Origin: Hyphomicrobiales bacterium
GTDB lineage: Bacteria; Eisenbacteria; RBG-16-71-46; SZUA-252
Assembly (NCBI GenBank): GCA_050257555.1
Contig: JBLMXB010000178.1
Span: 3,247 to 67,246, forward strand
Direction of reading: 5' to 3'
Length of the DNA: 64,000 nucleotides
Shown here piece after piece: positions 1 through 64,000 of this stretch. The notes beneath the pieces are model-generated. The model had not been told where the DNA came from. It did no database searches and was given only the letters and a program-made list of their open reading frames with translations. Numbering within the stretch: the first letter of the stretch is position 1; each line of letters starts with the position of its first letter. The translations under genes were made by a program, and so were the position numbers.

Positions 1-1
1 C

Positions 2-325
2 ACGCTCCTCCGGAACGTCGCGACGTGGACGCCCGACATCCCCGCGAAGTCGGGGCTCATGGTCGGGGTGGGGGAGACGACGGCGGAGGTGGAGGAGCTC
101 CTGGGCGACCTCGCGGCCCAGGGCGTCTCGATGGTGACCGTGGGGCAGTACCTGCCGCCGTCGGGATCACACCTTCCCCTCGAGCGGTACGTGACGCCGC
201 AGGAGTTCGCGCACTACCGGGAGTTCGGCCGCGCGCTCGGCATCCGTCAGGTGGCGTCGGCGCCCCTGGTCCGCTCCTCCTTCCACGCGGAGGAGCAGGC
301 GGGCGAGACCGTCTTCGTCTCCTAG
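2..325 (+). CDS. lipA: Lipoyl synthase, C-terminal part (5' truncated by window edge)
   Basis: Frame from base 2 reads ...PAKSGLMVGVGET...VTVGQYLPPS..HLP..RYVTP..F...ASAPLVRSSFHA, the LipA C-terminal signature. Confidence 0.93.
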   Translation, partial: TLLRNVATWTPDIPAKSGLMVGVGETTAEVEELLGDLAAQGVSMVTVGQYLPPSGSHLPLERYVTPQEFAHYREFGRALGIRQVASAPLVRSSFHAEEQAGETVFVS

Positions 326-1659
326 AGGATCGCCCCCATCAGGATGAGCCGGGCCGTCGTGAAGTAGATCACGAGGCCCGTCACGTCGACGAGGGTCGCG
401 ACGAACGGCGCCGACGCGCTCGCGGGGTCGAAGCCCAGCCGCCGAAGCCCGAACGGCAGCATCGAGCCGACCAACGTTCCCCAGAGCACGACGCCCACCA
501 GCGCCACCGCCACCGTCGCCGCCACGCGGACCGGATGGTCGCCGTACGTGTGGAAGATCGCCTGCCACGTGAGGATCCGGACGACCCCGATCGCGGCCAG
601 GATCGAGCCCAGCGCGAGCCCCGAGAGGACCTCGCGCCGCATCACGCGCCACCAGTCGCGCAGCCTCACCTCGCCGAGCGACATCGCGCGGATCACGAGC
701 GTCGTCGCCTGGCCGCCCGAGTTGCCGCCGCTCGAGATCACGAGCGGGACGAAGAGGGCGAGCACGACCGCCTGGGCGATCTCCTGCTCGAAGTAGCCCA
801 TCGCGGTGGCGGTCAGGCTCTCGCCGACGAAGAGGACCGAGAGCCATCCGGCGCGCTTCTTCACCATGTCGAGGAGGCCGATCCGGAGATACGGCTCGTC
901 GAGCGCGGCCGTACCGCCGATCTTCTGGATGTCCTCGGTCGCCTCCTCGCGCACGACGTCGACGATGTCGTCGAGGGTGACGATCCCCTTCATCCGCCCC
1001 TCGGCGTCCACGACCGGGAAGGCCATGAGGCGGTGGGTCGCGAAGAGGCGGCTCAGCTCCTCCTGGTCCATCGCCTCGGGGACCGTGATCAGGTCGGTCC
1101 GCATCACGGCCTCGACCCGCTGGTCGGGCTTCGCCGTGAAGAGATCGCGATAGGAGACGACGCCGAGGAGCCGCTGGTCGGGGCCGAGCACGTACGCGTA
1201 GTGCACCGACTCGGTCTTCTCCGCGGCCTGGCGCCTCAGGTACGCGAACGCCTCGTCCACGCTCATCTCGGGTCGGACGCGCGCGTACCGGGGGCTCATC
1301 AGCCCGCCCGCGTCGTCCTCGGCGTACGCGAGGAGTCCGTTCACTTCCTTCCGGGACGGCTCGTCCAGGAGCGACAGGAGCTCCTCCCGTTCCTCCGCCG
1401 AGACCTCCTGGAGGAGGTCGGCCGCGTCGTCCGGCGCGAGGAGCCGCACCCACGAGCGCCGCTCCGCGGGCGGGAGCGAGACGACCAGCTCCGACTGGTC
1501 GTGCGCGCTCAGCGCGAGGAAGAGGTCCTCCGCGTCGGGCCGCGGGAGCGCGCGGAAGTTCTCGATGCGGTCCTCGGCGACGAGGAGCCCCCAGACTTCG
1601 AGCAGGTCGTCCGCCGAGAGGATTTCGCCGAGCTCGGGCTCGCCCTGGGTCGCCGCCAT
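322..1659 (-). CDS. mgtE: Magnesium transporter MgtE
   Basis: YAEDDAGGLM, paired CBS domains, EATEDIQKIGG, SSGGNSGGQA, DPASASAPFVATLVDVTG; ATG at 1659 with GGAGGA SD; the ORF track's upstream extension is unlikely. Confidence 0.95.
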   Translation of the reverse strand: MAATQGEPELGEILSADDLLEVWGLLVAEDRIENFRALPRPDAEDLFLALSAHDQSELVVSLPPAERRSWVRLLAPDDAADLLQEVSAEEREELLSLLDEPSRKEVNGLLAYAEDDAGGLMSPRYARVRPEMSVDEAFAYLRRQAAEKTESVHYAYVLGPDQRLLGVVSYRDLFTAKPDQRVEAVMRTDLITVPEAMDQEELSRLFATHRLMAFPVVDAEGRMKGIVTLDDIVDVVREEATEDIQKIGGTAALDEPYLRIGLLDMVKKRAGWLSVLFVGESLTATAMGYFEQEIAQAVVLALFVPLVISSGGNSGGQATTLVIRAMSLGEVRLRDWWRVMRREVLSGLALGSILAAIGVVRILTWQAIFHTYGDHPVRVAATVAVALVGVVLWGTLVGSMLPFGLRRLGFDPASASAPFVATLVDVTGLVIYFTTARLILMGAIL

Positions 1660-1718
1660 GTCGTGGTCCTCCGATGCTCCGGTGATCGGTCGCGCGTCGC
1701 CCCGTGCGGGGGCGCCCC

Positions 1719-1748
1719 ATCCTAGGGGAACCGGGGAGGGGCGCTCAA
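1719..1748 (-). promoter_or_regulatory. Sigma70-type promoter for mgtE
   Basis: TTGAGC-N18-TAGGAT on the minus strand about 60 nt upstream of the start. Confidence 0.5.
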
Positions 1749-1921
1749 GTGCGGCGCGGGCCGCGGCTCGCAGAACCCCGGGCGGGCGCGCCGGGTCCCC
1801 CGACCCCGCGCCGGGCCGCGGCACGGAGGCGCCGAGCCGAACCAGGCCTGTTCGATCGCGGCCGGGAGGGGTATCGTCATGGGGTGCGTTCGATCCGACG
1901 TCCGAACCGAGAGGCCCGATC

Positions 1922-3367
1922 ATGACCGCGCGACACAGGCCCACGCTCCTGGTCGTCGATGACGATCCCGGCTCCTCGGGCCTCCTCCGCGACATCTTCG
2001 AGGGGGAAGGGTACGCGGTGACGGTCGCCTCGCGCGGCAGCGACGCGATCCGGGAGGCCACGAGCACCGCGTTCGATCTCGTGCTCTGCGACGTCCGGCT
2101 GCCCGACGTCGACGGCATCGAGGTTCTGCGCCGCCTGAAGGCGCTGAACCCCGACCAGACCGTCATCCTCGTGACCGCGTACGGGACGGTCGAGACGGCG
2201 ATCCGGGCGCTCCACGAGGGTGCGTTCGACTACGTGCGGAAGCCGTTCTCGCTCGACGAGGTGCGGATCACCGTCGAGCGCGCGATGGAGCGCCGCCGGC
2301 TCCGGGACGAGGCGGCCGCCGCCCCCGGCGAGCCGGCGCCGGCCTCGCCCGCCCCCACCCCCACCGCCAAGCCGATCATCGGCCGGAACCCGGCCATGGT
2401 CGATCTCTTCAAGCTCGTATCGCGCGTCGCCGGGACGAAGTCGAGCGTCCTGATCCGCGGGGAGAGCGGCACCGGAAAGGAGCTGATCGCCCGCACGCTC
2501 CACGCCGGGAGCCCCCGCGCGAGCGGGCCGTTCGTTCCGGTCAACGTCACGAGCCTTCCCGAATCGCTGCTCGAGTCCGAGCTCTTTGGCCACGCGAAGG
2601 GGGCGTTCACCGGCGCCACGGAGCGGCGCCCCGGGCTCTTCATCGAGGCGAATCACGGCACGATCTTCCTCGACGAGATCGGCGACATGTCGCTCCCGAT
2701 GCAGGCGAAGCTCCTCCGCGTGCTGCAGGAGCACGAGGTGAAGCCGGTCGGCGTGAACAGCGCGGTGGAGGTGGACGTGCGCGTGGTGGCGGCGACGCAT
2801 CGGAACCTCGAGTCGCTGGTCCGTTCGGGGGAGTTCCGCGAGGATCTCTACTACCGCCTGAACGTCGTCTCGCTGCAGGTGCCGCCGCTCCGGGAGCGTC
2901 CCGAGGACATCCCGATCCTGGCGGAGCACTTCCTGAAGCACTACAGCGCGCTCGCCAACCGGCCGCTGGCCGGATTCTCCGAGCGGGCGATGGCGGCGCT
3001 CTTCGCCTATCCGTGGCCGGGGAACGTGCGCGAGCTCGAGAACGTGGTCGATCGCGCCGTCGCGCTCGCGCCCGGATCGATCGTCGAGGAGACCGATCTC
3101 CCCGAGAAGCTGATCGTCCACGCGCACACGGGAGCGCGCGCCGCCGCGCCGGCCGCGGATCGCGCGGGACGGCCGCTGGAGGACGTCGTCCGCGAGCACG
3201 TGCTCCGCGTCCTCGAGGAGGTCGGCGGCAACAAGACCGAGGCCGCGAAGGTCCTCGACGTGCCGAGAAGGACGCTCTACCGGATGCTCGAGCGCTTCGG
3301 AGTGGAGCCGAAGCGGCGCCGGGTAGCGAGCCGAAGTGGCGCAACAGGGCCAAAACGGCACGACTAG
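1922..3367 (+). CDS. Sigma54-dependent response regulator (NtrC/AtoC family: REC-AAA+-Fis HTH)
   Basis: VVDDD, DLVLCDVRLPD receiver; GESGTGKE Walker A; ESELFGHAKGAFTGA; FLDEIGD; FREDLYYRLNV; WPGNVRELEN; GNKTEAAKVLDVPRRTLYR HTH. Confidence 0.95.
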   Translation: MTARHRPTLLVVDDDPGSSGLLRDIFEGEGYAVTVASRGSDAIREATSTAFDLVLCDVRLPDVDGIEVLRRLKALNPDQTVILVTAYGTVETAIRALHEGAFDYVRKPFSLDEVRITVERAMERRRLRDEAAAAPGEPAPASPAPTPTAKPIIGRNPAMVDLFKLVSRVAGTKSSVLIRGESGTGKELIARTLHAGSPRASGPFVPVNVTSLPESLLESELFGHAKGAFTGATERRPGLFIEANHGTIFLDEIGDMSLPMQAKLLRVLQEHEVKPVGVNSAVEVDVRVVAATHRNLESLVRSGEFREDLYYRLNVVSLQVPPLRERPEDIPILAEHFLKHYSALANRPLAGFSERAMAALFAYPWPGNVRELENVVDRAVALAPGSIVEETDLPEKLIVHAHTGARAAAPAADRAGRPLEDVVREHVLRVLEEVGGNKTEAAKVLDVPRRTLYRMLERFGVEPKRRRVASRSGATGPKRHD

Positions 3368-3547
3368 CGTAATCTTCTCTTCAGTAATATCTTCGTAATT
3401 CTCATCCGCACATTGTGCCAATACGCATCAAATTCAACTCCGACTGCCGGTTAGCCCCCTTGAGAAAACGTTCACTTTCGACGCAATAAGTCGTTGCGTT
3501 TGAATGTTTTATTCGATATAATGTTCGAGGCCAAAATTCGATATCCG

Positions 3548-3563
3548 TGGCATGTAAGATGCT
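3548..3563 (+). promoter_or_regulatory. Sigma54 (-24/-12) promoter
   Basis: TGGCATGTAAGATGCT: GG-N10-GC with TGGCA and TGC flanks, in an AT-rich region right after a sigma54 activator gene. Confidence 0.75.
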
Positions 3564-3573
3564 TTCTCGGAAT

Positions 3574-3750
3574 GTAGAGAAACCGGGCTCCCCGACGGCT
3601 TCTCGGCCCGATTCGTCCTCGTCTGCATCTCGCCCTGCCAAGAATCGAGCCGACAAGTCGCCTGGAAAAGGCCCTCGGTTGTAGCGACATACTCGCGATC
3701 GATTGCCCCCCACACTTCGCGAGACCCGCTCACCGAGGGCCCGTTTTTTT
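3574..3750 (+). ncRNA. Candidate sigma54-dependent small RNA (~175 nt)
   Basis: Starts at the predicted sigma54 TSS; long imperfect hairpin 3670-3741 followed by T7 at 3744-3750; no credible + strand ORF; the downstream gene has its own promoter. Confidence 0.55.
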
Positions 3751-3759
3751 CGATCGTCG

Positions 3760-3788
3760 TGGACACCGTCCCAAGACCTTCCTAGACT
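3760..3788 (+). promoter_or_regulatory. Sigma70-type promoter for the PPIase gene
   Basis: TGGACA-N17-TAGACT, 9 nt before GTG 3798. Confidence 0.6.
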
Positions 3789-3797
3789 TATCTTTCC

Positions 3798-6785
3798 GTG
3801 ATGCGATTCGTCGAGACCCCGTCCCGCTCCCGTCGCCGATCCTCCGCGCTTCCGCTCCTCGCCGCGACGATGATCCTCGCGCTCGTGCCGGGCGGCCGCG
3901 CGACCTCCGCCGAACCGCCGGCGCCGCCGGCGCCGCCGGCGCCGCCGGCCGCGGCGTCCCCGAACTCCGTGCTCGGGGACGTGGACGGAATCCCGATCCG
4001 GACCGACGAGTGGGATCGGATCGCGGCGCCCTACTTCCAGGAGGTCGAGGCCAAGGCCGGCCGGAAGCTGAACGACGAGGAGAAGAAGATCCTCCGGCGC
4101 AACCTCCTCGCGGAGCTCATCAAGGAGCGCCTCTGGCTCGCGGACGCGCGCCGGCGCGGCATGAAGGTGGGGGACGACGCGATCGACGCGCGGATGAAGC
4201 AGAGCGCGTTCTTCAAGACCGACGGGAAGCTGGACGAGGCGAAGTTCCTCGCCTTCAAGCGCTCCACGACCTCCAACTACCCCGCGCTCCACGACCAGAT
4301 CGAGTCGGGGCTCCTCCTCGAGGAGTACAACCGCTGGATGGAGCGGCGCTTCGGCCCGCGCGACGCGGAGCTCCGGAAGATCTTCCAGGAGCGGGCCGCC
4401 CTCGCGACGCTTCGCTATCTCCTCGTCGGCCCGGACCTGATCTCGCTCGAGCCGGAGGCGACGCGGGAGCAGATCCTCGACTACTACCAGGCGCATCAGG
4501 CGGAATTCCAGTCGCCCGACTCGGCGCGGATCCAGTACGCGAAGGTGCCGATCGAGACCGCGGAGCAGAGCGACTCGGCGCGCGACGCCGCGGCGCCGGC
4601 CGCGCTCAAGGCGGCCGAGGACATCCTGCAGGCCATCCACTCCGGCGCGCCGGTCGAGACCGCGGCGAAGGTCTACGGCGGGCTCCACGACACGGGCTGG
4701 TTCCGCCTCGGCGAGCCGATGCGCGGGCTGGGACGGTCCGAGGCGCTCACGGAGGCGATCCGGAACACCGCGTCCGGGGCGTGGATCGAGACGCCGGTCC
4801 GGAACGGCCCCTCGTTCGTGGTCGTGCGCGTGATCGAGCGGAAGCCGTCTCGGATCGAGTCGTTCCGCGACGTGGCGGCGCTCGTGAAGCGCCGGGCGGA
4901 CATCGCCGTGCGCGACGCGGTCAACGATTCCCTGGGACGGGCGGAGCTCCGGCTCCATCCCGCGACGTACGCCGTCCCGCGCGTGGCCGCCACGATCGTG
5001 GTCCGCGATCTCGCCGCGTACGCGGCGACGAAGGCGATCTCGCGGAAGGATCTCGACCGGGAGCTCGACCGGCGTCGCAAGGCGGCGGGCGTCGCGAAGG
5101 ACGACCGCGCGTGGCAGGACTCCGTGCGGGCGATCCTCCCGGGGCGGATGCGCGAGGAGCGCCGCGACGCCGCGGCGTTCCGCGCGTTCCGTGACGCGGC
5201 GAAGCGGCTCCGGAAGGACGCGCCCCGGCGCGTCGCCGACCGGGCGCGCGGCCTCGTCGAGTCGTTCGACCTCTACCGCGGGCAGCCGATCGAGGCGCCG
5301 ATGCTGATCGAGGGGGCGTCGCTCGACTCCCTCTACGCGCTCCGCCCGGGCGACGTCTTCGGACCGCGGTTCGCGCGCGACTCCGTCTACGTGGTGCGCG
5401 TGGACCGGCTCGATCCCGCCTTCGTGCCGCCGTACGAGGCCGTTCGGACGGCCGCGCGCTCGAACGCGCTCCTCGCGAAGCGCGACGAGGACGTGACGCG
5501 GGCCCAGCGCTATTTCGCGGAGCACCGCGACGACTACCGGACGAAGCCGAAGTGGATCTTCGACTACGCCCTCTTCCGGAAGGAGGCGGCGGACAGCATC
5601 GCCGTGCCGGACAGCGCGATCGTCGCGTACTACCACGCCCACCCGCTCGAGTTCACCGTCCCCGCGGTGGCGAAGCCGCGCGTGATCCTGATCCGCTACA
5701 AGCCGTCCGATGGGGCCGACGCCCGCGCGAAGGCCCGCCAGCGCGCGCTGGCCGCCCGCGAGCGGATCCGGAACGGCGAGGACTTCGCCGCCGTCGCGCG
5801 CGAGCTCTCCGAGGACCCGGAGAGCGCGGCGAAGGGGGGCGCGATCGGCGACGTCACACGCTCCTCGCTCCTCAAGGAGCTGGCCGACGTGATCTTCACG
5901 ATCCCGATCGGCGAAGTGAGCGATCCGATCGAGGCGCGGAACGCCTTTCACATCGTCCGGGTCGACGAGCGCACGCCGGACCACCTCCGGCCGCTCGCGG
6001 AGTGCAGGGACGAGATCCACGGCGTGATCGGGGGCCCGATCGCCGACTCCCTGGCGTACGCGGCGGCGGTGGGCCTCGCGACGAAAGCGGCCGCGGGCGC
6101 ACCGTTCGACTCGCTGGCGCGGGCCGCCGGGGGCGCCGTTCGGAGCGGGCCGACCGGCCCGAGCGATCCGCTCCCGGGCATCGGCGCGCTCGAGTCGGTC
6201 GCGACGGTGATCGGAAACCTCGCCGACGGCGCGGTCACCCCGGAGCCGATCGCGGTCGAGCCGGGCTACCTCGTGGCGCGGCGGGTCCGCGAGGTCGCGC
6301 CCGAGCCGGCGCCGTTCGAGACGGTCCGGGAGCGGGTCCTCTACGACGAGCAGAACGCACGGCGTCGCGCGATCGCCGACTCGCTGAACCCCCGGATCCG
6401 CGAGGCGCTGGCCCACGGCGCCGACCTCGACTCGATCGCGGTGCCGTACGGCGGCACGCGCGTGACGAAGCCGTTCGGCCGGTACGGGCCGATCCCCGAC
6501 TTCGCGCGCGACCCGACCCTCGCGCGGGATTCCACGTACTTCGACAAGATCTTCGCGTCGCGTCCGGGAGCGCCGCTGCCGCCGCGCACCGGCGCCAGCG
6601 GCACGCTCTACGCGCGGGTCGAGACGCTCCAGATCCCGTCCGCGGCCGAGTTCGCGAAGCAGCGCGACCAGGTCTGGCGGGAGCTGGTCGACCAGCGGGT
6701 CGCGGCCTGGACCGACCGGCTCCGCTCGAGGGCGACCGTCACGATCCGGGACCCGGCGCTCCGCGATCTCGCGCACGGCCTCTAG
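3798..6785 (+). CDS. Large exported peptidyl-prolyl isomerase/foldase (SurA/PpiD-like, several parvulin-like modules)
   Basis: N-terminal signal-like hydrophobic stretch, SurA-N-like helical region, PpiC motif GEDFAAVARELSEDPESAAKGGAIG...GEVSDPIE..AFHIVRV plus degenerate repeats; start GTG 3798 or ATG 3801. Confidence 0.85.
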   Translation: MMRFVETPSRSRRRSSALPLLAATMILALVPGGRATSAEPPAPPAPPAPPAAASPNSVLGDVDGIPIRTDEWDRIAAPYFQEVEAKAGRKLNDEEKKILRRNLLAELIKERLWLADARRRGMKVGDDAIDARMKQSAFFKTDGKLDEAKFLAFKRSTTSNYPALHDQIESGLLLEEYNRWMERRFGPRDAELRKIFQERAALATLRYLLVGPDLISLEPEATREQILDYYQAHQAEFQSPDSARIQYAKVPIETAEQSDSARDAAAPAALKAAEDILQAIHSGAPVETAAKVYGGLHDTGWFRLGEPMRGLGRSEALTEAIRNTASGAWIETPVRNGPSFVVVRVIERKPSRIESFRDVAALVKRRADIAVRDAVNDSLGRAELRLHPATYAVPRVAATIVVRDLAAYAATKAISRKDLDRELDRRRKAAGVAKDDRAWQDSVRAILPGRMREERRDAAAFRAFRDAAKRLRKDAPRRVADRARGLVESFDLYRGQPIEAPMLIEGASLDSLYALRPGDVFGPRFARDSVYVVRVDRLDPAFVPPYEAVRTAARSNALLAKRDEDVTRAQRYFAEHRDDYRTKPKWIFDYALFRKEAADSIAVPDSAIVAYYHAHPLEFTVPAVAKPRVILIRYKPSDGADARAKARQRALAARERIRNGEDFAAVARELSEDPESAAKGGAIGDVTRSSLLKELADVIFTIPIGEVSDPIEARNAFHIVRVDERTPDHLRPLAECRDEIHGVIGGPIADSLAYAAAVGLATKAAAGAPFDSLARAAGGAVRSGPTGPSDPLPGIGALESVATVIGNLADGAVTPEPIAVEPGYLVARRVREVAPEPAPFETVRERVLYDEQNARRRAIADSLNPRIREALAHGADLDSIAVPYGGTRVTKPFGRYGPIPDFARDPTLARDSTYFDKIFASRPGAPLPPRTGASGTLYARVETLQIPSAAEFAKQRDQVWRELVDQRVAAWTDRLRSRATVTIRDPALRDLAHGL
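3915..3950 (+). repeat. Tandem 9-bp CCGCCGGCG repeat encoding a (PPA)n linker
   Basis: About four copies giving PPAPPAPPAPPA after the signal peptide. Confidence 0.7.
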
Positions 6786-6805
6786 CCGCGCGGGCGCGAA
6801 GGGGC

Positions 6806-6834
6806 TTGCCGCGCGGCGCCGGCGCGCCTAGCAT
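6806..6834 (+). promoter_or_regulatory. Sigma70-type promoter for radC
   Basis: TTGCCG-N17-TAGCAT; SD GAGAGGAG before ATG 6895. Confidence 0.55.
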
Positions 6835-6894
6835 CGGGGCTCCTCGCGCGCTCACCACCGCCGCCGCCCCGCTCCGCTCCGAGAGGAGACGACC

Positions 6895-7578
6895 ATGGAG
6901 CGGGAACGCGTACCCTTCGATCACGAATCCGAGCCGGACCGGCGGCCCCGGGAGCGGCTCCTCGACCTCGGGCCGGGCGTCCTCACCGACACGGAGCTCC
7001 TCCTCGTGCTGTTCCGCGCGGAGCGCGGACCGGCCGGTACCTTGGCCGCGCGGGTGACGGCGGCCGTCGATCTGCGGCGCCTCCACCAGACCGCGCTCGA
7101 CGACCTGCTCGCGGTCCGCGGGCTCGGGCGCGCGCGCGCGGCGCAGCTCCTCGCGGCCGCGGAGCTGGGACGCCGCCTCTGGCCCGACGGCGACGCGACG
7201 CCGCTGGTGCGGGGCCCGGAGAACGTCTACGATCTGACGCGCGACATCCGGAGCGCGAACCGCGAGCACTTCGTCGGCTTCTACCTCAACGCGCGGCACC
7301 AGGTCCTGCGGCGGGAGATCATCTCCATCGGCAGCTTGAACGCGAGCATCGTCCATCCGCGGGAGGTCTACCTCCCCGCCGTCGCGCTCTCGGCGGCCAG
7401 CGTGATCCTCGCGCACAACCACCCGAGCGGCGATCCGACGCCGAGCGAGGAGGACCTCGCCATCACGCGCCGCCTCGTCGAGTCGGGCCGGCTCCTCGGC
7501 ATCGAGCTGCTCGACCACGTGGTCGTGGCGCGCGACGCCTACACGAGCTTCAAGGAGCGGAGGCTCCTCCGCGGATGA
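6895..7578 (+). CDS. radC: RadC/JAB-domain protein
   Basis: RPRERL, HhH-like GLGRARA, REHF, GSLNASIVHPREV, AHNHPSGDPTPSEED, LLDHVVV. Confidence 0.95.
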   Translation: MERERVPFDHESEPDRRPRERLLDLGPGVLTDTELLLVLFRAERGPAGTLAARVTAAVDLRRLHQTALDDLLAVRGLGRARAAQLLAAAELGRRLWPDGDATPLVRGPENVYDLTRDIRSANREHFVGFYLNARHQVLRREIISIGSLNASIVHPREVYLPAVALSAASVILAHNHPSGDPTPSEEDLAITRRLVESGRLLGIELLDHVVVARDAYTSFKERRLLRG

Positions 7579-8618
7579 CCGGCCGCGCTCCCGTCCGGCG
7601 ACCCCTCGGCGCCGCGCCGCGCGCGATCGCCACGGCGCTCGCCACGGCGCTCACGCTCGCGCTCGCCGCCGGGCTCGCAGGCTGCGCCGGCTCGCGCCCC
7701 CCCGAGGCGACGCTCGGCGCGGGCGTCGCCGACGATCCCGCGGCGCTCGTCGCGCTCGCCGACTCCGCGACCGCCGCGGGCGACGCGGCCACGGCACGCC
7801 GGGCGCTCGACCGCGCGGTGGCGATCGCGCCGGCCGACCCGCGGGTCCACCTCGGGCGCGGACGGTTCCTGGTCGCGCTCCGGCGCTACCACGACGCCAA
7901 GGCCGAGTTCGATCGGGCCGCCTCGCTCGATCCGACGAGCCCGGAGCCGCCGTACCAGCTCGGGCTCGCGTACGCGCAGGCGGGGGAGACGGGCGACGCG
8001 ATCCGCGCGCTGGGGCGCGCGCTCGCGATCGACCCCCAGCACGCCGGCGCGCGGGCGGCGCTCGCGCCGCTCCTCGAGGCGCGGTACACGGCCGCGGGCG
8101 TGCCCGCGGAGTACGCGCGGATCCCCGAGCAGCCGACCGTCTCCCGCGAAGAGCTCGGCGTGATCCTCGCCGTCGAGCTGGGCGCCGATCCCGACCGCGC
8201 GGTCTGGCGCTCCGACCAGCCCGACCGGACCGACGCGCCGGAACTGGACGGCACGTGGGGCGCGCGCTGGCTTCGCGCGTCGGTCGCCCGCCGCTGGATC
8301 GAGCCCTTTCCGGACGGCTCGTTCCATCTGACCGATCCCGTGACGCGCGGCAACCTGGCGCTCCTCCTGGCCCGGCTGTCGCGCGAGTGGGGCGCCGACA
8401 GCCTCCTCGGCGGGCCGGCGTCGGCGTTCCCGGACCTGCCGCCCCGGAGCTACCTCGAGCGCTCCGCCACGTTCGCCGTGCGGGTCGGGCTCCCGACGCG
8501 CGACGGCGGCCGGTTCGATCCCAGGAGCGCGGTGACCGGCCTCGAAGCGCTCCGGGGCGTCCGCGGCCTCGCCCGGGCCCTCGGCGCGTCGCCGGCGGTG
8601 AACGGGGAACCGAACTGA
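7575..8618 (+). CDS. TPR lipoprotein with C-terminal SLH-like repeats
   Basis: Lipobox LAGC; TPR helices; PFPDGSFHLTDPVTRGNLALLLAR and FPDLP...DGGRFDPRSAVTGLEAL resemble SLH motifs. Confidence 0.7.
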   Translation: MTGRAPVRRPLGAAPRAIATALATALTLALAAGLAGCAGSRPPEATLGAGVADDPAALVALADSATAAGDAATARRALDRAVAIAPADPRVHLGRGRFLVALRRYHDAKAEFDRAASLDPTSPEPPYQLGLAYAQAGETGDAIRALGRALAIDPQHAGARAALAPLLEARYTAAGVPAEYARIPEQPTVSREELGVILAVELGADPDRAVWRSDQPDRTDAPELDGTWGARWLRASVARRWIEPFPDGSFHLTDPVTRGNLALLLARLSREWGADSLLGGPASAFPDLPPRSYLERSATFAVRVGLPTRDGGRFDPRSAVTGLEALRGVRGLARALGASPAVNGEPN

Positions 8619-8626
8619 TCGCGGGG

Positions 8627-8635
8627 TGGTAGACT
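8627..8635 (+). promoter_or_regulatory. Extended -10 promoter, probably leaderless transcript
   Basis: TG-G-TAGACT 6 nt before ATG 8642; no properly spaced SD. Confidence 0.5.
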
Positions 8636-8641
8636 CATAGG

Positions 8642-11422
8642 ATGAACGTGCCCCGGCTCTCCGTGCGCCCCGCCCTCGCGGGGCTCCTGGTTTTCGGCCT
8701 CCTCGGCGGCCCCGCCGCGACCGGCGTCGGCACGGCCTCGCGCGCGCTCGCGGCGGGCCTCCCCGCGCGGAGCACGGGAGACGTCCGGCCCCTCGGGGCC
8801 CAGGACCGCGCGGGCCGGGCCCCGGCCCTCAGCACGGCCGACACCATCACGGTCTTCCACGCCGACCTGGAGACGCTGTCGAGCCCGGGAAACGAAGGGG
8901 GCTGGACCCACGCCGACCAGTCCGGAATCCCGACCGCCTGGCACATCGCGCCCACGGTCGCCTGCCAGGGGAACGCGTTCTGGTGCGGGCTCACCGATTC
9001 GTCCTGGACGGGCGACCCCGACCGAAACGGCTACGCGAACAACTGGCGCCAGACCCTCATGAACTACGTCGACCTCACGAACGCGAACTCGCCCGTCAAG
9101 CTCTCGTTCAAGCAGACCATGAACCTCGAACCCGACTTCGACTACGGCACCGTCGAGGCGCTCGACCTCGTCGAAGGCTGGATCCCGCTCGCCACGTTCA
9201 CCGGGGCCATCCCGTCCGGCTCCGCCGCGTGCGACACGTTCACGGTGCAGATCCCGGACTCGATCATCGCGAAGTCGAGCACGGTCTACTTCCGGTTCGT
9301 GATGACGAGCGACACGCAGGGCTCCTCGGCGGACGGGCTCTACCCGGCGGCCAAGGGGTGGGCGGTCGACAACGTGACGGTGAAGGCCGGCCTGAACGAC
9401 ATCCGCTTCTTCGACGACTTCGAATCGGGACCCGGGACCTGGACCGTCTCCACGTTCCCGGCCGTCGGCGACTTCTGGCACATCGCGTCGGGGAGCTCCA
9501 TCTCGCAGCAGTGCATCACCAATACCTCGAAGGTCTGGACCCCGATCGGGTTCATCAGCGGGTCGCTGGTGCCCCGCATGAACGACGTGCTCGTCACGCC
9601 GACGGTCGCCGTGAGCAACGCGGACCAGGTCTTCTTCTCGTTCGACGTCTTCCGGGTGCTGCCGCTCGGCGCCTGCTACTACTACGGGTTCCAGTTCCGG
9701 ACGAGGAAGGTGGGGCTCCCGTGGTCCTCCTGGATCGACCCGACGGGGCTCCTCTACTTCGGCACCGAGGCGGAGTGGCTCCGGCAGACCGTCCCGCTGA
9801 CCGGCGCGGGCGGCGCGGACTCGCTCCAGGTCCGACTCTCCGTGAAGGACTACGCCGACGTCTTCTGCGACGGGGTTTCCGCGTCGAGCGGGACCGCGGT
9901 CTACTTCGACAACCTCGACGTGCGCGTGCTCGGCCTCGCGGGTCCCTCGCTCGCGACGTCCGAGACGAGCCTGTTCAACGACACGTTCCAGACCACGGCG
10001 TTCTTCGGGAACGACAACTTCAACACGCCGCGCGGCGACAGCACGGTCGTCTCGATCGGCGCGTCGCGCGGGCTCAAGTCGGCCTCGCTCTGGACGAGCC
10101 TGAACGGCGCGGCCTTCGTCTCGAGCCCGCTGACCGCGGTCGGCGCCGGCGCCCCGACCCTCTACTACGGCGACGTGGCGGCCGGGGCCTACCCGCGCGG
10201 GACCGACCTCCGCTACTACTTCAGCGCCACCGATTCCACCGACGCCGTCTCGACCCTCCCGGTCGACGCGCTCACGAACGGCAGTTATTTCCGAGCGACG
10301 ATCCTGCCCGCCGTCTTCACGCCGACCACGCCGTGTCCGACCGACAGCGCCCGCGTCCTCTACGTGAACGCGTACGCGTCGCCCACGGCCACGACCGCCG
10401 TCGACCAGAGCTTCGCCGCGCTCGGCGTCCGGTACGACCGGTACGACGTGAACGGCGCCGCGGCGGGTCTCGGCAATTCGCCGGGCGGCGGCGACCCGAA
10501 CGCGCTCGGCGCGATCTGGCCGGCGACGAGCGCCACGGCGCTCTCGGGGTACTCCGTGATCGTCTGGGATGTCGGCGACCGGTCGGCGTTCACGCTGAGC
10601 GCGCAGGACCAGACGCTCCTCCAGAGCTGGCTCGCGCTCGGCGGGCGGAATCGCGGTCTCCTCCTCGCGGGGGACAACCTCGCGTACGACCTGGTGGTGA
10701 ACGGCGCCGGCCTCGCGAACTTCCTGAACTGCACGATCGGGACGACGTACCTGCGCGACATCTGGGAGACGTCGCCGCAGGACAGCCTCACCCCGACGCT
10801 GACCGGCGCGGCCGGCACGAGGATCGCCTCCGAGCCGTTCGGGCTCGACGGCGACTGTCCGGGGCTCAACCGCTTCGACGGGCTCGCGGTCGCTCCGTGC
10901 GTCGGCGCGCAGGGGCGGAGCTGGCTCCTGTACCCGAACGGGGTCCTCGCGGCGACCGAGCGGACCGCGCCTTTGGGCACGGGCACCGACAGCGCCCGCG
11001 TGATCCCGCTCGGGTTCTCGCTCGCCACCATGACGAACACGGTCCGGAGGAACCTCTTCCTCTGGCGCACGGTCGTCGAGGAGATGAAGACCCCGTACTG
11101 CACGACCCCGACCGGGATCGAGGTCTCGCCGGCGGCGGTCCCGGCGGTGCCGCGCCTCGATCCGGCGATGCCGAACCCGTTCAACCCCGAGACCGTGATC
11201 GGCTTCTCGCTGCCTCGGGCGGCCCGCGCGACGCTCCGCGTCTACGACGTGCACGGCCGGCTCGTCCGCACGTTGGCGGACGGCGTGTTCGGTCCCGGCG
11301 ACCACCGGGTCCGCTGGGACGGCACGGACGGGGCCGGCCGGGCGGTCGGGAGCGGGGCCTATTTCGCCCGGCTGACGGCGGACGGGCGGAGCGAGGCGCG
11401 GAAGGTCGTCCTCTTGCGCTGA
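8642..11422 (+). CDS. Large secreted Cys-containing beta-rich protein with C-terminal FlgD-Ig/T9SS-like sorting domain
   Basis: Signal peptide; MAM/jelly-roll-like segments (FFDDFESG..W, W.VDNV); C-terminus PNPFNPET..F.LP...LRVYDVHGRLVRTL...WDGTD..G..V.SG.YF.RL. Confidence 0.8.
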   Translation: MNVPRLSVRPALAGLLVFGLLGGPAATGVGTASRALAAGLPARSTGDVRPLGAQDRAGRAPALSTADTITVFHADLETLSSPGNEGGWTHADQSGIPTAWHIAPTVACQGNAFWCGLTDSSWTGDPDRNGYANNWRQTLMNYVDLTNANSPVKLSFKQTMNLEPDFDYGTVEALDLVEGWIPLATFTGAIPSGSAACDTFTVQIPDSIIAKSSTVYFRFVMTSDTQGSSADGLYPAAKGWAVDNVTVKAGLNDIRFFDDFESGPGTWTVSTFPAVGDFWHIASGSSISQQCITNTSKVWTPIGFISGSLVPRMNDVLVTPTVAVSNADQVFFSFDVFRVLPLGACYYYGFQFRTRKVGLPWSSWIDPTGLLYFGTEAEWLRQTVPLTGAGGADSLQVRLSVKDYADVFCDGVSASSGTAVYFDNLDVRVLGLAGPSLATSETSLFNDTFQTTAFFGNDNFNTPRGDSTVVSIGASRGLKSASLWTSLNGAAFVSSPLTAVGAGAPTLYYGDVAAGAYPRGTDLRYYFSATDSTDAVSTLPVDALTNGSYFRATILPAVFTPTTPCPTDSARVLYVNAYASPTATTAVDQSFAALGVRYDRYDVNGAAAGLGNSPGGGDPNALGAIWPATSATALSGYSVIVWDVGDRSAFTLSAQDQTLLQSWLALGGRNRGLLLAGDNLAYDLVVNGAGLANFLNCTIGTTYLRDIWETSPQDSLTPTLTGAAGTRIASEPFGLDGDCPGLNRFDGLAVAPCVGAQGRSWLLYPNGVLAATERTAPLGTGTDSARVIPLGFSLATMTNTVRRNLFLWRTVVEEMKTPYCTTPTGIEVSPAAVPAVPRLDPAMPNPFNPETVIGFSLPRAARATLRVYDVHGRLVRTLADGVFGPGDHRVRWDGTDGAGRAVGSGAYFARLTADGRSEARKVVLLR

Positions 11423-11442
11423 CGGCCTCCCGGCCGTATAGT
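11414..11442 (+). promoter_or_regulatory. Sigma70-type promoter of the rib operon
   Basis: TTGCGC-N17-TATAGT directly upstream of the FMN riboswitch. Confidence 0.7.
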
Positions 11443-11457
11443 GATTCCACTGCAGAC

Positions 11458-11580
11458 ATCCTTCGGGGCGGGGTGAAAGTCCCCACCGGCGGTGAAAGCC
11501 CGCGAGCCCGAGGCCTCGGCCGACGGCAGGATCCGGTGAAATTCCGGAGCCGACAGTCACAGTCTGGATGGGAGAAGGAT
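11458..11580 (+). promoter_or_regulatory. FMN riboswitch (RFN element)
   Basis: ATCCTTCGGGGCGGGGTGAAAGTCCCCACCGGCGGT...AGCCCGCGAGC...GATCCGGTGAAATTCCGGAGCCGACAGT..AGTCTGGATGGGAGAAGGAT upstream of ribD. Confidence 0.97.
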
Positions 11581-11623
11581 GATCACGATGGGACGGAGTG
11601 CGCCCGGCCGCTCGGCCGGCGGC

Positions 11624-11658
11624 GCCCCGCGGGTGTCTGCCTGCGGGGTGATTTTTTT
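11624..11658 (+). terminator. Intrinsic terminator (riboswitch expression platform)
   Basis: GCCCCGCGGG-loop-CCTGCGGGGT stem followed by GA-T7. Confidence 0.8.
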
Positions 11659-11749
11659 GGGCATTCCACTCGAAACAGCCCTCGATTCGACGTCGCGGCC
11701 GCTTCGGCCGGAAGTCGAGGACGCCGTCTCCGCCGCCGAAGAGCGCGCC

Positions 11750-12841
11750 ATGGGCGAGGCGATCCGGTGGGCGCGACGGGGCGTCGGCACGACGCATCCG
11801 AATCCCCGCGTCGGCGCCGTGGTGCTCCGCGCGGGCCGCGTGATCGCGCGCGGGTTCCACGAGCGCGCGGGCGAGGCCCACGCCGAGATCCGCGCCCTCG
11901 ACGCGGCCGGCGGGGACGCCGCGGGGGCGACGCTGGTCGTCACGCTCGAGCCGTGCGCGCACTTCGGCCGGACCCCGCCCTGCACCGACGCGATCCTCGC
12001 CGCCGGCATCCGCCGCGTGGTCGTCGGGATGCTCGACCCGAACCCGCTCGTGAACGGGCGGGGCGCGGCGCGGCTCCGCGCCGCGGGGCTCGACGTGATC
12101 GTCGGCGTCCGCGAGACGGAATGCCGGGCGCTCAATCCCCCCTATCTCAAGCGGCTCGCGACGGGGCTCCCGTTCGTCACGCTGAAGGCGATGGCCTCCC
12201 TCGACGGCCGGATCGCGACCGACGGCGGCGAATCGCGCGGCTTGGGCGGCCCGGAGGAGCAGCGTCGCGTCCACCGGCTCCGCGCGGAGAACGACGCCGT
12301 GGTGGTCGGCATCGAGACGGCGCTCCGGGACGATCCGCTCCTCACCGTGCGGCTCGTCCGCGGACGGCAACCGCTCCGCCTCGTGCTCGACGACCGGCTC
12401 CGCCTCCCGGTCGCCTCGCGCCTCGTCGCCTCGGCGGAGACGGCTCCCCTCGCGGTCGCGACGGTGGCCGACGACCCGGACCGGGCGGCGGCGCTCGCGT
12501 CGCGCGGCGTCCGCGTCTGGACGTTCGCGCCCGGCGCGGATGGACGCGTCCCCCTCGAGCCGCTCCTCCGCCGGCTCTCCGAGGAAGGGAGGGACGCCGT
12601 GCTGGTCGAGGGGGGCGCGACGGTGCACACGTCGTTCCTCCGGGCCGGTCTCGCCGACCGCGTGGCGATCGGGCTCGCGCCGCTCCTCCTGGGCGGCGTC
12701 GGCGCCCCCGCCTTCACGCGCGATCTCGGTCTCGGCGCCGTGGCCGACGGCATCCGGATCGACGACCTGACCGTGCGGCGTCTCGGGAAGGACGTCTGGC
12801 TCGAGGGGCGGATCGCCCCCGCGGGAGGCGGCGATGTTTAG
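11750..12841 (+). CDS. ribD: Bifunctional riboflavin deaminase/reductase RibD
   Basis: THPNPRVGAV, HAE, VTLEPCAHFGRTPPC, KAMASLDG, DDPLLTVR, VLVEGG; ATG 11750 chosen, the true start may be slightly upstream. Confidence 0.93.
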   Translation: MGEAIRWARRGVGTTHPNPRVGAVVLRAGRVIARGFHERAGEAHAEIRALDAAGGDAAGATLVVTLEPCAHFGRTPPCTDAILAAGIRRVVVGMLDPNPLVNGRGAARLRAAGLDVIVGVRETECRALNPPYLKRLATGLPFVTLKAMASLDGRIATDGGESRGLGGPEEQRRVHRLRAENDAVVVGIETALRDDPLLTVRLVRGRQPLRLVLDDRLRLPVASRLVASAETAPLAVATVADDPDRAAALASRGVRVWTFAPGADGRVPLEPLLRRLSEEGRDAVLVEGGATVHTSFLRAGLADRVAIGLAPLLLGGVGAPAFTRDLGLGAVADGIRIDDLTVRRLGKDVWLEGRIAPAGGGDV

Positions 12842-13471
12842 CGGCATCGTCGAGCGGGTCGGCGCCGTCCACGCCGTGACGCCCCGCGAGGGGGGCACGG
12901 CGCTCCGGATCCGCGCCGCCTTCGGCGCGGGACGCCGTCCCGAGCCCGGCGCGAGCGTGGCCGTGAACGGCGTCTGCCTCACGGTCGAGCGCGCCGACGA
13001 GGAGGGGTTCGACGTCTTCGCCATCCCCGAGACGCTCCGGCGGACCACGCTCGGCGCGCTCGCACCGGGGGACCGGGTGAACCTGGAGCGCGCGCTCCGG
13101 GTCGGCGACGAGCTCGGCGGCCACTGGGTCCAGGGACACGTCGACGACGCCGGGGTCGTCGCCTCGGTGACGCGCGCCGGCACGGACGTGATCGTCGGGA
13201 TCGAGACGCCCGCGCCCTTGCTCCGCTTCGTCGCGGTCAAGGGATCGATCGCGGTGGACGGGACGAGCCTCACGGTGGCCGGGATCGAAGGTCCGGTCTT
13301 CACCGTGGCGCTGATCCCGTACACGCTCGCGAACACCGTCAGCGGCGCGTACGCGCCCGGGGTCCGCGTGAATCTGGAAGTCGACCTGATCGCCCGCTAC
13401 CTCGAGCGGCTCCTGCCCGGCGACCCCGCCGCGGCCGGCGCCGGGGCGGCGGGGATCGTCGGGAGGAACCG

Positions 13472-13475
<4 letters not shown>
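12834..13475 (+). CDS. ribE: Riboflavin synthase
   Basis: [53 protein letters not shown]. Confidence 0.95.
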
Positions 13476-15284
<1,809 letters not shown>

Positions 15285-15288
<4 letters not shown>

Positions 15289-15701
15289 AGCCGAAGCGCG
15301 AGGCGCGCGAGATCGCGTTCCGGGCCTGCTACCAGGCCGACGTCACGGGCGAGCCGCTCGAGCGCTGCCTGGCCGAGATCCTCGAGGACGTCGCGCCCGC
15401 GGAGGAGGTGCGCCGCTTCGCGGCCGCGCTCGTCGGGAGCGTCGCGCGGCACCGCGAGGAGATCGACGACTCCGTCGCGCGCATCGCGACCAACTGGCCG
15501 CTCGCGCGCATGGCCGCCACGGACCGCTCCGTGATCCGCCTCGCCGCCGCGGAGCTCCTCTTCCACCCCGAGACGCCGACCCGCGTGGCGCTCGACGAGG
15601 CGATCGAGATCGCGAAGAAATACGGCATGGAGACGTCCGGCGCGTTCGTGAACGGAATCCTTGACCGGATCGCCCACGAAGCGCGACCCTCCCTCGGATG
15701 A
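15285..15701 (+). CDS. nusB: Transcription antitermination factor NusB
   Basis: KREARE..F...YQ, NW...RM...DR..IRL, VALDEAIEIAKKYG, FVNGILD; follows ribH. Confidence 0.95.
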
Positions 15702-16423
15702 CCACGATCCTCTTCTCCGACATCCACGCGAACCTCGAGGCGCTCGAGGCCGTGTTGCGGGAGGTCGACGCCCGGCGGCCGGACCGCCTCGTCTGCCTCG
15801 GCGACATCGTCGGCTACGGCGCGAGCCCGAACGAGTGCCTCGACCTCGTGCGGAAGCGCTGCGACGTCGTGCTGCTCGGCAACCACGACGCCGCGTCGAG
15901 CGGCGGGCCGGAGGCCGCGCGGTTCAACGTCTACGCGCGCGTCGCGGCCGAGTGGACCGCGAAGACGCTCACGCGCGACAACCGGGAGTTCCTGCAGAAG
16001 CTCCCGCTCACGGCGTCCGAGGACGGCTACTTCTGCGTGCACGCGTCGCCGGCCACGCCACGCGACTGGGAGTATCTGCTCGACCGGTTCGACGCCGAGC
16101 CGCAGTTCGCCTACTTCACCGAGCCCGTCTGCTTCATCGGCCACACGCACCAGCCGGCCGCGTTCCAGGCCGACCCCGGCGGCACGCGGCAGCTCGCGCT
16201 CGCGGGGCTAAGGCTCGACGCCAAGCGCCGCTACATCCTCAACGTCGGGAGCGTCGGCCAGCCGCGCGACCGCGACCCGCGCGCCTGCTTCGTCGTGCTC
16301 CACGACGGATCCGGCGAGGTGGAGTACGTCCGCGTGCCGTACGACGTCGAGGCGGCGCAGGCCAAGATCCGGGCCGTGCACCTGCCCGAGGTCCTGGCGA
16401 CCCGACTCGCCACGGGGGAATAG
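15698..16423 (+). CDS. Metallophosphoesterase (calcineurin-like)
   Basis: SDIHAN, GDIVGYG, GNHD, HASP, GHTH, NVGSVGQPRD. Confidence 0.92.
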   Translation: MTTILFSDIHANLEALEAVLREVDARRPDRLVCLGDIVGYGASPNECLDLVRKRCDVVLLGNHDAASSGGPEAARFNVYARVAAEWTAKTLTRDNREFLQKLPLTASEDGYFCVHASPATPRDWEYLLDRFDAEPQFAYFTEPVCFIGHTHQPAAFQADPGGTRQLALAGLRLDAKRRYILNVGSVGQPRDRDPRACFVVLHDGSGEVEYVRVPYDVEAAQAKIRAVHLPEVLATRLATGE

Positions 16424-16430
16424 CGGCCGC

Positions 16431-17228
16431 GTGCGGGCGTCCACCGAAGCACACTGGTCCCGCTTCTGGCGGGAGCGGTCGGACATCGACGCGGTCTATC
16501 CCACCGACGGACGCGTGGTGGAGCAGATCCGCGCGCAGGGTCCCGTCGCCGGCCGCCGCGTCCTCGAGGTCGGCGCGGGGAGCGGGCGCGACGTGATCGC
16601 CCTCGCCGCGGAGGGCGCCGTCGCGGTGGTCCTCGACTACTCCGCCGCGTCCCTCGAGGTCGCGCGGGGCGTGGCCGCGCGCGAGGGACGGAAGGCGCTC
16701 CTCGTGCGGGCCGACGCGCTCCGCCTCCCGTTCCGCGACGGGACGTTCGACGTCGTGTTCCACCAGGGGCTGCTCGAGCACTTCCGCGACCCGATGCCGC
16801 TCCTCCGCGAGAACGTCCGCGCGCTCGCGGAAGGCGGCACGCTGCTCGTCGACGTGCCGCAGCGGTACCACCTCTACACGCTCCTCAAGCACGCGCTGAT
16901 CTCGATGGGGAAGTGGTTCGCAGGATGGGAGACCGAGTTCTCGATCGGCGAGCTGACCCGGCTCATGGAGCGCGCGGGCGTCCGGATCACCCGCCGGTAC
17001 GGCGCGTGGATGGTGCCCGGGCTCTTCTATCGCGGCCTCCGGGTCGCGCTCCTGAAGCTCCGTCTCGCCCGCCTGCCGCTCTACCCGCCCCCCGTTCCGC
17101 TCCTCTCCCCGGTCCTCGCCGCCTGGCGCCGGCTCTGGGAGGGGACCCCGATCGCGTTCCGCACGTACTTCGTGATCGGGGCGCTCGGGCGGAAGGAGGG
17201 GCCCGCCGGAGGCGGGGGCGCCGGGTGA
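16431..17228 (+). CDS. Class I SAM-dependent methyltransferase
   Basis: VLEVGAGSG, VLDYS, ADALRLPFRDGTFDVV, LLEHF. Confidence 0.9.
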   Translation: MRASTEAHWSRFWRERSDIDAVYPTDGRVVEQIRAQGPVAGRRVLEVGAGSGRDVIALAAEGAVAVVLDYSAASLEVARGVAAREGRKALLVRADALRLPFRDGTFDVVFHQGLLEHFRDPMPLLRENVRALAEGGTLLVDVPQRYHLYTLLKHALISMGKWFAGWETEFSIGELTRLMERAGVRITRRYGAWMVPGLFYRGLRVALLKLRLARLPLYPPPVPLLSPVLAAWRRLWEGTPIAFRTYFVIGALGRKEGPAGGGGAG

Positions 17229-18343
17229 GGATCGTCGCCTTCAACTGGCGGGACCCGCGGCATCCCGAGGCCGGGGGGGCCGAGCTCCAGCTCTTCGAGA
17301 TCCTCCGACGCGCGGTCCGGGACGGCGACGAAGCCCTCTGGCTGGCCGAGCGCTTCCCCGGGGCCCCCGAAACGGACCTGATCGAGGGCATCCGGGTTCA
17401 TCGGGGGGGAACGTGGTACAATGCGCACCTTTCGCTGGGCTCCCTCTATCGCCGCGTGTACCGGAAGGAGCGGTTCGATCTGGTCCTCGACAACATCAAC
17501 AAGGTCCCCTTCTTCACGCCGCTCTACGCCGGGGCGCCGGTGCTGGCGATGGTCCCGCACCTCTTCGGAGGGACGGTCTTCCGGGAGGCCTCGCTGCCGG
17601 TCGGGCTCCTCGTCCGGGCGCACGAGCTGATGATCCCCGCCGTCTACCGCCGCACGCCGTTCCTGACGATCTCCGACAGCACGCGCGACGATCTGGTCCG
17701 CCGCGGCATCGCACGCGAGCGGATCGCGGTCGTCCGCTGCGGCCTCACGCAGGAGGACTACGGCGTCTCGGTCCCGCCGGAGCGGCGGGACGCGCCGCGC
17801 GTCGTCTTCCTCGGGCGGCTCCGGAAGTACAAGGGGGCCCAGCACGCGATCCGGGCTCTGCCGCACGTGCGCGCGACGGTGCCGGACGCGGTGCTCGACG
17901 TCGTGGGCGACGGGCCGTACCGGCCGGAGCTCGAGCGGCTCGCGCGCGCGCTCGGCGTGGCCGACGCGGTCCGCTTCCGGGGCGCCCTGCCGCACGCCGG
18001 GAAGGTCGCCGCGCTGAACGAGGCGCAGGTCGCCGTCTGCCCCTCGCCGAAGGAAGGGTGGGGGCTCACGGTGATCGAGGCGAACGCGTGCGGCGTGCCG
18101 GTCGTCGCGAGCCGGAGCCCCGGGCTGGTCGAGTCCGTCCGGGACGGCGAGACCGGATTCCTCGTGCCGCACGGCGACGCGCGCGCGCTCGCCGACGGCG
18201 TGGTCCGGCTCCTCACCGATCGCGATCTCCGCCTCCGCCAGGCGGCCGCCGCGCGGGCGTGGGCCGCGCGATTCGACTGGGAGACCTGCTACCGCGAGAG
18301 CCGCGCCGTCATGGCGCGGGCGGCGGCGGGACGCGCGGCGTGA
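17225..18343 (+). CDS. Glycosyltransferase family 4
   Basis: WRDPRHPEAGGAE, FLGRLRKYKG, PSPKEGWGLTVIEANACG; GTG overlaps the upstream stop. Confidence 0.92.
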   Translation: MRIVAFNWRDPRHPEAGGAELQLFEILRRAVRDGDEALWLAERFPGAPETDLIEGIRVHRGGTWYNAHLSLGSLYRRVYRKERFDLVLDNINKVPFFTPLYAGAPVLAMVPHLFGGTVFREASLPVGLLVRAHELMIPAVYRRTPFLTISDSTRDDLVRRGIARERIAVVRCGLTQEDYGVSVPPERRDAPRVVFLGRLRKYKGAQHAIRALPHVRATVPDAVLDVVGDGPYRPELERLARALGVADAVRFRGALPHAGKVAALNEAQVAVCPSPKEGWGLTVIEANACGVPVVASRSPGLVESVRDGETGFLVPHGDARALADGVVRLLTDRDLRLRQAAAARAWAARFDWETCYRESRAVMARAAAGRAA

Positions 18344-19431
18344 CCGTCGACGAGAGCCGCGACCTGATCGGCGCGATCGCGGAGGACGCGGGCGCCGGGC
18401 AGGCCGGATCGTTCTTCCGGCGGCACAAGGTCCTCCTGATCGCGCTCAAGATCCTCCTCTCCCTGGCCCTCTTCACGTTCGTCGTGGCCAAGGTCTCGCC
18501 CGGGAACGTCTGGGCGACGGCGCGCCCGGCCGACCCCGCCCTCCTCGGCGCGGCGGCGTCCCTCTTCCTCCTGTCGAGCCTCGTCGGGAGCTGGCTCTGG
18601 GGGACGCTCCTCCGCGCGCAGGGGGTCGCGATCCCGTACCGGAAGGCGGCCTCGTACTACTTCGTCGGGCTCTTCTTCAACAACTTCCTGCCGTCGAACA
18701 TCGGCGGCGACATCGCGCGCATCTCCGACGCGCGGAAGCACGCCGACCGCGTCACGTCGGTCTTCTCCGCGACGCTGATGGACCGGATGATCGGCGTCCT
18801 CGCGATCGGCTTCGTGGCCGTGATCGCCTCGTTCGCCGCGCTCGACCGCTTCCGCCTCTACGCGATCTACACCGCCGTGTTCCTCGTCTTCGCGTTCAGC
18901 GTCGGCGTCTTCCTCGCGATCTTCCACCGCGGCGTGCTCATGGCCGTCGAGTGGCCGTTCCGGGCCGTCGGGGCGCGGGCGGTCGCCGCCTCGATCGGGC
19001 GGCTGATGGACGACCTCCACGGCTTCCGGAGCCACGCGGGCGCGCTCGCGATCGCGTTCCTGGCGTCGACCGTGGTGCAGATCAGCCGGATCTACGTCCA
19101 CTACCTGGTCGGCCTCGCGCTCGGGGTGCGGATCGCCGTCGGCTATTATTTCCTGTTCGTGCCGGTCCTGGCGGCGCTCGTCTCGCTCCCGATCTCGATG
19201 AACGGCCTCGGCGTGCGCGAGGGGGCGGCCGTGGTGCTCTTCCAGATGGCGGGGCTCACCCGCGAGCAGTCGTTCACCATTCCGTTCCTGACGTACCTGG
19301 TGTCGGTCTTCATCAGCCTGCTGGGCGGCCTGATCTTCGTCAGCCGGCCGCCGCGGCGCGCGATCGCGCGGCACTTCGAGCGGCGACGCGCGGCGCGGGC
19401 GGCGGACCCCGGCGGGGAGAGGAGAACGTGA
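18340..19431 (+). CDS. Lysylphosphatidylglycerol synthase TM-domain (UPF0104) flippase-like membrane protein
   Basis: Multiple TM helices; YFVGLFFNNFLPSNIGGD.AR, DR..G, LPISMNGLGVREG. Confidence 0.85.
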   Translation: MTVDESRDLIGAIAEDAGAGQAGSFFRRHKVLLIALKILLSLALFTFVVAKVSPGNVWATARPADPALLGAAASLFLLSSLVGSWLWGTLLRAQGVAIPYRKAASYYFVGLFFNNFLPSNIGGDIARISDARKHADRVTSVFSATLMDRMIGVLAIGFVAVIASFAALDRFRLYAIYTAVFLVFAFSVGVFLAIFHRGVLMAVEWPFRAVGARAVAASIGRLMDDLHGFRSHAGALAIAFLASTVVQISRIYVHYLVGLALGVRIAVGYYFLFVPVLAALVSLPISMNGLGVREGAAVVLFQMAGLTREQSFTIPFLTYLVSVFISLLGGLIFVSRPPRRAIARHFERRRAARAADPGGERRT

Positions 19432-22001
19432 GCTCGAACAAGCGTTGGCACGCGCTCTTCGCGGCGCTGGCCGTCGGCGTCCCCCTGCTGGTCTACATCC
19501 GGACGCTCACCGTGACGGTGCCCTTCTGGGACTCGGGGGAGTTCATCGCGACGTCCTACATCCTCGGCCTGCCGCACCCGCCCGGGAACCCCGTCTACAC
19601 CATGCTCGGACGGATGCTGTGCCTCCTGCCGTTCGAGACGGTGGCGTGGCGCGTGAACTTCATGAGCGCGGCGGCGTCGGCCCTGACGGCGCTCTTCACG
19701 TTCCTCGTGACGGCGCGCGCGCTCCGCCGGACGTTCGAGGGCGGGCCGCGGACCGTCGCGCAGTGGACGGCGTGCGAGCTGGGCGGCCTCGTGGCGGCCT
19801 ACTTCATCGCGTTCGCCTCGTCGTTCTGGGACAGCGCGATCGAGGCGGAGGTCTACTCCCTCTCGTCCTTCCTGATCATCTTCACGATCTGGCTGGCCTT
19901 CAACTGGTGGGACCGGATCGGCAAGGCGGGGAACGACCTCCTCCTGGTCCTGATCGCCTACCTCCTCGCCGTGTCCATCGGCGTCCACCTCGGGACGATC
20001 CTCGTCTTCCCCGGACTGATCGTCCTCCTCGCGATCCTGCGGCCGGCGATCTTCACGAACGCCCGCTTCTGGATCTCGACGATCGTCCTCGGGATCTTCC
20101 TCGGCCTGGTGATCTTCAACGAGGTCAAGGACTGGAACATCCCGAACGGCGTCTTCATGCTGCTCCTCGCGGCCATCGTCCTCTACTACGGCCTGAACCG
20201 CGAGCGGCTCGTGAAGAACAACCTCGCGACCTGGTGGGTGCTGGCGATCGTCGTCGGCTTCTCGGTGCAGTTCTTCCTGCTCGTCCGGAGCCAGCAGATG
20301 CCCGACATCAACGAGGGGATGCCGGCGACGCTCGAGGCGTGGAAGGACTACCTGCTCCGCAAGCAGTACGGCCCGTCGAACCCGTTCGTGCGCCGCGCCG
20401 ACGTCTGGTACCAGATCGAGCACATGTACCTGCGGTACGTCTGGCAGCAGTTCCAGCTCGTCGGCCGGATCGGGCCGTTCGGCGAGGAGTCGCTCCTCGT
20501 CCGGCTCGTGAACCTGATCCCGTACGGCCTCTTCTTCACCGGGGCGTGGTGGAACTGGAAGCGGGACAAGAAGACGTTCTGGTTCTTCTTCAGCCAGCAC
20601 GTGATCATGGGCCCGGCGCTGATCTTCTACCTCAACTTCACCGACCACGAGGTGCGGGAGCGCGACTACTTCTTCACGAACTCCTACCACTTCATCGCGA
20701 TCTGGATGGGGATGGGCGCCGCCGCGGCGCTCCAATGGGTGATGCAGGCGTTCGCGCCCGACCCGCCGCCGCTCAAGGCGCCCCCGGCGCCCGACGCGCC
20801 GCCCCCGCTCCTGCCGCTGCCGACGCAGGGGGCCGCCCGCGCGGGGTTCGGCGTGGGGCTGGTCGCGCTGGTCGGTCTCTCGCTCCTCCCGATGAAGAAC
20901 GGCTGGTACACGCACGACCGCCACAACTTCTGGATCGCGCACGACTACGCGTACAACATGCTCGTGCCGCTCGAGAAGAACGCGATCGTCTTCACGAACG
21001 GCGACAACGACACGTTCCCGCTCTGGTACATCCAGGAGGTCGAGGGGGTCCGGAAGGACGTCCGCGTCGTGAACCTGAGCCTCCTGAACACGCCGTGGTA
21101 CATCCGGCAGCTCCGCGACCAGGCTCCCCGGGTGCCGATCTCGTACACGAACGCCCAGATCGACGCGCTCGAGCCCTACCTCGACGACAAGACGAACAAG
21201 GTCGTCTGGGTGAAGGACATGGCGACGGCCGACATCATGAAGACGAACGCGTGGCGGAAGCCGATCTACCTGGCGGTCACCGTCCCCGAGCAGATGGGCC
21301 TCGAGAAGCAGCTCTCGCTCGAGGGGCTCGTCTTCCGCGTCTACCCGCACCAGGCGCCGCACGGGGTGGACGTGGCCAAGACGATCGACAATCTGTACCA
21401 CGTCTTCAAGTACCGGGGGCTCCTCGACAAGACGCGGTCGTACGACACGTCGGTCTACAAGGACGACAACGCGTACCGGCTGGTCCAGAACTACTCGGCC
21501 GCGCACGTGCAGATCGCGTACCAGCTCCAGCAGCAGGGGCGGCCCGACGAGGCGATCCGCTACCTGCAGGACGCCGTGAAGATCTCGCCCGACTTCCCGG
21601 GGCTCCTCGAGTACCTGGGGCGCATGTACGAGGACGCGGGGCGGGAAGAGGACGCCCGCAAGGTGTACGAGGACGGGATGCGGCGCTTCCCGAACGCGGC
21701 CGAGTTCCACTACCACGTCGGCGTCCTCGACGTGCAGGACGGGAAGGTCGAGGAGGGGATCGCGGAGCTGCGGCGCGCGTGCGCGCTCAACCAGCAGTAC
21801 TTCGACTGGTTCAGCGCGCTCTTCTCGACGCTCTGGCACACCGGGCGGAGGACCGAGGCGGTCGAGGTGCTCCGGACCTGGGTCCGCGCGCATCCCGACG
21901 ACGCGGAGGGGGCGCAGTTCCTCCATGAGTTCGAGGACTCGCTCCGGATCCTCTCCGGCACCGCGCCGGAGGTTCCCGGACGCGCGCGGGGAGGCCGGTA
22001 G
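19428..22001 (+). CDS. DUF2723/TMEM260-like GT-C membrane protein with C-terminal TPRs
   Basis: FWDSGEFIA..Y.LGLPHPPGNP.Y, AIEAEVY, VRERDYFF, FTNGDNDTFPLWYIQEVEGVRKDVRVVNLSLLNTPWY; many TMs; TPR helices. Confidence 0.85.
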   Translation: MSSNKRWHALFAALAVGVPLLVYIRTLTVTVPFWDSGEFIATSYILGLPHPPGNPVYTMLGRMLCLLPFETVAWRVNFMSAAASALTALFTFLVTARALRRTFEGGPRTVAQWTACELGGLVAAYFIAFASSFWDSAIEAEVYSLSSFLIIFTIWLAFNWWDRIGKAGNDLLLVLIAYLLAVSIGVHLGTILVFPGLIVLLAILRPAIFTNARFWISTIVLGIFLGLVIFNEVKDWNIPNGVFMLLLAAIVLYYGLNRERLVKNNLATWWVLAIVVGFSVQFFLLVRSQQMPDINEGMPATLEAWKDYLLRKQYGPSNPFVRRADVWYQIEHMYLRYVWQQFQLVGRIGPFGEESLLVRLVNLIPYGLFFTGAWWNWKRDKKTFWFFFSQHVIMGPALIFYLNFTDHEVRERDYFFTNSYHFIAIWMGMGAAAALQWVMQAFAPDPPPLKAPPAPDAPPPLLPLPTQGAARAGFGVGLVALVGLSLLPMKNGWYTHDRHNFWIAHDYAYNMLVPLEKNAIVFTNGDNDTFPLWYIQEVEGVRKDVRVVNLSLLNTPWYIRQLRDQAPRVPISYTNAQIDALEPYLDDKTNKVVWVKDMATADIMKTNAWRKPIYLAVTVPEQMGLEKQLSLEGLVFRVYPHQAPHGVDVAKTIDNLYHVFKYRGLLDKTRSYDTSVYKDDNAYRLVQNYSAAHVQIAYQLQQQGRPDEAIRYLQDAVKISPDFPGLLEYLGRMYEDAGREEDARKVYEDGMRRFPNAAEFHYHVGVLDVQDGKVEEGIAELRRACALNQQYFDWFSALFSTLWHTGRRTEAVEVLRTWVRAHPDDAEGAQFLHEFEDSLRILSGTAPEVPGRARGGR

Positions 22002-22005
22002 CGCC

Positions 22006-22947
22006 GTGCACGTCCTCGTCACCGGGGCCGCCGGGTTCATCGGGTCGACGCTCTGCGACGGCCTCCTCGCCGACGGCGCCGACGTGACCGGCGTCGACGC
22101 GTTCGTCCCGAACTACCCGGAGTCGTTCAAGCGGGCGAACCTGGCGTCGCTCGAGAAACACCCCCGGTTCCGGTTCCGGACCGACGACCTCCGGACGGCG
22201 CCGCTCGCGCCGCTCCTCGACGGCGTGACGCACGTGGTCCACCTGGCCGCGCTCCCGGGCGTCCGCCTCTCCTGGGGCGAGGCGTTCCGCGACTACGCCG
22301 GGCACAACGTGATCGCGACGCAGCGGCTCCTGGACGCGCTCCGCGACCGTCCGATCGAGCGCGTCGCCGTGGCGTCGAGCAGCTCGATCTACGGCATGCC
22401 GACCCGCTTCCCGACGCCGGAGGACGAGCCGCCGCGGCCGCTCTCGCCGTACGGCGTGACGAAGGTCGCGACCGAGGCGCTCCTCCAGGCGTACCGGGCC
22501 TCGTTCGGGATCCCGGCGGTCGGGCTCCGGTACTTCACGGTCTACGGTCCGCGCCAGCGGCCGGACATGGGGATCCACAAGTTCTTCGAGGCGGCGCGCC
22601 GGGGGACGCCCGTCACCGTCTACGGCGACGGGCTCCAGACCCGCGACTTCACGTTCGTGGCGGACGCCGTGCGCGCGACGCGGACCGCGCTCGAGCGCCG
22701 CACGGAGCCGCTCGTGTACAATGTCGGCGGCGGCCATCGCATCGCGCTGAACGACCTCCTCGACGCGATCGGGCGGATCGCGGACCGCCCGCTCACGCGC
22801 CGGATGGAGCCCGCCCAGGCGGGCGACCCGCGCGACACGTCGGCCGACACGACGCTCGCGCGCCGCGACCTCGCGTACGCTCCGGCGACCGACCTGACCG
22901 AAGGGCTGCGGAGGCAGTGGGAATGGCAACGGAAGCTCGCGACGTGA
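22006..22947 (+). CDS. NAD-dependent nucleotide-sugar epimerase/dehydratase
   Basis: VTGAAGFIGS, HLAA.PGVR, ASSSSIYG, SPYGVTK, LRYFTVYGPRQRPDM (UDP-glucuronate 4-epimerase-like). Confidence 0.92.
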   Translation: MHVLVTGAAGFIGSTLCDGLLADGADVTGVDAFVPNYPESFKRANLASLEKHPRFRFRTDDLRTAPLAPLLDGVTHVVHLAALPGVRLSWGEAFRDYAGHNVIATQRLLDALRDRPIERVAVASSSSIYGMPTRFPTPEDEPPRPLSPYGVTKVATEALLQAYRASFGIPAVGLRYFTVYGPRQRPDMGIHKFFEAARRGTPVTVYGDGLQTRDFTFVADAVRATRTALERRTEPLVYNVGGGHRIALNDLLDAIGRIADRPLTRRMEPAQAGDPRDTSADTTLARRDLAYAPATDLTEGLRRQWEWQRKLAT

Positions 22948-23891
22948 CCGACGGCGCGGCGGGCGGCGCGGTCGACCTGACCGTCCTCGTCCCCGTCTGG
23001 AACGAAGCCGAGAACCTGCCGCCGCTCCTCGAGAAGCTGGAGCGGGACCTGGCCCCGCTCGGCCTCCGCTCCGAGATCCTCGTCGTGGACGACGGATCGA
23101 CCGACGGCACGCCGGACGCGCTCCGCGCGCTCAGGGCGCGGCATCCGAGCCTCCGCGCGATCTCCTTCCGGCGGAACCACGGCAAGTCGGCGGCGCTCTC
23201 CGTCGGCTTCCGCGAGGCGCGCGGCGAGCGGATCGTCACGATGGACGGCGACCTCCAGGACGACTCGGCGGAGATCCGGCCGCTCCTCCTGAAGCTCGAC
23301 GAGGGGTACGACCTCGTCTCGGGCTGGAAGCAGAAGCGGAAGGACCCGCTCTCGAAGACGTTCCCGTCGAAGATCTTCAACGGCGTGACGTCGGCGATGA
23401 CCGGCGTCTCGCTCCACGACATGAACTGCGGGCTCAAGGCGTACCAGGCGGAGGTCGTGCGCACCGTGCGCCTCCGCGGCGAGCTCCACCGGTTCATTCC
23501 CGTGCTCGCGCACTGGAGCGGCTTCCGCGTGGCGGAGATCCCGGTCGTCCACCACCCGCGCCTCCACGGGAAGACGAAGTTCGGCACCGCGCGCTTCGTG
23601 AACGGCTTCCTCGACCTCCTCGCCGTCATGTTCCTGACCACGAGCAGCACGCGCCCGCTCCACCTCTTCGGACGGATGGGGATCGGGGTCGCGTTCCTGG
23701 GCGGCTGCTGCACCCTCTGGGCGGCGTGGCCCTGGTTCCTGGGCGAGGGGCTCCGGCTCAGGCCGGCGCTCGTGCTCGGGCTCGTCCTCGTGATCCTCGG
23801 GATCCAGTTCCTCTCGCTCGGGTTCCTGGGCGAGCTGATCGCGGGGACGCGCGCCGAGGAGCCGGACTATCCGGTCCGGGAGCGGTTCTAG
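22944..23891 (+). CDS. GT2 polyprenyl-phosphate glycosyltransferase (ArnC/GtrB-like, 2 C-terminal TMs)
   Basis: VPVWNE, VDDGSTD, RNHGKSAAL, MDGDLQDD, GELHRFIP, two C-terminal TM helices. Confidence 0.9.
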   Translation: MTDGAAGGAVDLTVLVPVWNEAENLPPLLEKLERDLAPLGLRSEILVVDDGSTDGTPDALRALRARHPSLRAISFRRNHGKSAALSVGFREARGERIVTMDGDLQDDSAEIRPLLLKLDEGYDLVSGWKQKRKDPLSKTFPSKIFNGVTSAMTGVSLHDMNCGLKAYQAEVVRTVRLRGELHRFIPVLAHWSGFRVAEIPVVHHPRLHGKTKFGTARFVNGFLDLLAVMFLTTSSTRPLHLFGRMGIGVAFLGGCCTLWAAWPWFLGEGLRLRPALVLGLVLVILGIQFLSLGFLGELIAGTRAEEPDYPVRERF

Positions 23892-23918
23892 GCCGATGCG
23901 GCGGCGCGGGGGGCGCCG

Positions 23919-25052
23919 GTGAAGGTCGCGCTCCTCGGCCCGACGCATCCCTACCGCGGAGGGATCGCGCACTACACGACGCTCCTCGCCCGCGCGCTCG
24001 CCGCGCGGCACGACGTCGCGATCGTCTCCTTCACGCGGCTCTATCCCGGATTCCTCTTCCCGGGCACCACGCAGTTCGACGACAGCGGGGCCGCGATCCT
24101 CCCGCCCGTCCCCGCCGAGCGGATCGTCGACAGCATGAATCCCTGGACCTGGCGCCGGGCGGGGCGGCGGCTCCGCGCGATCGCGCCCGACGTCCTGGTC
24201 GTCCCATGGTGGCATCCCTTCTTCGGTCCTTCGCTCGGCCTCGCGGCGCGGATCGCGCGGGCGGGGGCGGCCCCGAAGCGGATCTTCCTCGTCCACAACG
24301 TCGAGCCGCACGAGCCGACGCCGCTCCTCCGCGCGATGGCGACGTACGGCCTCGGCGCGGCGGACGGCTTCCTCGTCCACGCGCGCGAGGAGGCGTCGCG
24401 CCTCGCGTCGCGCGCGAAGGGGCGCCCGGTCCGGGTCCACCCGCACCCCTCGTACGACGTCTTCAGCGCGCACCCGCCGACGCGGGAGGCGGCGCGGGCG
24501 GCGCTCGGCGCGACGGGGCGCGTCCTCCTCTTCTTCGGCTACGTCCGCCCGTACAAGGGGCTCGCCGACCTCCTCGCCGCGCTGGCGCTGGCGCGCGGCG
24601 ACGCGTGGGACCTCCTGTACGTGGTCGGGGAGTTCTACGAGCCGCGCGCGCGGTACGAGGAGGCGCTCGCCCATCCGGCGCTCCGCGGCAAGGTGCGCGT
24701 CGTCGACCGGTACGTGGCGAACGAGGAGGTCGCGACGTACCTCGCCGCGGCCGACGTCGTCGCGCTCCCGTACCGCTCGGCGACGGGCTCGGGGATCGCG
24801 CAGGTCGCCTTCGGCGCGGGCGTCCCGGTGATCGCCACGCGCACGGGCGGGCTGGCCGACGTCGTCGAGGAGGGGGTGTCGGGGTTCCTCGTGCCCCCGG
24901 GCGACCCCGCGGCGCTCGCGCGGGCGATCGAGCGCTTCTTCGACGAGGGGTGGGGGCCGCGCCTGCGCGACGGCGTCGCGCGCGCGCGCGGCCGCTTCGG
25001 GTGGGACGCGCTGGTCGCGGCGCTCCTCGACCTCGCGGCGGCGTGCCGGTGA
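23919..25052 (+). CDS. Glycosyltransferase family 4
   Basis: GPTHPYRGGIAHY, WWHPFF, HNVEPHE, FFGYVRPYKG, LPYRSATGSG. Confidence 0.9.
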   Translation: MKVALLGPTHPYRGGIAHYTTLLARALAARHDVAIVSFTRLYPGFLFPGTTQFDDSGAAILPPVPAERIVDSMNPWTWRRAGRRLRAIAPDVLVVPWWHPFFGPSLGLAARIARAGAAPKRIFLVHNVEPHEPTPLLRAMATYGLGAADGFLVHAREEASRLASRAKGRPVRVHPHPSYDVFSAHPPTREAARAALGATGRVLLFFGYVRPYKGLADLLAALALARGDAWDLLYVVGEFYEPRARYEEALAHPALRGKVRVVDRYVANEEVATYLAAADVVALPYRSATGSGIAQVAFGAGVPVIATRTGGLADVVEEGVSGFLVPPGDPAALARAIERFFDEGWGPRLRDGVARARGRFGWDALVAALLDLAAACR

Positions 25053-26032
25053 GCGCCGGCGCGCGGATGGGTTCCGGCGCGCGGCCCGTCTGGGCGCTCG
25101 TCCTCGCGTACAACGAATACGAGCGGACGCGCGAGTGCCTCACGTCGCTCGCGGCGCTCGACCCCGCGCCCGATCGCGTCCTCCTGGTCGACAACGGCTC
25201 GAGCGACGGCACCCCCGAGCGGGTCCGCGCGGAGTTCCCCGACGTGACGCTCCTCGCGCTCGGCGAGAACCGATGGTTCGCGGGCGGGGTGAACGCGGGA
25301 CTCGAGCAGGCGCTCGCCCAGGGAGCGGGGAGCGTCCTCCTCCTCAACAACGACCTCGTGCTCGAGCGGGGCGCGCTCGGCGCGCTCGCGGCCGCGCTCG
25401 AGGCCGACCCCGCGCGCGGGGCCGTGAGCCCCAAGCTCTACTATTTCGAGCCGCCCGACCGGATCTGGTTCGCGGGCGGCGTCGTGACGCGCGGCTTCGG
25501 GCTGATCCGCCATCGCGGCGTGAACCGGAAGGACGACGCGTACCGCGGCTCCGGCGCCGACGGGCCCCGCGCGGTCGACTACGTCTCGGGCGCGGCGGCG
25601 CTCCTCTCGCGCGCGGCGCTCGAGCGCGTGGGGCTCCTCGATCCCTCGTACGTGATCTACGTCGAGGACGTCGACTGGTCGGCGCGCGCGCGCGACGCGG
25701 GGTTCACGCTCTGGTACGAGCCCGAGGCGCGCGGGTGGCACCACGTGTCGGCGACGAGCGGCGGGGGCCTCACGCCGCTCAAGGCGTACTACCGGCTCCG
25801 GAGCGGCGCCCTCTACCTCTCCCGGCACGCGCGCCCGTGGGAGCGGCCGCTCGCGTGGCTCGCGTACGGGCTCTGGACCGCGTGGCTCATCCTCCGCTCC
25901 GTCGCGCGCGGCCAGTCGCGCGCGGCGGGGGCGCTCCTCCTCGGCTACGCCGACTTCACGCGGATCCTGCTCGGCGCCCCGCCGCCCGCTCGTAGACCCG
26001 AAGCATTCGCTCGGCCAGCCGCTCCTCGCTGA
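25049..26032 (+). CDS. Glycosyltransferase family 2 (rhamnosyltransferase-like)
   Basis: VDNGSSD, N..FAGGVN.G, LLNND, DYVSGAA, YVEDVDWS. Confidence 0.88.
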   Translation: MSAGARMGSGARPVWALVLAYNEYERTRECLTSLAALDPAPDRVLLVDNGSSDGTPERVRAEFPDVTLLALGENRWFAGGVNAGLEQALAQGAGSVLLLNNDLVLERGALGALAAALEADPARGAVSPKLYYFEPPDRIWFAGGVVTRGFGLIRHRGVNRKDDAYRGSGADGPRAVDYVSGAAALLSRAALERVGLLDPSYVIYVEDVDWSARARDAGFTLWYEPEARGWHHVSATSGGGLTPLKAYYRLRSGALYLSRHARPWERPLAWLAYGLWTAWLILRSVARGQSRAAGALLLGYADFTRILLGAPPPARRPEAFARPAAPR

Positions 26033-27101
26033 ACGTCGCCGCGCGCGCGGGGCCGGCCGCGGCGAGCGGGCGGAGCGCGCCGGGATCGAGCGCCGCGCGC
26101 CGGATCGCCTCGGTCCACGCCGCGGCGTCGCCCGACGGCACGACGAGCCCCGCGTCCCCGACGACCTCGGGGAGCGCGCCGCCGTCGCCCACCATCGCCG
26201 GCACGCCGGCCGCCATCGCGAGGAGCGGCGGGATCCCGAACCCCTCCGCGCGCGAGGGATAGAGGAAGAGGGAGGCGCCGGCGTAGAGCCCCGCGAGGTC
26301 GGCGTCGGGGACGTACCCGGGGAAACGCGCCGGCACGCCGAGCGCGCGCGCCCGCTCGCGGCATCGCTCCCCCTCCGGGTTCATCGCGCCCGCGAGGACG
26401 ACCTCGGGGACGTCGGCTCCGGCGGCCCGGGCCGCGGCGAGCGCGTCGAGGAGGAGCAGGATCCCCTTTCGCGGATCGAATCCGCCGACGTAGAGCCAGT
26501 ACGGCGCCCCGCCGCCGGCCGCGCGCGCGGCGGCGGCCGCCGCGGCGTCGGGGCGGAACCACGCGGGCACGGCGCACGGAACGACCGTCGTCTTCGGCGC
26601 GGCTCCCGGAACCCGCGCCTCGATCGCGCGCCGGCTCGCGTCGCTCAGCGTCACGACGAGGGCGGCCGCGCGGACGGAGCGGCGCACGGCGTCGCGATAG
26701 AGCGCGCGATGGAGGAACGCCGGCCGCGGCCACGGCACGAGGCCGGGCGACGTCCACGGGATCAGGTCGTGGAGCGAGAGGAGCGCGGGGAAGGGGAGCC
26801 CCGGGGGGACGCCGTGGTTCCACGTCGCGTGGTAGAGATCGGGCGGCGGGTCGATCGCGCGGAGGAGCCGCGGGAGCGTCCGGCGCTCCCAGCGGATGCG
26901 CCCTCCCTCCCCGGCGTCCACCGCGACCGGCACCGCGACGGGGAGCCGATCCGCGGGGACCGGCCGGTGCGCCACGCCCGTGAAGGACACCCCGCGGGGC
27001 GCCAGCGTGCGGAGGAGCTGCGTGAGGAGGAGGCCGATGCCCGAGATGGAGTCGAGGGCCAGGGGCCGGAGGTCGACGGCGACGCGCAGGGTCGGGTCCA
27101 C
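25956..27101 (-). CDS. Glycosyltransferase family 4 (mannosyltransferase-like)
   Basis: VAVDLR...SGIG, LHDLIP, YVGGFDPRKG, YPSRAEGFGIPPLLAMAAG; start GTG 27101 placed from homology and promoter position. Confidence 0.88.
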   Translation of the reverse strand: MDPTLRVAVDLRPLALDSISGIGLLLTQLLRTLAPRGVSFTGVAHRPVPADRLPVAVPVAVDAGEGGRIRWERRTLPRLLRAIDPPPDLYHATWNHGVPPGLPFPALLSLHDLIPWTSPGLVPWPRPAFLHRALYRDAVRRSVRAAALVVTLSDASRRAIEARVPGAAPKTTVVPCAVPAWFRPDAAAAAAARAAGGGAPYWLYVGGFDPRKGILLLLDALAAARAAGADVPEVVLAGAMNPEGERCRERARALGVPARFPGYVPDADLAGLYAGASLFLYPSRAEGFGIPPLLAMAAGVPAMVGDGGALPEVVGDAGLVVPSGDAAAWTEAIRRAALDPGALRPLAAAGPARAATFSEERLAERMLRVYERAAGRRAGSA

Positions 27102-27108
27102 GGCCGGG

Positions 27109-27137
27109 ACCGTACGGGAGCGGGCGGGACGGGTCAA
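27109..27137 (-). promoter_or_regulatory. Sigma70-type promoter, leaderless GT4 transcript
   Basis: TTGACC-N17-TACGGT, 7 nt before GTG 27101. Confidence 0.55.
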
Positions 27138-27158
27138 CGTCCCGGCGCATCCCGCGCC

Positions 27159-27188
27159 TTGACTGGGCGTTGCGCGCCCCGGTAGGCT
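27159..27188 (+). promoter_or_regulatory. Sigma70-type promoter for the second half of the glycosylation locus
   Basis: TTGACT-N18-TAGGCT, then GGAGG SD before GTG 27217. Confidence 0.6.
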
Positions 27189-27216
27189 CACCGAGTGCGC
27201 GATCGCGGAGGCAACC

Positions 27217-28365
27217 GTGCGTCCCGGCTGGGACGTCGTGTGGCTGAGTGACATCCCATGGGCGGCCCTCTGGCAGCGACCCCAGCAGCTCGCGACGCGG
27301 TTTCCGGATGCCGCTAGCATCCTCTTCGTCGAGCCCTGGACGCTGGGGCACGGCGTCGCCCTCCGGCCGGTCGAGGCGGCGCCGCGGGTGCGGCGCGTCT
27401 CGTTCCCGTTCCTCCCGCTCCACGCCCGGTCGCTCCCGATCCGGCGCGCGGCGTACGCCATGGGGGGATCGGCGCTCGTGACCGGCGCGCTCTTCGCGCT
27501 CCAGCGCGCGCGGGCCCGCGCGCTCGCCCCGAAGCGGACCGGCGTCCGCCGGCTCGCGCTCGTCCAGAACTTCCTGGCCGCCCCCTTCCTGGACGCGCTC
27601 GCGCCGGACCGCGTGGTCTACGACATGATCGACGCGCCGCTCCACTTCGCGCCGGTGCCGCCGCGGCTCGTGCCGCGCTGGGAAGGGCTCCTCCGCCGCG
27701 CCGACCGCGTCGTCGTCACGTCCGGGCCGCTCCGCTCGCTCGCCATGAGCGGCGGCGCCCGCGCCGCGGACCTCGTCGGGAACGGCGTCGAGGCGGCGCG
27801 CTTCGATCCCGCGCGCGTGGCGCCGGCGGCGCTCCCGGGCGATCCCGAGGCGCCGGTCCTCGGCTACGTCGGGTCGCTCCACTCCTGGGTCGACGTGCCG
27901 CTCCTCGAGGCGCTCGCCCGCGCGCTCCCCGCGACGCGCGTCGTGCTCGTCGGCCCCGCGCCGCCGGCGGTCGCGGCGACGCTCGCGCGCGCGGCCGGCG
28001 CGATCCCGAACCTCCACTGGATCGGGCCGAGGCCGTACGTCGACGTGCCGGGGATCGTGCGCGCGTTCCGGGTCGGGCTGATCCCGTTCCGCCGGACCCC
28101 GCTCACGGAAGCCGTGAATCCGGTCAAGCTCTACGAGTACGCCGCCGCCGGCGTGCCGTGCGTCACGACGCGGTTCAGCGACGAGGTCGAGGGATGGCGC
28201 GAGGCGGCGCGCGTGGCCGACGACGAGCCCTCGTTCGTCGCCGCCGTCCGCGCGGCGCTCGACGCGCCCGCCGATCCCGCGCCGCTCCTCGCGTTCGCGC
28301 GCCGCCACGACTGGGACGCGATCGCCCGCCGCTTCGTCTCGATCTGCCTGGAGGACGCCGCGTGA
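27217..28365 (+). CDS. GT-B glycosyltransferase (TuaH-like)
   Basis: W..LWQRPQQLA, VVYDMID, GNGVE, GYVGSL..WVD, PVKLYEYAAAGVP. Confidence 0.85.
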   Translation: MRPGWDVVWLSDIPWAALWQRPQQLATRFPDAASILFVEPWTLGHGVALRPVEAAPRVRRVSFPFLPLHARSLPIRRAAYAMGGSALVTGALFALQRARARALAPKRTGVRRLALVQNFLAAPFLDALAPDRVVYDMIDAPLHFAPVPPRLVPRWEGLLRRADRVVVTSGPLRSLAMSGGARAADLVGNGVEAARFDPARVAPAALPGDPEAPVLGYVGSLHSWVDVPLLEALARALPATRVVLVGPAPPAVAATLARAAGAIPNLHWIGPRPYVDVPGIVRAFRVGLIPFRRTPLTEAVNPVKLYEYAAAGVPCVTTRFSDEVEGWREAARVADDEPSFVAAVRAALDAPADPAPLLAFARRHDWDAIARRFVSICLEDAA

Positions 28366-30734
28366 AGCGCGCCGGATTCACCTGGACCCGGGCGTACGCC
28401 CTGGCCGCCGTCCTGGTCCTCGTCTTCTTCTATCCGCTCGTCCTGGGGAAGGTCTTCGTCTCGCCCGACTCGGTCGCGCCCGCCGGCTTCGCGAAGCTGG
28501 CCATGGACGCGCTCCAGACCCGCCACGTCTACGCGCTCTGGAACCCGTACACGTTCCTCGGCATGCCGACGTTCGGGAGCCTCGCGTTCGTCCCGTACGT
28601 CTATCCGCTCGATCCGGTCTTCGGCTTCCTGAACACGACGCTCCACTTCCCGGACCTGACGTGGCTCCTCGCGCACTACCTCCTGCTCGCGCTCGCGATG
28701 GTGGCGCTCCTCCGCGCGTTCGGCGCCGGCCCGGAGTCCGCGATGCTGGGCGGCGTGACGCTGGCCCTGACCCCGAACCTGGTCGCGGTCGGCGCGTTCG
28801 GCCACGGGAGCCAGATCATGACGGCGGCGTACCTGCCGCTCCTCCTCCTCCTCTTCGACCGGTTCGCGCGCCGCGGTTCGCTCCTCGCGCTCGCCGGATT
28901 CGCGTTCGCGGCGGCGTTCCAGCTCCTCCGGGGGCACGTGCAGATCGTCTTCTACTCGTGGCTCGCGCTCGGCGGCTACGCGCTCTTCCTCGCCTGGGAC
29001 GCGACGCGCGCGGGGCGCCGCGCCGAGGCGGCGCGCGCGCTCGGCGGCCTCGCGGCCGGGCTCGGGCTCGGGTTCGGCATGAGCACGTTCCTCTACCTCC
29101 CGGTGCACGAGTACGCGAAGCTCTCGATCCGGAGCGCGGGGCAGGGGAGCGGCGCCGGATTCGACTACGCCACGTCGTGGTCGTTCCACCCGCTCGAGAT
29201 GCTGACGTTCGTGATCCCGTCGATGTTCGGCTTCGGCGGCCGCACGTACTGGGGCACGATGCCGTTCACCGACTACCCGAACTACATGGGGATCGTGCCG
29301 CTCGCGCTGGCCGTGGTCGGCGCCGTCCGCACGCGCGGCGTGATCCGGCGGTATCTCCTCGCGCTGGCCGGCGTGGCGCTCCTGATCTCCTTCGGGAAGT
29401 ACCTGAAGCCGCTCTACGCGCTCCTGTACGACCATCTCCCGTACTTCAACAAGTTCCGCGTTCCCGTGATGATCCTGGTGCTCGTCCAGTTCGCGACGGC
29501 GGCGCTCGCGGCCCTCGGCCTCGACGCGGCGCTCCGCCGGCCGCCCGCGCCCGCGAAGGGCGCCAAGGGCGCGAAGGGAGCGAAGGACGCCGCCGATCCC
29601 GGGGCGCCGTGGATGCGCGGCGCGATCCTCGCGGGGGCCGGGGCGATCGCGGCCGTCGTCCTCCTCCAGCTCTTCGGGCCGGCGCTCGAACGCGTCGCCG
29701 AGCACGCGCGGCAGTGGATGAACGCGGCGGCGGCGCGCCAGGCGCTCGACCTCGCGACGGTGGACGCCATCAAGTCGGGGCTCTGCCTCGCGGCGGCCTG
29801 GGCCGTGATCGCGTTCTACCGGCGCGGGCGGCTCGGCCGGCTCGCGGCGGCGCTCCTCGTCCTCGGCGTCACCGCCGTCGACCTCTGGACCGTCGACCGG
29901 AAGATCATGGACCCGCAGATCGCGAGCGCGCGGGAGTACCACGACAACTTCACCGAGACGCCCGACGTCGCGTACCTCCGCTCCGACTCGACGCAGTTCC
30001 GGATCCTGCCGCTCCGCTGGGACGACAGCCGGTACGCCGCGTTCGGGATCGCCTCGGTGCTCGGCTACCACCCCGCGAAGCCGCGCCTCTACCAGGCGTT
30101 CATGGACACGGTCGGCCTCCCGAGCCTCGACATCGTCCGGTTCCTGAACGTGAAGTACGTGATGACCGACGGCTACTATCCCGACACGACGTCGGGCGTC
30201 GTGCTCCGGCACGACGGACCGGTGAAGGTCTACGAGATCCGCGGCGCTTCGCCGCGCGCGTACGTCGTGCACGCGCTCCGCCTCGCGCAGAACGAGTCGA
30301 ACGCGCTCGCGATCCTCCGCTCGCACGGGCTCGATCCCGAGACGGAGGCGATCTGGGAGGGGTTCGGGCCGACGCCGCCCCTGGGGACGCCGACGGTGCC
30401 CGACTCGGTGGTCACGCTGAAGTACGACTTCAACGAGTCCGAGTACCTGGTCTCCACGAACGCGCGCGGCCTCTTCGTGCAGGTGGACCAGTACGATCCC
30501 GACTGGACCGCGACCCTCGACGGGAAGCCGGTCCCGATCCACCGGGTCGACTACCTGCTCCGCGGCGTGATCGTCCCGTCGGGGGTCCACCGGCTCGTGC
30601 TCCGCTACCGGCCGCGCGGGCTCGAAGCGGGGATCCGGATCTCCATCGCCTCGGTCACGGTGACGCTCCTGCTCGCGATCGCGGGCGCCGTCTTCCGCCG
30701 CCGGCGCCGGACGGAACCGGAGCCCCCCGCGTGA
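28362..30734 (+). CDS. YfhO-like GT-C membrane protein
   Basis: ALWNPYTFLGMP, GHVQIVFY, SWSFHP.E, YWG.MPFT..PNY.G, FNKFRVP, C-terminal YDPDWTATLDG..VPI.RVDY.LRG..VP.G.H. Confidence 0.82.
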   Translation: MKRAGFTWTRAYALAAVLVLVFFYPLVLGKVFVSPDSVAPAGFAKLAMDALQTRHVYALWNPYTFLGMPTFGSLAFVPYVYPLDPVFGFLNTTLHFPDLTWLLAHYLLLALAMVALLRAFGAGPESAMLGGVTLALTPNLVAVGAFGHGSQIMTAAYLPLLLLLFDRFARRGSLLALAGFAFAAAFQLLRGHVQIVFYSWLALGGYALFLAWDATRAGRRAEAARALGGLAAGLGLGFGMSTFLYLPVHEYAKLSIRSAGQGSGAGFDYATSWSFHPLEMLTFVIPSMFGFGGRTYWGTMPFTDYPNYMGIVPLALAVVGAVRTRGVIRRYLLALAGVALLISFGKYLKPLYALLYDHLPYFNKFRVPVMILVLVQFATAALAALGLDAALRRPPAPAKGAKGAKGAKDAADPGAPWMRGAILAGAGAIAAVVLLQLFGPALERVAEHARQWMNAAAARQALDLATVDAIKSGLCLAAAWAVIAFYRRGRLGRLAAALLVLGVTAVDLWTVDRKIMDPQIASAREYHDNFTETPDVAYLRSDSTQFRILPLRWDDSRYAAFGIASVLGYHPAKPRLYQAFMDTVGLPSLDIVRFLNVKYVMTDGYYPDTTSGVVLRHDGPVKVYEIRGASPRAYVVHALRLAQNESNALAILRSHGLDPETEAIWEGFGPTPPLGTPTVPDSVVTLKYDFNESEYLVSTNARGLFVQVDQYDPDWTATLDGKPVPIHRVDYLLRGVIVPSGVHRLVLRYRPRGLEAGIRISIASVTVTLLLAIAGAVFRRRRRTEPEPPA

Positions 30735-31447
30735 ACAAGGTCCTCGTCATCATCCCGACGTACAACGAGCGGGATAACCTGGAGCGGCTCCTCGAGCGGA
30801 TCCACGCGCTCGGCCTCGGGCTCGAGGTGCTGATCGTCGACGACAACTCGCCCGACGGAACGGGCGCCCTGGCCGACCAGATCGCCGCCCACGATCCCGC
30901 CGTGCACGTGATGCACCGGGAGGGGAAGCTCGGGCTCGGCTCGGCGTACGTGGCCGGCTTCCGCTACGCGCTCGACCGCGACTACGACGTCGTCTTCGAG
31001 ATGGACGCCGACTTCTCCCACAGCCCCGAGAGCCTCCCCGACTTCCTGCGGGAGATCGAGGGCGCCGACCTGGTGCTCGGCTCGCGGTACCTCCACGGCG
31101 TCACGGTCGTGAACTGGCCGCTGACCCGCCTGATCCTCTCGTACGCGGCGAACGTCTACAGCCGCGTCATCACCGGGATGCGGGTGAAGGACCTGACGGG
31201 CGGCTTCAAGTGCTTCCGCCGGGCCGTGCTCCAGGCGATCGACTGGAGCCGCGTGAAGTCCGACGGCTACGGGTTCCAGATCGAGATCAACTTCAAGGCG
31301 TGGCGGAAGGGGTTCCGCATCCGGGAGATCCCGATCCTCTTCGTCGACCGGCGGGCGGGCGAGTCGAAGATGTCGCGCCGGATCATCTGGGAAGCGGCCT
31401 GGATGGTCTGGAGGCTCCGCATCCTCGACCTGCTCGGCGCGCTCTAG
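30731..31447 (+). CDS. Polyprenol monophosphomannose synthase (DPM1/Ppm1-like GT2)
   Basis: IIPTYNERDN, VDDNSPDGTG, KLGLGSAY, EMDADFSH, GSRY, DLTGGFKCFR, SDGYGFQIE, R.AGESKM. Confidence 0.9.
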   Translation: MNKVLVIIPTYNERDNLERLLERIHALGLGLEVLIVDDNSPDGTGALADQIAAHDPAVHVMHREGKLGLGSAYVAGFRYALDRDYDVVFEMDADFSHSPESLPDFLREIEGADLVLGSRYLHGVTVVNWPLTRLILSYAANVYSRVITGMRVKDLTGGFKCFRRAVLQAIDWSRVKSDGYGFQIEINFKAWRKGFRIREIPILFVDRRAGESKMSRRIIWEAAWMVWRLRILDLLGAL

Positions 31448-31457
31448 GAAGCGCCCG

Positions 31458-33401
31458 GTGGGCCTCTCGCTCGTCGTCGTCCACTACGAGACCATCGAGG
31501 CCCTGACCCGCCTCCTCGCCTCCCTGAGCGCCGCCGCGCCGGCGCCGCTCCGCGAGATCCTCGTCGTGAACAACAGCGGCGAGCCGCTCGACGCCGTCGT
31601 GGCCGGAGCCGGGTGGCCCGTGCGCGTGATCGATCCGGGGCGGAACGTCGGCTACGCCCGCGGCGTGAACTCCGGAATCCGCGAGGCGCGCGAGGAGGAC
31701 GTCCTGATCCTGAACCCGGACGTCCAGGTCCGTCCGGGGGCGATCGAGGCGCTCCTCCGGGCGGCCGCGGCCCATCCGCGCGCCGGGATCCTGGCCCCGC
31801 GGCTCGAACATCCCGACGGCACGCTTCAACTCTCCGCGCGCCGCTTCTACAATGGGAAGACGCTCCTGCTACGGCGGCTGCCGCTCGGGCCGCTCAAGGC
31901 GCGGAGCCGCTCGCTGCGCGCGCACCTGATGGCCGAGTGGGACCACGCCGACACGCGGCCGGTCGACTGGGTGCTCGGCGCGGCGATGCTGGTCCGGCGG
32001 GGCGCGATGCGCGACGTCGGGCTGATGGACGAGCGGTACTTCCTCTATTTCGAAGACGTCGACTGGTGCCAGCGGATGTGGCGCCACGGATACGAGGTGC
32101 TCTACGTTGCCGACGCCCGGATGGTCCATGAGTACGCGCGCGCCAGCGCCGGGCTTCGGCCGCGGTCGGTCCGCGCGCACGCGGCCGGCCTCCTCCGGTT
32201 CACCGAGAAGTGGAGCGCGCTCGTGTACGCGCTGAACCAGTATCGCCGCCGGCTCGTCCAAGGGGCGGCCCTCCTCCTCGACCTCGCGTCGGTGGTCCTC
32301 GCCTGCCTCCTCGCGTACGGCGCGCGGCTCGCCGTCGACCGGTGGTTCGAGAAGCCGCTCTTCCCGCTCGCGGCGTACTCCGGGTTCTTCGCGTTCGCGA
32401 TCGTCGTCTCCCTCGCCGCGCTCGCCGGCAACGGGCTCTACCGCCGGCCCTCGTTCCAGGACGGGATCGAACGCGGCTTCCTGCTCGGCCAGGCGGTGCT
32501 CCAGGCCGAGATCTTCCTGATGGCCTCGACGTTCCTCTTCCAGACGCCGCGCTACTCGCGCGTGCTCGTGCTCCTCTTCGGCCCGTTCCTCTTCGGGCTC
32601 CTCTACGTCGGGCGGAGCCTCCTCGACGGGCTCGCCGCCGGGGCGCGCCGGCAGGGCTTCGCGTTCCGCCGCGTGCTCCTCCTCGGCTCGGGGCCCGAGA
32701 CCGAGCGGGCGCGGCGGCAGCTCGAGGCGGCCCGCGGGGCGGGGTACGAGCCGTTCCACGCCGCGCTCACGCCGGACGGAGGCGAGACGCCCGACCGCGT
32801 GACCGCGCGGCTCCGCGCGCTGATCGAGGCGGAGCGCGTCCAGATCGTCTGCATCGTTCCCGAGCCGGCGGAGCTGCCGGCCCTGCTCGCGACGGCGTGG
32901 GCGCTCCGCGACCTCGGGGTCGCGGTCTACTGGGCGGGGCCGCTCGCGCACCTGGGCCCGCGCGAGGCGGCGAGGCGGCTCGGCCCGCTCGACGCGGTGC
33001 TGCTCCACGCGCCGAGCCGCGGGCTCTCGGTGCGCGCGCGGAAACGCGCGAGCGACCTCCTCCTCTCGCTCCTCGTCGTGCCGTGGCGCTGGCGCGGGCT
33101 CGGCGCGTACTTGAAGACGCGCGAGGAGCCGCTCGGCACGGGCGCCGCCTGGCGGCAGGTCTGGACCGGCGAGCGGAGCTGGGTCGGGCGCACGGCGTAC
33201 GAGCGCGAGCGCTGGGCGGGCGTGCCGACCTGGGCGCGCGCCGCGCTCGAGTCGATCCGACCGGGCGTCGTCTCGCCTGCAGGCGCGGGAGCGGCGGACC
33301 GCGCCGCGCGGATCGAGTCGGAGCTCGCGTACCTCGCGCGGTTCTCCGTGGCGGAGGACCTCCGCCTCTTCCTCCGGGCGACGCGGGGGGCTTCCTCGTG
33401 A
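31458..33401 (+). CDS. GT2 fused to a degenerate WcaJ-like phosphoglycosyl-transferase module
   Basis: N-terminal GT2 (LNPD, VDWVLGAAM, YFEDVDWC), about 4 TMs, RRVLLLG, then KRASDLL...GERSWVG...RPGVV...LAY...S..EDL. Confidence 0.8.
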   Translation: MGLSLVVVHYETIEALTRLLASLSAAAPAPLREILVVNNSGEPLDAVVAGAGWPVRVIDPGRNVGYARGVNSGIREAREEDVLILNPDVQVRPGAIEALLRAAAAHPRAGILAPRLEHPDGTLQLSARRFYNGKTLLLRRLPLGPLKARSRSLRAHLMAEWDHADTRPVDWVLGAAMLVRRGAMRDVGLMDERYFLYFEDVDWCQRMWRHGYEVLYVADARMVHEYARASAGLRPRSVRAHAAGLLRFTEKWSALVYALNQYRRRLVQGAALLLDLASVVLACLLAYGARLAVDRWFEKPLFPLAAYSGFFAFAIVVSLAALAGNGLYRRPSFQDGIERGFLLGQAVLQAEIFLMASTFLFQTPRYSRVLVLLFGPFLFGLLYVGRSLLDGLAAGARRQGFAFRRVLLLGSGPETERARRQLEAARGAGYEPFHAALTPDGGETPDRVTARLRALIEAERVQIVCIVPEPAELPALLATAWALRDLGVAVYWAGPLAHLGPREAARRLGPLDAVLLHAPSRGLSVRARKRASDLLLSLLVVPWRWRGLGAYLKTREEPLGTGAAWRQVWTGERSWVGRTAYERERWAGVPTWARAALESIRPGVVSPAGAGAADRAARIESELAYLARFSVAEDLRLFLRATRGASS

Positions 33402-35626
33402 GCGCCCGCCGCGCCGCGATCGCGCTCGCGGCCGCGCTCGGGCTGACCGCCGCGACCGGCGCGGCGCCCCGCGCCGACGCGGCCGGGACCGCCACGCGCC
33501 TCTTCATCCGGAACCACGTGAACTCGAACGACGTGCGCGGACTCGCCGCGTGGGGCGGGACGCTCGCCGCCGCGACGGGCGGGGGGATCGTGACGGTCGC
33601 GATGCCCGGCGGCCCGGCCGCGAAGGTCCTGAGCGCGCCGGGCGGGCTCCCGTCGAACCAGACGCTCTGCGCGGTCGCGGGCCCGAGCGGCGCCCTCTGG
33701 ATCGGGACCGGCGGCGACGGCCTCGCGCGCCTCAAACCGGACGGATCGTTCCGGCGGACCCTCACGACGTTCGACGGGCTGCCGACCGACCGCGTGCAGG
33801 CGCTCGCGCGCTCGGGCGACAGCGTCTGGGTCGGCACGTCGGGGGGCGTCGCCCTCTTCGCCGAGGACGCCGCGACCGGGCAGGTGTCGCTCCGCCGCTC
33901 CGACTCGAACGCCAGCACGGCGGGCGCCCTGATCTCCGACGACATCCGCGCGATCGCCACGCTCGGCGACACGGTCTGGTGCGCCACCGACCTCGGGCTC
34001 GCGGCGTTCGCCGCGGGCGCGTGGATCGACCGGCGGGACGTCTACGCCGGCGTCGTGAACGGCCTCGCGACGGCGGGCGACACGCTCTGGGTCGGCGCGG
34101 CGGCCGGACCGCGCGCGTACGTGGACGGCTCGCTCGAGCCGCCGGCCGGCGGCTTCGCCGGAACCTGCCTCGCGCTCGGCCGCGCGGGGGGCGCCATCTA
34201 CGCGGCGACGAACGGCGCCGGCGTCTTCCGCTTCGACGGCGCGGCGTGGGTCCTCGCGGGCGGCGCCGCGCCGGGGTTCACCACCTGCCTCGCGGCCGCG
34301 CCCGACGGCGCCCTCTGGGCCGGCACGACCCAGGGGATCGCGCGGCTCGACCCCGCCGCGCAGACGTGGAGCCTCCTCGTCACCGAGGGGCCGGTCGTCG
34401 ACGACTTCCAGCGCGTGGCGGTCGACGGGGCCGGCGCCTGGTTCGCGACCGGGAACACGATCCCGGTCGGCGTCGGCGGCGGGCTCGTGATCCGCTACGA
34501 CGGATCGTCGTGGAGCGCCCTCACGAACGCCGGCACCGGAGGCGCGCTCCAGGCCGCGTCCACGTTCGCCGTCTTCGTCGACCGGGCGCGCGACGTCTGG
34601 CTCGGCCACTGCTGCGGCGGCACGCCGCCCGAGCCGCGCGCGGAGCGGTACGATCCCGCGGCGGGGACCTGGATCGCGCCCGGCGGGACGAACGTCTGGA
34701 GCTTCGCCGAGGCGCCGGACGGCAAGGTCTACGGCGCGAGCGCCGATCCCGGGATCGGCGTCACGATCTACGACGGAACGACGGGGGCCCTGATCGACTC
34801 GCTCACGCCGCAGAACACGCAGGGCGCGGCCCAGGGGGCGGGGCTGACCAGCAACGACCTCCGCGACGTCGCGTTCGATCCGCTCGGCCGCGCCTGGATC
34901 GCGCTCGCTTCGAACGGCCTCGAGCGCTGGGACGGGAAGGGGACCGCCGATCGGTCCGACGACGTCTGGACGCACTTCGCCGGCGGCTTCCCGAGCCTCC
35001 AGACCACGTCGGTCGCGGTGCTCGACGCGTCCACCGCCGTCGTCGGGACGAAATCGGGCGCGGTCGTGCTCACGAACGGGCTCGCCGACGCCGGGCGGAC
35101 CGGCGCGATCAACGCGCTCCTCGGCGGCGCGGCCGTGAACGGCGTCACGGCGGACCCCCGTCGCGTCGTCTGGCTCGCGACCGACGTCGGGCTCGTCCGG
35201 TTCGACGAGACGTCGGCCGCGGCCGAGCGCTTCACGGTCGCCGACGGTCTCGTGGACGACCAGGTGCGCTCGGTCGCGTGGGACGAGGCGCACCGGATCC
35301 TCTGGGCCGCGACCGCGCACGGCGTCTCGGAGATCCATGCCGCTCCGGAGGGCGCGCCCTCCTTCGGGAGCGACGCGTACGTCTATCCGAATCCGGTGGG
35401 TCCGGGGGCGGGACCGCTACGCGTCGGGGGGCTCACCGGCTCCGTGACCGGCGAGATCCGCGATCTGACGGGCCGCCGCGTGCGGAATTTCCACGCCGAT
35501 CCGCTCGACGACGCGATCTGGGACCTGAACGGGCCGGACGGCTCGCCGGCGGCCCCGGGCGTCTACCTCGTCGTGCTCCGGGAGGGAGGGCGCTCGCGCC
35601 TCCTCCGCGTCGCCGTGATCCGATGA
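33398..35626 (+). CDS. PorZ-like secreted beta-propeller protein with C-terminal sorting domain
   Basis: Signal peptide; two-component-propeller repeats (GLPSN, LWIGT.G.GL, GLTSND, GLVDD.V); CTD YVYPNPV...DLTGRRV...WDL...G.P.APGVY.V. Confidence 0.72.
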   Translation: MSARRAAIALAAALGLTAATGAAPRADAAGTATRLFIRNHVNSNDVRGLAAWGGTLAAATGGGIVTVAMPGGPAAKVLSAPGGLPSNQTLCAVAGPSGALWIGTGGDGLARLKPDGSFRRTLTTFDGLPTDRVQALARSGDSVWVGTSGGVALFAEDAATGQVSLRRSDSNASTAGALISDDIRAIATLGDTVWCATDLGLAAFAAGAWIDRRDVYAGVVNGLATAGDTLWVGAAAGPRAYVDGSLEPPAGGFAGTCLALGRAGGAIYAATNGAGVFRFDGAAWVLAGGAAPGFTTCLAAAPDGALWAGTTQGIARLDPAAQTWSLLVTEGPVVDDFQRVAVDGAGAWFATGNTIPVGVGGGLVIRYDGSSWSALTNAGTGGALQAASTFAVFVDRARDVWLGHCCGGTPPEPRAERYDPAAGTWIAPGGTNVWSFAEAPDGKVYGASADPGIGVTIYDGTTGALIDSLTPQNTQGAAQGAGLTSNDLRDVAFDPLGRAWIALASNGLERWDGKGTADRSDDVWTHFAGGFPSLQTTSVAVLDASTAVVGTKSGAVVLTNGLADAGRTGAINALLGGAAVNGVTADPRRVVWLATDVGLVRFDETSAAAERFTVADGLVDDQVRSVAWDEAHRILWAATAHGVSEIHAAPEGAPSFGSDAYVYPNPVGPGAGPLRVGGLTGSVTGEIRDLTGRRVRNFHADPLDDAIWDLNGPDGSPAAPGVYLVVLREGGRSRLLRVAVIR

Positions 35627-36597
35627 AGCTCGAGCCGCCGCTTCGACTCCTCGATCCGCCCGATCCCGCCGCGTGGGACGCGTTCGTCGCGGCCGCCGAC
35701 GGCGCGAGCGTCTTCCACACGTCGGCGTGGGCCTCGCTCTGGACCGACGCGTGGCGCGACGCGCGCTGGCGCGCGATCGTCCTCGAGGAAGGCGGCGTGA
35801 TCCAGGCCGCGCTCGGCGCGATCGAGCGGCGGCGCGGGTTCCTCCGGAGCGTCGACGCGATGCCGTTCGCCACGTACGGCGGGCCGATCGTCCGGCGCGG
35901 GCACCGCGATCCCTCGGGCGCGCGCGCCGCGCTGCTCGACGCGTTCGGCCGGTGGACCGGCGCGCGGCTCGTGCTCCGCTGGCAGCTCGCGTGGTACGAG
36001 GGCGAGGCCGCCGAGCTCCCCGAGCGGATGCCGCGCGCGGAGGAGTTCACGCACGTCCTCCGCCTCGGCCGCTCGTTCGACGAGCTGGCCGACGGTTTCA
36101 GCCCCTCGACCCGGCGCCTGATCCGCCAGGCCGAGGAGAGCGGCCTCTCGATCCGCCCGTTCACGGGCGAGCCGGATCTCCGCGCGTTCTACGATCTCGC
36201 GGTCGAGACGGTCCGCCGGCGCGGCGGCACCCCGAAGCCGTACGCGCTCTACGCGCGGATCCTCGAGCGGCTCGTGCCGGCCGGGCTCGCGCGGTTTCAC
36301 CTCGTCACGCACGGCGACGATCCGGTCGCCGCGAGCCTCCATCTCTTCCACGAGGGCGTCGCGATGAGCTGGCTCCCGGTCTCGCGCTCGGCGTCGTGGT
36401 CGCTCCGCCCGAACAACTTCCTGATCGCGAACGTGCTCGCGAGCCTCTGCGACGCCGGCTACCTCGCGTACAACTTCGGCGCGTCGCCCGCGGACGCGCT
36501 CGGCCTCATCCGGTTCAAGGAGGGCTGGGGCGCGACGCGGCGGCCGGTGGTCGTCGCGGCGGACCGGAGCTCCCTCCACCGGAAGCTCCGGCCGTAG
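35623..36597 (+). CDS. GNAT/FemAB-like acyl- or aminoacyl-transferase
   Basis: WDAFV...SVFHTSAW, MPFATYGG, RRLIRQAE..GL, PNN.L, YNFG.S, GL..FKEGWG. Confidence 0.8.
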   Translation: MKLEPPLRLLDPPDPAAWDAFVAAADGASVFHTSAWASLWTDAWRDARWRAIVLEEGGVIQAALGAIERRRGFLRSVDAMPFATYGGPIVRRGHRDPSGARAALLDAFGRWTGARLVLRWQLAWYEGEAAELPERMPRAEEFTHVLRLGRSFDELADGFSPSTRRLIRQAEESGLSIRPFTGEPDLRAFYDLAVETVRRRGGTPKPYALYARILERLVPAGLARFHLVTHGDDPVAASLHLFHEGVAMSWLPVSRSASWSLRPNNFLIANVLASLCDAGYLAYNFGASPADALGLIRFKEGWGATRRPVVVAADRSSLHRKLRP

Positions 36598-36614
36598 CGG
36601 GGCGGGCGCGGCGC

Positions 36615-37718
36615 GTGCGGATCCTCCTCCTCGGGCACGCGCCCTCGGTCCACGTCCAGCGATGGGCCGACGCGCTCGCCGCGCGCGGCCACGAGATCCG
36701 CCTCCTCACGACGGACGACGCGCCTGGCGCGCGCTGGCCGGGACGCGAGGTCGGGCGGCGCTTCCCGCTCGCGGCGCTGCGGATCGCGAGCGCGCGCGGT
36801 GCGGTCCGTCGCGAGCTCGGCTCCTTCCGCCCCGACGTGACCGTGGCCCACTTCCTCGCCGACTACGGATTCCTCGGCGCGATCGCGGGCGCGCGGCCGC
36901 TGGCCGTCGCGTGCTGGGGCTCCGATCTCCTGATCAACGCGCGGGCGACGCCGCTCCATCGCCTCCGCGCGGGGTTCGTGCTCCGCCGCGCCGGCCTGAT
37001 CCACGTCGACGCCGCCATGCTCGCCGAGGCGGCGATCGCGCTCGGCGCCCCTCCCGCGCGCGTCTGGACGCGGCCGTGGGGCGTCGACGCCGACGGGCTC
37101 GCCCCCGAGCGCCCGTGGGAGGAGCGCCGGCGCGATTCCGGCGTCGCGCGGATCCTCTGGACGCGCCAGCTCCTGCCGCTCTACGACCCGGAGACGCTGC
37201 TCGAGGCGCTCGGGCTCCTCCGCGCGCGCGGCGTTCCGTTCCGCGCGACGATCGCGGGGGACGGCGCGCTCCGGGCGCGCCTCGAGGCCCGCGCGCGCGA
37301 TCTCGGCATGACCGACGCAATCCGCTTCGCCGGATTCGTCTCGGACGAGGCGCTCCGCGCGCTCTACCGGGAGCACGAGATCTACGTCTCGCTCTCCCGC
37401 TCCGACTCCACGTCGCAGTCGCTCCTCGAGGCGATGGCGGCGGGCCTCCTGCCGATCGTGACCGACATCGCGGGGAACCGGGAGTGGGTGACGCACCGCC
37501 GCGAGGGGATCCTCGTGCCGCCGGGCGACGCGGAGGCGGTCGCGGCCGCGGTCGCCGAGGCGGTCTCGCCCGCCGCGAACGGCGCGCCGGCGGACCCGCT
37601 CGCCGACTTCCCGGCGATGGTCCGCGCCGCGCGGGAGGCCGTGGCCCGACGGGCGCGTTTTGCCGATACCGTCGCGCAGATCGAAGCACGCCTCGCGGGG
37701 CTCGCCGGCCGGCGCTGA
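36615..37718 (+). CDS. Glycosyltransferase family 4
   Basis: SVHVQRW, HF..DYG, WGSDLL, PWGVD, SRSDSTSQSLLEAMAAG. Confidence 0.88.
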   Translation: MRILLLGHAPSVHVQRWADALAARGHEIRLLTTDDAPGARWPGREVGRRFPLAALRIASARGAVRRELGSFRPDVTVAHFLADYGFLGAIAGARPLAVACWGSDLLINARATPLHRLRAGFVLRRAGLIHVDAAMLAEAAIALGAPPARVWTRPWGVDADGLAPERPWEERRRDSGVARILWTRQLLPLYDPETLLEALGLLRARGVPFRATIAGDGALRARLEARARDLGMTDAIRFAGFVSDEALRALYREHEIYVSLSRSDSTSQSLLEAMAAGLLPIVTDIAGNREWVTHRREGILVPPGDAEAVAAAVAEAVSPAANGAPADPLADFPAMVRAAREAVARRARFADTVAQIEARLAGLAGRR

Positions 37719-38024
37719 GCGCGCGGCGCCGTCCGTGCCTCGGGCGGCGCCCGGAGGCCGGACGGGGGGGAACGGGGCGGACCGAGGACCCTCCAGCGGC
37801 CCCATTCGAAGCCGCGGATGCCCTTTCCGGACGCCCCCGTTTCCCACCGCGGGACCCCGCTCCCGGGTGCTCCAGCCAGAAATTGGCCGAATCCGGGGCC
37901 CTCACCGTGGCGCGGGGTCCTCGCCCCCGGGCCCGCTACCCACCACTCCCCCCACCTCCACGACCGGGCATCTAAACCGAAGTCCCCCAATCGAATGAAT
38001 TTTCAAAAAAATTTTACATCCGGC

Positions 38025-38053
38025 TTGACAGCCCAATATTCGATCCCTAGGAT
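38025..38053 (+). promoter_or_regulatory. Sigma70 promoter of the dcw operon
   Basis: TTGACA-N17-TAGGAT preceded by an A/T-tract UP-like element (about 37995-38017). Confidence 0.8.
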
Positions 38054-38060
38054 GCCGCGA

Positions 38061-38086
38061 GTGGTGGATTGTGGGTGGAAGTGGGG
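38061..38086 (+). promoter_or_regulatory. MraZ operator (GTGG repeats with 10-bp period)
   Basis: GTGG at 38061, 38071 and 38081, just downstream of the -10, the typical MraZ autorepression site. Confidence 0.8.
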
Positions 38087-38137
38087 AATTTTGATGCTCC
38101 CCCGAAACGGGGGTCGGCGGAGGAGCGGCAATTCGGG

Positions 38138-38578
38138 ATGGCGACGTTCCGCGGGAGCTATCAGCACACCATCGATCACAAGGGGCGCGTGAGCATCCCC
38201 GCGCGCTTCCGGCGCCAGCTCTCGGGGGAGGCGAACGACACGTTCGTCATCCTCCGCGGATTCGACACGTGCGTGGCGCTCTATCCCGCCGACGAATACC
38301 GCCGCATGGAGGAGCGCCTCCGCGGACGCTCCTTCACCGACGCCGCGAATCGCCGCTTCCAGCGCATGCTCCTCCTCCACGCGCGCGACGAGACGCTCGA
38401 CGCGCAGGGCCGCGTCGCCCTTCCGCCTCCCCTGATCACGCACGCGGAGCTCGGCAAGGACGTGCTCGTGACCGGCGTGCTCGACCACATCGAGATCTGG
38501 AATCCGCAGCTCTTCGAAGGCTACGTCGGCAGCTCCGAACGGTCGTACGAGGACATTGCGGGAGAACTGCTCCTATGA
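38138..38578 (+). CDS. mraZ: Division/cell wall cluster repressor MraZ
   Basis: FRGSYQHTIDHKGRVSIPARFR, LDAQGRV, HIEIW. Confidence 0.96.
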   Translation: MATFRGSYQHTIDHKGRVSIPARFRRQLSGEANDTFVILRGFDTCVALYPADEYRRMEERLRGRSFTDAANRRFQRMLLLHARDETLDAQGRVALPPPLITHAELGKDVLVTGVLDHIEIWNPQLFEGYVGSSERSYEDIAGELLL

Positions 38579-39033
38579 GCTCCGTTCCGTCCATCGCGCG
38601 ACGCCCCGTCGCGCTCGAGCATCCGGTCTACCAGTGGGAGGGAGCCGGCGGCGGTGCCGCCGCCACGCTCCGCCTCTTCGGTACCCTCGGCCGCCGCGAG
38701 CTCTCGCTCGTCGCGGACGCCATCGTGGAGCGCGCCCGCGCTCCTCGCGACGTGCTGTGCGTCGACTTCGAGCACGTCGATCACATCGACTTTCGCGCGC
38801 TCCCGGAATTCGCCCACCGCGTGATGCGGCACCGGGACCGGGGCGCGGTCGTCTGGTTCGTCGGCATGACGTCGTACGTCTTGCGGCTGTTCGACGTCGC
38901 CGGCCAGGGATCCATCGTTCGTCAGTTGCTGTGGAACGACGGAGCGTCCGCGCGCGAGCGCGGTCCGCTCCGCCCGTTCGCCGACCGGGCATCGACCGGG
39001 CCTCGGGTGGTTCGAGACGGCGCCTGGCACTAG
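38575..39033 (+). CDS. STAS-domain (anti-sigma antagonist-like) protein
   Basis: LRLFGTL...VLCVDFEHVDHIDFRAL...G..V.FVGM..YVLRLF..AG; ATGA overlap with the mraZ stop. Confidence 0.72.
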   Translation: MSSVPSIARRPVALEHPVYQWEGAGGGAAATLRLFGTLGRRELSLVADAIVERARAPRDVLCVDFEHVDHIDFRALPEFAHRVMRHRDRGAVVWFVGMTSYVLRLFDVAGQGSIVRQLLWNDGASARERGPLRPFADRASTGPRVVRDGAWH

Positions 39034-39054
39034 CCAGCGTCCTCGGAACAGCCG

Positions 39055-39975
39055 ATGCCGGGTCACGTCCCGGTCCTCAGGGAGGAGGCAGTTCGGTTGC
39101 TGGTGGCCGACGCGCAGGGGACCTTCGTCGACGCGACCCTGGGTCACGGCGGGCACGCCGCCGCGATCGTCGCGGCCCTGTCCGGTGACGCCGGGCGCGT
39201 GATCGGCCTGGACTGCGATCCCGAGGCCGTCGAGCGCGCGAACGCCGCCCCGCCCGCGCCCGCGCCCCGCTTCCAAGCCGCCCGCGCGCGCTTCTCCGAG
39301 ATCGACGACGCCCTCGACGGCCTCGGGGTCGCGACCGTCGACGGCCTCCTCGCCGACCTCGGCCTCTCCTCCGACCAGCTCGACGATCCCGCGCGCGGCC
39401 TCGCGTTCTCGCTCGACGGACCGCTCGACATGCGCCTCGATCCCTCGCGCCCGGAGACGGCCGACCAGCTGGTCCGCCGGCTCGACGAGCGCGAGCTCGC
39501 GCGCCTCCTCGCGACGTACGGCGAGCTGCCGCGCGCGCACGCCGCCGCCCGCGCGCTCCGGCGCGCCGCCGAGGCGACGCGCCCGCTGACGACGCGGGCG
39601 GCCCGCGAGGCGCTGGCGCCGCTCTATCGCGGGCCCGGGCGGCCCCGCCGCCTCGCGCAGGCGTTCCAGGCGCTCCGGGTCGCGGTGAACCGGGAGCAGG
39701 AGGAGCTGGCCGCGCTCCTCGACGTCGCGGCCCGCCGCGTCGCCCCGGGCGGCACGCTCGTGGTGATCGCGTACCACTCCCTCGAGGATCGGATGGTGAA
39801 GCACGCGATGACGCCGCCCCGCCCGCTCGACGCGTGGGCCGCGCCGCCGGAATCGCCGTGGATCCCCCTCACGCGGAAGCCGATCCGGCCCTCCGCGGAC
39901 GAGGTCGCCGAGAACCCGCGGGCCGCGAGCGCGCGACTGCGCGCCGCCCGCCGCCGGGGAGGTTCCCCATGCTGA
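39055..39975 (+). CDS. rsmH: 16S rRNA m4C1402 methyltransferase RsmH
   Basis: HVPVL, VDATLGHGGH, DLGLSS.QLD, GPLDMR, FQALRVAVN, AYHSLEDR, ENPRA.SA.LR. Confidence 0.96.
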   Translation: MPGHVPVLREEAVRLLVADAQGTFVDATLGHGGHAAAIVAALSGDAGRVIGLDCDPEAVERANAAPPAPAPRFQAARARFSEIDDALDGLGVATVDGLLADLGLSSDQLDDPARGLAFSLDGPLDMRLDPSRPETADQLVRRLDERELARLLATYGELPRAHAAARALRRAAEATRPLTTRAAREALAPLYRGPGRPRRLAQAFQALRVAVNREQEELAALLDVAARRVAPGGTLVVIAYHSLEDRMVKHAMTPPRPLDAWAAPPESPWIPLTRKPIRPSADEVAENPRAASARLRAARRRGGSPC

Positions 39976-40496
39976 GCGCCGCTCCGGAACGTACGCTCGC
40001 GCCCGAGACCCAGGAGGCGAAGGGGCCCGCCGCGCCGGGACCGTACCTCCGCCGCTACCGCGCGGCGCGCCCGCGCTCGCGCCGCCACGGTCCGATCGCG
40101 CTCGCGGTCCTCGCGGTGACGCTCCTCCTGCTCGGCCGCGTCTGGCAGGTGACCCGGGCGCACGCGCTCTCGAAGGAGCACGACGAGCTCCGCCGCGAGG
40201 TGCGGGGACTCGAGAACCGGATCCGGCTCTCCAGCGATCTCGCGGTGCAGACCGCGTTCCGCGAGGGGCTCGACTACAAGGCGTTCGCGAAGGACGGGTT
40301 CATGAGCCCCGATCCCTCGCGCGTCGTCGACATCGACCTGAAGGCGCCGCTCCCGAGCGTGCGCCCGCACGAGGGCGCGGTCGCGTCGATCGCCGCGGAA
40401 GTCGGCCACCTGGTGGCCGGGCTGCTCCCGGGTCCGCGGCGTCCGTCCGGCGAGGACGCGGCGGTGCGCCCGGTGAGCGCGGGGGGCTCCCGATGA
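39969..40496 (+). CDS. ftsL: FtsL-like cell division protein (extended C-terminus)
   Basis: Position between rsmH and ftsI; basic N-terminus, single TM, coiled coil. Confidence 0.6.
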   Translation: MLSAAPERTLAPETQEAKGPAAPGPYLRRYRAARPRSRRHGPIALAVLAVTLLLLGRVWQVTRAHALSKEHDELRREVRGLENRIRLSSDLAVQTAFREGLDYKAFAKDGFMSPDPSRVVDIDLKAPLPSVRPHEGAVASIAAEVGHLVAGLLPGPRRPSGEDAAVRPVSAGGSR

Positions 40497-42583
40497 GCCC
40501 GACCCACCTCGCGCGGCTCCGCCTCCTCGCGTTCGCCGGGCTCGCGGTCTTCGCGGTGCTCCTCCTCCGCCTGGTCCAGATCCAGCTGCTCGACCACGGC
40601 CGGCTCACCCGCGAGGCGACGGCGCAGCAGACGCGACGCGTGATCCTCGAGCCGGAGCGCGGGCTCATCCTCGACCGTCACCTCCGCCCCCTCGCGGAGA
40701 ACGTCGCGCTGAGCCGGCTCTCCGTGCGTCCGGACGAGGTCCGGAACGCCGCGCAGGCCGCCGCCTTCATCCGGAAGACCGTCGGCGCGCGCGGGGCCTC
40801 GATCTACCGGCGGAGCCGCGTCGAGCACCGGGTCTACGTGCGCATCGCCTCGAGGCTCAAGCCCGAGCAGGAGCTCGCGCTCGCCGAGAACGCGCTCCCG
40901 AGCGGCGTCCACCTCGATCCCGTGCCCGGCCGCGTCTATCCGCTCGACGCCGCGGCGCGGCCGGTGGTCGGCGTCGTCGGGAACGAGGGGTCGGGCCTCG
41001 AGGGGCTCGAGTACGCGTTCGACCGCGAGCTCAAGGGGACCACCGGCTGGGCCACGCTCTTCCAGAACGGGCGCGGCATCGCGTACGAGCTGCCCGGGCG
41101 GATGGTGAAGCTCCCCGATCCGGGTTCGAGCCTCGTCAGCACGATCGACCTCGACGGCCAGTCGATCACGGTGATGAAGCTGCGGGAGGCGCTGGCCGAA
41201 ACCGGGGCGAAGAGCGCCATGGCCATCTTCGCCGATCCCACGACCGGCGACATCCTCGCCATGGCCTCGGTCGACGCGCCCGGCGCGAGCGACCAGGCGG
41301 CGCACCGGGACCGGCTGATCGCCGACCAGTACGAGCCCGGCTCCACGTTCAAGATCCTGGCGGGCTGCGCGGCGCTCGAGGATCACGTCGTGGCGCCGAC
41401 CGACTCGTTCTGGGTCGAGAAGGGGGAGGCGGACTTCGGCTCCTTCACGATCCACGACAGCCATCCCGAGACCGGCTGGTTCACGTTCCGGAAGGCGACG
41501 GCCCACTCGAGCAACGTCTGCTTCGCGCGGATCGGCATGAAGGTCGGCGCCGATCGCATGTACCGCCTCGCGCGGCTCTTCGGATTCGGCCAACCGACGC
41601 GCGTCAGTCTCCCGGGGGAGGCGCCCGGCGAGATCCGCCATCCCGACACCTGGTCGGAGCGCTCGCTCGCCTCGATCTCCTTCGGCCAGGAGGTGCTCGT
41701 CACGCCGATCCAGCTCCTCATGGCGTACTGCGCCGTGGCGAACGACGGCGTGCTGCTTCGGCCGCGGATCGCGACCGCGCTGGTCGACGAGGAGGGGCAT
41801 CCGGTCCGCGAGTTCCCGGTCGAGACGGTCCGCCGGGTCGTCTCCACCGAGACCGCGCGCACGTTCCGCTCGTTCCTCCGCGACGTCGTCACCGACGGGA
41901 CCGGCACCGAGGCCGCGCTCCCCTGGTGCGAGGTCGCGGGGAAGACCGGCACCGCGCAGAAGTCGGAGTCGGGCGTCCGCGGCTACAGCGCGGGGCGGTA
42001 CGTCGCCTCGTTCGTCGGAATGGCGCCGGCCGACCACCCCCGGCTCGTCGGGCTCGTGATCCTCGACGAGCCGAAGGGCGCGAACTACTTCGGCGGCTCC
42101 GTCGCCGCGCCGGTCTGGCGCGACATCGTGGCGGCCTGGGCGGCGCAGGGGCGGGGCCCGGTCTCGATGCCGACGACGGTGGTGCCGCCCGCGGCGATGG
42201 CGGCCGCGGGGACGCAGGTCCCGGACGTGCGCCTGCTCCAGCCCGAGCGCGCGCGCGAGGTGCTGGGACACGCGGGATTCGACGTGACGATCACGGGGAC
42301 GGGAACGCGGGTCGGCTCGCAGACGCCGACGCCGGGCGAGACGGCGCGTGCCGGATCGGTCGTGGAGCTCACGCTGGCTTCGGAGGAGATGGGTGCGGCG
42401 GTCGTGGTGCCGGACCTGCGTGGGCTCCCGATCCGGGACGCGCTGGCACGGCTCTCCGCGCTCGCCATTCCGGTGGGACGGATCCTGGGCACGGGGTGCG
42501 TCGTGGCTCAGTCCCTCGAGCCGGGACAGGTGGTGCGGCGCGACACGTCGTGCTCGCTCACGCTGTCGCCGCGGGGGACGTGA
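40493..42583 (+). CDS. ftsI: Class B penicillin-binding protein FtsI with two PASTA domains
   Basis: ERG.ILDR, R.YP, GLEGLE, YEPGSTFK, HSSN, GKTGTAQK; VPDV.. and VPDLRG PASTA repeats. Confidence 0.92.
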   Translation: MSPTHLARLRLLAFAGLAVFAVLLLRLVQIQLLDHGRLTREATAQQTRRVILEPERGLILDRHLRPLAENVALSRLSVRPDEVRNAAQAAAFIRKTVGARGASIYRRSRVEHRVYVRIASRLKPEQELALAENALPSGVHLDPVPGRVYPLDAAARPVVGVVGNEGSGLEGLEYAFDRELKGTTGWATLFQNGRGIAYELPGRMVKLPDPGSSLVSTIDLDGQSITVMKLREALAETGAKSAMAIFADPTTGDILAMASVDAPGASDQAAHRDRLIADQYEPGSTFKILAGCAALEDHVVAPTDSFWVEKGEADFGSFTIHDSHPETGWFTFRKATAHSSNVCFARIGMKVGADRMYRLARLFGFGQPTRVSLPGEAPGEIRHPDTWSERSLASISFGQEVLVTPIQLLMAYCAVANDGVLLRPRIATALVDEEGHPVREFPVETVRRVVSTETARTFRSFLRDVVTDGTGTEAALPWCEVAGKTGTAQKSESGVRGYSAGRYVASFVGMAPADHPRLVGLVILDEPKGANYFGGSVAAPVWRDIVAAWAAQGRGPVSMPTTVVPPAAMAAAGTQVPDVRLLQPERAREVLGHAGFDVTITGTGTRVGSQTPTPGETARAGSVVELTLASEEMGAAVVVPDLRGLPIRDALARLSALAIPVGRILGTGCVVAQSLEPGQVVRRDTSCSLTLSPRGT

Positions 42584-44073
42584 TCGCCGCCACGGGCCGT
42601 GACGTCGCGGCCCTTCCGCGCCTGCTCGACGCGCTCGAGAGCGCCGGCACCCCGGCGGGGGAGTGGACGCGGGTCGAATACGACTCGCGTCGCGTCGTTC
42701 CGGGGGACGTCTTCGTCGCGCTCCCCGGGCTCAGGGCCGACGGGCACGCGTACGTCGGGACCGCCGCGCAGAAGGGGGCGGTGGCGGCCGTCGTGGAGCG
42801 GATCGATCCCGAGGCGCCGCTCCCGCAGATCCGCGTGCGGGAGGCGCGCCGGGCGCTCGCGGTGCTCGCGCAGGAGGAGACGGACCATCCCTCGCGCGAG
42901 CTCCTGGTCGTCGGCGTGACGGGGACGAACGGCAAGACCACGACGACGCACCTGATCCGCGCGGCGCTCCGCGAGCGGGGCGAGCGGGTCGGCCTGGTCG
43001 GGACCGTCGCGTACGAGTTCGGCGGCGCGTCGGCGCCGCCGGCGCACACGACGCCCGAGGCGCCCGAGCTGGCGCGGCTCTTCCGCGGCTGGCTCGAGCA
43101 GGGGGCCACGTCGGTCGTCATGGAGGTCTCGTCGCACGCGCTCGCGCAGGAGCGGACGTACGGCACGGCCTTCGACGTCGGCGTCTTCACGAACCTGACG
43201 CAGGACCACTTGGACTTCCACGGGACCATGGACGCGTATCGCGACGCGAAGGCGAGGCTCTTCCGCTCCGAAGCCCGGGGCGACCGGACGAAGACGATGA
43301 CGGGGGTCGTGAACCTCGACGACGCCGCGGGCGCCTGGATGCGCGCGCAGGCGGACGGCCCCGTCCTCGGATACGGGGAGAGCGCGGCGGCGGAGGTGAC
43401 GGCGGAAGCCGTCCGGCTCGATCCGGCAGGCACGAGACTCCGGATCCGATATCCGGGCGGGCACGTGAACGCCGCCCTCCGCCTCCGCGGCGCGTTCAAC
43501 GTCTCGAACGCGCTCGCCGCCTTCGCCGCCGCGTACGCGGCGGGCGTCGCGCCCGAGGACGCCGTGCGCGGGCTCGGCGCGGTGGCCGCGGTGCCGGGCC
43601 GGCTCGAGCCGGTCGACGAGGGGCAGCCGTTCCAGGTGCTGGTCGACTACGCGCACACGCCCGACGCCCTCGAGCGCGCGCTCGACGCGGTGCGCGCGTT
43701 CCGCCCGCGGCGGCTCGTCTGCCTCTTCGGCTGCGGGGGCGACCGCGACCGCGGAAAGCGCCCGCTCATGGGCGCCGTGGCGGCGCGGCTCGCCGACCAG
43801 GTCGTCCTCACGTCGGACAACCCGCGGAGCGAGGACCCGGAGGCGATCGTGCGCGAGATCGAGGCGGGGGTCGGCGCCGCCGCGCACGTCCGCTCGATCG
43901 TCGACCGCGCCGCGGCCATCGCCGCCGCGGTCGACGCGTGCGGGGACGGCGACGCGCTCCTGATCGCGGGGAAGGGGCACGAGACGTACCAGATCGTGGG
44001 TTCGCGGACGCTGCCGTTCGACGACCGCGAGGTCGCCCGCGCGGCGCTCCACGCGCGGGGGTACGGGCGATGA
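42580..44073 (+). CDS. murE: MurE ligase (meso-DAP type)
   Basis: DSR, GVTGTNGKTT, MEVSSH, TNLTQDHLDFH, DYAHTPD, SDNPRSE, AGKGHE. Confidence 0.96.
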   Translation: MIAATGRDVAALPRLLDALESAGTPAGEWTRVEYDSRRVVPGDVFVALPGLRADGHAYVGTAAQKGAVAAVVERIDPEAPLPQIRVREARRALAVLAQEETDHPSRELLVVGVTGTNGKTTTTHLIRAALRERGERVGLVGTVAYEFGGASAPPAHTTPEAPELARLFRGWLEQGATSVVMEVSSHALAQERTYGTAFDVGVFTNLTQDHLDFHGTMDAYRDAKARLFRSEARGDRTKTMTGVVNLDDAAGAWMRAQADGPVLGYGESAAAEVTAEAVRLDPAGTRLRIRYPGGHVNAALRLRGAFNVSNALAAFAAAYAAGVAPEDAVRGLGAVAAVPGRLEPVDEGQPFQVLVDYAHTPDALERALDAVRAFRPRRLVCLFGCGGDRDRGKRPLMGAVAARLADQVVLTSDNPRSEDPEAIVREIEAGVGAAAHVRSIVDRAAAIAAAVDACGDGDALLIAGKGHETYQIVGSRTLPFDDREVARAALHARGYGR

Positions 44074-45509
44074 CGACGGCCGCGAGCCCCTGGCTCGGAC
44101 TCGGCGAGGTCGCGCGCGTCGTCGGCGGCGCGATCGACGGCGCCGCCCCCGGCGAGACGGCGTTCACGGCGTGCGCGATCGACAGCCGCGCGCTCGAGGG
44201 GGGCGAGCTCTTCGTGCCGCTCCCGGGAACGCGCGCGGACGGCCACGCGTTCGTGCCGGCCGCGCTCGAGGCGGGCGCCCTGGGGAGCCTCGTCGGGCGC
44301 GACTACGCCTGGCCGGCCGGGACGCGCCCCGCCGGGAAGCCGCTCGTCCGCGTCGACGACCCGCTCCGGGCGCTCCAGGCGCTCGGGAGCCACTGCCGCG
44401 AGCGCTCCGGCGTGCCGGCGGTCGGGATCACCGGCTCGAACGGGAAGACGACCACCAAGGAGATGATCGCCGCCGTGCTCGGCACCGCGCGCCGCGTGCA
44501 CAAGAACGCGGGAAACCTGAACAACCACATCGGCGTGCCGCTCAGCCTGACGCGGCTCCGTCCCGAGCACGACGTGATCGTGATGGAGATGGGGATGAGC
44601 GCGCCGGGCGAGATCCGGGAGCTCGCCGCGATGGTGCGCCCCTCGGTCGGCGTCCTCACGATCGTCGCGGCCGCGCACCTCCTGCAGCTCGGCTCGCTCG
44701 ACGCGATCGCCGACGCGAAGTGCGAGCTGGCCGACGCGATCCCCGCGGACGGGCTCCTCGTCGTGAACGGGGACGATCCGTACCTCGTCCCGCGCGCGCG
44801 GACGCGCCCGGCCCGCAAACGCTTCTTCGCCCTCGACCGCGCCGACGCCGATCTGAGGCCCGCCGACGTCCGCGTCACGGCCGAGGGCGGGACGCGCTTC
44901 ACGCTCCCCGACGGGACCGGCGTCGCGCTGGCCCTCCTCGGGCGGCACAACGTGCGGAACGCGCTCGCGGCGATCCTGGTCGGGGACGAGTTCGGGATCC
45001 CGCGGGCGCGGGCCGCCGCGGCGCTCGGCGCGCTCCGTCCGACGAAGCACCGCCTCGAGCTCCTCGACGCGCGCGGCATCGCGGTGCTCGACGACGCGTA
45101 CAACGCGAACCCGGCGTCGATGAAGGCGGCGCTCGAGCTGCTCGACGCGATCGAGACCCGGGGGGAGCGCCGCGCGGTCCTGGGCGACATGCTCGAGCTC
45201 GGGCCGTCGAGCGCGGCGTTCCACGAGGAGGTCGGCCGCGCCGTGCCGAAGACGGCGTGGCTCTACGCCGCGGGGGAGTTCGCCGCGGCGATCGAGCGGG
45301 GCGCGCGGGCGGCCGGCGTCCCGGCGGCGCGCGCGCGCCGCTTCGCGGACGTGCCGGCGATGGCGGCCGCGGTGGTCGCCGACGCGAGACCGGGTGATCT
45401 CGTCCTGGTCAAGGCGTCGCGGGGGATGCGGCTGGAGCAGGTGGTAGACGCGTTGATCGGTGGCGGCGCGGGCGCCTCGAGCGGCCTCGCCCGGGCGGGG
45501 AGGAACTAG
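44070..45509 (+). CDS. murF: MurF ligase
   Basis: IDSR, GITGSNGKTTTKE, GNLNNHIGVP, DAYNANP, GDMLELG, KASRG. Confidence 0.96.
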   Translation: MTTAASPWLGLGEVARVVGGAIDGAAPGETAFTACAIDSRALEGGELFVPLPGTRADGHAFVPAALEAGALGSLVGRDYAWPAGTRPAGKPLVRVDDPLRALQALGSHCRERSGVPAVGITGSNGKTTTKEMIAAVLGTARRVHKNAGNLNNHIGVPLSLTRLRPEHDVIVMEMGMSAPGEIRELAAMVRPSVGVLTIVAAAHLLQLGSLDAIADAKCELADAIPADGLLVVNGDDPYLVPRARTRPARKRFFALDRADADLRPADVRVTAEGGTRFTLPDGTGVALALLGRHNVRNALAAILVGDEFGIPRARAAAALGALRPTKHRLELLDARGIAVLDDAYNANPASMKAALELLDAIETRGERRAVLGDMLELGPSSAAFHEEVGRAVPKTAWLYAAGEFAAAIERGARAAGVPAARARRFADVPAMAAAVVADARPGDLVLVKASRGMRLEQVVDALIGGGAGASSGLARAGRN

Positions 45510-45512
45510 GGA

Positions 45513-46601
45513 ATGCTCTACCACCTGCTCTATCCGCTCCACCAGCATTTCCCGGCGCTGAACGTCTTCCGCTACATCACGTTCCGCGCCGCGTACGCGC
45601 TGGCGACGGCCCTCCTCCTCGCGCTGGTGCTGGGCCCGCCGGTGATCCGCGCGCTCCGCGCGCTCAAGATCGGCCAGAAGGTGCGCGACGACGGGCCGCA
45701 GTCCCACCTCCCGAAGGCGGGCACCCCGACCATGGGCGGCGTCCTGATCGTGATCTCGATCGCGGTCACGACGCTCCTCTGGGGGAACCTCGGGAACCGC
45801 GACACGTGGATCGCCCTCCTCGCGACGCTCTGGATGGGGACGGTCGGGTTCATCGACGACTACCTCCGGGTGGTGAAGCACTACCGGAAGGGGCTCCTCG
45901 GCCGGTACAAGCTGGCGGGGCAGATCCTGCTCGGGCTCGCGGTCTTCATGGCGGTCTTCTTCTATCCGGCCCACGGGATCCTCGACCCGGCCGAGACGAA
46001 CGTGCCGTTCCTGAAGCGGACGGTCGTCGACTTCGGGTGGTTCTACCTCCCGTTCGTGATCCTCGTGATCACCGGCTCGTCGAACGCCGTGAACCTGGCG
46101 GACGGGCTCGACGGGCTCGCCGTCGGCATGACGGCGTTCGCGGCCGTCGCGCTCGGCGGCATGTGCTACCTGACCGGGCACGTGAAGTTCTCGGCGTACC
46201 TCCAGATCCCGTACATCGCGGGCGTCGGCGAGCTGACGGTCTTCTGCGCCGCGGTGATCGGGGCGACGCTCGGTTTCCTCTGGTGGAACTGCCATCCGGC
46301 CGACGTGTTCATGGGCGACACGGGGTCGCTCTCCCTGGGCGCCGCGCTCGGCACGGTCGCCGTGCTGATCAAGCGCGAGTTCCTGCTCGCGATCGTGGGG
46401 GCCGTCTTCGTGGCCGAGGCGCTCTCGGTCATGGCGCAGGTCCTCTCGTTCAAGCTCTGGGGGAAGCGCGTGCTCCGCATGGCGCCCCTCCATCACCACT
46501 TCGAGCTCTCCGGCTGGGCGGAATCGCGCGTCGTGGTCCGCTTCTGGATCGCGGCGGCGCTCTGCGCCCTGGTCGGCCTGAGCACCCTGAAGCTCCAATG
46601 A
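45513..46601 (+). CDS. mraY: Phospho-MurNAc-pentapeptide translocase
   Basis: KAGTPTMGG, GFIDDY, NAVNLADGLDGL, FMGDTGS, MAPLHHHFE. Confidence 0.97.
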   Translation: MLYHLLYPLHQHFPALNVFRYITFRAAYALATALLLALVLGPPVIRALRALKIGQKVRDDGPQSHLPKAGTPTMGGVLIVISIAVTTLLWGNLGNRDTWIALLATLWMGTVGFIDDYLRVVKHYRKGLLGRYKLAGQILLGLAVFMAVFFYPAHGILDPAETNVPFLKRTVVDFGWFYLPFVILVITGSSNAVNLADGLDGLAVGMTAFAAVALGGMCYLTGHVKFSAYLQIPYIAGVGELTVFCAAVIGATLGFLWWNCHPADVFMGDTGSLSLGAALGTVAVLIKREFLLAIVGAVFVAEALSVMAQVLSFKLWGKRVLRMAPLHHHFELSGWAESRVVVRFWIAAALCALVGLSTLKLQ

Positions 46602-47983
46602 CCGACGCCCGTCCCTGGTTCTCCGGAACGAAGGCCCTCGTCGTCGGCGTCGCGCGGAGCGGTCTCGCCGCCGCGCGGCTCCTCCGGCGCCACGGCGCCG
46701 ACGTGCGCGCGATCGACCGCCGGAAGCCGGACGAGCTCGGCCGCGCCGCGGAGGAGCTGACCGCGATGGGCGCGGCTCCGATGCTCGGGACGATGGACCC
46801 CTCCGCCCTCGACGGCCGCGACCTGGTCGTGCCGAGTCCCGGCGTGCCGCTCGATCTCCCCCTCTTCCGCGAGGCGGAGCGGCGCGGCATCCCGGTCGCG
46901 GCGGAGGTCGAGATCGGGTTCGCGGTGGCGCGCGCGCCGATCGCGGCCGTGACCGGCACGAACGGGAAGAGCACGACCGTCGAGCTCCTGGGCGCGATGG
47001 GCCGCGCCGCGGGCCGGCGCACCGAAGTGGTCGGCAACATCGGACTCGCGCTCTCGGAGAAGGCGGAGGAGGTGCCGGAGGACGGGCTCCTCGTCGTCGA
47101 GATCTCGAGCTTCCAGCTCGAGGCCTGCACCCGCTTCCGGCCGAAGGCCGGCGTGCTCCTCAACGTGACCCCCGACCACCTCGACCGTCACGGGACGATG
47201 GAGCACTACGCCGCGCTCAAGGCGCGTCTCTTCGCGCAGCAGACCGAGGAGGACTACCGGGTCCAGCCGCTGGCCGACGCCGGGCTGACCGCGCTCCTCC
47301 GGTCCATGCGCTCGGAGCCGCTCTGGTTCGGCTTCACCGATCCGACGGGCGACGGCGTCTGGGAGGCCGGCGGGCAGCTCCGCTACCGCTTCGCGGGCGA
47401 CCAGGGGACGCTCCTGCCGCGGGCGGAGGCGGCGCTCCCGGGGCCGCACAACACCGAGAACATGAGCGCGGCCGCCGCCGCGGCGCTCGCGGTCGGCCTC
47501 CCGCCGCGCGCGATCGCGACCGCGATCCGCGACTTCAAGGGCCTCCCGCACCGGCTCGCGTTCGTGGCGGAGATCGAGGGGGTCCGGTACGTGAACGATT
47601 CCAAGTCGACGAACGTCGACTCGCTCCGGCGGGCGCTCGAGTCGTACGCCGAGCCGATCACCCTCATCGCCGGCGGCCGCGACAAGAACGGCGACTTCGG
47701 CGCGATCCGGCCGCTCGTCATGGAGCGCGTGCGGACCGTGGTCCTGGTCGGCGAGGCCGCGGGGACGATCGAGCGGGCGTGGCCCGGCGTGGCGGCGCGC
47801 CGCGCGGCCACGCTCGAGGACGCCGTCGCGGCGGCGGCCGACGCGACGCCCGCGGGCGGGCTGGTCCTCCTCTCGCCCGGGTGCGCGTCGTACGACATGT
47901 TCCGGAACTTCGAGGAGCGGGGCGCCCGGTTCGAGGCCGCCGTGCTGGCGCGGAAGCGGTCGCGCGAGAAGGTGAAGCGATGA
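46598..47983 (+). CDS. murD: MurD ligase
   Basis: SPGVP, VTGTNGKST, EISSFQL, PDHLDRH, NDSKSTN, LSPGCASYD. Confidence 0.96.
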   Translation: MTDARPWFSGTKALVVGVARSGLAAARLLRRHGADVRAIDRRKPDELGRAAEELTAMGAAPMLGTMDPSALDGRDLVVPSPGVPLDLPLFREAERRGIPVAAEVEIGFAVARAPIAAVTGTNGKSTTVELLGAMGRAAGRRTEVVGNIGLALSEKAEEVPEDGLLVVEISSFQLEACTRFRPKAGVLLNVTPDHLDRHGTMEHYAALKARLFAQQTEEDYRVQPLADAGLTALLRSMRSEPLWFGFTDPTGDGVWEAGGQLRYRFAGDQGTLLPRAEAALPGPHNTENMSAAAAAALAVGLPPRAIATAIRDFKGLPHRLAFVAEIEGVRYVNDSKSTNVDSLRRALESYAEPITLIAGGRDKNGDFGAIRPLVMERVRTVVLVGEAAGTIERAWPGVAARRAATLEDAVAAAADATPAGGLVLLSPGCASYDMFRNFEERGARFEAAVLARKRSREKVKR

Positions 47984-49152
47984 GTCTGACGCTCGCTCCC
48001 GCCCGGCGGCTCGACCGGACCCTCCTGATCCCGGTGGTCTGCCTCGTGGCGCTCGGCCTCGTGATGGTGTTCTCGGCGAGCGCGAACCTCGCCGCGGAGC
48101 GCTACCACTCGGAGTACTTCTTCCTGAAGCGGCACGCCGCGCGCGTCCTGATCGGGTTCCTGGCGCTCCTCGTCTTCGCGCGGATCGACTACCACCGGTA
48201 CCAGCGCCTCGCCCCCTGGGCGCTCGGCGGCACCGTGCTCCTGCTCGGCGTGCTCCTCGCGGTCGGCGGCGCGGTGCGCGGCGCGAACCGCTGGCTCTCG
48301 CTCGCCACGATCACGATCCAGCCGACCGAGATCGCGCGGATCGCCTGCGTCGTCTACCTGGCGAAGCTGCTCGACCGGAAGGGGGAGCGGATCGCGTCGT
48401 TCAAGGAGGGGATCCTCCCCGTCTGCCTGGTGCTCGGCGTGATCTCGTTCCTGATCCTCCTCCAGCCGAACCTCGGGAGCACGATCGCGCTCCTCGCGAC
48501 CGGCTTCGTGATGCTCCACCTGAGCGGCGCGCGCCTGCGCCACCTCGGGCTCCTCGTGCTCGCCGGCGCGGCCGCGGCGTGCGTCGCCGTCAGCCGGAAC
48601 GCGTACATGATGGAGCGGGTCCAGGGATGGCTCGGGCAGTGGGGCCACGGCGACGCCGACACGCTCGGCCGGAGCTGGCAGGTGACGCAGTCGATCCTGG
48701 CGCTCGGCTCGGGAGGCGTCCTCGGGTCCGGGCCGGGCCACGGCCTCCAGAAGGTCTTCTTCCTTCCCGATCCGCACACCGACTTCATCTTCGCGGTGAT
48801 CGGCGAGGAGCTGGGGCTGATCGGCACGATCCTGGTGCTCCTCGCGTTCGTCGTCTTCTTCCTCCGGGGGATCAAGATCGCCGGCCACGCGCCGGACCGG
48901 TTCGGATTCCTCCTGGCCGCCGGGCTCACCGTGAACCTGTCGGTCTATGTCGCCATGAACATCGCGGTCGTCACCGCCGTGATCCCGACGACGGGACTGC
49001 CGCTGCCGTTCATCAGCTACGGGGGCTCGGCCCTCGTCGTGAACCTGGGGGTGACGGGTGTCCTCCTCAACATCGCGAGTCAGGTGGAGACCGGGATCCG
49101 GCCGGCTTCGGTTCCGCGGTCCCGCGGAGGCCGCCGCGCGGGTGGCCGATAG
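47980..49152 (+). CDS. ftsW: SEDS peptidoglycan polymerase FtsW
   Basis: GLVMVFSAS, GANRW, IQPTE, QPNLGS, LPDPHTDFIF, GEELG, LPFISYGGS. Confidence 0.95.
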   Translation: MSLTLAPARRLDRTLLIPVVCLVALGLVMVFSASANLAAERYHSEYFFLKRHAARVLIGFLALLVFARIDYHRYQRLAPWALGGTVLLLGVLLAVGGAVRGANRWLSLATITIQPTEIARIACVVYLAKLLDRKGERIASFKEGILPVCLVLGVISFLILLQPNLGSTIALLATGFVMLHLSGARLRHLGLLVLAGAAAACVAVSRNAYMMERVQGWLGQWGHGDADTLGRSWQVTQSILALGSGGVLGSGPGHGLQKVFFLPDPHTDFIFAVIGEELGLIGTILVLLAFVVFFLRGIKIAGHAPDRFGFLLAAGLTVNLSVYVAMNIAVVTAVIPTTGLPLPFISYGGSALVVNLGVTGVLLNIASQVETGIRPASVPRSRGGRRAGGR

Positions 49153-49162
49153 GCCGGCGTCG

Positions 49163-50278
49163 ATGCGGATCGTGATCGCGGCCGGGGGAACCGGCGGCCA
49201 CGTCTATCCCGGCATCGCCATCGCCGAGGAATGGCGGCGCCGGCATCCGGACTCCGAGGTCGTGTTCGTCGGGACGCGGCGCGGGCTCGAGGCGACGGCC
49301 GTGCCGCAGGCGGGCTTCGCCCTCCGCACGATCGCCGCGCGCGGCTTCCCGCGGCGGCTCGGCTGGGGGCTCGTGCAGGCGTCGTTCGCGGCGGTGAGCG
49401 GGCTGGCGCAGGCGGCCGGGCTCCTCCGGGAGCTCCGTCCGGACGTCGTGATCGTGACGGGAGGGTACGTGAGCGGACCGGTCGGGCTGATGGCGCGGCT
49501 CCGCGGCATCCCGCTCCTCGTGCAGGAGCAGAACTCGGTGCCCGGGGCCACGAACCGCTGGCTCAGCCTGATCGCCGACGAGGTTCACATCTCGTTCATG
49601 GAGTCGCGCAACTTCTTCCGGAGGCGGAACAACTTGAAGGTGACCGGAAACCCGATCCGCCGCTCGCTCCTCCGCCAGGACCGGACGAGCGCGTACGAGG
49701 CGCTGGGGCTCGATCCCGCGCGCCGCACGCTCCTCGTCTTCGGCGGGAGCCTCGGTGCGGCGAGCCTGAATCGCGCGTTCCAGGACGCGCTGCCGCGCCT
49801 GCACCGCGTGCCGCGCCTCCAGGTGCTCTGGCAGACGGGGAAGGACCACGTCGCCGACATCCAGGGGCGGGTCGACCGGTCGGCACTGCCGGTGCACGTC
49901 GTGCCGTACCTCGAGCAGATGGACAAGGCGTACGCGGTGGCCGACCTCGCGGTCTGCCGCGCGGGCGCGATGACGATCGCCGAGCTGACCGCGTGCGGCG
50001 TGCCCGCGATCCTCGTCCCCTATCCGCACGCGACGCACGACCATCAGACGCGGAACGCGCGCGGGCTCGTGGAGCGCGGCGCGGCGGAGATGATCGCCGA
50101 CGCCGAGCTCAAGGGGGACGGCCTGGCGGCGCGGATCGTGACGCTCCTGACCGACGACGCGCGGCTCCGCCGGATGGCGCGGAACGCGCGCGCGTTCTCG
50201 CGGACCAACGCCGCGGAGCGGATCGTCGGATCGATCGAGACCCTGGCGGGCGCCGCGTCGCCGGCGCGGGACGCGTAG
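49163..50278 (+). CDS. murG: MurG GlcNAc transferase
   Basis: GGTGGHVYP, GGYVS, QEQNSVPG, TGNP, FGGSLGA, CRAGAMT.AE, HQ..NA. Confidence 0.96.
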   Translation: MRIVIAAGGTGGHVYPGIAIAEEWRRRHPDSEVVFVGTRRGLEATAVPQAGFALRTIAARGFPRRLGWGLVQASFAAVSGLAQAAGLLRELRPDVVIVTGGYVSGPVGLMARLRGIPLLVQEQNSVPGATNRWLSLIADEVHISFMESRNFFRRRNNLKVTGNPIRRSLLRQDRTSAYEALGLDPARRTLLVFGGSLGAASLNRAFQDALPRLHRVPRLQVLWQTGKDHVADIQGRVDRSALPVHVVPYLEQMDKAYAVADLAVCRAGAMTIAELTACGVPAILVPYPHATHDHQTRNARGLVERGAAEMIADAELKGDGLAARIVTLLTDDARLRRMARNARAFSRTNAAERIVGSIETLAGAASPARDA

Positions 50279-50280
50279 CC

Positions 50281-51675
50281 GTGTACGGACGGATTCGGAA
50301 GATCCACCTCGTGGGGATCGGCGGGAGCGGCATGAGCGGGATCGCGGAAGTGCTCCTGAACCTCGGCTACGAGGTCTCGGGGTCGGACCTCAAGGCGACC
50401 GACGTCGTCGCCCGGCTCCGCGACCTCGGCGCGCACGTCGCGGCCGCGCACGATCCGTCGCTCGTGGACGGGGTCGACGTGGTCGTGGTCTCGAGCGCGA
50501 TCCCGGACTCGAACCCGGAGGTGAAGCGGGCCCGGGCTCGCGGCGTGCCGGTGATCCCGCGCGCGGAGATGCTCGCCGAGCTGATGCGGATCAAGTACTC
50601 CGTCGCGGTCTCGGGGGCGCACGGGAAGACCACGACGACCTCGATGGTCGGGGAGATCCTCGCGCAGGGCGGCCTCGATCCGACCGTGATCGTCGGCGGC
50701 CGGCTCAAGGCGCTCGGCGCCCACGCGCGCCTCGGGCAGGGGCCGTTCCTGGTCGCCGAGGCCGACGAGAGCGACGGCTCGTTCCTCTTCCTCGCGCCGA
50801 CGATCGCGGTCGTGACGAACGTCGACGCCGAGCACCTCGACTACTACGGCTCGCTCGAGCGGGTCCAGGAGGCGTTCGCCACGTTCGTGAACCGCGTCCC
50901 GTTCTACGGGACGATCATCCTCCCGGCCGACGAGCCGAACGCGGCGCCGCTCCACGCGAAGGCGAAGCGCCGGACGCTGACGTACGGCTTCGTCGAGGGC
51001 GCCGACTTCGAGGGGAGCGCGCTCGCCGTCGGGCCGGGCGGCGTCCGCTTCCGGCTCAAGGTCCGCGGCAAGGACGAAGGGGAGATCGCGCTCCGGGTCG
51101 CCGGCGCGCACAACGCGCGGAACGCGCTCGCCGCGATCGCGGTCGGCTGGGAGCTCGGCATCCCGACGGCGGCGATCCGGGACGCGCTCCACGCGTTCGC
51201 GGGCGTCGGCCGGCGGCTCGAGGACCGCGGCCTCGTGCGCGGGGCGCTCTGGATCGACGACTACGGCCATCACCCGACCGAGATCGCCGCGGCCGTCGAG
51301 GCGATCCGCACGACGCACGGCCGGCGCATCGTCGCCGTCTTCCAGCCGCATCGCTACACGCGGACGCGGGCGCTCGCCGACCGGTTCGGCGCGGCGTTCC
51401 GGGGCGTCGACGCGCTGGTCCTCCTGCCGATCTACGCGGCCGGCGAGCGGGCGATCCCCGGCGTCGACGCCGCGATGCTCGCCGCGCGCATCCGGGAGGG
51501 GGGCGGTCCCGAGGCGCGCCTGGCGAAGAACCACGAGGCGGCCGCGCGCGCGGTCGGGGAGCTCCTCCGCGCCGGGGACCTCCTCCTCACGATCGGCGCG
51601 GGCGACGTCTACCGGGTCGGCGAGCTGGCGCGCGAGGAGTCGGAAGCGCCGGCCGCGAAGGGGAGGGGCGCGTGA
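50281..51675 (+). CDS. murC: MurC ligase
   Basis: GIGGSGMSGIA, GAHGKTTT, EADESDGSF, DDYGHHPTEI, FQPHRYTRT. Confidence 0.96.
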   Translation: MYGRIRKIHLVGIGGSGMSGIAEVLLNLGYEVSGSDLKATDVVARLRDLGAHVAAAHDPSLVDGVDVVVVSSAIPDSNPEVKRARARGVPVIPRAEMLAELMRIKYSVAVSGAHGKTTTTSMVGEILAQGGLDPTVIVGGRLKALGAHARLGQGPFLVAEADESDGSFLFLAPTIAVVTNVDAEHLDYYGSLERVQEAFATFVNRVPFYGTIILPADEPNAAPLHAKAKRRTLTYGFVEGADFEGSALAVGPGGVRFRLKVRGKDEGEIALRVAGAHNARNALAAIAVGWELGIPTAAIRDALHAFAGVGRRLEDRGLVRGALWIDDYGHHPTEIAAAVEAIRTTHGRRIVAVFQPHRYTRTRALADRFGAAFRGVDALVLLPIYAAGERAIPGVDAAMLAARIREGGGPEARLAKNHEAAARAVGELLRAGDLLLTIGAGDVYRVGELAREESEAPAAKGRGA

Positions 51676-52514
51676 GAGCGGGCTATCGGGGACTCCCGTC
51701 GTGGAAGAAGCCGGCGGTCCGCCGCCGCCGCCGCCGGATCCTCCTCGCCGGGCTCCTCCTGGCGTCGGTCGCCGCGCTCGTGCCGCTCGTCGCGCGTCCC
51801 GCCGCCCGGTGGCTCGGCGCGCTTCCGCCGTTCCGGGTCCGGACGATCGAGCTGAGCGGGCTCCTCTACCTGGCGCCCGAGGAGGTGCGCGCGGCGATTC
51901 CGGTGAAGGTCGGCGACAACCTGCTGACGCTCGACCCGGCGACGGTGGAGACGGCGCTCGAGAAGAACGCGCGCGTCGAGGCGGCCAAGGTGACGCGGTA
52001 CCCCGGAACGCTCGCGGTCCGGATCCAGGAGCGGCGGACGTTCGTGCTGGTGAACGCGGGGTCGATCCTCGAGATGGACGACCGCGGAACGATCCTCACG
52101 CCGCTCTCGCGCGGGCTCGTGCCCGACCGGCCGGTCCTCTCGGGGATCCGCCTGGCGAGCACCAGCCCGGGCGCGCGCATCACGACGTCGCGGCTCCGCG
52201 ACGTGCTCCGGCTCGTCCATCTGCTCGAGGCGCCGGACGTCGGCCTCGTGTCGGACGTCTCGGAGATCGTCTCGGAGGCGCCGAACCGCGTCACGCTCCG
52301 CACGGCGGCCGACCAGATCCCGATCCTGGTCGATCCGGAGCGGGTGAGCCGCTCGGCGCTCCGCGCGGTCGCGGCCACGCTGCGCGACGTGCGGGGGCGG
52401 AACCGGAAGGTCCTGGCGGTGGACGCGCGGTACCGGGGCCAGGTGGTGGTGCGGTGCGCGCCCGACGACGACACGACGGAACCGGCCGCGCCCGACGCGC
52501 GGACCAAGGCGTAA
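51672..52514 (+). CDS. ftsQ: Cell division protein FtsQ/DivIB
   Basis: Basic N-terminus, TM, POTRA (V...KV.R.P.TL.V.I.ER), C-terminal VDARY..QVV; position before ftsA. Confidence 0.88.
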   Translation: MRAGYRGLPSWKKPAVRRRRRRILLAGLLLASVAALVPLVARPAARWLGALPPFRVRTIELSGLLYLAPEEVRAAIPVKVGDNLLTLDPATVETALEKNARVEAAKVTRYPGTLAVRIQERRTFVLVNAGSILEMDDRGTILTPLSRGLVPDRPVLSGIRLASTSPGARITTSRLRDVLRLVHLLEAPDVGLVSDVSEIVSEAPNRVTLRTAADQIPILVDPERVSRSALRAVAATLRDVRGRNRKVLAVDARYRGQVVVRCAPDDDTTEPAAPDARTKA

Positions 52515-52524
52515 GGGGGAGGGC

Positions 52525-53751
52525 ATGGAGACCAGGACGTACGCGGGGCTCGACATCGGCACGACGAAGATCACGGCCATCGTCGCCGAGCCCGAGGCCG
52601 ACGGCGACGGCGTTCGCATCGTCGGCGTCGGCTCGGCGCCCTCGGACGGCCTGAAACGGGGCGTGGTCGTCAATCTCGAGAAGACCGTCCGCTCGATCCA
52701 GCACGCGGTGGAGGAGGCGTCGCGGATGTGCGGGCGGCCGATCAAATCGGTCTGGGCCGGGATCGCGGGCGACCACATCCGCGGGCTCACGAGCCGCGGC
52801 GTGATCGCGGTGGCGCGGAAGGACGCGGAGATCCGCCGGAGCGACGTCGACCGCGTGATCGAGGCGGCGAAGGCGGTCGCGATCCCGGCCGACCGGGAGA
52901 TCCTCCACGTCCTGCCTCAGGAATTCATCGTCGACGACCAGGACGGGATTCGGGATCCGGTCGGGATGTGCGGCGTGCGGCTCGAGGCCGAGGTCCACAT
53001 CATCACCGGCGCCGCCTCGGCGTGCCGGAACCTGATCCGCGCCGCCGAGCGCGCGGGGCTCGAGGTGGAGGAGCTGGTGCTCGAGCCGCTGGCGTCGGCG
53101 AACGCGGTCCTGACGGGCGACGAGCGCGACCTCGGCGTCGCGCTCCTCGACATCGGCGGCGGCACGACCGATGTGGCCGTCTTCTTCGAGGGGGCGATCC
53201 GCCACACGGCCGTGATCGGGCTGGGCGGCGCGAACGTGACGAACGACCTCGCGATCGGGCTCCGCACGCCGGTGGAGCGGGCGGAGCTCCTCAAGCTCAC
53301 CAGCGGGTGCGCGCTGACGTCGATGGTGCGCCCCGAGGAGAGCGTGAAGGTGCCGAGCGTCGGCGGGCGTCCCGACCGGGACATCAGCCGCCACATGCTC
53401 GCGATGATGATCGAGCCGCGCGTCGAGGAGATCTTCGCGATGGCGCATCGGGAGATCAAGAAGAGCCACGTGGCCGAGCTCCTCGGAGGCGGCGTCGTGC
53501 TCACGGGCGGCGCGTCGTCCCTCCCGGGGATGCCGGAGCTCGCGGAACAGGTGTTCGATCTCCCCGTTCGGAGAGGCCTTCCGATCGGGATCACGGGATT
53601 GGTCGAGGCGGTGGCGGATCCCCGCTACGCGACCGGCGTGGGGCTGGTGCAGCACGCCGCGTGGAGCGACGGGAAGCCGCGCACCGCCGATGGGAGTTGG
53701 TTGAGCCGGTTCTCGTACGGGATCCGGCGGTGGATCGAGGAGCTGGTCTAG
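52525..53751 (+). CDS. ftsA: Cell division protein FtsA
   Basis: [28 protein letters not shown], amphipathic C-terminus. Confidence 0.97.
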
Positions 53752-53779
53752 GACCGGCGAAAGCCAGGGAGGGAAGCGC

Positions 53780-55036
53780 ATGTTCGAGCTGGTCGACGAT
53801 GGGATGGATGCTCGGTCCGGGGCCTCGATCAAGGTGATCGGCGTCGGCGGGGCGGGCGGGAACGCGGTCAACCGGATGATCGAGGCCGGACTCCACGGCG
53901 TCGAGTTCATCGCCGCGAACACGGACGCGCAGGTGCTCACGCAGTCGCGGTGTCCGAAGAAGCTGCAGCTCGGCGCCGCGATCACGAAGGGGCTCGGCTC
54001 CGGCGCGAACCCGACGGTCGGGCGCGAGTCGGCGGAAGTGGACGAGGCGATGATCGCGGAGGCGCTCCAGGGCGCCGACATGGTCTTCGTGACCGCGGGG
54101 ATGGGCGGCGGCACCGGCACCGGCGCGGCGCCGGTCGTCGCGCGCATCGCACGCGGGATGGGCGCGCTGACGGTGGCGGTCGTGACGCGGCCGTTCGAGT
54201 TCGAGGGGCGCCGGCGGATGCAGACGGCCGACGAGGGGCTACGGCTCCTCCGCGAGGCGGTCGACACGCTGATCGTGATCCCGAACCAGCGCCTCCTCGC
54301 GATCGTGGACCGGAACACGCCGCTCCGCCAGGCGTTCCAGACGGCGGATCAGGTGCTCCACCACGCCACGAAGGGGATCTCCGACCTGATCACCGTGCCG
54401 GGGCTCGTGAACCTCGACTTCGCCGACGTGAAGACGGTCATGGCGGAGCGGGGGAACGCGCTCATGGGCGCGGGGATCTCGACGGGGGAGAACCGGGCGT
54501 ACGAGGCGGCGCAGTCGGCGGTCTCGAGCCCGCTCCTGGACGACGTGTCGATCTCCGGCGCCGAGGCGCTCCTGGTGAACGTCACGGGCGGCGAGTCGAT
54601 GACGCTCCACGAGATCAACGAGGCGGTGTCGGTGGTGGTCGACGCCGCGGGGCACGACGCGAACGTGATCTTCGGCGCGGTGATCGACGAATCGATGGGG
54701 GACACCCTCTCGATCACCGTCATCGCCACCGGGTTCGGTCGCGCCGAGGCGCGGGCGAAGGTCGTGGCCGAGGCGCCGGCGAAGGCGGCGCGCCCGCAGA
54801 TCTTCTCGATCGAGCCGCAGCGCGCGGGGGCGCCGGTGACCGTGCGGCCGTCGCTGGAGGAAGAGGAGGAGGAGACCGGCCTCGAGGCGGAGACGCCCGA
54901 GCCGGCGCCGGCGGCCGGGAACGGCCGCCCGACGTTCCGGGTCGGGTCGGGTTCCGCGCGGCGTCCGTTCGGCGGCCGCGTCATCACGCGGGACAACATG
55001 GACGTGCCCGCGTTCATGCGAAAGCAGATGGACTAG
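53780..55036 (+). CDS. ftsZ: Cell division protein FtsZ
   Basis: [29 protein letters not shown]-terminal [11 protein letters not shown]. Confidence 0.98.
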
Positions 55037-55086
55037 GAGGAAGGCCCGACCGGGCCCGACTCCGAGAAACCGCCGAGCGGCAACGG

Positions 55087-55118
55087 AAACGCCCGCCTCA
55101 GGACGAGGCGGGCGTTTT
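55087..55118. terminator. Bidirectional intrinsic terminator between ftsZ and rpmB
   Basis: AAACGCCCGCCTC-AGGAC-GAGGCGGGCGTTTT, a perfect 13-bp stem. Confidence 0.85.
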
Positions 55119-55164
55119 CACGTCTGGCGGGCGGCGGGATCGCGGCGTCCCGCGGCCGCGGAGC

Positions 55165-55389
55165 TCAGCGGGCGCGGGACCGGGCGGACTCGGCGGCCCC
55201 CATCCCCTTGCGCACGGCGCCCGAGCGGATGCAGCGCGTGCAGACCCGCAGGCGCTTCGGCTTGCCCGCGACGATCGCGCGCACGGTCTGGAGGTTCACC
55301 TCCCAGCGCCGCTTGGTGACGTTGTGCGCGTGGCTCACGTTCTGTCCGAACTGCACGCCCTTGCCGCAGATGTCGCACGTCTTGGCCAT
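55165..55389 (-). CDS. rpmB: 50S ribosomal protein bL28 (Cys-containing form)
   Basis: MAKTCDICGK...G.NVSHAHNVTKRRW..NLQ...VCTRC; GGAGGA SD. Confidence 0.96.
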   Translation of the reverse strand: MAKTCDICGKGVQFGQNVSHAHNVTKRRWEVNLQTVRAIVAGKPKRLRVCTRCIRSGAVRKGMGAAESARSRAR

Positions 55390-55419
55390 CGTTCCTCCGG
55401 TGAGACGAATGAGCCGATG

Positions 55420-55448
55420 AGGGTACCCGAAATCGGTCCCCCTGGCAA
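55420..55448 (-). promoter_or_regulatory. Sigma70-type promoter for rpmB
   Basis: TTGCCA-N17-TACCCT on the minus strand. Confidence 0.55.
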
Positions 55449-55484
55449 CCCCCGCCGCCGGCCCCGCCCGCGCCGGGGCGGCGT

Positions 55485-55514
55485 TTGACGGATCCCCCCG
55501 GCGCCCCCTAGCAT
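55485..55514 (+). promoter_or_regulatory. Sigma70-type promoter, leaderless recG
   Basis: TTGACG-N18-TAGCAT, 6 nt before ATG 55521; no SD. Confidence 0.6.
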
Positions 55515-55520
55515 CACGGG

Positions 55521-57596
55521 ATGGGCGCCCTATCCGAGCCGGTTCGCTTCCTGAAGGGCGTCGGGCCGGAGATGGCCCGGCGCCTCGAGCGCCTCGGCAT
55601 CGCGACCGTCCGCGACCTCCTCTTCCACGCGCCCACCGCGTACCGCGACCGCCGGGAGGTGACGACGATCGCGGCGCTCGCGCCCGGCGCCGACGCGTCG
55701 ATCGTCGCCACCGTCGTCGAGTCCCGCCTCCGCCCCCGGGCGCGCGGCCGCCGCGACCTCACCGCCACGCTCCGGGACGAGACGGGCCTGGTGCGGGCCG
55801 TCTGGTTCAACCAGCCGTTCCGCGCGCCGCTCCTCGCGACCGGCGCGCGCTACATCTTCTCGGGGACCGTCCAGGCGTTCCGCGGTCTCGAGCTCCACAA
55901 TCCGGAGTTCGAACCCGAGGAGCCGGAGGGGGGCGATCATCTCCACGTCGCGCGCCTCGTGCCGCGGTACGCGCTCACCGAGGGGGTGACGGAGCGATGG
56001 CTCCGGACGCGCGTGCGGGACGCGCTCGACGGGCTCGGCGACGTCGCCGACGTCGTCGACGAGGCGGAGCGCCGCGCGCTCGGGCTCCCCCCGATCCGGC
56101 GCGCGCTCGAGGAGGTCCACTTCCCGCCGACGCCCGCCGAGGCGGAGCCGGCGCGCCGGCGCCTCGCCCTGGAGGAGCTCCTCTGGCTCCAGGTGGCGCT
56201 CCAGTACGCGCGCCGCCGCCACCGCGGGCGGCTCCAGGCGCGCCCGCTCGCCGCGGGCGACGCGCTCATGCGGCGGTTCGTGACGTCGCTCCCGTTCCGC
56301 CCGACGGCGTCGCAGGCGCGCGCGATCGCCGCGGTCGCGGAGGACCTGGACCAGGCGCGGCCGATGCGGCGGCTCCTCCTGGGCGACGTCGGATCGGGGA
56401 AGACCGTCGTGGCGCTCGCGGCGGTCGCCCGCGCGGCCGGGGCCGGTGCGCAGGCGGCGTTCCTCGCGCCGACGTCGATCCTCGCGGAGCAGCACGCGCG
56501 CACCGCCGCCCGGTTCCTCGCGCCCGCCGGCGTCGAGGCCGCCCTCCTCACGGCCGCGACGCCGGCGAAGGAGCGGGAGCGGATCGCGGCGGGACTCGCG
56601 TCGGGCGCGATCCCCGTCGTGATCGGCACGCACGCGCTCCTCGAGCGCGACCTCGCGTTCCGCGCGCTCGCGCTGGTCGTCGTGGACGAGCAGCACCGCT
56701 TCGGGGTCCGCCAGCGGATCACGCTCGCCGAGAAGGGGGAGGCGGGACGGGGCGCGCACCTGCTCGTCCTCACGGCGACGCCGATCCCGCGCAGTCTCGC
56801 GCTCACCCTCTACGGTGATCTCGACGTCTCGCCCCTCCCCGAGAAGCCGCCCGGCCGCACCCCGGTCACGACGTCGTTCGTGCGCGGCGAGGACCGCCGC
56901 GCGGTCGTCACGCTCCTCGAGGAAGAGGTGGCCGCGGGCGGGAGCGCGTTCGTCGTCTACCCGATCGTGGAGGAGAGCGAGACGCTCGATCTCAAGGCGG
57001 CGGTCGCGATGGCGGAATCGCTCGCGGGCGAGCCCCCGCTCGCGCGCGCCGGCGTCGCGCTCGTCCACGGGCGGCTCGGCGCGGGCGAGCGACGCGCGGC
57101 GCTCGAGCGCTTCCGCTCGGGGGAGGCCCGCGTCCTCGTGGCGACGACCGTGGTCGAGGTCGGCCTCGACGTGCCGGAGGCGACGCTCATCCTGATCGAG
57201 CACCCCGAGCGCTTCGGCCTCGCGCAGCTCCACCAGCTCCGGGGCCGGGTCGGGCGGGCCGAGCGGCCGGGCCGCTGCGTCCTGGCCGTGAGCCGGGGCA
57301 TCGGGGAGGCCGCCCGGCGGCGGCTCACGGTCTTCCGGAGCGTCACGGACGGGTTCAAGCTGGCCGAGGAAGACCTCCGGCTGCGGGGGCCCGGCGAGTT
57401 CTTAGGGACGTCCCAGCATGGGTTTCCGGAGCTTCGCGTGGCCCGGCCGATGGCCGACCAGGACTTGGCCGAGGCGGCCCGGCGGATCGGCGCCGACCTC
57501 CTCGAGCGCCAGGAGCGGGAGCGGGGCGGGGAGCGGCTCCGGAGCTGGATCGAGGCCCACTTCGCGGGCGCGGAGCGCTTCCTGGGGAGCGGGTAG
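55521..57596 (+). CDS. recG: ATP-dependent DNA helicase RecG
   Basis: LKGVG, WFNQ, GDVGSGKT, DEQHRFGV, TATPIPR, ERFGLAQLHQLRGRVGR, DLRLRGPGE. Confidence 0.97.
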   Translation: MGALSEPVRFLKGVGPEMARRLERLGIATVRDLLFHAPTAYRDRREVTTIAALAPGADASIVATVVESRLRPRARGRRDLTATLRDETGLVRAVWFNQPFRAPLLATGARYIFSGTVQAFRGLELHNPEFEPEEPEGGDHLHVARLVPRYALTEGVTERWLRTRVRDALDGLGDVADVVDEAERRALGLPPIRRALEEVHFPPTPAEAEPARRRLALEELLWLQVALQYARRRHRGRLQARPLAAGDALMRRFVTSLPFRPTASQARAIAAVAEDLDQARPMRRLLLGDVGSGKTVVALAAVARAAGAGAQAAFLAPTSILAEQHARTAARFLAPAGVEAALLTAATPAKERERIAAGLASGAIPVVIGTHALLERDLAFRALALVVVDEQHRFGVRQRITLAEKGEAGRGAHLLVLTATPIPRSLALTLYGDLDVSPLPEKPPGRTPVTTSFVRGEDRRAVVTLLEEEVAAGGSAFVVYPIVEESETLDLKAAVAMAESLAGEPPLARAGVALVHGRLGAGERRAALERFRSGEARVLVATTVVEVGLDVPEATLILIEHPERFGLAQLHQLRGRVGRAERPGRCVLAVSRGIGEAARRRLTVFRSVTDGFKLAEEDLRLRGPGEFLGTSQHGFPELRVARPMADQDLAEAARRIGADLLERQERERGGERLRSWIEAHFAGAERFLGSG

Positions 57597-57605
57597 AGAA
57601 ACCCC

Positions 57606-57632
57606 CAAAGATGGCGCGGGGTCGGCCGATAG
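57606..57632 (+). promoter_or_regulatory. Sigma28 (FliA/WhiG)-like promoter
   Basis: CAAAGATG-N11-GCCGATAG versus consensus TAAAGTTT-N11-GCCGATAA. Confidence 0.45.
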
Positions 57633-57676
57633 ACCGGATGAACGGAACCAGCCATCGGACACCGTGGAGTCCCGGC

Positions 57677-58561
57677 ATGACCATCGAGTGCATCCACTGC
57701 CACGCGCGCTATTCGATCGCCGATTCGCTCGTGCCGCCCCAGGGCGCGCGGGTGAAGTGCAAGAAGTGCGGGCAGGTCTTTCCGATCAAGCCGCCGGCAG
57801 CCGAGCCCGCGCCGACCGAGATGGCGCTCGTGCCGCCGACGCCCGAGCCGGTCGCGCCGCCGCGGGTGCCCGAGCCGGTCGCGCCGCCGCGGGTGCCCGA
57901 GGCGGTCGCGCCGCCGCCGGTGCCCGCCTCGGTCACGCCGCCGCCGGTGCCCGCCTCGGTCACGCCTTCGGCGCCCGCACCCGCGGCCCCGCCGCCGGTG
58001 CCCGAGCCGAGCCACGCCTCGGTCGCCTACGAGCAGTTCGTCGCGCCGGCGCACGGCGGGCCCTCGCCCGCCGCGCTCGCCGCGACGCACGCGCCGTCCG
58101 CGACGCAGGCCGAGGCGGGGCATCCGCCGGCTCCGGCCGCGCCTCCGCCGACTCCGGCCGCGCCCGAGGCGGAGGCCCCGCCGAGCGCGCCGCCCGCCGC
58201 GGCCCCGACGCCTCCGCCGTCCGCCGCCCCGTCACCTGCGACCGCGGCTCCGGCCGCCTCGACCGGCGTCCCCCTCCCGGCCGGCACGCCGATCCCGGAG
58301 GGGCTCTCGCCCGAGGAGCGGCAGCGCCACGAGCGCGCGCGCCGGCTGGCGCGGGTGCTCGCGTCCGACATCGCGATCTACAACCGCGAGAAGCGCGACC
58401 GCGGCATCCAGGACGGGAATCTCGTGGCGGTCCTCGGCTACGAGATCAAGAAGTCGTGGGACATCTACAAGGAACGGGTCGGCGCGGAATTCGCGAACGC
58501 GACCCCCTACTTCCGCGACGCGCTGAACGAGATCGTGGCCGAGGGGAAGAAGGTCTTCTAG
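57677..58561 (+). CDS. Zinc-ribbon (MJ0042-type) protein with Pro-rich linker and helical C-terminal domain
   Basis: MTIECIHCHARYSI.D..VP..GARVKCKKCGQVF; Pro/Ala linker; ARRLARVLASDIAIYN...YKERV...YF..ALNE; GGAG SD. Confidence 0.82.
   Translation: MTIECIHCHARYSIADSLVPPQGARVKCKKCGQVFPIKPPAAEPAPTEMALVPPTPEPVAPPRVPEPVAPPRVPEAVAPPPVPASVTPPPVPASVTPSAPAPAAPPPVPEPSHASVAYEQFVAPAHGGPSPAALAATHAPSATQAEAGHPPAPAAPPPTPAAPEAEAPPSAPPAAAPTPPPSAAPSPATAAPAASTGVPLPAGTPIPEGLSPEERQRHERARRLARVLASDIAIYNREKRDRGIQDGNLVAVLGYEIKKSWDIYKERVGAEFANATPYFRDALNEIVAEGKKVF
57842..57967 (+). repeat. 27-bp tandem repeat encoding Pro-rich nonapeptides
   Basis: PEPVAPPRV x2, PEAVAPPPV, PASVTPPPV, PASVTP. Confidence 0.75.
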
Positions 58562-58610
58562 CTCCCCGTCGCTTCGGTCCCGGCTCCTCCCACGATCCTC
58601 CTCGCCGTGC

Positions 58611-59855
58611 TCATCGGACGGCGCGCCGCGCGCGCGCCGCGAGCGCCACGCCCCCCGCGATCAGGAGCGCCCCGCCGGCGATCACCGCCGCGGCCGGCCC
58701 GGCGGCCCCCCGCGCGAGGAGCGCCCCCGTGATCCCCGCCGAGGCGAGCACGAGGAGGCGCGAGGCGAAGTCGCGGAGCGCGAAGACGCGTCCCCGGAGC
58801 GCGGTCGCGACGTCCTCCTGGAGCGACGCCTCCGTCGTCACGAGCAGGATCGAGACGAAGAGCCCGGCGAAGAACGCGATCGCGAGGTCGGCGGAGGCGG
58901 AGCGGGAGAGCGCGAAGGCGGCGAGCGAAGCCCCCGTGCCGGCGAGGCCCCAGGCGACCCGCCCCCACGACGAGCCGCCCTTGCCGCGCGCCGCGAGGAG
59001 GAGCGTCCCCGCCACCATCCCGGTCGCGGCCGCGGCGAGGATCGTCCCGACCCCCGAGACCACCCCCGCGCCGCGCCGCTCGAGGAGGATCGGCACCGCG
59101 ACGTGGAGCGCGCCGCCGGCCATCCAGAGGAGCACGACGGCGCCGATCGCGCCGAGCACGCGTCCGCTCCCGATCGCGAGGCGCGCGCCCTCGGCGACGT
59201 CGGCCGCGAGCGCGCGGTAGCGGCGGCCGGTCCGTCCCGACGCGGCGGCCCGCGGCGGCTTCGCCGGGGCGCGGATGGCGGCCAGCGCGGCGACCGAGAC
59301 GAAGTACGTGACGGCGTCGAGCGCGAAGCCGAGCCTCCATCCCCACCGCTCCACCGCGACGCCCCCCGCCACCGAGCCGACGATCGTCGCGATCACCCCC
59401 GCGAGCGTGGCGAGCGAGTTGGCCTCGACCAGCCGCTCCTCCGGGACCAGGTCGGGCAGGATCGCCGAGCGGGCCGGGAGGAAGAACGCGTTCGCGAAGT
59501 AGAGGAGGAAGACGAGCGCGAAGCAGGCCGGCAGCCCGCCCCACGCCGTCGCGGGGATCATCGCGAGCACGATCACGCCCCGCGCCGCGTCCGAGACGAC
59601 CAGCACCCGCTTCGTGTTCCAGCCGTCGACGAGGGCGCCGGCCCACGGGGAGAAGAGGATCGACGGGAGGAACGAGACGACCGGGAGGAGCGCCAGCTCC
59701 GCGGCCGGGTTGCCGGGCGTCCGCGCGTGCGCCACGACGACGGCGAGGAGCGCCAGGTACGTGAACCGGTCGCCGAAGATCGAGACGAGCTGCCCGACCC
59801 AGAGCGCCCGGAAGTTCGGATCGCGGAAGAGGCGGAGCGACGCCGCCCCGCGCAT
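58611..59855 (-). CDS. MFS transporter (H+ antiporter-3/LplT-like)
   Basis: NFRALWVGQLVSIFGD, GALVD...KRVLV.SD..RG, PARSA.LP.LV, LRGRVFA; about 12 TMs. Confidence 0.88.
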   Translation of the reverse strand: MRGAASLRLFRDPNFRALWVGQLVSIFGDRFTYLALLAVVVAHARTPGNPAAELALLPVVSFLPSILFSPWAGALVDGWNTKRVLVVSDAARGVIVLAMIPATAWGGLPACFALVFLLYFANAFFLPARSAILPDLVPEERLVEANSLATLAGVIATIVGSVAGGVAVERWGWRLGFALDAVTYFVSVAALAAIRAPAKPPRAAASGRTGRRYRALAADVAEGARLAIGSGRVLGAIGAVVLLWMAGGALHVAVPILLERRGAGVVSGVGTILAAAATGMVAGTLLLAARGKGGSSWGRVAWGLAGTGASLAAFALSRSASADLAIAFFAGLFVSILLVTTEASLQEDVATALRGRVFALRDFASRLLVLASAGITGALLARGAAGPAAAVIAGGALLIAGGVALAARARRAVR

Positions 59856-61036
59856 CAGACGGAGGCCGGAGCCGGCTCGGCGGCGGCGCGCGGCGCCGGC
59901 GCGTCCGCGCCCGACGCCGCGTCCCGCCCGGTGACCGCCTCGTAGACGTCGACCAGGCGATCGACGATCGCCTCCCAGCCGAAGCGCCGGGCCGTCTCGA
60001 CGCCGCGCGCGGCGATCCGCCGCCGGAGCGCCGCGTCGTCCAGGAGGCGGCGGAGCGCCCCGGCGAGCGCGTCGGCATCCCTGGGTGGGACGAGGAGCCC
60101 GTCCTCGCCCGGCGTCACGACGCAGCGGTAGCCGGGCAGCGTGGTCGCGACCACCGGCGCGCCGGCCGCCATCGCCTCGAGCAGGACGAGGCCGAAGCTC
60201 TCGCCCGACGTGGCCGGCGAGCAGAAGACGTCGGCGGTCGCGTAGTAGCGGGGGAGCCGGACGTGCTCGACCCGCCCCTCGAAGTGGACCCGGCCGCGCA
60301 GGACGCCGCCCGCCATCCGCTCGAGGCGCGGGCGGAGGCGGCCGTCGCCGACCAGGACGAGGCGGAACGCGCGCCCTTCGCGCGCGAGGATCGCCGCGGC
60401 GCGGAGGAGCTCGGGGAGTCCCTTCCGGGGATCGAAGCGCCCGACGAACAGGAGGTTCGGCACGCCGTCGTCGAACCGCGCGAGTCGCGGGAGCCCCGGA
60501 CGGAACCGGCCCAGGTCGACCCCGTTGGGGATCACGTCGACCGGTCCCGGGAAGTGGCGCGTGACGTCGTCGCGCGCCGCGTCGGAGACCGCGATCACGC
60601 GCGCCATCCGGTCGTAGAACCAGCGGAGCGGCGCGCGGAGGAGCCGGAACGGGAGGTCCGACGTCGACGCGGTGTGGAACGTGCCGACGACCGGCGCGCG
60701 CGCCGCGCGGAGCGCGAGGAGCGGCAGGGTCGGCGAGAGCGGACAGTGCACGTGGATCACGTCGAACGCGCCCCGCTCCAGCGTTTCCGCGAGGCGCCTC
60801 CCCAGGCCCAGCCCGACCGTGACGTTGTTCTCGGCGCCGTTGTACGGCACGACGAGGTTCCGTCCGATCCGGACGACGCCCGGCTCCGGCAGGCCGTCCC
60901 CCGCGAACCGCGACGTGATCACGGTCACGTGATGGCCGCGCGCGCGGAGCCCGCGCGCCACCGCGTCCACGTGCTCGGTGACGCCGCCGACGGCGGGCCG
61001 GTACGCCTGCGTGACGACGGCGATCCTAAGCGGCAC
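59855..61036 (-). CDS. GT4 glycosyltransferase, PimA-like
   Basis: GGV.EHV, VPYNG, FDVIHVH.P, VGTFH, IAVS, IPNGVD, VGRFDPRKG, SPATSGESFGLVLLEAMAAG. Confidence 0.85.
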   Translation of the reverse strand: MPLRIAVVTQAYRPAVGGVTEHVDAVARGLRARGHHVTVITSRFAGDGLPEPGVVRIGRNLVVPYNGAENNVTVGLGLGRRLAETLERGAFDVIHVHCPLSPTLPLLALRAARAPVVGTFHTASTSDLPFRLLRAPLRWFYDRMARVIAVSDAARDDVTRHFPGPVDVIPNGVDLGRFRPGLPRLARFDDGVPNLLFVGRFDPRKGLPELLRAAAILAREGRAFRLVLVGDGRLRPRLERMAGGVLRGRVHFEGRVEHVRLPRYYATADVFCSPATSGESFGLVLLEAMAAGAPVVATTLPGYRCVVTPGEDGLLVPPRDADALAGALRRLLDDAALRRRIAARGVETARRFGWEAIVDRLVDVYEAVTGRDAASGADAPAPRAAAEPAPASV

Positions 61037-61967
61037 GGCGCCCCCGCGCGTCGTCCCCGCCGGGGAAGAACGGCCGGAAGATGCACCACTGCGTGACGAG
61101 GTCGGCGATGTTCCGCTCCTGCGCGCGCGCCACCCCCTCGGTGAGGCGGCGCAGGTCGCGGTCGACGGGAAGCCGCGCGTCGGCTTCGTCCCATCCGTCG
61201 AACGAGATCCGGTGCGTCCCGTCGGGGAGCCGCTCCGCGTGCGCGTGGAGGAGCGGGGCGGCGGCGCGTCGCGCGAGGATCGCCGGCCCCGCCGGGAAGG
61301 GAACGGCCCGGCCGAAGAAGGGGGCGGCCAGGCCGCGCGTGAAGACGTCGCCGTCGACGAGGAGCACGACGAGCCCGTTCGCCCGGAGCGTCGCGAGGAG
61401 CGGTGCCACGCCGTCCTCCGGCGTGCTCACGCGGATCCCCTCCGCCTCCTTGAGGGACCGGACCGCGCCCGTGAGGAGCGGGTGGAGCTGCACGCCGGTC
61501 ACCACGTGGACCCGGAAGCCGAGGCGCGCGAGCGCGAGCCCGGCCAGCTCCCAGTTTCCGAGGTGGGGTGCCGCGATCACCGCGCCGCGCCCGCGCGCGA
61601 GCGCGCGGTAGAGGAGCGCCGTGCCGCGGACGCGGAACCGCTCGTCGAGCGCGCGCGGATCGAGGCGTCGCTGCGCCAGGAATTCGACGAGGAAGCGGTG
61701 GTAGCTCTCGAAGATGGAGCGCGCGGCCCGGGCGCGGTCGCGCGCGCTGCGGAGCCGGGGATGCCCCGCGTCGGCCATCCGCGCGAGATTCTCGAGGACC
61801 GCGTCGCGGGCGCTCCGGTCGAGCCGGTAGCGGAGCGCGCCGGCGCGGCGCGCGAGGGCGTCGGCGAGGCGCGGCGGGGTCGCGGCGACGAGCCGGAGCA
61901 GGGCATGGACGGCGACGCGGGGAAGCGCGTGTGGCGCGCGCGGACCTGGGGCGGCGGAATCGGTCAC
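61026..61967 (-). CDS. Lipid A lauroyl/PatA-family acyltransferase
   Basis: HLGNWE, VLENL, L..N..V.LL.D, PFFG..VPFP.GPA.LA, QW..F. Confidence 0.85.
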   Translation of the reverse strand: MTDSAAPGPRAPHALPRVAVHALLRLVAATPPRLADALARRAGALRYRLDRSARDAVLENLARMADAGHPRLRSARDRARAARSIFESYHRFLVEFLAQRRLDPRALDERFRVRGTALLYRALARGRGAVIAAPHLGNWELAGLALARLGFRVHVVTGVQLHPLLTGAVRSLKEAEGIRVSTPEDGVAPLLATLRANGLVVLLVDGDVFTRGLAAPFFGRAVPFPAGPAILARRAAAPLLHAHAERLPDGTHRISFDGWDEADARLPVDRDLRRLTEGVARAQERNIADLVTQWCIFRPFFPGGDDARGRRAA

Positions 61968-61975
61968 CGCCGAAA

Positions 61976-62005
61976 ACGCTACAGGAGGGGGAAACGGAGT
62001 GTCAA
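61976..62005 (-). promoter_or_regulatory. Sigma70 promoter, near-leaderless acyltransferase transcript
   Basis: TTGACA-N18-TAGCGT, 8 nt before GTG 61967. Confidence 0.6.
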
Positions 62006-62027
62006 GGGACGCTCCGGCGCGAAGTCA

Positions 62028-62056
62028 TTGACTTGGCGGGAGCGTCTTCCTAGATT
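62028..62056 (+). promoter_or_regulatory. Sigma70-type promoter reading rightwards
   Basis: TTGACT-N17-TAGATT. Confidence 0.6.
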
Positions 62057-62099
62057 GCGTGGGGCGATTCGCGCAGCGCGGTGGCTGGAATCGCGCGTC

Positions 62100-62297
62100 T
62101 CAGCTGGCCGGCTCGGGCTCGTCGCTCCTCGGCTCGAACAGCGAGTCGGCGGTTTCGAGGCCCATGAGGCACGGACACGCCTCCGGATTCTCCGCGTGCG
62201 GGCAGACCGTGTAGACCCGATTGTCGCGCCGGCAGTAGATTTCGGGGACGTGACGCGCGCTTGCCCGGGCCGCGGGTGCGTGAGCGGTTCGTTTCAT
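62100..62297 (-). CDS. Small Cys/His-rich hypothetical protein (65 aa)
   Basis: ATG 62297 with GGAGG SD; MKRTAH...YCRRDNRVYTVCPHAENPEACPC...; sigma54 motif upstream. Confidence 0.55.
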   Translation of the reverse strand: MKRTAHAPAARASARHVPEIYCRRDNRVYTVCPHAENPEACPCLMGLETADSLFEPRSDEPEPAS

Positions 62298-62382
62298 GGC
62301 GGGCCTCCGTGCATCGGTGCGATGCGTGGCGGCCCGGCGCCCCGCAGCGGACGCCGCGCCGCGTTCCATGCATGCACGGGGA

Positions 62383-62398
62383 TGCATGACATATGCCA
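62383..62398 (-). promoter_or_regulatory. Sigma54 (-24/-12) promoter
   Basis: TGGCATATGTCATGCA on the minus strand (GG-N10-GC). Confidence 0.6.
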
Positions 62399-62428
62399 CG
62401 GATGGTGTCCGAGACGCGGGGGGTTCTG

Positions 62429-62842
62429 ATGGCGAGCCAGAAGCTGGTGCGGTGCGAGATCCGGAAGTCGGACGATACCCCTCCCACGGTTCGCTACGTC
62501 CCGCTCGAGATCTACGGGCTCTGGGAGTACCTCATGCGGACCAGACACCGCTTCGAGGTCACGACGAGCGTGGCGTCGCTCTGGATCGACGTGGACGAGA
62601 ACCCCGAGATCGTTTTCGGGGAGAACGACTACGAACGCGTGACCGAGGTCACGCTGCTCCGGTACTCGGAGAACGACGGGATGTTCAGCCGCGTGAGCCG
62701 CTACTTCCCGACGTCGGAGTACCCCGCGCTCAAGGGGCTCCTCCTCAAGCACTACGAGAGCGTCCGCGAGCCGGGCGCGCCGAGCCTCCAGCTGAAGGAG
62801 CGCCAGGGCGTCTGGATCCGCCGGGAAAGCCGTAGCCAGTAG
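62429..62842 (+). CDS. Hypothetical protein (137 aa)
   Basis: Normal GC3-rich codon pattern and globular, aromatic-rich composition; G-rich SD-like run upstream. Confidence 0.75.
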   Translation: MASQKLVRCEIRKSDDTPPTVRYVPLEIYGLWEYLMRTRHRFEVTTSVASLWIDVDENPEIVFGENDYERVTEVTLLRYSENDGMFSRVSRYFPTSEYPALKGLLLKHYESVREPGAPSLQLKERQGVWIRRESRSQ

Positions 62843-62997
62843 GGTGGCAATCTGCTGGCCGGCGTGCGAAGCGCACGGCCATTCGTGCGACCCGCAGCGC
62901 CCCCTCCTCCCGGAACCGCCCCGCCGCTGAAACCCTTCTAGCCTCAAGGGCTTACCTTCAGGGGTAAAGTCCCCGAGCCCCCGGCCTTACCCCACCC

Positions 62998-63013
62998 TGG
63001 CACGTCTCCTGCT
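62998..63013 (+). promoter_or_regulatory. Sigma54 (-24/-12) promoter of the mglA-like gene
   Basis: TGGCACGTCTCCTGCT (GG-N10-GC); IHF-like TCAAGGGCTTA at about 62944-62954. Confidence 0.7.
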
Positions 63014-63113
63014 CCTCGGAGAGCCGGGTCGGCGCCGAGCCGCGTCTCCTGGCTTCCCGCGCCAAGCCGCACGCCGTCTCAACCGACGACAACTCAGAGC
63101 AGGGAGCGATGCC

Positions 63114-64000
63114 ATGGTCGTGGTCAGCTATTCGGGTCGGGAGATCAACGCGAAGATCGTCTACTACGGACCCGGCCTGAGCGGGAAGACGACGAACCTC
63201 GAGAAGATCTACGACAGCGTCCCCGAGTCGAACCGCGGGCGCATGGTCTCGATGAAGACGCAGACCGACCGGACGCTCTTCTTCGACCTCCTGCCGCTCG
63301 ACCTGGGCGAGCTGTCGGGAATGAAGACCCGATTCCTGCTCTACACCGTTCCCGGCCAGGTCTACTACAACGCCACGCGGAAGCTCGTCCTGAAGGGCGT
63401 CGACGCGGTCGTCTTCGTCGCCGACTCCGCGCCCGACAAGATGGCCGAGAACCGCGAGAGCCTCACGAACCTCGAGACGAACCTCAAGTCCTACGGGCTC
63501 GATCTGAAGACGCTCCCGTGGGTGATCCAGCTCAACAAGCGCGATCTTCCGAACGCGCTCAGCGTCGACGAGATGAACAAGGAGCTGAACCGCCACCGCG
63601 TGCCGACGTACGAGGCGCAGGCGGCGAACGGCGTGGGCGTCTTCGAGACGCTGCGCGGCGTCTCCAAGCTGCTCCTGGCCAAGATCTCGAAGGACGTCAT
63701 GGAACGGGATCGGGGAAGCCTCGCCGCGTCCGCTCGGGCCACCAACGAGGAGGCGTCGAATCCGCCGCAGGCCGCCGAGGAAGCCCCGCCAATCTCCGCC
63801 GCCGAGCCGAAGAAGGGCCGCGGCAAGCTGATGGAGTTCCTGAAGCGCGGCAAGGGCGAGGAGGAGGCGCCCGCGGCGGCGTCCGCCCCGCCCGACGCCG
63901 CGCCCGAGCCGATCCTCTCCGAGGACGCGCTCGTCGAGGAGCCGGCGGCGCCGGTGACCGCCGACTACTACGTGGAGCGGAATCCCTTCAGCGAGGCCCC
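63114..64000 (+). CDS. mglA: MglA-family small GTPase with long acidic/Pro-rich C-terminal extension (3' truncated)
   Basis: Absent from the ORF track; my translation: MVVVSYSGREINAKIVYYGPGLSGKTTNL...TDRTLFFDLLP...LYTVPGQVYYNATRKLVLKGVDAVVFVADS...QLNKRDLP...EAQAANGVGVFETL; AGGGAG SD. Confidence 0.92.
   Translation, partial: MVVVSYSGREINAKIVYYGPGLSGKTTNLEKIYDSVPESNRGRMVSMKTQTDRTLFFDLLPLDLGELSGMKTRFLLYTVPGQVYYNATRKLVLKGVDAVVFVADSAPDKMAENRESLTNLETNLKSYGLDLKTLPWVIQLNKRDLPNALSVDEMNKELNRHRVPTYEAQAANGVGVFETLRGVSKLLLAKISKDVMERDRGSLAASARATNEEASNPPQAAEEAPPISAAEPKKGRGKLMEFLKRGKGEEEAPAAASAPPDAAPEPILSEDALVEEPAAPVTADYYVERNPFSEA

Follow-up and report, generated by a model that had tools for sequence, protein, structure and literature searches.

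The window, by which we mean the whole 64,000-nt stretch of DNA analysed here, derives from Candidatus Eisenbacteria, a group of uncultured soil and rhizosphere bacteria; no regulatory-RNA study appears among the titles listed from the literature naming the group. On its plus strand, positions 1922–3367 (stop codon at 3365–3367) encode an NtrC-type enhancer-binding response regulator of 481 amino acids with REC, sigma-54 AAA+, and Fis-type HTH domains, matched by the Pfam models Response_reg, Sigma54_activat, AAA_lid_14, and HTH_8. The translation contains D57 in DLVLCDVRLP, the Walker A motif GESGTGKE, and a GAFTGA motif, and the best NCBIfam models for this protein were AtoC, ZraR, and NtrC, all with scores under their cut-offs. 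An rpoN gene lies in the same genome (Sigma54_DBD match at G000:C172, 219 bits), which therefore encodes both RpoN and an activator AAA+ domain with GAFTGA. Genome counts gave 16 to 22 paralogues of the activator. A preliminary description of this DNA had called the activator an orphan, in agreement with our finding no histidine kinase gene among the neighbours examined in window positions 1–14,755.

Downstream on the same strand is a gene for a PpiD/SurA-like periplasmic parvulin peptidyl-prolyl isomerase (PPIase; 3798–6785, ~994 amino acids) with SurA_N_2/3 and Rotamase domains in Pfam, for which the best NCBIfam model was PRK10788, at a score under its cut-off. The two protein genes enclose the feature under study, a predicted sRNA of ~177 nt on the plus strand (3574–3750), whose 5' end is inferred from promoter spacing and whose 3' end from a T-run; the PPIase gene is a neighbour and lies outside the RNA gene. 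Over positions 3401–3600 the G+C content drops to 0.47, compared with about 0.70–0.78 in the flanks. A search of sequencing runs for this region listed one DNA run, with a 0.10 share of words, and no RNA run.

Sigma-54 promoter and upstream boxes

The consensus of sigma-54 promoters is TGGCAC-N5-TTGCW, in which a GG at -24 is separated by 10 nt from a GC at -12. The predicted -24/-12 promoter TGGCATGTAAGATGCT (3548–3563, plus strand), which can be written as TGGCAT-N5-ATGCT, has GG at 3549–3550 and GC at 3561–3562, likewise 10 nt apart, and lies just where it had been proposed. Matches to TGGCAY-N6-TGC are rare, with 3 occurrences in the 64-kb window versus 0.25 expected. In the 26 genomes in which the RNA was found (see below), the promoter is kept in 25 loci, as the exact pattern in 22 and with one change in the -24 element in 3, and it was found in 15 of 15 metagenome contigs. 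Its distances across loci are lineage specific yet constrained. The sole locus without the promoter (G011) has an activator that lacks the AAA+ domain. In a further genome (G029), promoter and RNA are kept beside an activator remnant of ~36 codons; if the assembly is right, another of the 16 to 22 paralogues would have to act there.

Upstream, tandem GCC-N5-GGC boxes had been placed in an AT-rich spacer. The boxes themselves exist (3328–3361, without assigned strand), with cores at 3330–3340 and 3349–3359 inside the proposed 15-mers (3328–3342 and 3347–3361) and a 19-nt period, but their location was mistaken: they overlap the 3' end of the activator ORF, within its final 13 codons, at about -218 and -199 relative to the promoter. 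A strict GCC-N5-GGC at -225 to -195 was present in 8 of 24 other loci, versus an expectation of 4.6% per locus, and stacking the loci reveals a longer form of the motif, G[CT]C-N4-5-GRCAC. The palindrome GCACATTGTGC, correctly reported at 3408–3418, is a putative third enhancer box about 140 nt upstream of the promoter (no strand assigned), and in relatives a box of the form GNC-N5-GNC lies some 130 to 140 nt upstream of the promoter. Activator sites of sigma-54 promoters are expected about 80–250 bp upstream; boxes of the GCC-N5-GGC type recur at fixed positions, and we regard them as putative activator sites.

The inverted repeat ACGCAA...TTGCGT is also present as described (3481–3499), but its identity as an IHF site did not hold up, the match to the IHF consensus being partial. 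An IHF site was rejected as a conserved feature, since one of 25 loci has the exact consensus in the interval from enhancer to promoter and the window does not. A hairpin at 3480–3500, flagged as terminator-like by a simple scan, was not seen in the relatives' sequences.

The rod, its conservation, and the neighbouring gene

The predicted RNA folds stably: the minimum free energy (MFE) of 3574–3750 is -70.1 kcal/mol (z = -4.19), which was equalled by none of 200 shuffled sequences. No complete sense ORF within it exceeds 1 codon. The 5' hairpin suggested earlier at 3584–3610 was not borne out; it is a 5-bp option only and is absent from both the MFE fold and the two-sequence consensus fold, which instead pair 3596–3660. 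This latter hairpin (plus strand), which is kept in the closest relative (L002), belongs to a variable 5' domain that differs in form and length among other genera; homologues range from 122 to 277 nt in length.

The 3' part consists of a conserved rod of three helices (3670–3741, plus strand) that emerges from both consensus folding and covariation and that also forms a terminator hairpin. The outer helix pairs GGCCCTCGGT (3670–3679) with ACCGAGGGCC (3732–3741), the middle helix AGCG (3683–3686) with CGCT (3727–3730), and the inner helix CTCGCGA (3692–3698) with TCGCGAG (3717–3723), all read from the plus strand. The rod encloses an 18-nt apical loop, TCGATTGCCCCCCACACT (3699–3716), with the core GCCCCCCAC at 3705–3713, and is followed by a run of seven T residues (3744–3750), which together with the GC-rich hairpin gives the form of an intrinsic terminator. 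A three-segment rod with an 18-nt C-rich loop and a terminal T7 had been described beforehand, and both are present, the outer helix being shifted by one base from the earlier proposal. A simple terminator scanner missed the rod because its loop limit was 8 nt. All 26 loci have a T-rich tail after the rod, with no fewer than 5 T in 8. In many relatives, however, the tract is interrupted, so that read-through into the PPIase gene could occur.

The rod was found in 26 of 41 genomes of one Candidatus Eisenbacteria family, with one copy per genome; an 'order'-level genome search covered the same 41 genomes as the 'family'-level search, and weak extra model matches without a C-run (L045–L047) were dropped as spurious. 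An activator orthologue lies upstream of the RNA in 24 of the 26 genomes. In an alignment of 25 rods, 15 of 21 pairs showed double compensatory changes and 93.8% of cells were paired, a value reached in 0 of 500 shuffles and compared with 37 to 49% for a slid partner, although the alignment was fitted to the model and the genomes are kin, so these counts overstate independence. MAFFT with RNAalifold on 18 sequences gave a consensus rod of 21 pairs, 7 of them compensatory, and metagenome contigs added further compensatory variants (e.g., GATGG/CCATC and AGCCC/GGGCT). The loop core GCCCCCCAC was invariant in the 26-genome alignment, an invariance that for genus g3 partly reflects the search, its members having been found with a loop-rewarding model. 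The promoter (in 25 of 26 loci) and the stems, whose lack of conservation in relatives the preliminary description had named as a possible refutation, are kept, and the covariation check that it had proposed came out in favour of the stems.

It could be argued that there is no separate RNA gene here. Lying downstream of the activator gene, the rod, a GC-rich hairpin followed by a T-tail, might simply terminate that gene's transcript, or it might be a DNA palindrome to which a protein that regulates the PPIase promoter binds, the -24/-12 match being incidental; in the cited account, CrcZ can also come from a cbrB read-through transcript (PMC6292655). We consider this very improbable. The -24/-12 elements are kept at constrained distances in nearly all loci and in every contig, and a non-coding spacer of 300 to 400 nt with conserved boxes separates the activator stop codon from the rod. 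A plain terminator has no need of an 18-nt loop with an invariant core. G-U pairs, which occupy 23 of 480 cells of the rod alignment, point to an RNA of the plus strand, as does the sense/antisense asymmetry in model scores, given as 60 to 70 bits (sense, 30 to 102 bits in 26 loci; antisense, 19 to 32 bits in 16 loci). Minus-strand ORFs in the window (3509–3766 and 3472–3690) were rejected as genes on account of one-base indels within the rod between close relatives and the compensating stem changes.

The relationship to the PPIase gene requires more thought. As had been noted, this gene has its own sigma-70-type promoter after the T-run, TGGACA-N17-TAGACT (3760–3788, plus strand), with the start codon 9 nt after the -10 element. 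A strict search expression, TGGACA-N17/18-TAGACT, matched after the T-rich tail in 21 of 26 loci, and across loci a GTG start lies 9 to 10 nt past the -10 element without a Shine-Dalgarno sequence, so the PPIase mRNA looks leaderless. With a promoter retained for the PPIase gene itself and an mRNA that appears to be leaderless, a plain 5' UTR, the alternative that the preliminary description had put forward against itself, is unlikely.

A subtler possibility is that the element acts in cis on the PPIase gene. The sigma-54 promoter would then be a second, signal-dependent promoter and the rod a leaky terminator or attenuator, or transcription from the sigma-54 promoter would occlude the sigma-70-type promoter, in either case leaving the RNA without a function of its own. 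The PPIase gene lies downstream of the RNA without exception in 26 of 26 genomes and in 13 of 15 metagenome contigs, the other 2 being cut by contig ends, and since the RNA was never found away from it a cis role is conceivable; the interrupted T-tracts and the short distance from the rod end to the -35 element (only ~20 nt) would also suit such a role. However, a read-through mRNA, with its leader of ~225 nt, would have no ribosome-binding site, given the lack of a Shine-Dalgarno sequence at the conserved start. A genome without the RNA cassette (G004) has the same sigma-70-type promoter directly after its activator gene. Moreover, an attenuator leaves unexplained why an invariant 9-nt core sits atop covarying stems, and a conserved antiterminator pairing is absent because the 5' domain differs between genera. 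On balance, we think that a purely cis-acting element is unlikely. The cassette-free genome keeps an activator orthologue (57% identity), so the activator may have other targets.

No Rfam family matched window positions 3200–4000 at E values up to 10 or the eight homologous loci at E values up to 1, which had been the proposed mark of novelty; the sole rows returned were Actino-pnp (E = 2.4) and CRISPR-DR20 (E = 0.27), both far under the gathering scores. Comparison underlies the RNA-level structure and its strand, the conservation of the promoter, the positions of the boxes, the conclusion that no ORF is present, and the finding that the next gene has a promoter to itself; on this evidence, a real RNA gene is very probable. 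The central claim of the preliminary description, a sigma-54-dependent sRNA after an NtrC-type activator, is accordingly supported by the promoter, the stems, the absence of an Rfam match, and the box positions, and the sequence comparisons support an unannotated sRNA gene of this kind in the layout of Pxr and CrcZ. We put at roughly 70% the probability of our overall reading, in which window positions 3574–3750 of the plus strand are an independent gene for a ~177-nt non-coding RNA that would be driven by the activator and would most likely act by base pairing through its loop.

Candidate action of the loop

In the mechanism that we propose, the response regulator encoded just upstream would be phosphorylated by a kinase, bind at two or three of the upstream GCC-N5-GGC-type sites (near -220, -200, and -140), and activate sigma-54 holoenzyme at TGGCAT-N5-ATGCT (3548–3563). 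Transcription would end at the rod and T7 run (3670–3750), yielding an RNA whose 5' domain varies by lineage and whose terminator rod is common to the family; the role of the rod may be to present the invariant single-stranded loop UGCCCCCCACA. The likeliest action would be that this C-rich loop of the terminator base-pairs, without Hfq, with G-rich segments of mRNAs encoded in trans, for example at ribosome-binding sites, as in RepG of Helicobacter. The 18-nt loop, predicted to be exposed and conserved in its GCCCCCCAC core, is C-rich, as expected of a RepG-like seed. That a C-rich loop pairs with G-rich ribosome-binding sites, as was suggested at the outset, is something that we can only infer.

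In a search for targets, 8-mer seeds complementary to the loop occurred near gene starts in 50 of 253 cases, compared with 14 to 19% in five composition-matched controls, which amounts to no enrichment in a scan based on crude and over-called genes (3,889 ORFs). Near-perfect 12-mer sites for the loop numbered four in the genome. A TolC-like gene (G000:C32:7855–9561) has an 11/12 match to the loop at its ribosome-binding site, and this G-run is kept in 8 of 9 loci of genus g1, that of the window's genome included; the ninth locus is truncated where its contig stops. In genera g3, g4, and g2, the gene mostly has GGAGG-type sites instead, so conservation of the candidate site is at the genus level only. 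Other activator-adjacent candidate RNAs with G-rich hairpins are also present in the genome (C154 and C162). Pairing with these RNAs was rejected, the predicted energies of -15.5 and -16.6 kcal/mol comparing with -14.6 ± 3.0 kcal/mol for 500 random genome segments.

The invariant loop could alternatively be a recognition site for a protein, with the RNA serving as a sponge, a scaffold, or part of a ribonucleoprotein. Total invariance across genera suits protein contact as well as it suits a seed, and both the lack of enrichment in the crude target scan and the failure to find an Hfq gene in the genome (95.4% complete) are in keeping with such a role. Known sponges such as CsrB, RsmZ, and CrcZ, however, carry many motif copies, whereas this RNA has one, and no candidate partner gene linked to the locus was seen among the neighbours examined; binding of a protein as the main function thus seems improbable. 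A CsrA/RsmA sponge in particular was rejected, since it would need multiple GGA motifs in loops and the RNA has one, in a linker, although csrA was found in the genome. Base pairing through the loop remains our preferred reading.

More speculatively, and with considerable doubt, the RNA might be the output of a module for envelope homeostasis that is under sigma-54 control, in a phylum without Hfq. In response to a two-component signal, the sRNA would be made, and its invariant C-rich terminator loop would cover G-rich ribosome-binding sites in mRNAs for outer-membrane proteins, with the TolC-like gene (11/12 complementary) as one target; the RNA would act alongside the adjacent PpiD/SurA-like chaperone gene. 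Such a module would be a functional analogue, built from different parts, of the sigma-E-driven MicA/RybB circuit and one of several activator-to-sRNA cassettes, with C154 and C162 as further candidates.

Comparison with known systems

The RNA family is new, and the layout of activator and sRNA gene is already known from systems of the Pxr and CrcZ type. According to the cited portions of the literature, Pxr of Myxococcus xanthus and other myxobacteria is encoded directly after nla19, a sigma-54-dependent response-regulator gene, and is transcribed from a separate sigma-54 promoter within the ~260-nt intergenic region, the enhancer region overlapping the 3' end of nla19; the RNA has several stem-loops and is confined to one lineage (PMC5568312). 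Its stem-loops SL1 and SL2 are described as conserved and SL3 as variable (PMC5684412). The Eisenbacteria RNA resembles Pxr in the order of regulator gene, sigma-54 promoter, and sRNA gene, in a putative enhancer that reaches into the regulator's 3' end, in a predicted fold with several stem-loops, and in its restriction to a lineage. It differs in phylum, in matching no Rfam family, in the gene downstream (NADH dehydrogenase for Pxr, PPIase here), and in its conserved part, which is the terminator rod with its C-rich loop rather than SL1 and SL2 as in the cited account of Pxr. The Pxr covariance model gave no match in window positions 3200–4000 at E values up to 10, nor in the eight homologous loci at E values up to 1.

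CrcZ, which has repeated A-rich motifs, acts as a sponge that binds the proteins Hfq/Crc. In Pseudomonas and Azotobacter, the source as cited describes cbrB, an RpoN promoter, and the sRNA (CrcZ/CrcY) in this order, with a promoter that depends on the response regulator CbrB and, for CrcZ, a form that arises by read-through and processing (PMC6292655). The layout is the same here, and a read-through or processed form is possible for the Eisenbacteria RNA too. In contrast to CrcZ, the latter has a single C-rich loop, and no gene for Hfq was found in its genome. Covariance models of CrcZ, Qrr, and GlmY had no match in window positions 3200–4000 or in the eight homologous loci.

Qrr1 and GlmY depend on Hfq or RapZ. 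In the cited parts of the sources, each is driven by an NtrC-family response regulator with sigma-54, LuxO for Qrr1 and GlrR for GlmY (PMC10162802, PMC7073468, PMC4152352). The Eisenbacteria RNA differs in having no Rfam match, and a counterpart of the dependence on Hfq or RapZ was not found for it.

H. pylori is not known to have Hfq. RepG of this species is described in the cited sections as pairing, through a C/U-rich terminator-hairpin loop, with a G-repeat in an mRNA leader, and its gene adjoins that of an orphan response regulator (PMC8295292). The Eisenbacteria RNA shares with RepG a C-rich terminator loop, here a candidate seed, and a gene beside that of an orphan response regulator; the two sequences are unrelated, and RepG is not described as sigma-54 dependent in those sections (PMC8295292).

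In sum, the Eisenbacteria RNA family is well supported, matches no Rfam family, and combines a complete predicted input, namely a response regulator, enhancer boxes, and a sigma-54 promoter, with a sharply defined candidate seed. Were pairing of the loop with G-rich sites to prove true, it would provide a model of Hfq-free riboregulation for the Eisenbacteria lineage. The hard-wiring of an enhancer-binding protein to an adjoining sRNA gene, which is known in Proteobacteria and myxobacteria, appears to exist in the Eisenbacteria phylum as well, probably more than once in this genome.

The activator gene, the sigma-54 promoter of the predicted RNA and the spread of the rod

The predicted RNA (3574–3750, +) lies in a 430-nt spacer, across which G+C drops from ~0.72 to 0.47, between the genes for an NtrC-type response regulator (the activator; 1922–3367, +; 481 aa) and a PpiD/SurA-type periplasmic parvulin chaperone (the PPIase; 3798/3801–6785, +; ~994 aa; assigned with Pfam and NCBIfam). 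The activator has Pfam REC, sigma-54 AAA+, AAA lid, and Fis-type HTH domains, and its translation contains D57 in the receiver domain, a Walker A GESGTGKE, and a GAFTGA loop; the nearest NCBIfam models are AtoC, ZraR, and NtrC, with scores below every equivalog cut-off. A divergent MgtE gene (Pfam) lies upstream of the activator, and the six ORFs beyond the PPIase gene comprise RadC, a TPR protein, a FlgD_ig protein, and riboflavin genes. No histidine kinase gene was present among the genes examined in window 1–14,755. The genome (95.4% complete) carries rpoN, and hfq was not found in it.

All sequence elements named in the preliminary description were located to within one base. The window contains three TGGCAY-N6-TGC matches against 0.25 expected in 64 kb, one of them the sigma-54 motif at 3548–3563; the other two, at 62384–62398 (−) and 62998–63012 (+), may by their sequence be sigma-54 promoters too. 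Each of the first 18 homologous loci had one TGGCA[CT]-N6-TGC upstream of the rod, the three-helix stem (3670–3741) with an 18-nt C-rich loop that precedes the T7 run (3744–3750). Across all 26 loci, the motif was exact in 22, had one change in the −24 element in three (AGGCAC, TGGTAC, and TGGCGC), and was absent in one (genome G011). Promoter-to-loop distance is lineage specific (157–162, 252–257, 173–192, 118–122, and 102 nt), so that the predicted RNAs would be 122–277 nt long; their 5′ domain varies from genus to genus, and the rod alone is common to all.

The two GCC-N5-GGC boxes, putative enhancer sites, are present at 3330–3340 and 3349–3359, inside the 3′-terminal 13 codons of the activator gene rather than in the AT-rich spacer to which they had been assigned. 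They recur in relatives: of 24 other loci, 8 have a strict box at −225 to −195, where the chance expectation for a locus is 4.6% (binomial P ~6e-6, overstated by kinship), and a relaxed box, G[CT]C-N4-5-GRCAC, has 14 of its 23 occurrences at −240 to −200 and four near −140. The window's GCACATTGTGC (3408–3418) occupies the position of this putative third box (~−140). A proposed IHF-like site was not conserved, its exact consensus appearing in 1 of 25 loci. Between enhancer and promoter, a short hairpin at 3480–3500 with TGAATGTTTT behind it was picked up as terminator-like; it was not seen in relatives' sequences and could end transcription of the activator gene.

BLAST matched the spacer in 18 of 61 genomes (own included), all from the window's own family, and only 3644–3800 (rod, T-run, and next promoter) was alignable. 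R1, a covariance model built on the rod, gave matches in 27 of 41 family genomes at E ≤ 0.001 (the order-level set is the same 41 genomes); one genome's match and two second matches without the C-run were dropped as spurious, which left 26 rod-bearing genomes with one copy in each. By genus of the family, the rod was found in the own genome and 8 of 9 relatives in g1, 9 of 10 genomes in g4, 7 of 8 in g3, and 1 of 13 in g2. In 110 genomes from the rest of the class, R1 had a single weak match (E = 0.0014). An exact-pattern scan of 185,579 species, one genome per species, returned 13 matches, 11 of them titled Candidatus Eisenbacteria. The other two are MAGs titled Candidatus Omnitrophota (L083) and Candidatus Limnocylindrales (L091), which may be wrongly labeled or binned.

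Covariation and strand of the rod

MAFFT and RNAalifold applied to 18 sequences recovered the same three helices as had been proposed for the rod, with compensatory changes in 7 of 21 pairs. When 25 sense sequences, 23 of them distinct, were aligned with guidance from the model (L008 omitted to keep out its antisense match), 93.8% of cells were paired and 15 of 21 pairs had both-side changes, figures to be read as those of an alignment fitted to the model and of genomes that are kin. None of 500 column shuffles reached any of five covariation measures, and sliding the partner by 1–3 columns lowered pairing to 37–49%. Compensating variants include CTCGGT/ACCGAG to CCTGGT/TCCAGG or CTTGGC/GCCAAG and, in the inner stem, CTCGCGA/TCGCGAG to ACGTGAG/CTCACGT or CCCGTGA/TCACGGG, with GATGG/CCATC as a further stem variant on metagenome contigs; single-base indels within the rod distinguish close relatives. 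The loop core GCCCCCCAC (3705–3713) is invariant in 26 of 26 genomes, an invariance that in g3 is partly a product of the search, since g3 members were found by a loop-rewarding model.

The predicted RNA folds at −70.1 kcal/mol (z = −4.19), with the opposite strand folding well too (z = −3.06); thus, strand is not given by folding alone. Model scores were 30–102 bits in sense (26 loci) versus 19–32 bits in antisense (16 loci), and G-U pairs, found in 23 of 480 cells, would be A-C mismatches if read on the other strand. The window's predicted RNA contains no complete sense ORF of more than one codon.

From these sequence comparisons, we put at about 0.8 the probability that the RNA gene is real, structured, and conserved together with its sigma-54 promoter. 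Conservation of both promoter and stems in relatives, on which the original proposal turned, was found, with the motif at 25 of 26 loci and 15 of 21 pairs doubly changed. The full statement, adding activation by the neighboring regulator and independent action in trans, is likely as well, at somewhat lower confidence.

Separate RNA gene or PPIase leader

The PPIase gene lies downstream of the rod in 26 of 26 genomes; the activator gene lies upstream in 24 (in one of them cut by a contig end) and is reduced to remnants in two. The 15 metagenome contigs with the pattern have the identical order wherever they extend far enough (activator in 14, PPIase in 13, every miss at a contig end). Given the unbroken RNA–PPIase linkage, a cis role of the RNA on the PPIase gene is possible. 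A T-rich tail follows the rod at 26 of 26 loci, its tract interrupted in many, and TGGACA-N17/18-TAGACT comes next, matching a strict expression at 21 of 26. Of the remaining five, L007, L008, L014, and L016 have, on visual inspection, a variant promoter, and L015 has none. The PPIase GTG start is 9–10 nt past the −10 element (TAGACT; 9 nt in the window, 3760–3801), a spacing kept across genera, and no Shine-Dalgarno sequence precedes it. These features suggest that the PPIase mRNA is probably leaderless, in which case a read-through transcript would have no ribosome-binding site.

At L093 (G004:C380, reverse strand), in a genome of the same genus that is 76% complete, TGGACA-N17-TAAGCT and the PPIase gene come immediately after an activator orthologue (57% identity), with no boxes, sigma-54 promoter, or rod between the two genes. 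This arrangement indicates that enhancer, promoter, and RNA form a separable module and that the PPIase promoter, predicted earlier to lie past the T-run, is independent of it. At L043 (G011:C131), the adjacent activator has no AAA+ domain, the sigma-54 motif is absent, and the rod is kept; here, activator and promoter have decayed jointly, in a single case. At L042 (G029:C286), ~36 activator codons are left, and promoter and rod are intact. Both loci are on MAG contigs, where assembly error is possible.

Further cassettes, the C-rich loop and known systems

The sigma-54 AAA+ domain has 22 matches in the own genome and 16–20 in each of five relatives, a large activator set for genomes of 2–3.5 Mb. 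At least two other cassettes that combine an activator gene with a sigma-54 promoter, an ORF-poor stretch, and a terminator occur in the own genome, with structured stretches of ~145 nt (G000:C154:15319-15463, −) and ~225 nt (G000:C162:1216-1440, −); both follow an activator gene and a near-consensus sigma-54 promoter and end in a hairpin and T7. On C154, the first 390 nt past the promoter contain no high-GC3 ORF start, and the stretch has a G7 hairpin with a second sigma-54 promoter behind it; on C162, a crude scan flags a 107-aa high-GC3 ORF starting 134 nt past the promoter. Predicted pairing of either stretch with the C-rich loop was no better than random.

The genome contains csrA, but the RNA has only one GGA motif, located in a linker. 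The csrA gene is at G000:C178:71676-71834 (+), on the same contig just past the window end. In a crude target test on the own genome, loop-complementary seeds were not enriched near gene starts, and only four near-perfect 12-mer sites for the loop were found, giving no support for targeting. One of the four covers the ribosome-binding site, GTGTGGGGGGAA (11/12 complementary to the loop), of a gene for a 569-aa protein at G000:C32:7855-9561 (−; L048/L049), downstream of a TAGACT promoter; by our reading of its sequence alone, this is a TolC-like outer-membrane gene. The G-run at this site is kept in genus g1 only.

In Helicobacter pylori, as far as the cited account describes it, RepG uses its large C-rich terminator-hairpin loop to base-pair with the G-repeat of an mRNA leader, and the RepG gene adjoins an orphan response-regulator gene (PMC8295292). 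The RNA described here likewise has a large C-rich loop, here invariant, on its terminator hairpin. This shared arrangement favors loop base pairing as the candidate mechanism; the C-rich loop would pair with G-rich mRNA sites.

An Rfam scan of 3200–4000 and of eight homologous loci, suggested in the preliminary description, matched neither Pxr, CrcZ, nor any other family; by sequence, this is a new RNA family with an architecture of a known kind. As the available accounts present them, CrcZ after cbrB (PMC6292655) and Pxr after nla19 (PMC5568312) have the same layout as this locus, in agreement with the likeness first proposed; Pxr is transcribed from a sigma-54 promoter of its own within a 262-nt spacer, with an enhancer region that extends into the regulator gene (PMC5568312).

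What the first reader, a model, noticed from the sequence alone, without database searches (positions are those of the whole stretch)
3798..11422. Exported proteins are loaded with the Bacteroidota O-glycosylation sequon D-(S/T)-(A/I/L/V/M/T)
Seen (hand counts): in the 995-aa foldase all 13 Asp-Ser dipeptides are followed by A/L/V/I/T (DSA x3, DSL x5, DSV x2, DSI x2, DST). The secreted 926-aa CTD protein has 8 such sites, the YfhO-like protein 5, the PorZ-like protein 4 and the TPR lipoprotein 2. I found no DS/DT dipeptide at all in cytoplasmic RecG (691 aa), FtsA (408 aa) or the NtrC regulator (481 aa). Counter-examples: FtsZ has 2 sites and FtsI has none of the strict form. Established: D-(S/T)-(A/I/L/V/M/T) is the acceptor sequon of general protein O-glycosylation in Bacteroidota. 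Inference: this probably non-Bacteroidota lineage runs an equivalent general O-glycosylation system and its periplasmic foldase is a heavily glycosylated substrate.
Basis: partly seen in the sequence, partly recalled or inferred. Interest (0 to 1): 0.88.

Follow-up and report, generated by a model that had tools for sequence, protein, structure and literature searches.

The report
Ser-type O-glycosylation sequon outside Bacteroidota
Exported proteins of this uncultured high-GC bacterium from the candidate phylum Eisenbacteria carry about twice as many Asp-Ser-(Leu/Thr/Ala/Val) tripeptides as chance predicts, the signature of the general protein O-glycosylation known from Bacteroidota, which suggests that this system also exists outside that phylum.

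Summary
The pattern holds genome-wide. In 337 strictly predicted signal-peptide proteins and lipoproteins, DS[AILVMT] occurs 381 times against about 215 expected. In 803 strict cytoplasmic proteins it occurs 209 times against 263. The exported/cytoplasmic ratio is 2.29, 95% CI 1.86-2.79.

The 995-aa foldase ranks first of 2,600 proteins (13 sites vs 1.4 expected). In an unbiased scan of 5,088 tripeptides, ADS, DSL, DST and DSA are the four most export-specific.

With the same pipeline, a SusD-rich Bacteroidia genome gives 3.2x enrichment. Three non-FCB genomes pooled give 0.78.

DT sequons, DSI and DSM are not enriched, so the motif here is D-S-(L/T/A/V).

The nearest named genome, in the same GTDB genus, is labelled Candidatus Eisenbacteria. 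None of 31 genomes sampled from this phylum has a SusD hit.

The window also encodes two lipid-carrier-type glycosylation modules. One is a YfhO-like GT-C enzyme next to a GT2. The other is a TMEM260-like GT-C enzyme with TPR repeats, next to a flippase-like protein, an epimerase and a GT2.

Glycosylation itself is inferred, not shown. My verdict is a probable new member of a known kind of system, of moderate to high interest.

The parts
3798..6785 (+). 995-aa periplasmic or membrane-anchored PpiD/SurA-like foldase (SurA_N + PPIC rotamase) with 13 D-S-[ALVIT] sites. It is the most sequon-enriched protein of the genome.
   Evidence: Pfam. NCBIfam PpiD-like at 111 bits, below the cut-off. Counts. 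Rank 1 of 2,600. 10 of 13 sites are kept in at least 9 of 10 same-genus orthologues.
7575..8618 (+). 347-aa TPR lipoprotein (lipobox) with 2 sequons (DSA63, DSL275).
8642..11422 (+). 926-aa signal-peptide protein with a C-terminal FlgD_ig-like domain. It has 8 sequons, 6 of them DS in the full protein. The genome-wide table lists DS 7 vs 2.0 for the trimmed mature form.
   Evidence: rank 32 of 2,600.
18340..19431 (+). Flippase-like membrane protein (LPG_synthase_TM / TIGR00374). Candidate flippase for a polyprenyl-phosphate sugar.
   Evidence: Pfam 130.6 bits. NCBIfam 61.5 bits against cut-off 43.2.
19428..22001 (+). 857-aa TMEM260-like GT-C glycosyltransferase with C-terminal TPR repeats. Candidate protein O-glycosyltransferase.
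   Evidence: PF11028 156.8 bits against cut-off 24.2, plus TPR. The N-terminus matches human TMEM260 (PDB 9rql) at E 1.1e-16. One of 5 paralogues in the genome.
22006..22947 (+). NAD-dependent sugar epimerase/dehydratase.
   Evidence: Pfam Epimerase 184 bits.
22944..23891 (+). 315-aa GT2 of the ArnC/GtrB/PgfS type. Candidate polyprenyl-phosphate glycosyltransferase.
   Evidence: Pfam. NCBIfam ArnC-like at 158.8 bits and PgfS-like at 135 bits, both below cut-off.
28362..30734 (+). 790-aa YfhO-like GT-C membrane glycosyltransferase. It is homologous along its whole length to the YfhO of a Bacteroidia genome. Candidate O-glycosyltransferase.
   Evidence: PF09586 36.3 bits against cut-off 28.5. 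blastp residues 8-785 vs 53-886 of the G053 ORF, 25% identity, E 1e-50. Asp36 invariant. The AF2 model matches GT-C enzymes (ArnT, EmbB, STT3, AftD, PglB, Pmt). Found in 30 of 31 class relatives.
30731..31447 (+). 238-aa GT2, start overlapping the YfhO stop. Dolichyl/polyprenyl-phosphate hexose transferase-like.
   Evidence: Pfam GT2 112.7 bits. NCBIfam best hits are dolichyl-phosphate hexose transferase and AglJ, below cut-off.
33398..35626 (+). 742-aa exported beta-propeller protein with a weak PorZ-like C-terminus. It has 4 sequons, 3 of them inside the propeller repeat motif.
   Evidence: PorZ 48 bits against cut-off 260.

Best explanation
Exported proteins of this Eisenbacteria-lineage bacterium are under selection to carry the tripeptide D-S-(L/T/A/V). 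[quoted passage not shown]

Proposed mechanism. Steps 1 to 3 are inferred from gene content and family knowledge. Only the sequon statistics are shown.
1. A GT2 enzyme loads a sugar onto polyprenyl phosphate at the cytoplasmic face. Candidates are the GT2 genes at 22944-23891 and 30731-31447.
2. A flippase-like protein (18340-19431) brings the lipid-linked sugar to the periplasmic face.
3. A GT-C enzyme transfers it to the Ser of D-S-x in Sec-exported proteins. Candidates are the YfhO-like protein (28362-30734) and the TMEM260-like protein with TPR repeats (19428-22001).
4. The other glycosyltransferases of the 17-38 kb cluster may extend the glycan.

The 995-aa PpiD/SurA-like foldase, with 13 sites, would be the most heavily modified substrate.
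For: Shown:
(1) Strict classes over the whole genome. DS[AILVMT] O/E is 1.56 in 277 signal-peptide proteins (287/183.5, z 8.6), 2.96 in 60 lipoproteins (94/31.8, z 10.2) and 0.79 in 803 cytoplasmic proteins (209/262.9).
(2) Local 12- and 30-residue block shuffles give the same result (1.77-1.80 vs 0.80). The bootstrap ratio is 2.29 (1.86-2.79). Leaving out the window's contig does not change it.
(3) Internal controls are flat. The reverse motif [AILVMT]SD gives 1.06 and 0.85. ES, ET, NS and NT contrasts are not significant.
(4) In an unbiased scan of 5,088 tripeptides, ADS, DSL, DST and DSA rank 1-4 and DSV ranks 10 for the export-versus-cytoplasm contrast.
(5) Of the 25 proteins with the greatest DS excess, 0 are classed cytoplasmic, although that class is 47% of all proteins.
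(6) An independent set of 333 membrane proteins shows periplasmic-side loops at 87/58 = 1.51 (z 5.7) and cytoplasmic-side loops at 48/46 = 1.04.
(7) Same pipeline on 400 kb of other genomes. Bacteroidia G053 exported proteins give 114/36 = 3.16. Sorangium, Bdellovibrio and Acidobacteriota pooled (99 exported proteins) give 69/89 = 0.78.
(8) The +1 preference after DS has the same order as in the Bacteroidia control. Here it is T 3.0, L 1.9, A 1.4, V 1.2. In Bacteroidia it is T 3.1, L 2.9, A 2.0, I 1.8, V 1.3. In the negatives T, L, A and V all lie at 0.5-0.8.
(9) Foldase sites are conserved while the +1 residue varies among L/V/I/A/T in 9 congeners. A 29%-identical homologue keeps 12 sequons, but only 6 sit at aligned positions.
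(10) Candidate machinery is present in the window.

From papers:
- The Bacteroidota sequon marks non-cytoplasmic proteins, and its transferase is still unknown (review PMC12871550, parts 1-2 read).
- YfhO is predicted in silico to be that transferase (bioRxiv 10.64898/2026.07.27.740950, passages only).
- A periplasmic prolyl isomerase and a TPR protein are O-glycosylated in P. gingivalis (PMC8729774, one passage).
Against: - No glycan is observed. Everything rests on proteome statistics made with a home-made gene caller and a heuristic signal-peptide rule. 1,408 'other' and 119 5'-partial genes were set aside. The 'other' class gives DS 701/624 = 1.12.
- DT sequons are not enriched (OR 1.08), unlike in the Bacteroidia control, where DT gives 48/17 = 2.77.
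- The enrichment is weaker than in Bacteroidia: 1.35 here for D[ST] combined, against 3.16.
- Only 67.5% of exported proteins have at least one sequon, against 62.5% in shuffles.
- YfhO-like and TMEM260-like genes also occur in genomes without enrichment. These are class relative G023 (exported 29/41 = 0.71) and a Kapabacteria genome (71/68 = 1.04). The candidate enzymes therefore do not predict the signal.
- In the moderate-confidence foldase model (pLDDT 66.6), 5 to 7 of 13 sites lie at helix N-termini.
- Two negative controls had few exported proteins (18 and 16).
Confidence: 0.65

Rival explanations
1. D-S-(hydrophobic) is a structural motif, for example helix N-capping or a strand start, favoured in the folds of exported proteins. 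No modification is involved.
For: In the AF2 model of the foldase the Asp of sites 259, 605, 771, 878 and 911 lies at or next to a helix N-terminus, and 441 and 599 lie near one. Three PorZ-like sites belong to a propeller repeat motif. D36 of YfhO is a conserved, probably catalytic residue.
Against: A structural preference should also appear in cytoplasmic proteins (O/E 0.79) and in exported proteins of other bacteria. It does not. The pooled negatives give DS 36/48 = 0.75, with T, L, A and V after DS all below 1. Four foldase sites are mid-helix and two are at strand starts. Sites move while their number is kept in a 29%-identical homologue.
Confidence: 0.1
2. D-S-x marks exported proteins for a periplasmic event other than glycosylation. 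This could be a different covalent modification of Ser, or recognition by a protease or chaperone.
For: The statistics show only an export-specific, Asp- and Ser-specific tripeptide. The absence of a Thr signal differs from the published Bacteroidota motif (review PMC12871550).
Against: The +1 preference order matches that of a Bacteroidia genome measured the same way. The genome is rich in lipid-carrier-type glycosyltransferases: 1 YfhO, 5 TMEM260-like and about 9 PMT_2. From recall, I know of no other sequon-directed Ser modification of this form.
Confidence: 0.15
3. The enrichment is an artefact of gene calling, signal-peptide heuristics or MAG contamination.
For: The gene caller is home-made and missed at least one gene, the minus-strand ORF 25956-27461. 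The lenient classifier mislabels some cytoplasmic enzymes as exported. The MAG has 6.75% estimated contamination.
Against: Misclassification dilutes a contrast and does not create one. The class-blind ranking gives 0 cytoplasmic proteins in the top 25. Contig GC is homogeneous, 0.66-0.74. Foldase orthologues in 9 other genomes keep the sites. The controls behave as expected.
Confidence: 0.05

Closest known systems
General protein O-glycosylation of Bacteroidota, with sequon D-(S/T)-(A/I/L/V/M/T) (review PMC12871550)
   Same: An export-specific excess of Asp-Ser-hydrophobic. Lipoproteins are the most loaded class. The +1 preference has the same order as in a Bacteroidia genome analysed identically (T, L, A, then I/V). 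Periplasmic foldase and TPR proteins are substrates, as in P. gingivalis (PMC8729774, one passage). A YfhO homologue is present.
   Different: A different phylum (Eisenbacteria/Eiseniibacteriota). There is no Thr signal. DSI and DSM are not enriched. The enrichment is weaker (1.8x for DS against 3.5x). No metG-wzx 'LFG'-type locus was looked for beyond two Wzx hits on other contigs. The glycan is unknown.
CsbB/GtrB-type GT2 with a YfhO GT-C enzyme in Firmicutes, which glycosylates teichoic acids from a C55-P-sugar (recalled, not checked here)
   Same: The gene pair of a YfhO-family GT-C and an adjacent small GT2. The predicted GT-C fold. An invariant Asp in the first external loop.
   Different: The Pfam YfhO model matches only the C-terminal 50 residues here (36 bits), as it does in the Bacteroidia homologue (40.6 bits). 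The acceptor cannot be assumed to be teichoic acid here. A protein acceptor is proposed but not shown.
Eukaryotic TMEM260 / TMTC / PMT protein O-mannosyltransferases (PMC10214176, abstract only; PDB 9rql)
   Same: The 857-aa protein has the TMEM260-like GT-C domain (156.8 bits) followed by TPR repeats. Next to it lie a flippase-like protein, an epimerase and a polyprenyl-P-type GT2.
   Different: It is bacterial and has 5 paralogues in the genome. The donor sugar and the acceptor are unknown. The family is also present in genomes without sequon excess.
PglL/PglO-type O-oligosaccharyltransferase systems of Neisseria, Acinetobacter and Burkholderia (as described in PMC12871550)
   Same: General periplasmic O-glycosylation from a lipid-linked donor. 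The genome has 3 Wzy_C-family (WaaL/PglL-like) hits.
   Different: According to the review, those systems have no strict three-residue sequon. The signal here is a sharp D-S-x motif.

Membership tests
Bacteroidota-type general O-glycosylation | Sequon D-(S/T)-(A/I/L/V/M/T) in excess in non-cytoplasmic proteins | tested here: met
   Met for DS: 381 vs about 215 in exported proteins, 209 vs 263 in cytoplasmic proteins, OR 2.15, p 1.1e-9. Not met for DT: OR 1.08, p 0.56.
Bacteroidota-type general O-glycosylation | Thr accepted as well as Ser | tested here: not met
   DT[AILVMT] O/E is 0.91 in signal-peptide proteins and 1.26 in lipoproteins. DTT ranks 288 and DTL 994 of 5,088 tripeptides. The Bacteroidia control gives DT 2.77.
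Bacteroidota-type general O-glycosylation | A glycan covalently bound to the sequon Ser/Thr | not testable with these tools
   Needs glycoproteomics.
Bacteroidota-type general O-glycosylation | The organism belongs to phylum Bacteroidota | tested here: not met
   FtsZ is 78% identical to a MAG titled Candidatus Eisenbacteria that lies in the same GTDB genus. NCBI lists the phylum Candidatus Eiseniibacteriota. SusD is found in 0 of 31 genomes sampled from this phylum, against 9 of 15 in the phylum sample holding the control.
Bacteroidota-type general O-glycosylation | An LFG-type locus (metG, wzx, glycosyltransferases) | not tested
   Only two Wzx-family hits were located, on contigs C62 and C86 and not in the window. 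Their neighbourhoods were not examined.
YfhO family (PF09586), GT-C fold | Pfam score over the cut-off, a multi-span GT-C fold, and a conserved Asp in the first external loop | tested here: met
   36.3 bits against cut-off 28.5, C-terminal part only. The best 12 Foldseek PDB matches (E <= 0.001) are GT-C enzymes, with low TM-scores of 0.25-0.41 and model pLDDT 66. D36 is invariant in 8 of 8 homologues. A profile search against PDB sequences found nothing relevant.
TMEM260-like protein O-mannosyltransferase family (PF11028) | The Pfam domain plus luminal/periplasmic TPR repeats | tested here: met
   156.8 bits against cut-off 24.2, and TPR_14 and other TPR models. Human TMEM260 (9rql) matches at E 1.1e-16 over residues 12-158. 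Activity and acceptor were not tested.
PpiD/SurA-type periplasmic foldase | SurA N-terminal domain plus a PPIC rotamase domain, and export | tested here: met
   SurA_N_2 48.9 bits, Rotamase_2 144.3 bits. The N-terminus has Arg-rich then hydrophobic stretches. The NCBIfam PpiD equivalog scores only 111 bits against cut-off 493, so this is not an equivalog.

The most novel reading that the evidence does not exclude
Sequon-directed general O-glycosylation is not confined to Bacteroidota. A Ser-only version, D-S-(L/T/A/V), operates in the candidate phylum Eisenbacteria. Its long-sought transferase is one of the two GT-C modules encoded in this window: YfhO-like with GT2, or TMEM260-like with TPR, flippase-like protein, epimerase and GT2. 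Sequon-rich and sequon-poor relatives exist within one class (G000 and G025 against G023). Phylogenetic profiling across them could identify the enzyme that has been missing since the system was described in 2009.
Probability: 0.35. Interest if true: 0.8.

Novelty: new member of a known kind. Interest (0 to 1): 0.6.

Why it matters
The Bacteroidota O-glycosylation system modifies about half of the non-cytoplasmic proteins. Its transferase, core flippase and ligase were still unidentified in the 2025 review I read (PMC12871550). [quoted passage not shown]

A second, distant, uncultured lineage with the same proteome signature would have three uses:
- It dates or spreads the system beyond one phylum.
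- It offers a natural variant with Ser-only specificity.
- It gives comparative genomics a handle on the missing enzyme, because relatives with and without the signal both exist.

It also bears on annotation. Sequon density could be used to flag glycosylating lineages among MAGs.

Tried and rejected
- A MAG titled 'Muribaculaceae' (G031) was meant to be the positive control. Its genome and 12 order-mates are 0.8-1.3 Mb, and only 4 of 13 had YfhO. I dropped it and chose G053 by its 19 SusD hits.
- Kapabacteria (G032) turned out to have no enrichment among signal-peptide proteins (56/61). It serves as a test case, not a positive control.
- Co-occurrence of the candidate enzymes with the signal does not discriminate. 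YfhO-like and TMEM260-like genes are also in G023 and Kapabacteria, which are not enriched.
- The topology test is underpowered in the control genomes and gave one odd value, Bdellovibrio periplasmic loops 12 vs 4.7. I use only the G000 result, with caution.
- The YfhO profile against PDB sequences gave only a chance hit at E 0.38.
- The AF2 foldase model is moderate (pLDDT 66.6, pTM 0.35) and the tool gives no solvent exposure. 'Surface loops' could not be tested.
Only 3 of the 10 were fetched and analysed.
- Earlier notes of this scan held nothing on this topic.
- Literature searches found no paper on Eisenbacteria glycosylation (81 papers, 15 listed). None turned up on bacterial DUF2723/PF11028. 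Among the 12 listed of 1,816, none covers the motif in other FCB phyla.
- I could not see figure 2A or the supplements of the review, nor Table S1 of the YfhO preprint. They may already show this phylum.
Full report
**What was checked**

The window lies on the largest contig of a 3.09-Mb, 179-contig, 71.3% GC assembly. Every number is right.
- The 995-aa ORF 3798-6785 has 14 D[ST]x. All 13 DSx are followed by A, L, V, I or T.
- The 926-aa protein has 8 sequons of 12 D[ST]x. The YfhO-like protein has 5 of 6, the PorZ-like protein 4 of 5 and the TPR lipoprotein 2 of 2.
- RecG, FtsA and the NtrC-type regulator have no DS or DT. FtsZ has two DTL. FtsI has four D[ST]x, none of them a sequon.

**Is it more than chance?**

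No gene finder or SignalP is installed, so I wrote two tools of my own.
- A codon-usage gene caller gave 2,667 genes at 92.6% coding density.
- Two heuristic localisation rules followed. The lenient rule over-calls signal peptides.
- The strict rule gave 277 signal-peptide proteins, 60 lipoproteins and 803 cytoplasmic proteins. It sets aside 1,408 'other' and 119 5'-partial genes.

Against within-protein shuffles, the strict classes give these results for DS[AILVMT]:

| Class | Observed / expected | O/E | z |
|---|---|---|---|
| Signal-peptide proteins | 287 / 183.5 | 1.56 | 8.6 |
| Lipoproteins | 94 / 31.8 | 2.96 | 10.2 |
| Cytoplasmic proteins | 209 / 262.9 | 0.79 | |
| 'Other' | 701 / 624 | 1.12 | |

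The lenient classes agree: 1.46, 2.56 and 0.75.

Controls on the same proteins are flat.
- The reverse motif [AILVMT]SD gives 1.06 and 0.85 in exported proteins.
- ES[AILVMT] gives 1.02 and 1.26.
- D[ST] followed by any other residue is depleted to about 0.6-0.7 in every class.

Further checks give the same picture.
- Shuffling only within 12- or 30-residue blocks removes local composition effects. It gives 1.77-1.80 for exported and 0.80 for cytoplasmic proteins.
- The bootstrap ratio is 2.29 (95% CI 1.86-2.79). Leaving out the window's contig changes nothing.
- Sites are spread evenly along mature proteins.
- Ranking all 2,600 proteins of 80 aa or more by DS excess, without using the classes, puts the window's foldase first (13 vs 1.4, P 4.9e-9).
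- That ranking finds no cytoplasmic protein among the top 25, although the cytoplasmic class is 47% of the list.
- In 333 membrane proteins not used above, oriented by the positive-inside rule, periplasmic-side loops give 87/58 (1.51, z 5.7) and cytoplasmic-side loops 48/46.
- A scan of all 5,088 sufficiently frequent tripeptides ranks ADS, DSL, DST and DSA first to fourth for the export-versus-cytoplasm contrast. DSV ranks tenth and PDS eleventh.

**What the motif is**

The signal is Asp-Ser, not Asp-Thr.
- For hydrophobic versus other +1 residues, exported versus cytoplasmic, DS gives OR 2.15 (p 1.1e-9). DT gives OR 1.08 (p 0.56). ES, ET, NS and NT are not significant.
- After DS in exported proteins the enriched residues are T (3.0x), L (1.9x), A (1.4x) and V (1.2x). 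I (1.0x) and M (0.8x) are not enriched.
- Asp is the only enriched residue before S-[AILVMT] (2.47x; the next highest is 1.29x).

The working sequon is therefore D-S-(L/T/A/V), perhaps with A, P or L before it.

**Controls in other genomes**

I ran the same pipeline on 400 kb of each control genome.
I chose it because it has 19 SusD hits. SusD rings only in Bacteroides thetaiotaomicron among the 14 control genomes.
- G053 gives exported D[ST][AILVMT] 114/36 = 3.16 (z 13.9). DS gives 3.52 and DT 2.77. Its cytoplasmic proteins give 1.54.
- Negatives: Sorangium 11/18 (18 exported proteins), Bdellovibrio 44/51 (65 proteins), an Acidobacteriota MAG 14/20 (16 proteins).
- Pooled negatives: 69/89 = 0.78, and DS 36/48 = 0.75, over 99 proteins.
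- The +1 order after DS in G053 is T 3.1, L 2.9, A 2.0, I 1.8, V 1.3, the same order as here. In the pooled negatives T, L, A and V lie at 0.5-0.8.

Two class-level relatives of the window's genome differ from each other.
- G025 (70% GC) resembles G000: DS 43/28 = 1.56, lipoproteins 12/4.
- G023 is not enriched: 29/41.
- A Kapabacteria chromosome is also not enriched: 71/68.

**Conservation**

- In nine same-genus orthologues of the foldase (57-74% identity), 10 of the 13 sites are sequons in at least 9 of 10 sequences. The +1 residue swaps among L, V, I, A and T.
- A family-level homologue (53% identity) has 12 sequons.
- A class-level homologue at 29% identity also has 12 (10 of them DS), but only 6 sit at aligned positions.
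- A third homologue has 7.

The number of sites is kept while their positions drift. This is what selection on a modification sequon would produce, and not what a fixed structural role would produce.

The AF2 model of the foldase is moderate (pLDDT 66.6). It places 5 to 7 sites at helix N-termini, four mid-helix and two at strand starts. Helix capping can explain some sites, but it cannot explain the contrast between compartments.

**Lineage**

- The FtsZ of the window is 78% identical to a MAG titled Candidatus Eisenbacteria. That MAG shows the same contig and coordinates as G007, a same-genus genome.
- NCBI lists the phylum as Candidatus Eiseniibacteriota.
- SusD is found in 0 of 31 genomes sampled from this GTDB phylum, against 9 of 15 in the phylum sample that holds the control.
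- That Eisenbacteria sit near the FCB group is my recollection. I did not test it.

**Surroundings**

Downstream of the finding, window 17-38 kb is a glycosylation cluster. Two modules stand out.

Module A:
- a flippase-like protein (18340-19431);
- an 857-aa TMEM260-like GT-C enzyme with TPR repeats (19428-22001), scoring 156.8 bits, with human TMEM260 structure 9rql at E 1.1e-16;
- an epimerase (22006-22947);
- an ArnC/GtrB/PgfS-like GT2 (22944-23891).

Module B:
- a 790-aa YfhO-like protein (28362-30734);
- an overlapping 238-aa GT2 that resembles dolichyl/polyprenyl-phosphate hexose transferases (30731-31447).

Evidence on the YfhO-like protein:
- It aligns end to end with the YfhO ORF of the Bacteroidia control (25% identity, E 1e-50).
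- It shows the same C-terminal-only Pfam match as that ORF.
- Its Asp36 in the first loop is invariant.
- Its model matches only GT-C enzymes at the top of the PDB search (ArnT, EmbB, STT3, AftD, AftA, AglB, PglB, DPY19, Pmt). TM-scores are low, 0.25-0.41.
- It is present in 30 of 31 class relatives.

A July 2026 preprint predicts, in silico, that YfhO is the missing Bacteroidota transferase (10.64898/2026.07.27.740950, passages only). The 2025 review lists the transferase, the core flippase and the ligase as undiscovered (PMC12871550, parts 1-2 read).

Neither candidate tracks the signal in my small sample. Both families are also in G023 and in the Kapabacteria genome. The genome has many further GT-C genes: 5 PF11028, about 9 PMT_2 and 3 Wzy_C.

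**Verdict**

- Supported: an export-specific, Asp-Ser-specific sequon with a Bacteroidia-like +1 preference exists in a non-Bacteroidota lineage, and plausible machinery lies beside it.
- Not supported: the Thr half of the motif, and the I and M positions.
- Open: glycosylation itself, which is inference.

I put 0.65 on Bacteroidota-type O-glycosylation restricted to Ser. I put 0.15 on another Ser-directed periplasmic event, 0.10 on a purely structural motif and 0.05 on artefact.

On novelty, the review's pan-bacterial figure may already show this phylum. I could not see figures or supplements. Its text names no phylum other than Bacteroidota, and my searches found nothing on Eisenbacteria glycosylation.

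Noticed in passing
window 25956-27461 (-): A minus-strand ORF with a GT4-type C-terminal motif lies inside the otherwise plus-strand glycosyltransferase cluster. My gene caller missed it. No family search was run on it.
   Followed up: no
G000 contigs C178, C135, C133, C21, C22 (PF11028) and 9-10 places for PF13231: A 3.1-Mb genome carries 5 TMEM260-like and about 9 PMT_2 (ArnT-like) GT-C genes, plus 1 YfhO and 3 Wzy_C. That is an unusually large set of lipid-carrier glycosyltransferases.
   Followed up: partly
G000 contig C62, about 19-31 kb: A Wzx hit (19206-20036), two Wzy_C hits (22560-23042 and 30164-30574) and a PMT_2 hit (28335-28787) lie together. This could be an O-antigen-like or 'outer glycan plus ligase' locus. 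The neighbourhood was not examined.
   Followed up: no
All genomes analysed: D[ST] followed by a non-hydrophobic residue is depleted (O/E about 0.6-0.9) in most classes and genomes, whatever the compartment. Exceptions lie near or above 1.0, for example Bdellovibrio exported proteins at 1.01. This looks like a general dipeptide bias unrelated to the sequon.
   Followed up: no
Kapabacteria chromosome G032:C1:1000001-1400000: A genome that GTDB groups with SusD-bearing Bacteroidia shows no sequon excess in 44 signal-peptide proteins (56/61). It shows hints in 9 lipoproteins (15/8) and in periplasmic loops (28/16). It has YfhO and TMEM260-like genes.
   Followed up: partly
Family-level relatives, e.g. 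G008:C78, G001:C32, G012:C31, G010:C18: The foldase and the YfhO gene keep the same spacing of about 24.5 kb on one contig in several genomes of the family. The whole foldase-to-glycosylation-cluster arrangement is therefore syntenic.
   Followed up: partly
window 33398-35626: The 'PorZ-like' label rests on 48 bits against a cut-off of 260, over the C-terminal 200 residues only. The rest is a Reg_prop-type propeller whose repeat consensus itself contains G-D-x-[VL]-W.
   Followed up: partly
G031 and its order: A MAG titled 'uncultured Muribaculaceae' sits in a GTDB order of 0.8-1.3 Mb genomes. This does not fit the title, so the public label may be wrong.
   Followed up: no

Follow-up and report, generated by a model that had tools for sequence, protein, structure and literature searches.

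A TMEM260-family glycosyltransferase and a PorZ homologue share a conserved gene cluster in a Candidatus Eisenbacteria bacterium

What does a bacterial relative of human TMEM260 glycosylate, and with which of its neighbours does it work? The question arises from a cluster within a 64,000-nucleotide window (the whole stretch of DNA analysed) of an uncultured, soil-type Candidatus Eisenbacteria bacterium of the FCB group, whose assembly has an estimated contamination of 6.75%. Because the GC content is about 73% and long open reading frames (ORFs) are open in every frame, genes were called by third-codon-position GC. The cluster comprises 17 genes, nearly all in the same direction, between ribH-nusB and mraZ. 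An initial annotation had read it as a protein O-mannosylation locus in which a DUF2723 (TMEM260-like) enzyme initiates and other glycosyltransferases extend. The genes it listed were all found where it placed them by third-codon-position GC and Pfam; its 'about seven' other glycosyltransferases number seven by Pfam, and Pfam assigned none of the 17 proteins in the range to a Wzx, Wzy, Wzz, Wza, Wzc or ABC-exporter family. Judging from sequence, the probable role of the cluster is to glycosylate exported proteins or the surface anchor of these proteins. We give an even chance to its being a single conserved envelope-glycosylation supercluster, in which a lipid-phosphate-sugar/GT-C module acting on exported protein is joined to a type IX anchoring module. 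The 5' part of the cluster contains the following genes.

15698..16423, plus strand: calcineurin-like metallophosphoesterase (Pfam Metallophos, E 7.5e-16), syntenic in many related loci
16431..17228, plus strand: class I SAM-dependent methyltransferase, predicted cytoplasmic (Pfam Methyltransf_11, E 3.1e-19)
17225..18343, plus strand: GT4a, a GT4 glycosyltransferase, predicted cytoplasmic (Pfam Glycos_transf_1, E 1.9e-41)
18340..19431, plus strand: UPF0104 / LPG_synthase_TM flippase-like membrane protein (Pfam PF03706, E 1.1e-37)
19428..22001, plus strand: TMEM260-family GT-C glycosyltransferase with periplasmic Rossmann-like and TPR domains, 857 aa (PF11028)
21925..22947, plus strand: NAD-dependent sugar epimerase/dehydratase (SDR) (Pfam Epimerase, E 4.4e-54)
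22944..23891, plus strand: GtrB/ArnC-type GT2, candidate undecaprenyl-phosphate-sugar synthase, 315 aa (Pfam Glycos_transf_2, E 4.8e-27)

The proposed TMEM260 homology of the 19428..22001 protein was borne out. The protein matches PF11028 (E 6.3e-46, 156.8 bits vs a cut-off of 24.2), carries TPRs at residues 691-761 (Pfam), and aligned by phmmer with the TMEM260 structure PDB 9rql_A (E 2.7e-16), once in the GT-C core and once in the luminal domain. Its AlphaFold2 model (pLDDT 86.3) runs from membrane helices through an alpha/beta domain to TPR helices, and the protein shares with human TMEM260 the order GT-C membrane core, Rossmann-like domain, TPR. Foldseek against the PDB returned OST-type GT-C matches only (TM 0.33-0.42). 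The aspartate of its WDSGEF string, D35, which had been expected to correspond to the catalytic aspartate, aligns with D52 of human TMEM260, and H50 and D526 align with H67 and D441; all 28 orthologues compared have D35, H50 and D526 unchanged. In the available text on the human enzyme, D52A is inactive (PMC10214176), mutating D52, H67 and D441 abolishes activity (PMC10214176; bioRxiv 10.64898/2026.03.17.711096), D441 is the luminal catalytic base, and the Rossmann-like and TPR parts grip an extended peptide (bioRxiv 10.64898/2026.03.17.711096). By alignment, the protein is thus a genuine TMEM260-family member. Nominating DUF2723 as an initiating enzyme is not new at the family level, as the Pfam name of PF11028 is already 'Protein O-mannosyl-transferase TMEM260-like', and in the literature searched no paper assigns a substrate to any bacterial member. 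PF11028 is present in 100 of the 101 phylum genomes sampled.

The genes around the TMEM260-like gene are conserved with it. Across the phylum, the order UPF0104, TMEM260-like, epimerase, ArnC/GtrB-type synthase is kept, with the epimerase in 66/75 loci, the synthase in 60/64 and UPF0104 in only 41/66. Upstream, GT4a, whose protein has no hydrophobic segments, is kept in 61/63 loci, and the methyltransferase precedes the TMEM260-like gene in 56 of the 60 related loci with enough flank. The metallophosphoesterase is a conserved upstream neighbour whose membership of the cluster is uncertain. Stop and start codons overlap at 17225/17228 (the start of GT4a), 18340/18343, 19428/19431 and 22944/22947; the UPF0104 and TMEM260-like genes are translationally coupled. 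The initially proposed arrangement of donor synthase, flippase-like protein and GT-C enzyme is therefore conserved across related loci, and the cluster resembles known three-component lipid-phosphate-sugar/GT-C systems, of which it is a variant.

From this arrangement we infer how the 5' module might operate. The GT2 at 22944, which has a C-terminal membrane anchor (hydrophobic segment at residues 265-302), would put a sugar on undecaprenyl phosphate, and the epimerase, whose real start may lie further downstream, would adjust the sugar of this lipid donor. The UPF0104 protein, with seven hydrophobic segments and an NCBIfam match to TIGR00374 'flippase-like domain' (61.5 bits vs a cut-off of 43.2), is a candidate flippase. 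On the periplasmic face, the TMEM260-family enzyme would then pass the sugar on; the likeliest acceptors are Ser/Thr residues of extended polypeptides that have just been exported and that, by analogy with human TMEM260, the enzyme would hold with its Rossmann-like and TPR domains. Two observations point to a protein acceptor: a PF11028 paralogue on another contig (C135) lies among type IV pilus genes, and D-S-hydrophobic motifs are enriched in the exported proteins of this genome. Counting against the proposal, the UPF0104 gene is absent from 25/66 loci, and ArnC, a lipid A pathway enzyme, is the best family match of the synthase. Likewise, in comparable clusters the substrate of the GT-C enzyme is often a lipid or a polysaccharide (ArnT, Gtr, YfhO), and polysaccharide export, too, can involve periplasmic TPR domains.

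Does the TMEM260-like enzyme start general O-mannosylation at Bacteroidota-type D-S/T sequons, with the other glycosyltransferases extending protein-bound mannose, as originally proposed? The protein's membership of the TMEM260 family and the residues it shares with the human enzyme speak for this, as does the sequon content of this genome: exported proteins contain 402 D-S-hydrophobic motifs vs 242.5 expected (O/E 1.66, z 9.6), cytoplasmic proteins have an O/E of 0.78, DSL (2.43) and DST (2.25) are the most enriched motifs, and those with a disallowed third residue show no enrichment. The comparison was extended to four other genomes. G052, the sole phylum genome without PF11028, shows no enrichment (40 observed vs 42.0 expected), in agreement with the proposal, but neither do two genomes with the family (O/E 0.96 in G021 and 1.09 in G054), and a third, G041, which also has a PorZ-like gene, is depleted (0.37). 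Enrichment thus does not track PF11028 in the sampled genomes, which weakens the link and also counts against our own reading. Moreover, D-T motifs are not enriched (0.87), and this genome holds many other candidate transferases (about nine PMT_2, three Wzy_C and four further PF11028 paralogues). On the other side, a Bacteroides thetaiotaomicron control genome has PF11028 and no PMT_2, and the available text of PMC8729774 gives the Bacteroidota O-oligosaccharyltransferase as still unknown in 2022. Mannose is not indicated by the neighbouring genes: the NCBIfam matches of the adjacent synthase are nearest to ArnC (1.6e-46) and PgfS (2.3e-39), and that of the epimerase beside it to GalE (2.6e-41), all under cut-off.

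The proposed extension step depends on the remaining glycosyltransferases, which besides GT4a include five genes in the middle and 3' parts of the cluster and GT4e at its end.

23919..25052, plus strand: GT4b, a GT4 glycosyltransferase (Pfam Glyco_trans_1_4, E 5.4e-24)
25049..26032, plus strand: GT2b, a rhamnosyltransferase-like GT2 (Pfam Glycos_transf_2, E 5.5e-20; NCBIfam TIGR01556, 2.1e-18, under cut-off)
25956..27191, minus strand: GT4c, a GT4 glycosyltransferase (Pfam Glyco_trans_1_4, E 4.7e-26)
27217..28365, plus strand: GT4d, GT4-like and TuaH-like (Pfam Glyco_trans_1_4, E 5.1e-11; NCBIfam TuaH, 3.1e-19, under cut-off)
31458..33401, plus strand: GT2 fused to the non-catalytic N-terminal membrane/CoA_binding_3-like half of WbaP-type phosphoglycosyltransferases (Pfam GT2, E 4.6e-15)

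In the last of these, CoA_binding_3 lies at residues 325-445 and NCBIfam EPS_sugtrans covers only model positions 1-270 of 445. By family assignment, all seven are cytoplasmic GT-A/GT-B folds of nucleotide-sugar-using families, and none has a signal peptide or a membrane-spanning periplasmic domain; they therefore cannot extend a sugar on a periplasmic protein, and their cytoplasmic substrate would instead be a lipid-linked glycan. Overall, the TMEM260 homology and the module arrangement of the initial reading stand, extension by the other enzymes does not, mannose is not indicated and the sequon link is weakened; general O-mannosylation of this kind is improbable.

The 3' half contains a second apparent pair of GT-C enzyme and donor synthase.

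28362..30734, plus strand: YfhO-like polytopic GT-C membrane protein, 790 aa (Pfam YfhO, 36.3 bits vs 28.5)
30731..31447, plus strand: short soluble GT2, DPM1/AglD-like candidate polyprenyl-phosphate-hexose synthase, 238 aa (Pfam Glycos_transf_2, E 2.3e-32)

The Pfam YfhO alignment covers just the C-terminal 50 residues of the first protein, which has 12 hydrophobic segments and no match in a PDB sequence search; YfhO occurs in 26-81% of members of its closest Atlas clusters. The GT2 is coupled to the YfhO-like gene, and a short GT2 of this type lies within 10 kb downstream in 46/48 loci; its NCBIfam matches, dolichyl-phosphate hexose transferase (1.4e-20) and AglJ (6.3e-20), are both under cut-off. 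We propose that the two would work as a pair.

The cluster ends with three genes; the initial account does not mention the first, a PorZ homologue, and lists the second as a GNAT, overlooking its FemAB/VimA-like character.

33398..35626, plus strand: PorZ homologue, two beta-propellers and a T9SS C-terminal domain, 742 aa (AlphaFold2/Foldseek)
35623..36597, plus strand: FemAB-family / GNAT (Acetyltransf_6) transferase, VimA-like (Pfam Acetyltransf_6, E 6.7e-18)
36615..37718, plus strand: GT4e, a GT4 glycosyltransferase, last gene before mraZ (Pfam Glycos_transf_1, E 7.5e-28)

PorZ belongs to the type IX secretion attachment complex. The AlphaFold2 model of the homologue (pLDDT 89.9) has PorZ 5m11 as its best Foldseek match in the PDB (E 2.4e-28, TM 0.64/0.64), the following matches reaching TM 0.33-0.35; the NCBIfam PorZ model gives 48.2 bits vs a cut-off of 260. 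The genome has a type IX system: its PorU sortase scores 481 bits (cut-off 420), and a T9SS tail occurs in 45 ORFs. The next gene matches NCBIfam TIGR03019 pepcterm_femAB (2.1e-20, 73 bits vs 260); the available text of PMC7468200 gives a match to this family for P. gingivalis VimA as well. Among the 29 related loci examined (L082-L110), 15 have this transferase gene immediately 3' of the PorZ-like gene, and in many related loci GT4e lies downstream of the PorZ-like gene. The PorZ homologue, followed by the FemAB/VimA-like transferase and a GT4, ties the cluster to cargo anchoring; by analogy with Porphyromonas, these three may supply and present the glycolipid for type IX cargo attachment. 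That the PorZ, ArnC, PgfS and FemAB matches all fall under curated NCBIfam cut-offs counts against the supercluster reading.

The same genes could instead make and decorate a surface glycolipid or polysaccharide (A-LPS-like), with the GT-C enzymes adding periplasmic side-branch sugars and leaving proteins alone, and PorZ presenting the glycan to PorU. This fits the presence of seven cytoplasmic glycosyltransferases, a methyltransferase and a FemAB-like enzyme beside a PorZ homologue, the nearness of the 22944 synthase to ArnC, and the known role of YfhO-type enzymes in teichoic-acid glycosylation. In P. gingivalis, moreover, PorZ is an A-LPS-binding protein that hands A-LPS over to PorU (PMC8545088, available text). 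However, the 19428 protein retains the D526 base together with the Rossmann-like and TPR regions by which human TMEM260 holds an extended peptide, and by Pfam the cluster contains no phosphoglycosyltransferase, Wzx, Wzy or ligase, genes for which sit elsewhere in the genome. We regard this alternative as possible, if rather unlikely.

Finally, the modules could be functionally separate, together only since the slot between the rib-nusB and dcw genes tolerates insertions. Content does differ by clade, with UPF0104, the YfhO-like gene and GT4b-d missing in loci of about 40% identity, and one gene, GT4c, is on the opposite strand, as assigned from its codon-position GC pattern. Against this, which we consider very improbable, stand the overlapping stop and start codons at several junctions and the pairing of the TMEM260-like and PorZ-like genes at identities down to 25-35%. 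Of 61 phylum genomes, 54 have a PorZ-like relative (a single match in 42; two or three, mostly partial, in 12), and by our reading of the match tables a distance of 8-35 kb separates it from the best PF11028 match, on the same contig and one strand, in 36 of the 54. The single supercluster that we favour is also consistent with the flanks of the PorZ-like gene, which keeps the same glycosylation genes beside it in loci at 25-70% identity.

The cluster of putative envelope-glycosylation genes is preceded by ribD, ribE, ribBA, ribH and nusB and followed by mraZ, rsmH and ftsI, the beginning of the dcw cluster. At about 73% GC the window has ORFs open in every frame; genes were called from the GC content of third positions and from how GC ranks across the three codon positions, and their starts are approximate. 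The interval 16431-37718 is densely filled by 16 genes, of which 15 are plus-strand and one (25956-27191) is minus-strand, and the cluster as counted here has 17 genes because a conserved upstream metallophosphoesterase is added. Stops and starts overlap at 17225/17228, 18340/18343, 19428/19431, 22944/22947, 28362/28365, 30731/30734, 33398/33401 and 35623/35626. The source assembly is a metagenome bin with an estimated contamination of 6.75%.

Genes of the cluster referred to in the text
15698-16423, conserved upstream metallophosphoesterase
17225-18343 (+), GT4-family glycosyltransferase (GT4a)
18340-19431 (+), UPF0104 flippase-like protein
19428-22001 (+), TMEM260-like protein, 857 aa
21925-22947 (+), epimerase
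22944-23891 (+), ArnC/GtrB-type GT2 synthase, 315 aa
23919-25052 (+), GT4b
25956-27191 (-), GT4c
27217-28365 (+), GT4d
28362-30734 (+), YfhO-like membrane protein
30731-31447 (+), short DPM1/AglJ-like GT2, 238 aa
31458-33401 (+), GT2 fusion protein
33398-35626 (+), propeller (PorZ-like) protein, 742 aa
35623-36597 (+), FemAB-like protein
36615-37718 (+), last GT4

The initial annotation had read this region as a candidate protein O-mannosylation locus. Its gene list was confirmed by Pfam in every item: the TMEM260-like protein with TPRs at 19428, the YfhO-like protein at 28362, the GT2s at 22944 and 30731, the UPF0104 protein at 18340, seven further GT4/GT2 proteins, an epimerase, a methyltransferase and a GNAT. 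For the cluster proteins Pfam reported none of the Wzx, Wzy, Wzz, Wza, Wzc or ABC-exporter families. The reading as a whole is partly supported, its observation of gene content being confirmed and the 742-aa gene at 33398-35626 having been missed. The cluster would encode lipid-phosphate-sugar-dependent periplasmic glycosylation, which is of a known kind, in this case using a TMEM260-type transferase and showing genetic coupling to type IX anchoring. In the adjoining dcw cluster, window 40493-42583 (+) encodes an FtsI-type penicillin-binding protein with two C-terminal PASTA domains, a feature met more often among Gram-positive bacteria than among diderm lineages. At 38269-39033 (+) an ORF that weakly matches STAS_2 overlaps mraZ (38069-38578) in a different frame and is doubtful at least within the overlap, since codon-position GC favours mraZ for its first part.

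The protein encoded at 19428-22001 is, judged by its sequence, a relative of human TMEM260, the ER O-mannosyltransferase of IPT domains (PDB 9rql, 9rqm and 9rqn) and the closest characterised protein. It matches PF11028 (formerly DUF2723) over residues 35-203 with 156.8 bits against a gathering threshold of 24.2. A phmmer search of PDB sequences returned human TMEM260 (9rql_A, E 2.7e-16) at low identity and with a partial alignment of two stretches: query 12-158 aligns in the membrane core, and query 496-569 aligns without gaps to chain residues 411-484 in the luminal domain. The Asp of WDSGEF had been predicted to align with the catalytic Asp, and this residue, D35, does sit opposite Asp52 of 9rql_A. 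In the same alignment H50 and D526 are the equivalents of H67 (first luminal loop, donor site) and D441, and all three residues are invariant in 28/28 aligned orthologues, which share 37-82% identity with the window protein; D526 falls within an invariant T-N-G-D-N-D-T-F-P-L-W block of that alignment. The donor-loop residues R264, Y267 and R355 lie beyond both aligned stretches. In human TMEM260 the D52A substitution is inactive (PMC10214176), and a 2026 structure preprint reports that H67 in the donor site and D441, the catalytic base in the luminal Rossmann-like domain, are also essential, and that the Rossmann-like and TPR parts hold an extended peptide (bioRxiv 10.64898/2026.03.17.711096).

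An AlphaFold2 model of the window protein (pLDDT 86.3, pTM 0.83) runs from membrane helices through a mixed alpha/beta domain (residues ~500-660) to TPR helices at 680-843, the order described for TMEM260. The two proteins thus share an N-terminal GT-C domain, homology that extends into the luminal domain, the three residue equivalents and the domain order, whereas the window protein is bacterial and periplasmic and has a longer central membrane part and more TPR helices. Foldseek against PDB entries to 2026-04-08 gave PglB, STT3 and AglB as the best GT-C matches (TM 0.33-0.42), plus TPR proteins; no TMEM260 chain was among the matches because the PDB library ends at that date. Right behind the last TPR helix, at window 21936-21944 (residues 837-839), stands Y-E-D-S-L, which is kept in 7/7 close orthologues; D-S-[L/A/I] occupies the position in at least 5/21 more distant aligned orthologues, some of whose rows end at the end of the match. 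Judging by title and abstract, none of the listed papers that mention TMEM260 together with bacteria treats a bacterial homologue, and the relevant passage of one paper states that distant homologues exist in bacteria and says nothing more of them (PMC10214176).

The genome collection contains 521 matches to the TMEM260-like protein, and the best 80 of these are nearly all labelled Candidatus Eisenbacteria, the closest being 82% identical. The host is therefore assigned to Eisenbacteria within the FCB group and not to Bacteroidota. The NCBI labels Bacteroidota, Verrucomicrobiia and Binatia on some related contigs were not counted as spread to other phyla, because those loci have full Eisenbacteria synteny. 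PF11028 is present in 100/101 sampled genomes of the phylum (99/100 without G015, an unpublished genome), mostly in several copies, and this genome has five; coverage of Bacteroidota in this check was one genome, the B. thetaiotaomicron control, which carries PF11028. To count neighbours, we searched 80 related loci with the window proteins by tblastn and considered only loci with enough flank. Downstream of the TMEM260-like gene were an ArnC/GtrB-type GT2 (60/64 loci), an epimerase (66/75) and, within 10 kb, a short GT2 of the 30731 type (46/48); upstream were GT4a (61/63), a methyltransferase (56/60) and, in only 41/66 loci, UPF0104. Loci at 60% identity or more keep the entire window gene order. 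Those at about 40% are without UPF0104, GT4b-d and the YfhO-like gene and run in the order TMEM260-like gene, epimerase, GT2, second epimerase, short GT2, GT2 fusion and propeller.

For the two neighbouring GT2 proteins the NCBIfam matches fall below curated cut-offs and so indicate a kind of enzyme, not orthology. The 315-aa GT2 matches ArnC (1.6e-46) and Streptococcus PgfS (2.3e-39) most closely and has a C-terminal hydrophobic anchor at residues 265-302. The 238-aa GT2 is soluble and closest to the dolichyl-phosphate hexose transferase, AglJ and PpgS models, again below their cut-offs, and the epimerase is GalE-like. Nothing in these synthase and epimerase family matches is specific to mannose, the sugar originally proposed, and because the genes next to the TMEM260-like one encode an epimerase and a synthase of the ArnC/GtrB type, a sugar other than mannose is equally admissible. 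The YfhO-like protein scores 36.3 bits against 28.5 for PF09586, yet only residues 711-761 align; an Atlas feature search placed it with YfhO clusters at 0.99, it has twelve hydrophobic segments, and a sequence search of the PDB gave no match at E up to 1. The gene at 31458-33401 (+) encodes an N-terminal GT2 fused to the membrane and CoA_binding_3-like N-terminal half of WbaP/WcaJ-type phosphoglycosyltransferases, without the catalytic Bac_transf domain, and is conserved beside the PorZ-like gene in many genomes.

This arrangement places three-component systems among the closest known ones: Gtr (GtrA/GtrB/Gtr-type), which glucosylates O antigen, ArnC/ArnEF/ArnT, CsbB/GtcA/YfhO and PgfS/PgfE/PgfM1/PgfM2 of Streptococcus mutans. 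As in these, one locus encodes a C-terminally anchored GT2 synthase, a candidate membrane flippase and a GT-C transferase, with an adjoining epimerase as in Pgf, and the cluster has family matches to ArnC, PgfS and PgfM1/2, all below NCBIfam cut-offs. It differs in that the GT-C enzyme is of the TMEM260 type with TPRs and in that Pfam found no GtrA-type family among the 17 cluster proteins; the flippase-like UPF0104 protein stands there instead.

The gene that had been missed points towards type IX secretion. The 742-aa protein carries Reg_prop repeats (Pfam) and matches the NCBIfam PorZ model NF052228 at 48.2 bits against a cut-off of 260, over the C-terminal 225 model positions only; 22 ORFs of the genome match this model, mostly via the tail domain. 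Its AlphaFold2 model (pLDDT 89.9) is built of two beta-propellers followed by a T9SS C-terminal domain, and its top Foldseek match is P. gingivalis PorZ (5m11, E 2.4e-28, TM 0.64 in both directions, 809 columns, whole chain), the next being Bacteroides sensor domains at TM only 0.33-0.35. By sequence the PDB returned Bacteroides hybrid two-component sensor domains and not PorZ, which was found by fold search only. The genome also encodes a PorU sortase (481.1 bits against a cut-off of 420) and 45 ORFs with the T9SS tail domain TIGR04183, including window 8642-11422. The adjoining FemAB-like protein matches TIGR03019 (pepcterm_femAB) with E 2.1e-20 and 73.1 bits against a cut-off of 260.35. This family is reportedly also matched by VimA, the enzyme adding the amino acid of the sugar that links the cargo (PMC7468200), and P. 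gingivalis PorZ brings anionic LPS to PorU for cargo attachment (PMC8545088). With a PorZ homologue and a FemAB-like gene, the cluster's 3' part appears to serve type IX anchoring.

A propeller relative was detected in 54/61 genomes of the phylum (53/60 without G015), with one match in 42 and two or three, mostly partial, in 12. In 30 fetched loci its upstream neighbour is either the GT2 fusion or the pair of YfhO-like and short GT2 genes, and downstream stands a FemAB-like gene and/or a GT4, even at 25-30% identity. Read off the survey tables, the best PF11028 hit and the PorZ-like gene share one contig, 8-35 kb apart, in 36/54 genomes; in the other 18 they are on separate contigs or the PF11028 hit is not among the 150 matches listed. 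The pairing of genes for a TMEM260-like enzyme and a PorZ homologue throughout a candidate phylum suggests that periplasmic glycosylation and type IX secretion anchoring are genetically coupled, a link not described before. The other closest system is type IX attachment in P. gingivalis (PorZ, PorU, A-LPS and the Wbp/Vim linking-sugar pathway), with which this genome shares a PorZ-fold protein, PorU and cargo with T9SS tails, and a FemAB-like enzyme, from the family reported for VimA, with a GT4 behind it. Here, in contrast, the PorZ-like gene lies inside a cluster of glycosyltransferase genes, its match to the PorZ sequence model is far under the cut-off, and Pfam showed no VimE-like deacetylase or Wbp genes in the cluster.

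Seven GT4/GT2 proteins of the cluster have no signal peptide and no periplasmic domain and belong to nucleotide-sugar-using families, so their substrate must be a lipid-linked intermediate at the cytoplasmic face. They cannot lengthen a sugar already attached to a periplasmic protein by a GT-C enzyme, as had been proposed for the remaining glycosyltransferases, and this is the main flaw of that pathway. The cluster may instead comprise two lipid-phosphate-sugar/GT-C modules, one pairing the ArnC-like synthase with the TMEM260-like protein and the other the DPM1-like synthase with the YfhO-like protein; alongside them would be cytoplasmic enzymes that assemble a glycan, together with PorZ and the FemAB-like enzyme. 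We give this account, with a protein acceptor favoured for the TMEM260-like enzyme, an even chance of being correct. Its main rival, in which both GT-C enzymes decorate an anchor glycan, we consider rather unlikely. Three points favour a protein acceptor: the enzyme retains the catalytic base of the luminal domain together with the Rossmann-like and TPR parts; a paralogue in this genome lies among PilX_N, PilO and secretin genes; and D-S-hydrophobic motifs are abundant in the exported proteins encoded here. The paralogue (contig C135, locus L111, 6436-8145, minus strand) is a PF11028 protein of 569 aa with no TPR; its neighbours are two PilX_N genes and an FG-GAP protein gene to one side and PilO plus a PilQ-type secretin to the other, and it is a candidate pilus-linked glycosyltransferase.

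Motif frequencies were computed on crude gene calls (1831 ORFs of at least 100 aa), with a home-made hydropathy rule for signal-peptide-like proteins and within-protein shuffles for expected counts.

Observed/expected (O/E) motif counts in this genome, for 355 signal-peptide-like and 950 cytoplasmic proteins
DS[AILVMT]: signal-peptide-like 402 observed, 242.5 expected, O/E 1.66, z 9.6; cytoplasmic O/E 0.78
DT[AILVMT]: signal-peptide-like O/E 0.87; cytoplasmic O/E 0.87
D[ST] plus disallowed residue: signal-peptide-like O/E 0.60; cytoplasmic O/E 0.58
Reversed and Glu-substituted motifs: signal-peptide-like near 1; cytoplasmic 1.07 and 1.16

The excess is spread over many proteins, with 45% of exported proteins above expectation against 24% of cytoplasmic ones, and enrichment peaks for DSL and DST. 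Among all exported proteins of this genome, the largest excess is that of a 995-aa SurA-like periplasmic PPIase at window 3798-6785 (+), with 13 dispersed D-S-[AILVMT] sites against 1.4 expected and none with D-T. An E. coli control gave 13 against 12.9 (O/E 1.00), with low power as it covered only 250 kb and 35 signal-peptide-like proteins. For comparison across the phylum, one generic gene caller was applied to all genomes.

D-S-hydrophobic O/E in phylum genomes
This genome (G000, as a sub-sample), PF11028 present: exported 1.48; cytoplasmic 0.70
G052, no PF11028: exported 0.95; cytoplasmic 1.15
G054, weak PF11028 paralogue only: exported 1.09; cytoplasmic 0.85
G021, strong PF11028 hits: exported 0.96; cytoplasmic 0.68
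G041, PF11028 and a PorZ-like gene present: exported 0.37; cytoplasmic 0.59

The enrichment is real in this genome, but it does not track PF11028 across the sampled genomes and so is of no use for the proposed link between the transferase and D-S/T sequons. We dropped the presence/absence contrast as support, since G052 fits the expectation and G021, G054 and G041 do not; a sequon count pooled over related loci was uninformative because the same orthologues were counted repeatedly. G041 contig C1:1-400000 (L240-L259) shows strong depletion of the motif, with 19 occurrences in signal-peptide-like proteins where 51.3 are expected (z -4.6). Alternative transferases exist in this genome, with about nine PMT_2 and three Wzy_C candidates; no STT3 candidate was found there.

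The host is of the FCB group, and its exported proteins over-represent D-S-hydrophobic motifs, which is indirect evidence for use of the sequon of Bacteroidota O-glycosylation (D-S/T-A/I/L/V/M/T), whereas a Wzx-containing lfg-type locus is lacking here and the enrichment is absent from four other phylum genomes. The Bacteroidota O-oligosaccharyltransferase was still described as unknown in 2022 (PMC8729774), and our literature search found no paper naming the enzyme. Nor did we find a paper giving a bacterial TMEM260 relative a substrate. The cluster is a clonable gene set bearing on that question and, with its synthase, epimerase, flippase-like protein and transferase with three mutable residues, also on the enzyme that attaches Bacteroidota-type O-glycans. 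A more far-reaching possibility, which we regard as very doubtful, is that the TMEM260-like enzyme is the FCB-type general protein O-glycosylation transferase, acting at D-S-hydrophobic sites of unfolded exported proteins, with the whole system genetically coupled to type IX cargo anchoring. The donor would perhaps be a short, methylated oligosaccharide linked to undecaprenyl monophosphate, made by the ArnC/AglJ-like GT2, the GT4s and the methyltransferase and flipped by UPF0104, and the YfhO-like protein would add the last sugar outside. Such a system, if real, would be the bacterial, O-linked equivalent of the AglJ/AglP/AglB pathway of haloarchaea.

Just upstream of the rib operon, window 8642-11422 (+) encodes a 926-aa secreted type IX cargo protein with a T9SS C-terminal sorting domain (TIGR04183, FlgD_ig), which has 7 D-S-hydrophobic sites against 2.0 expected.
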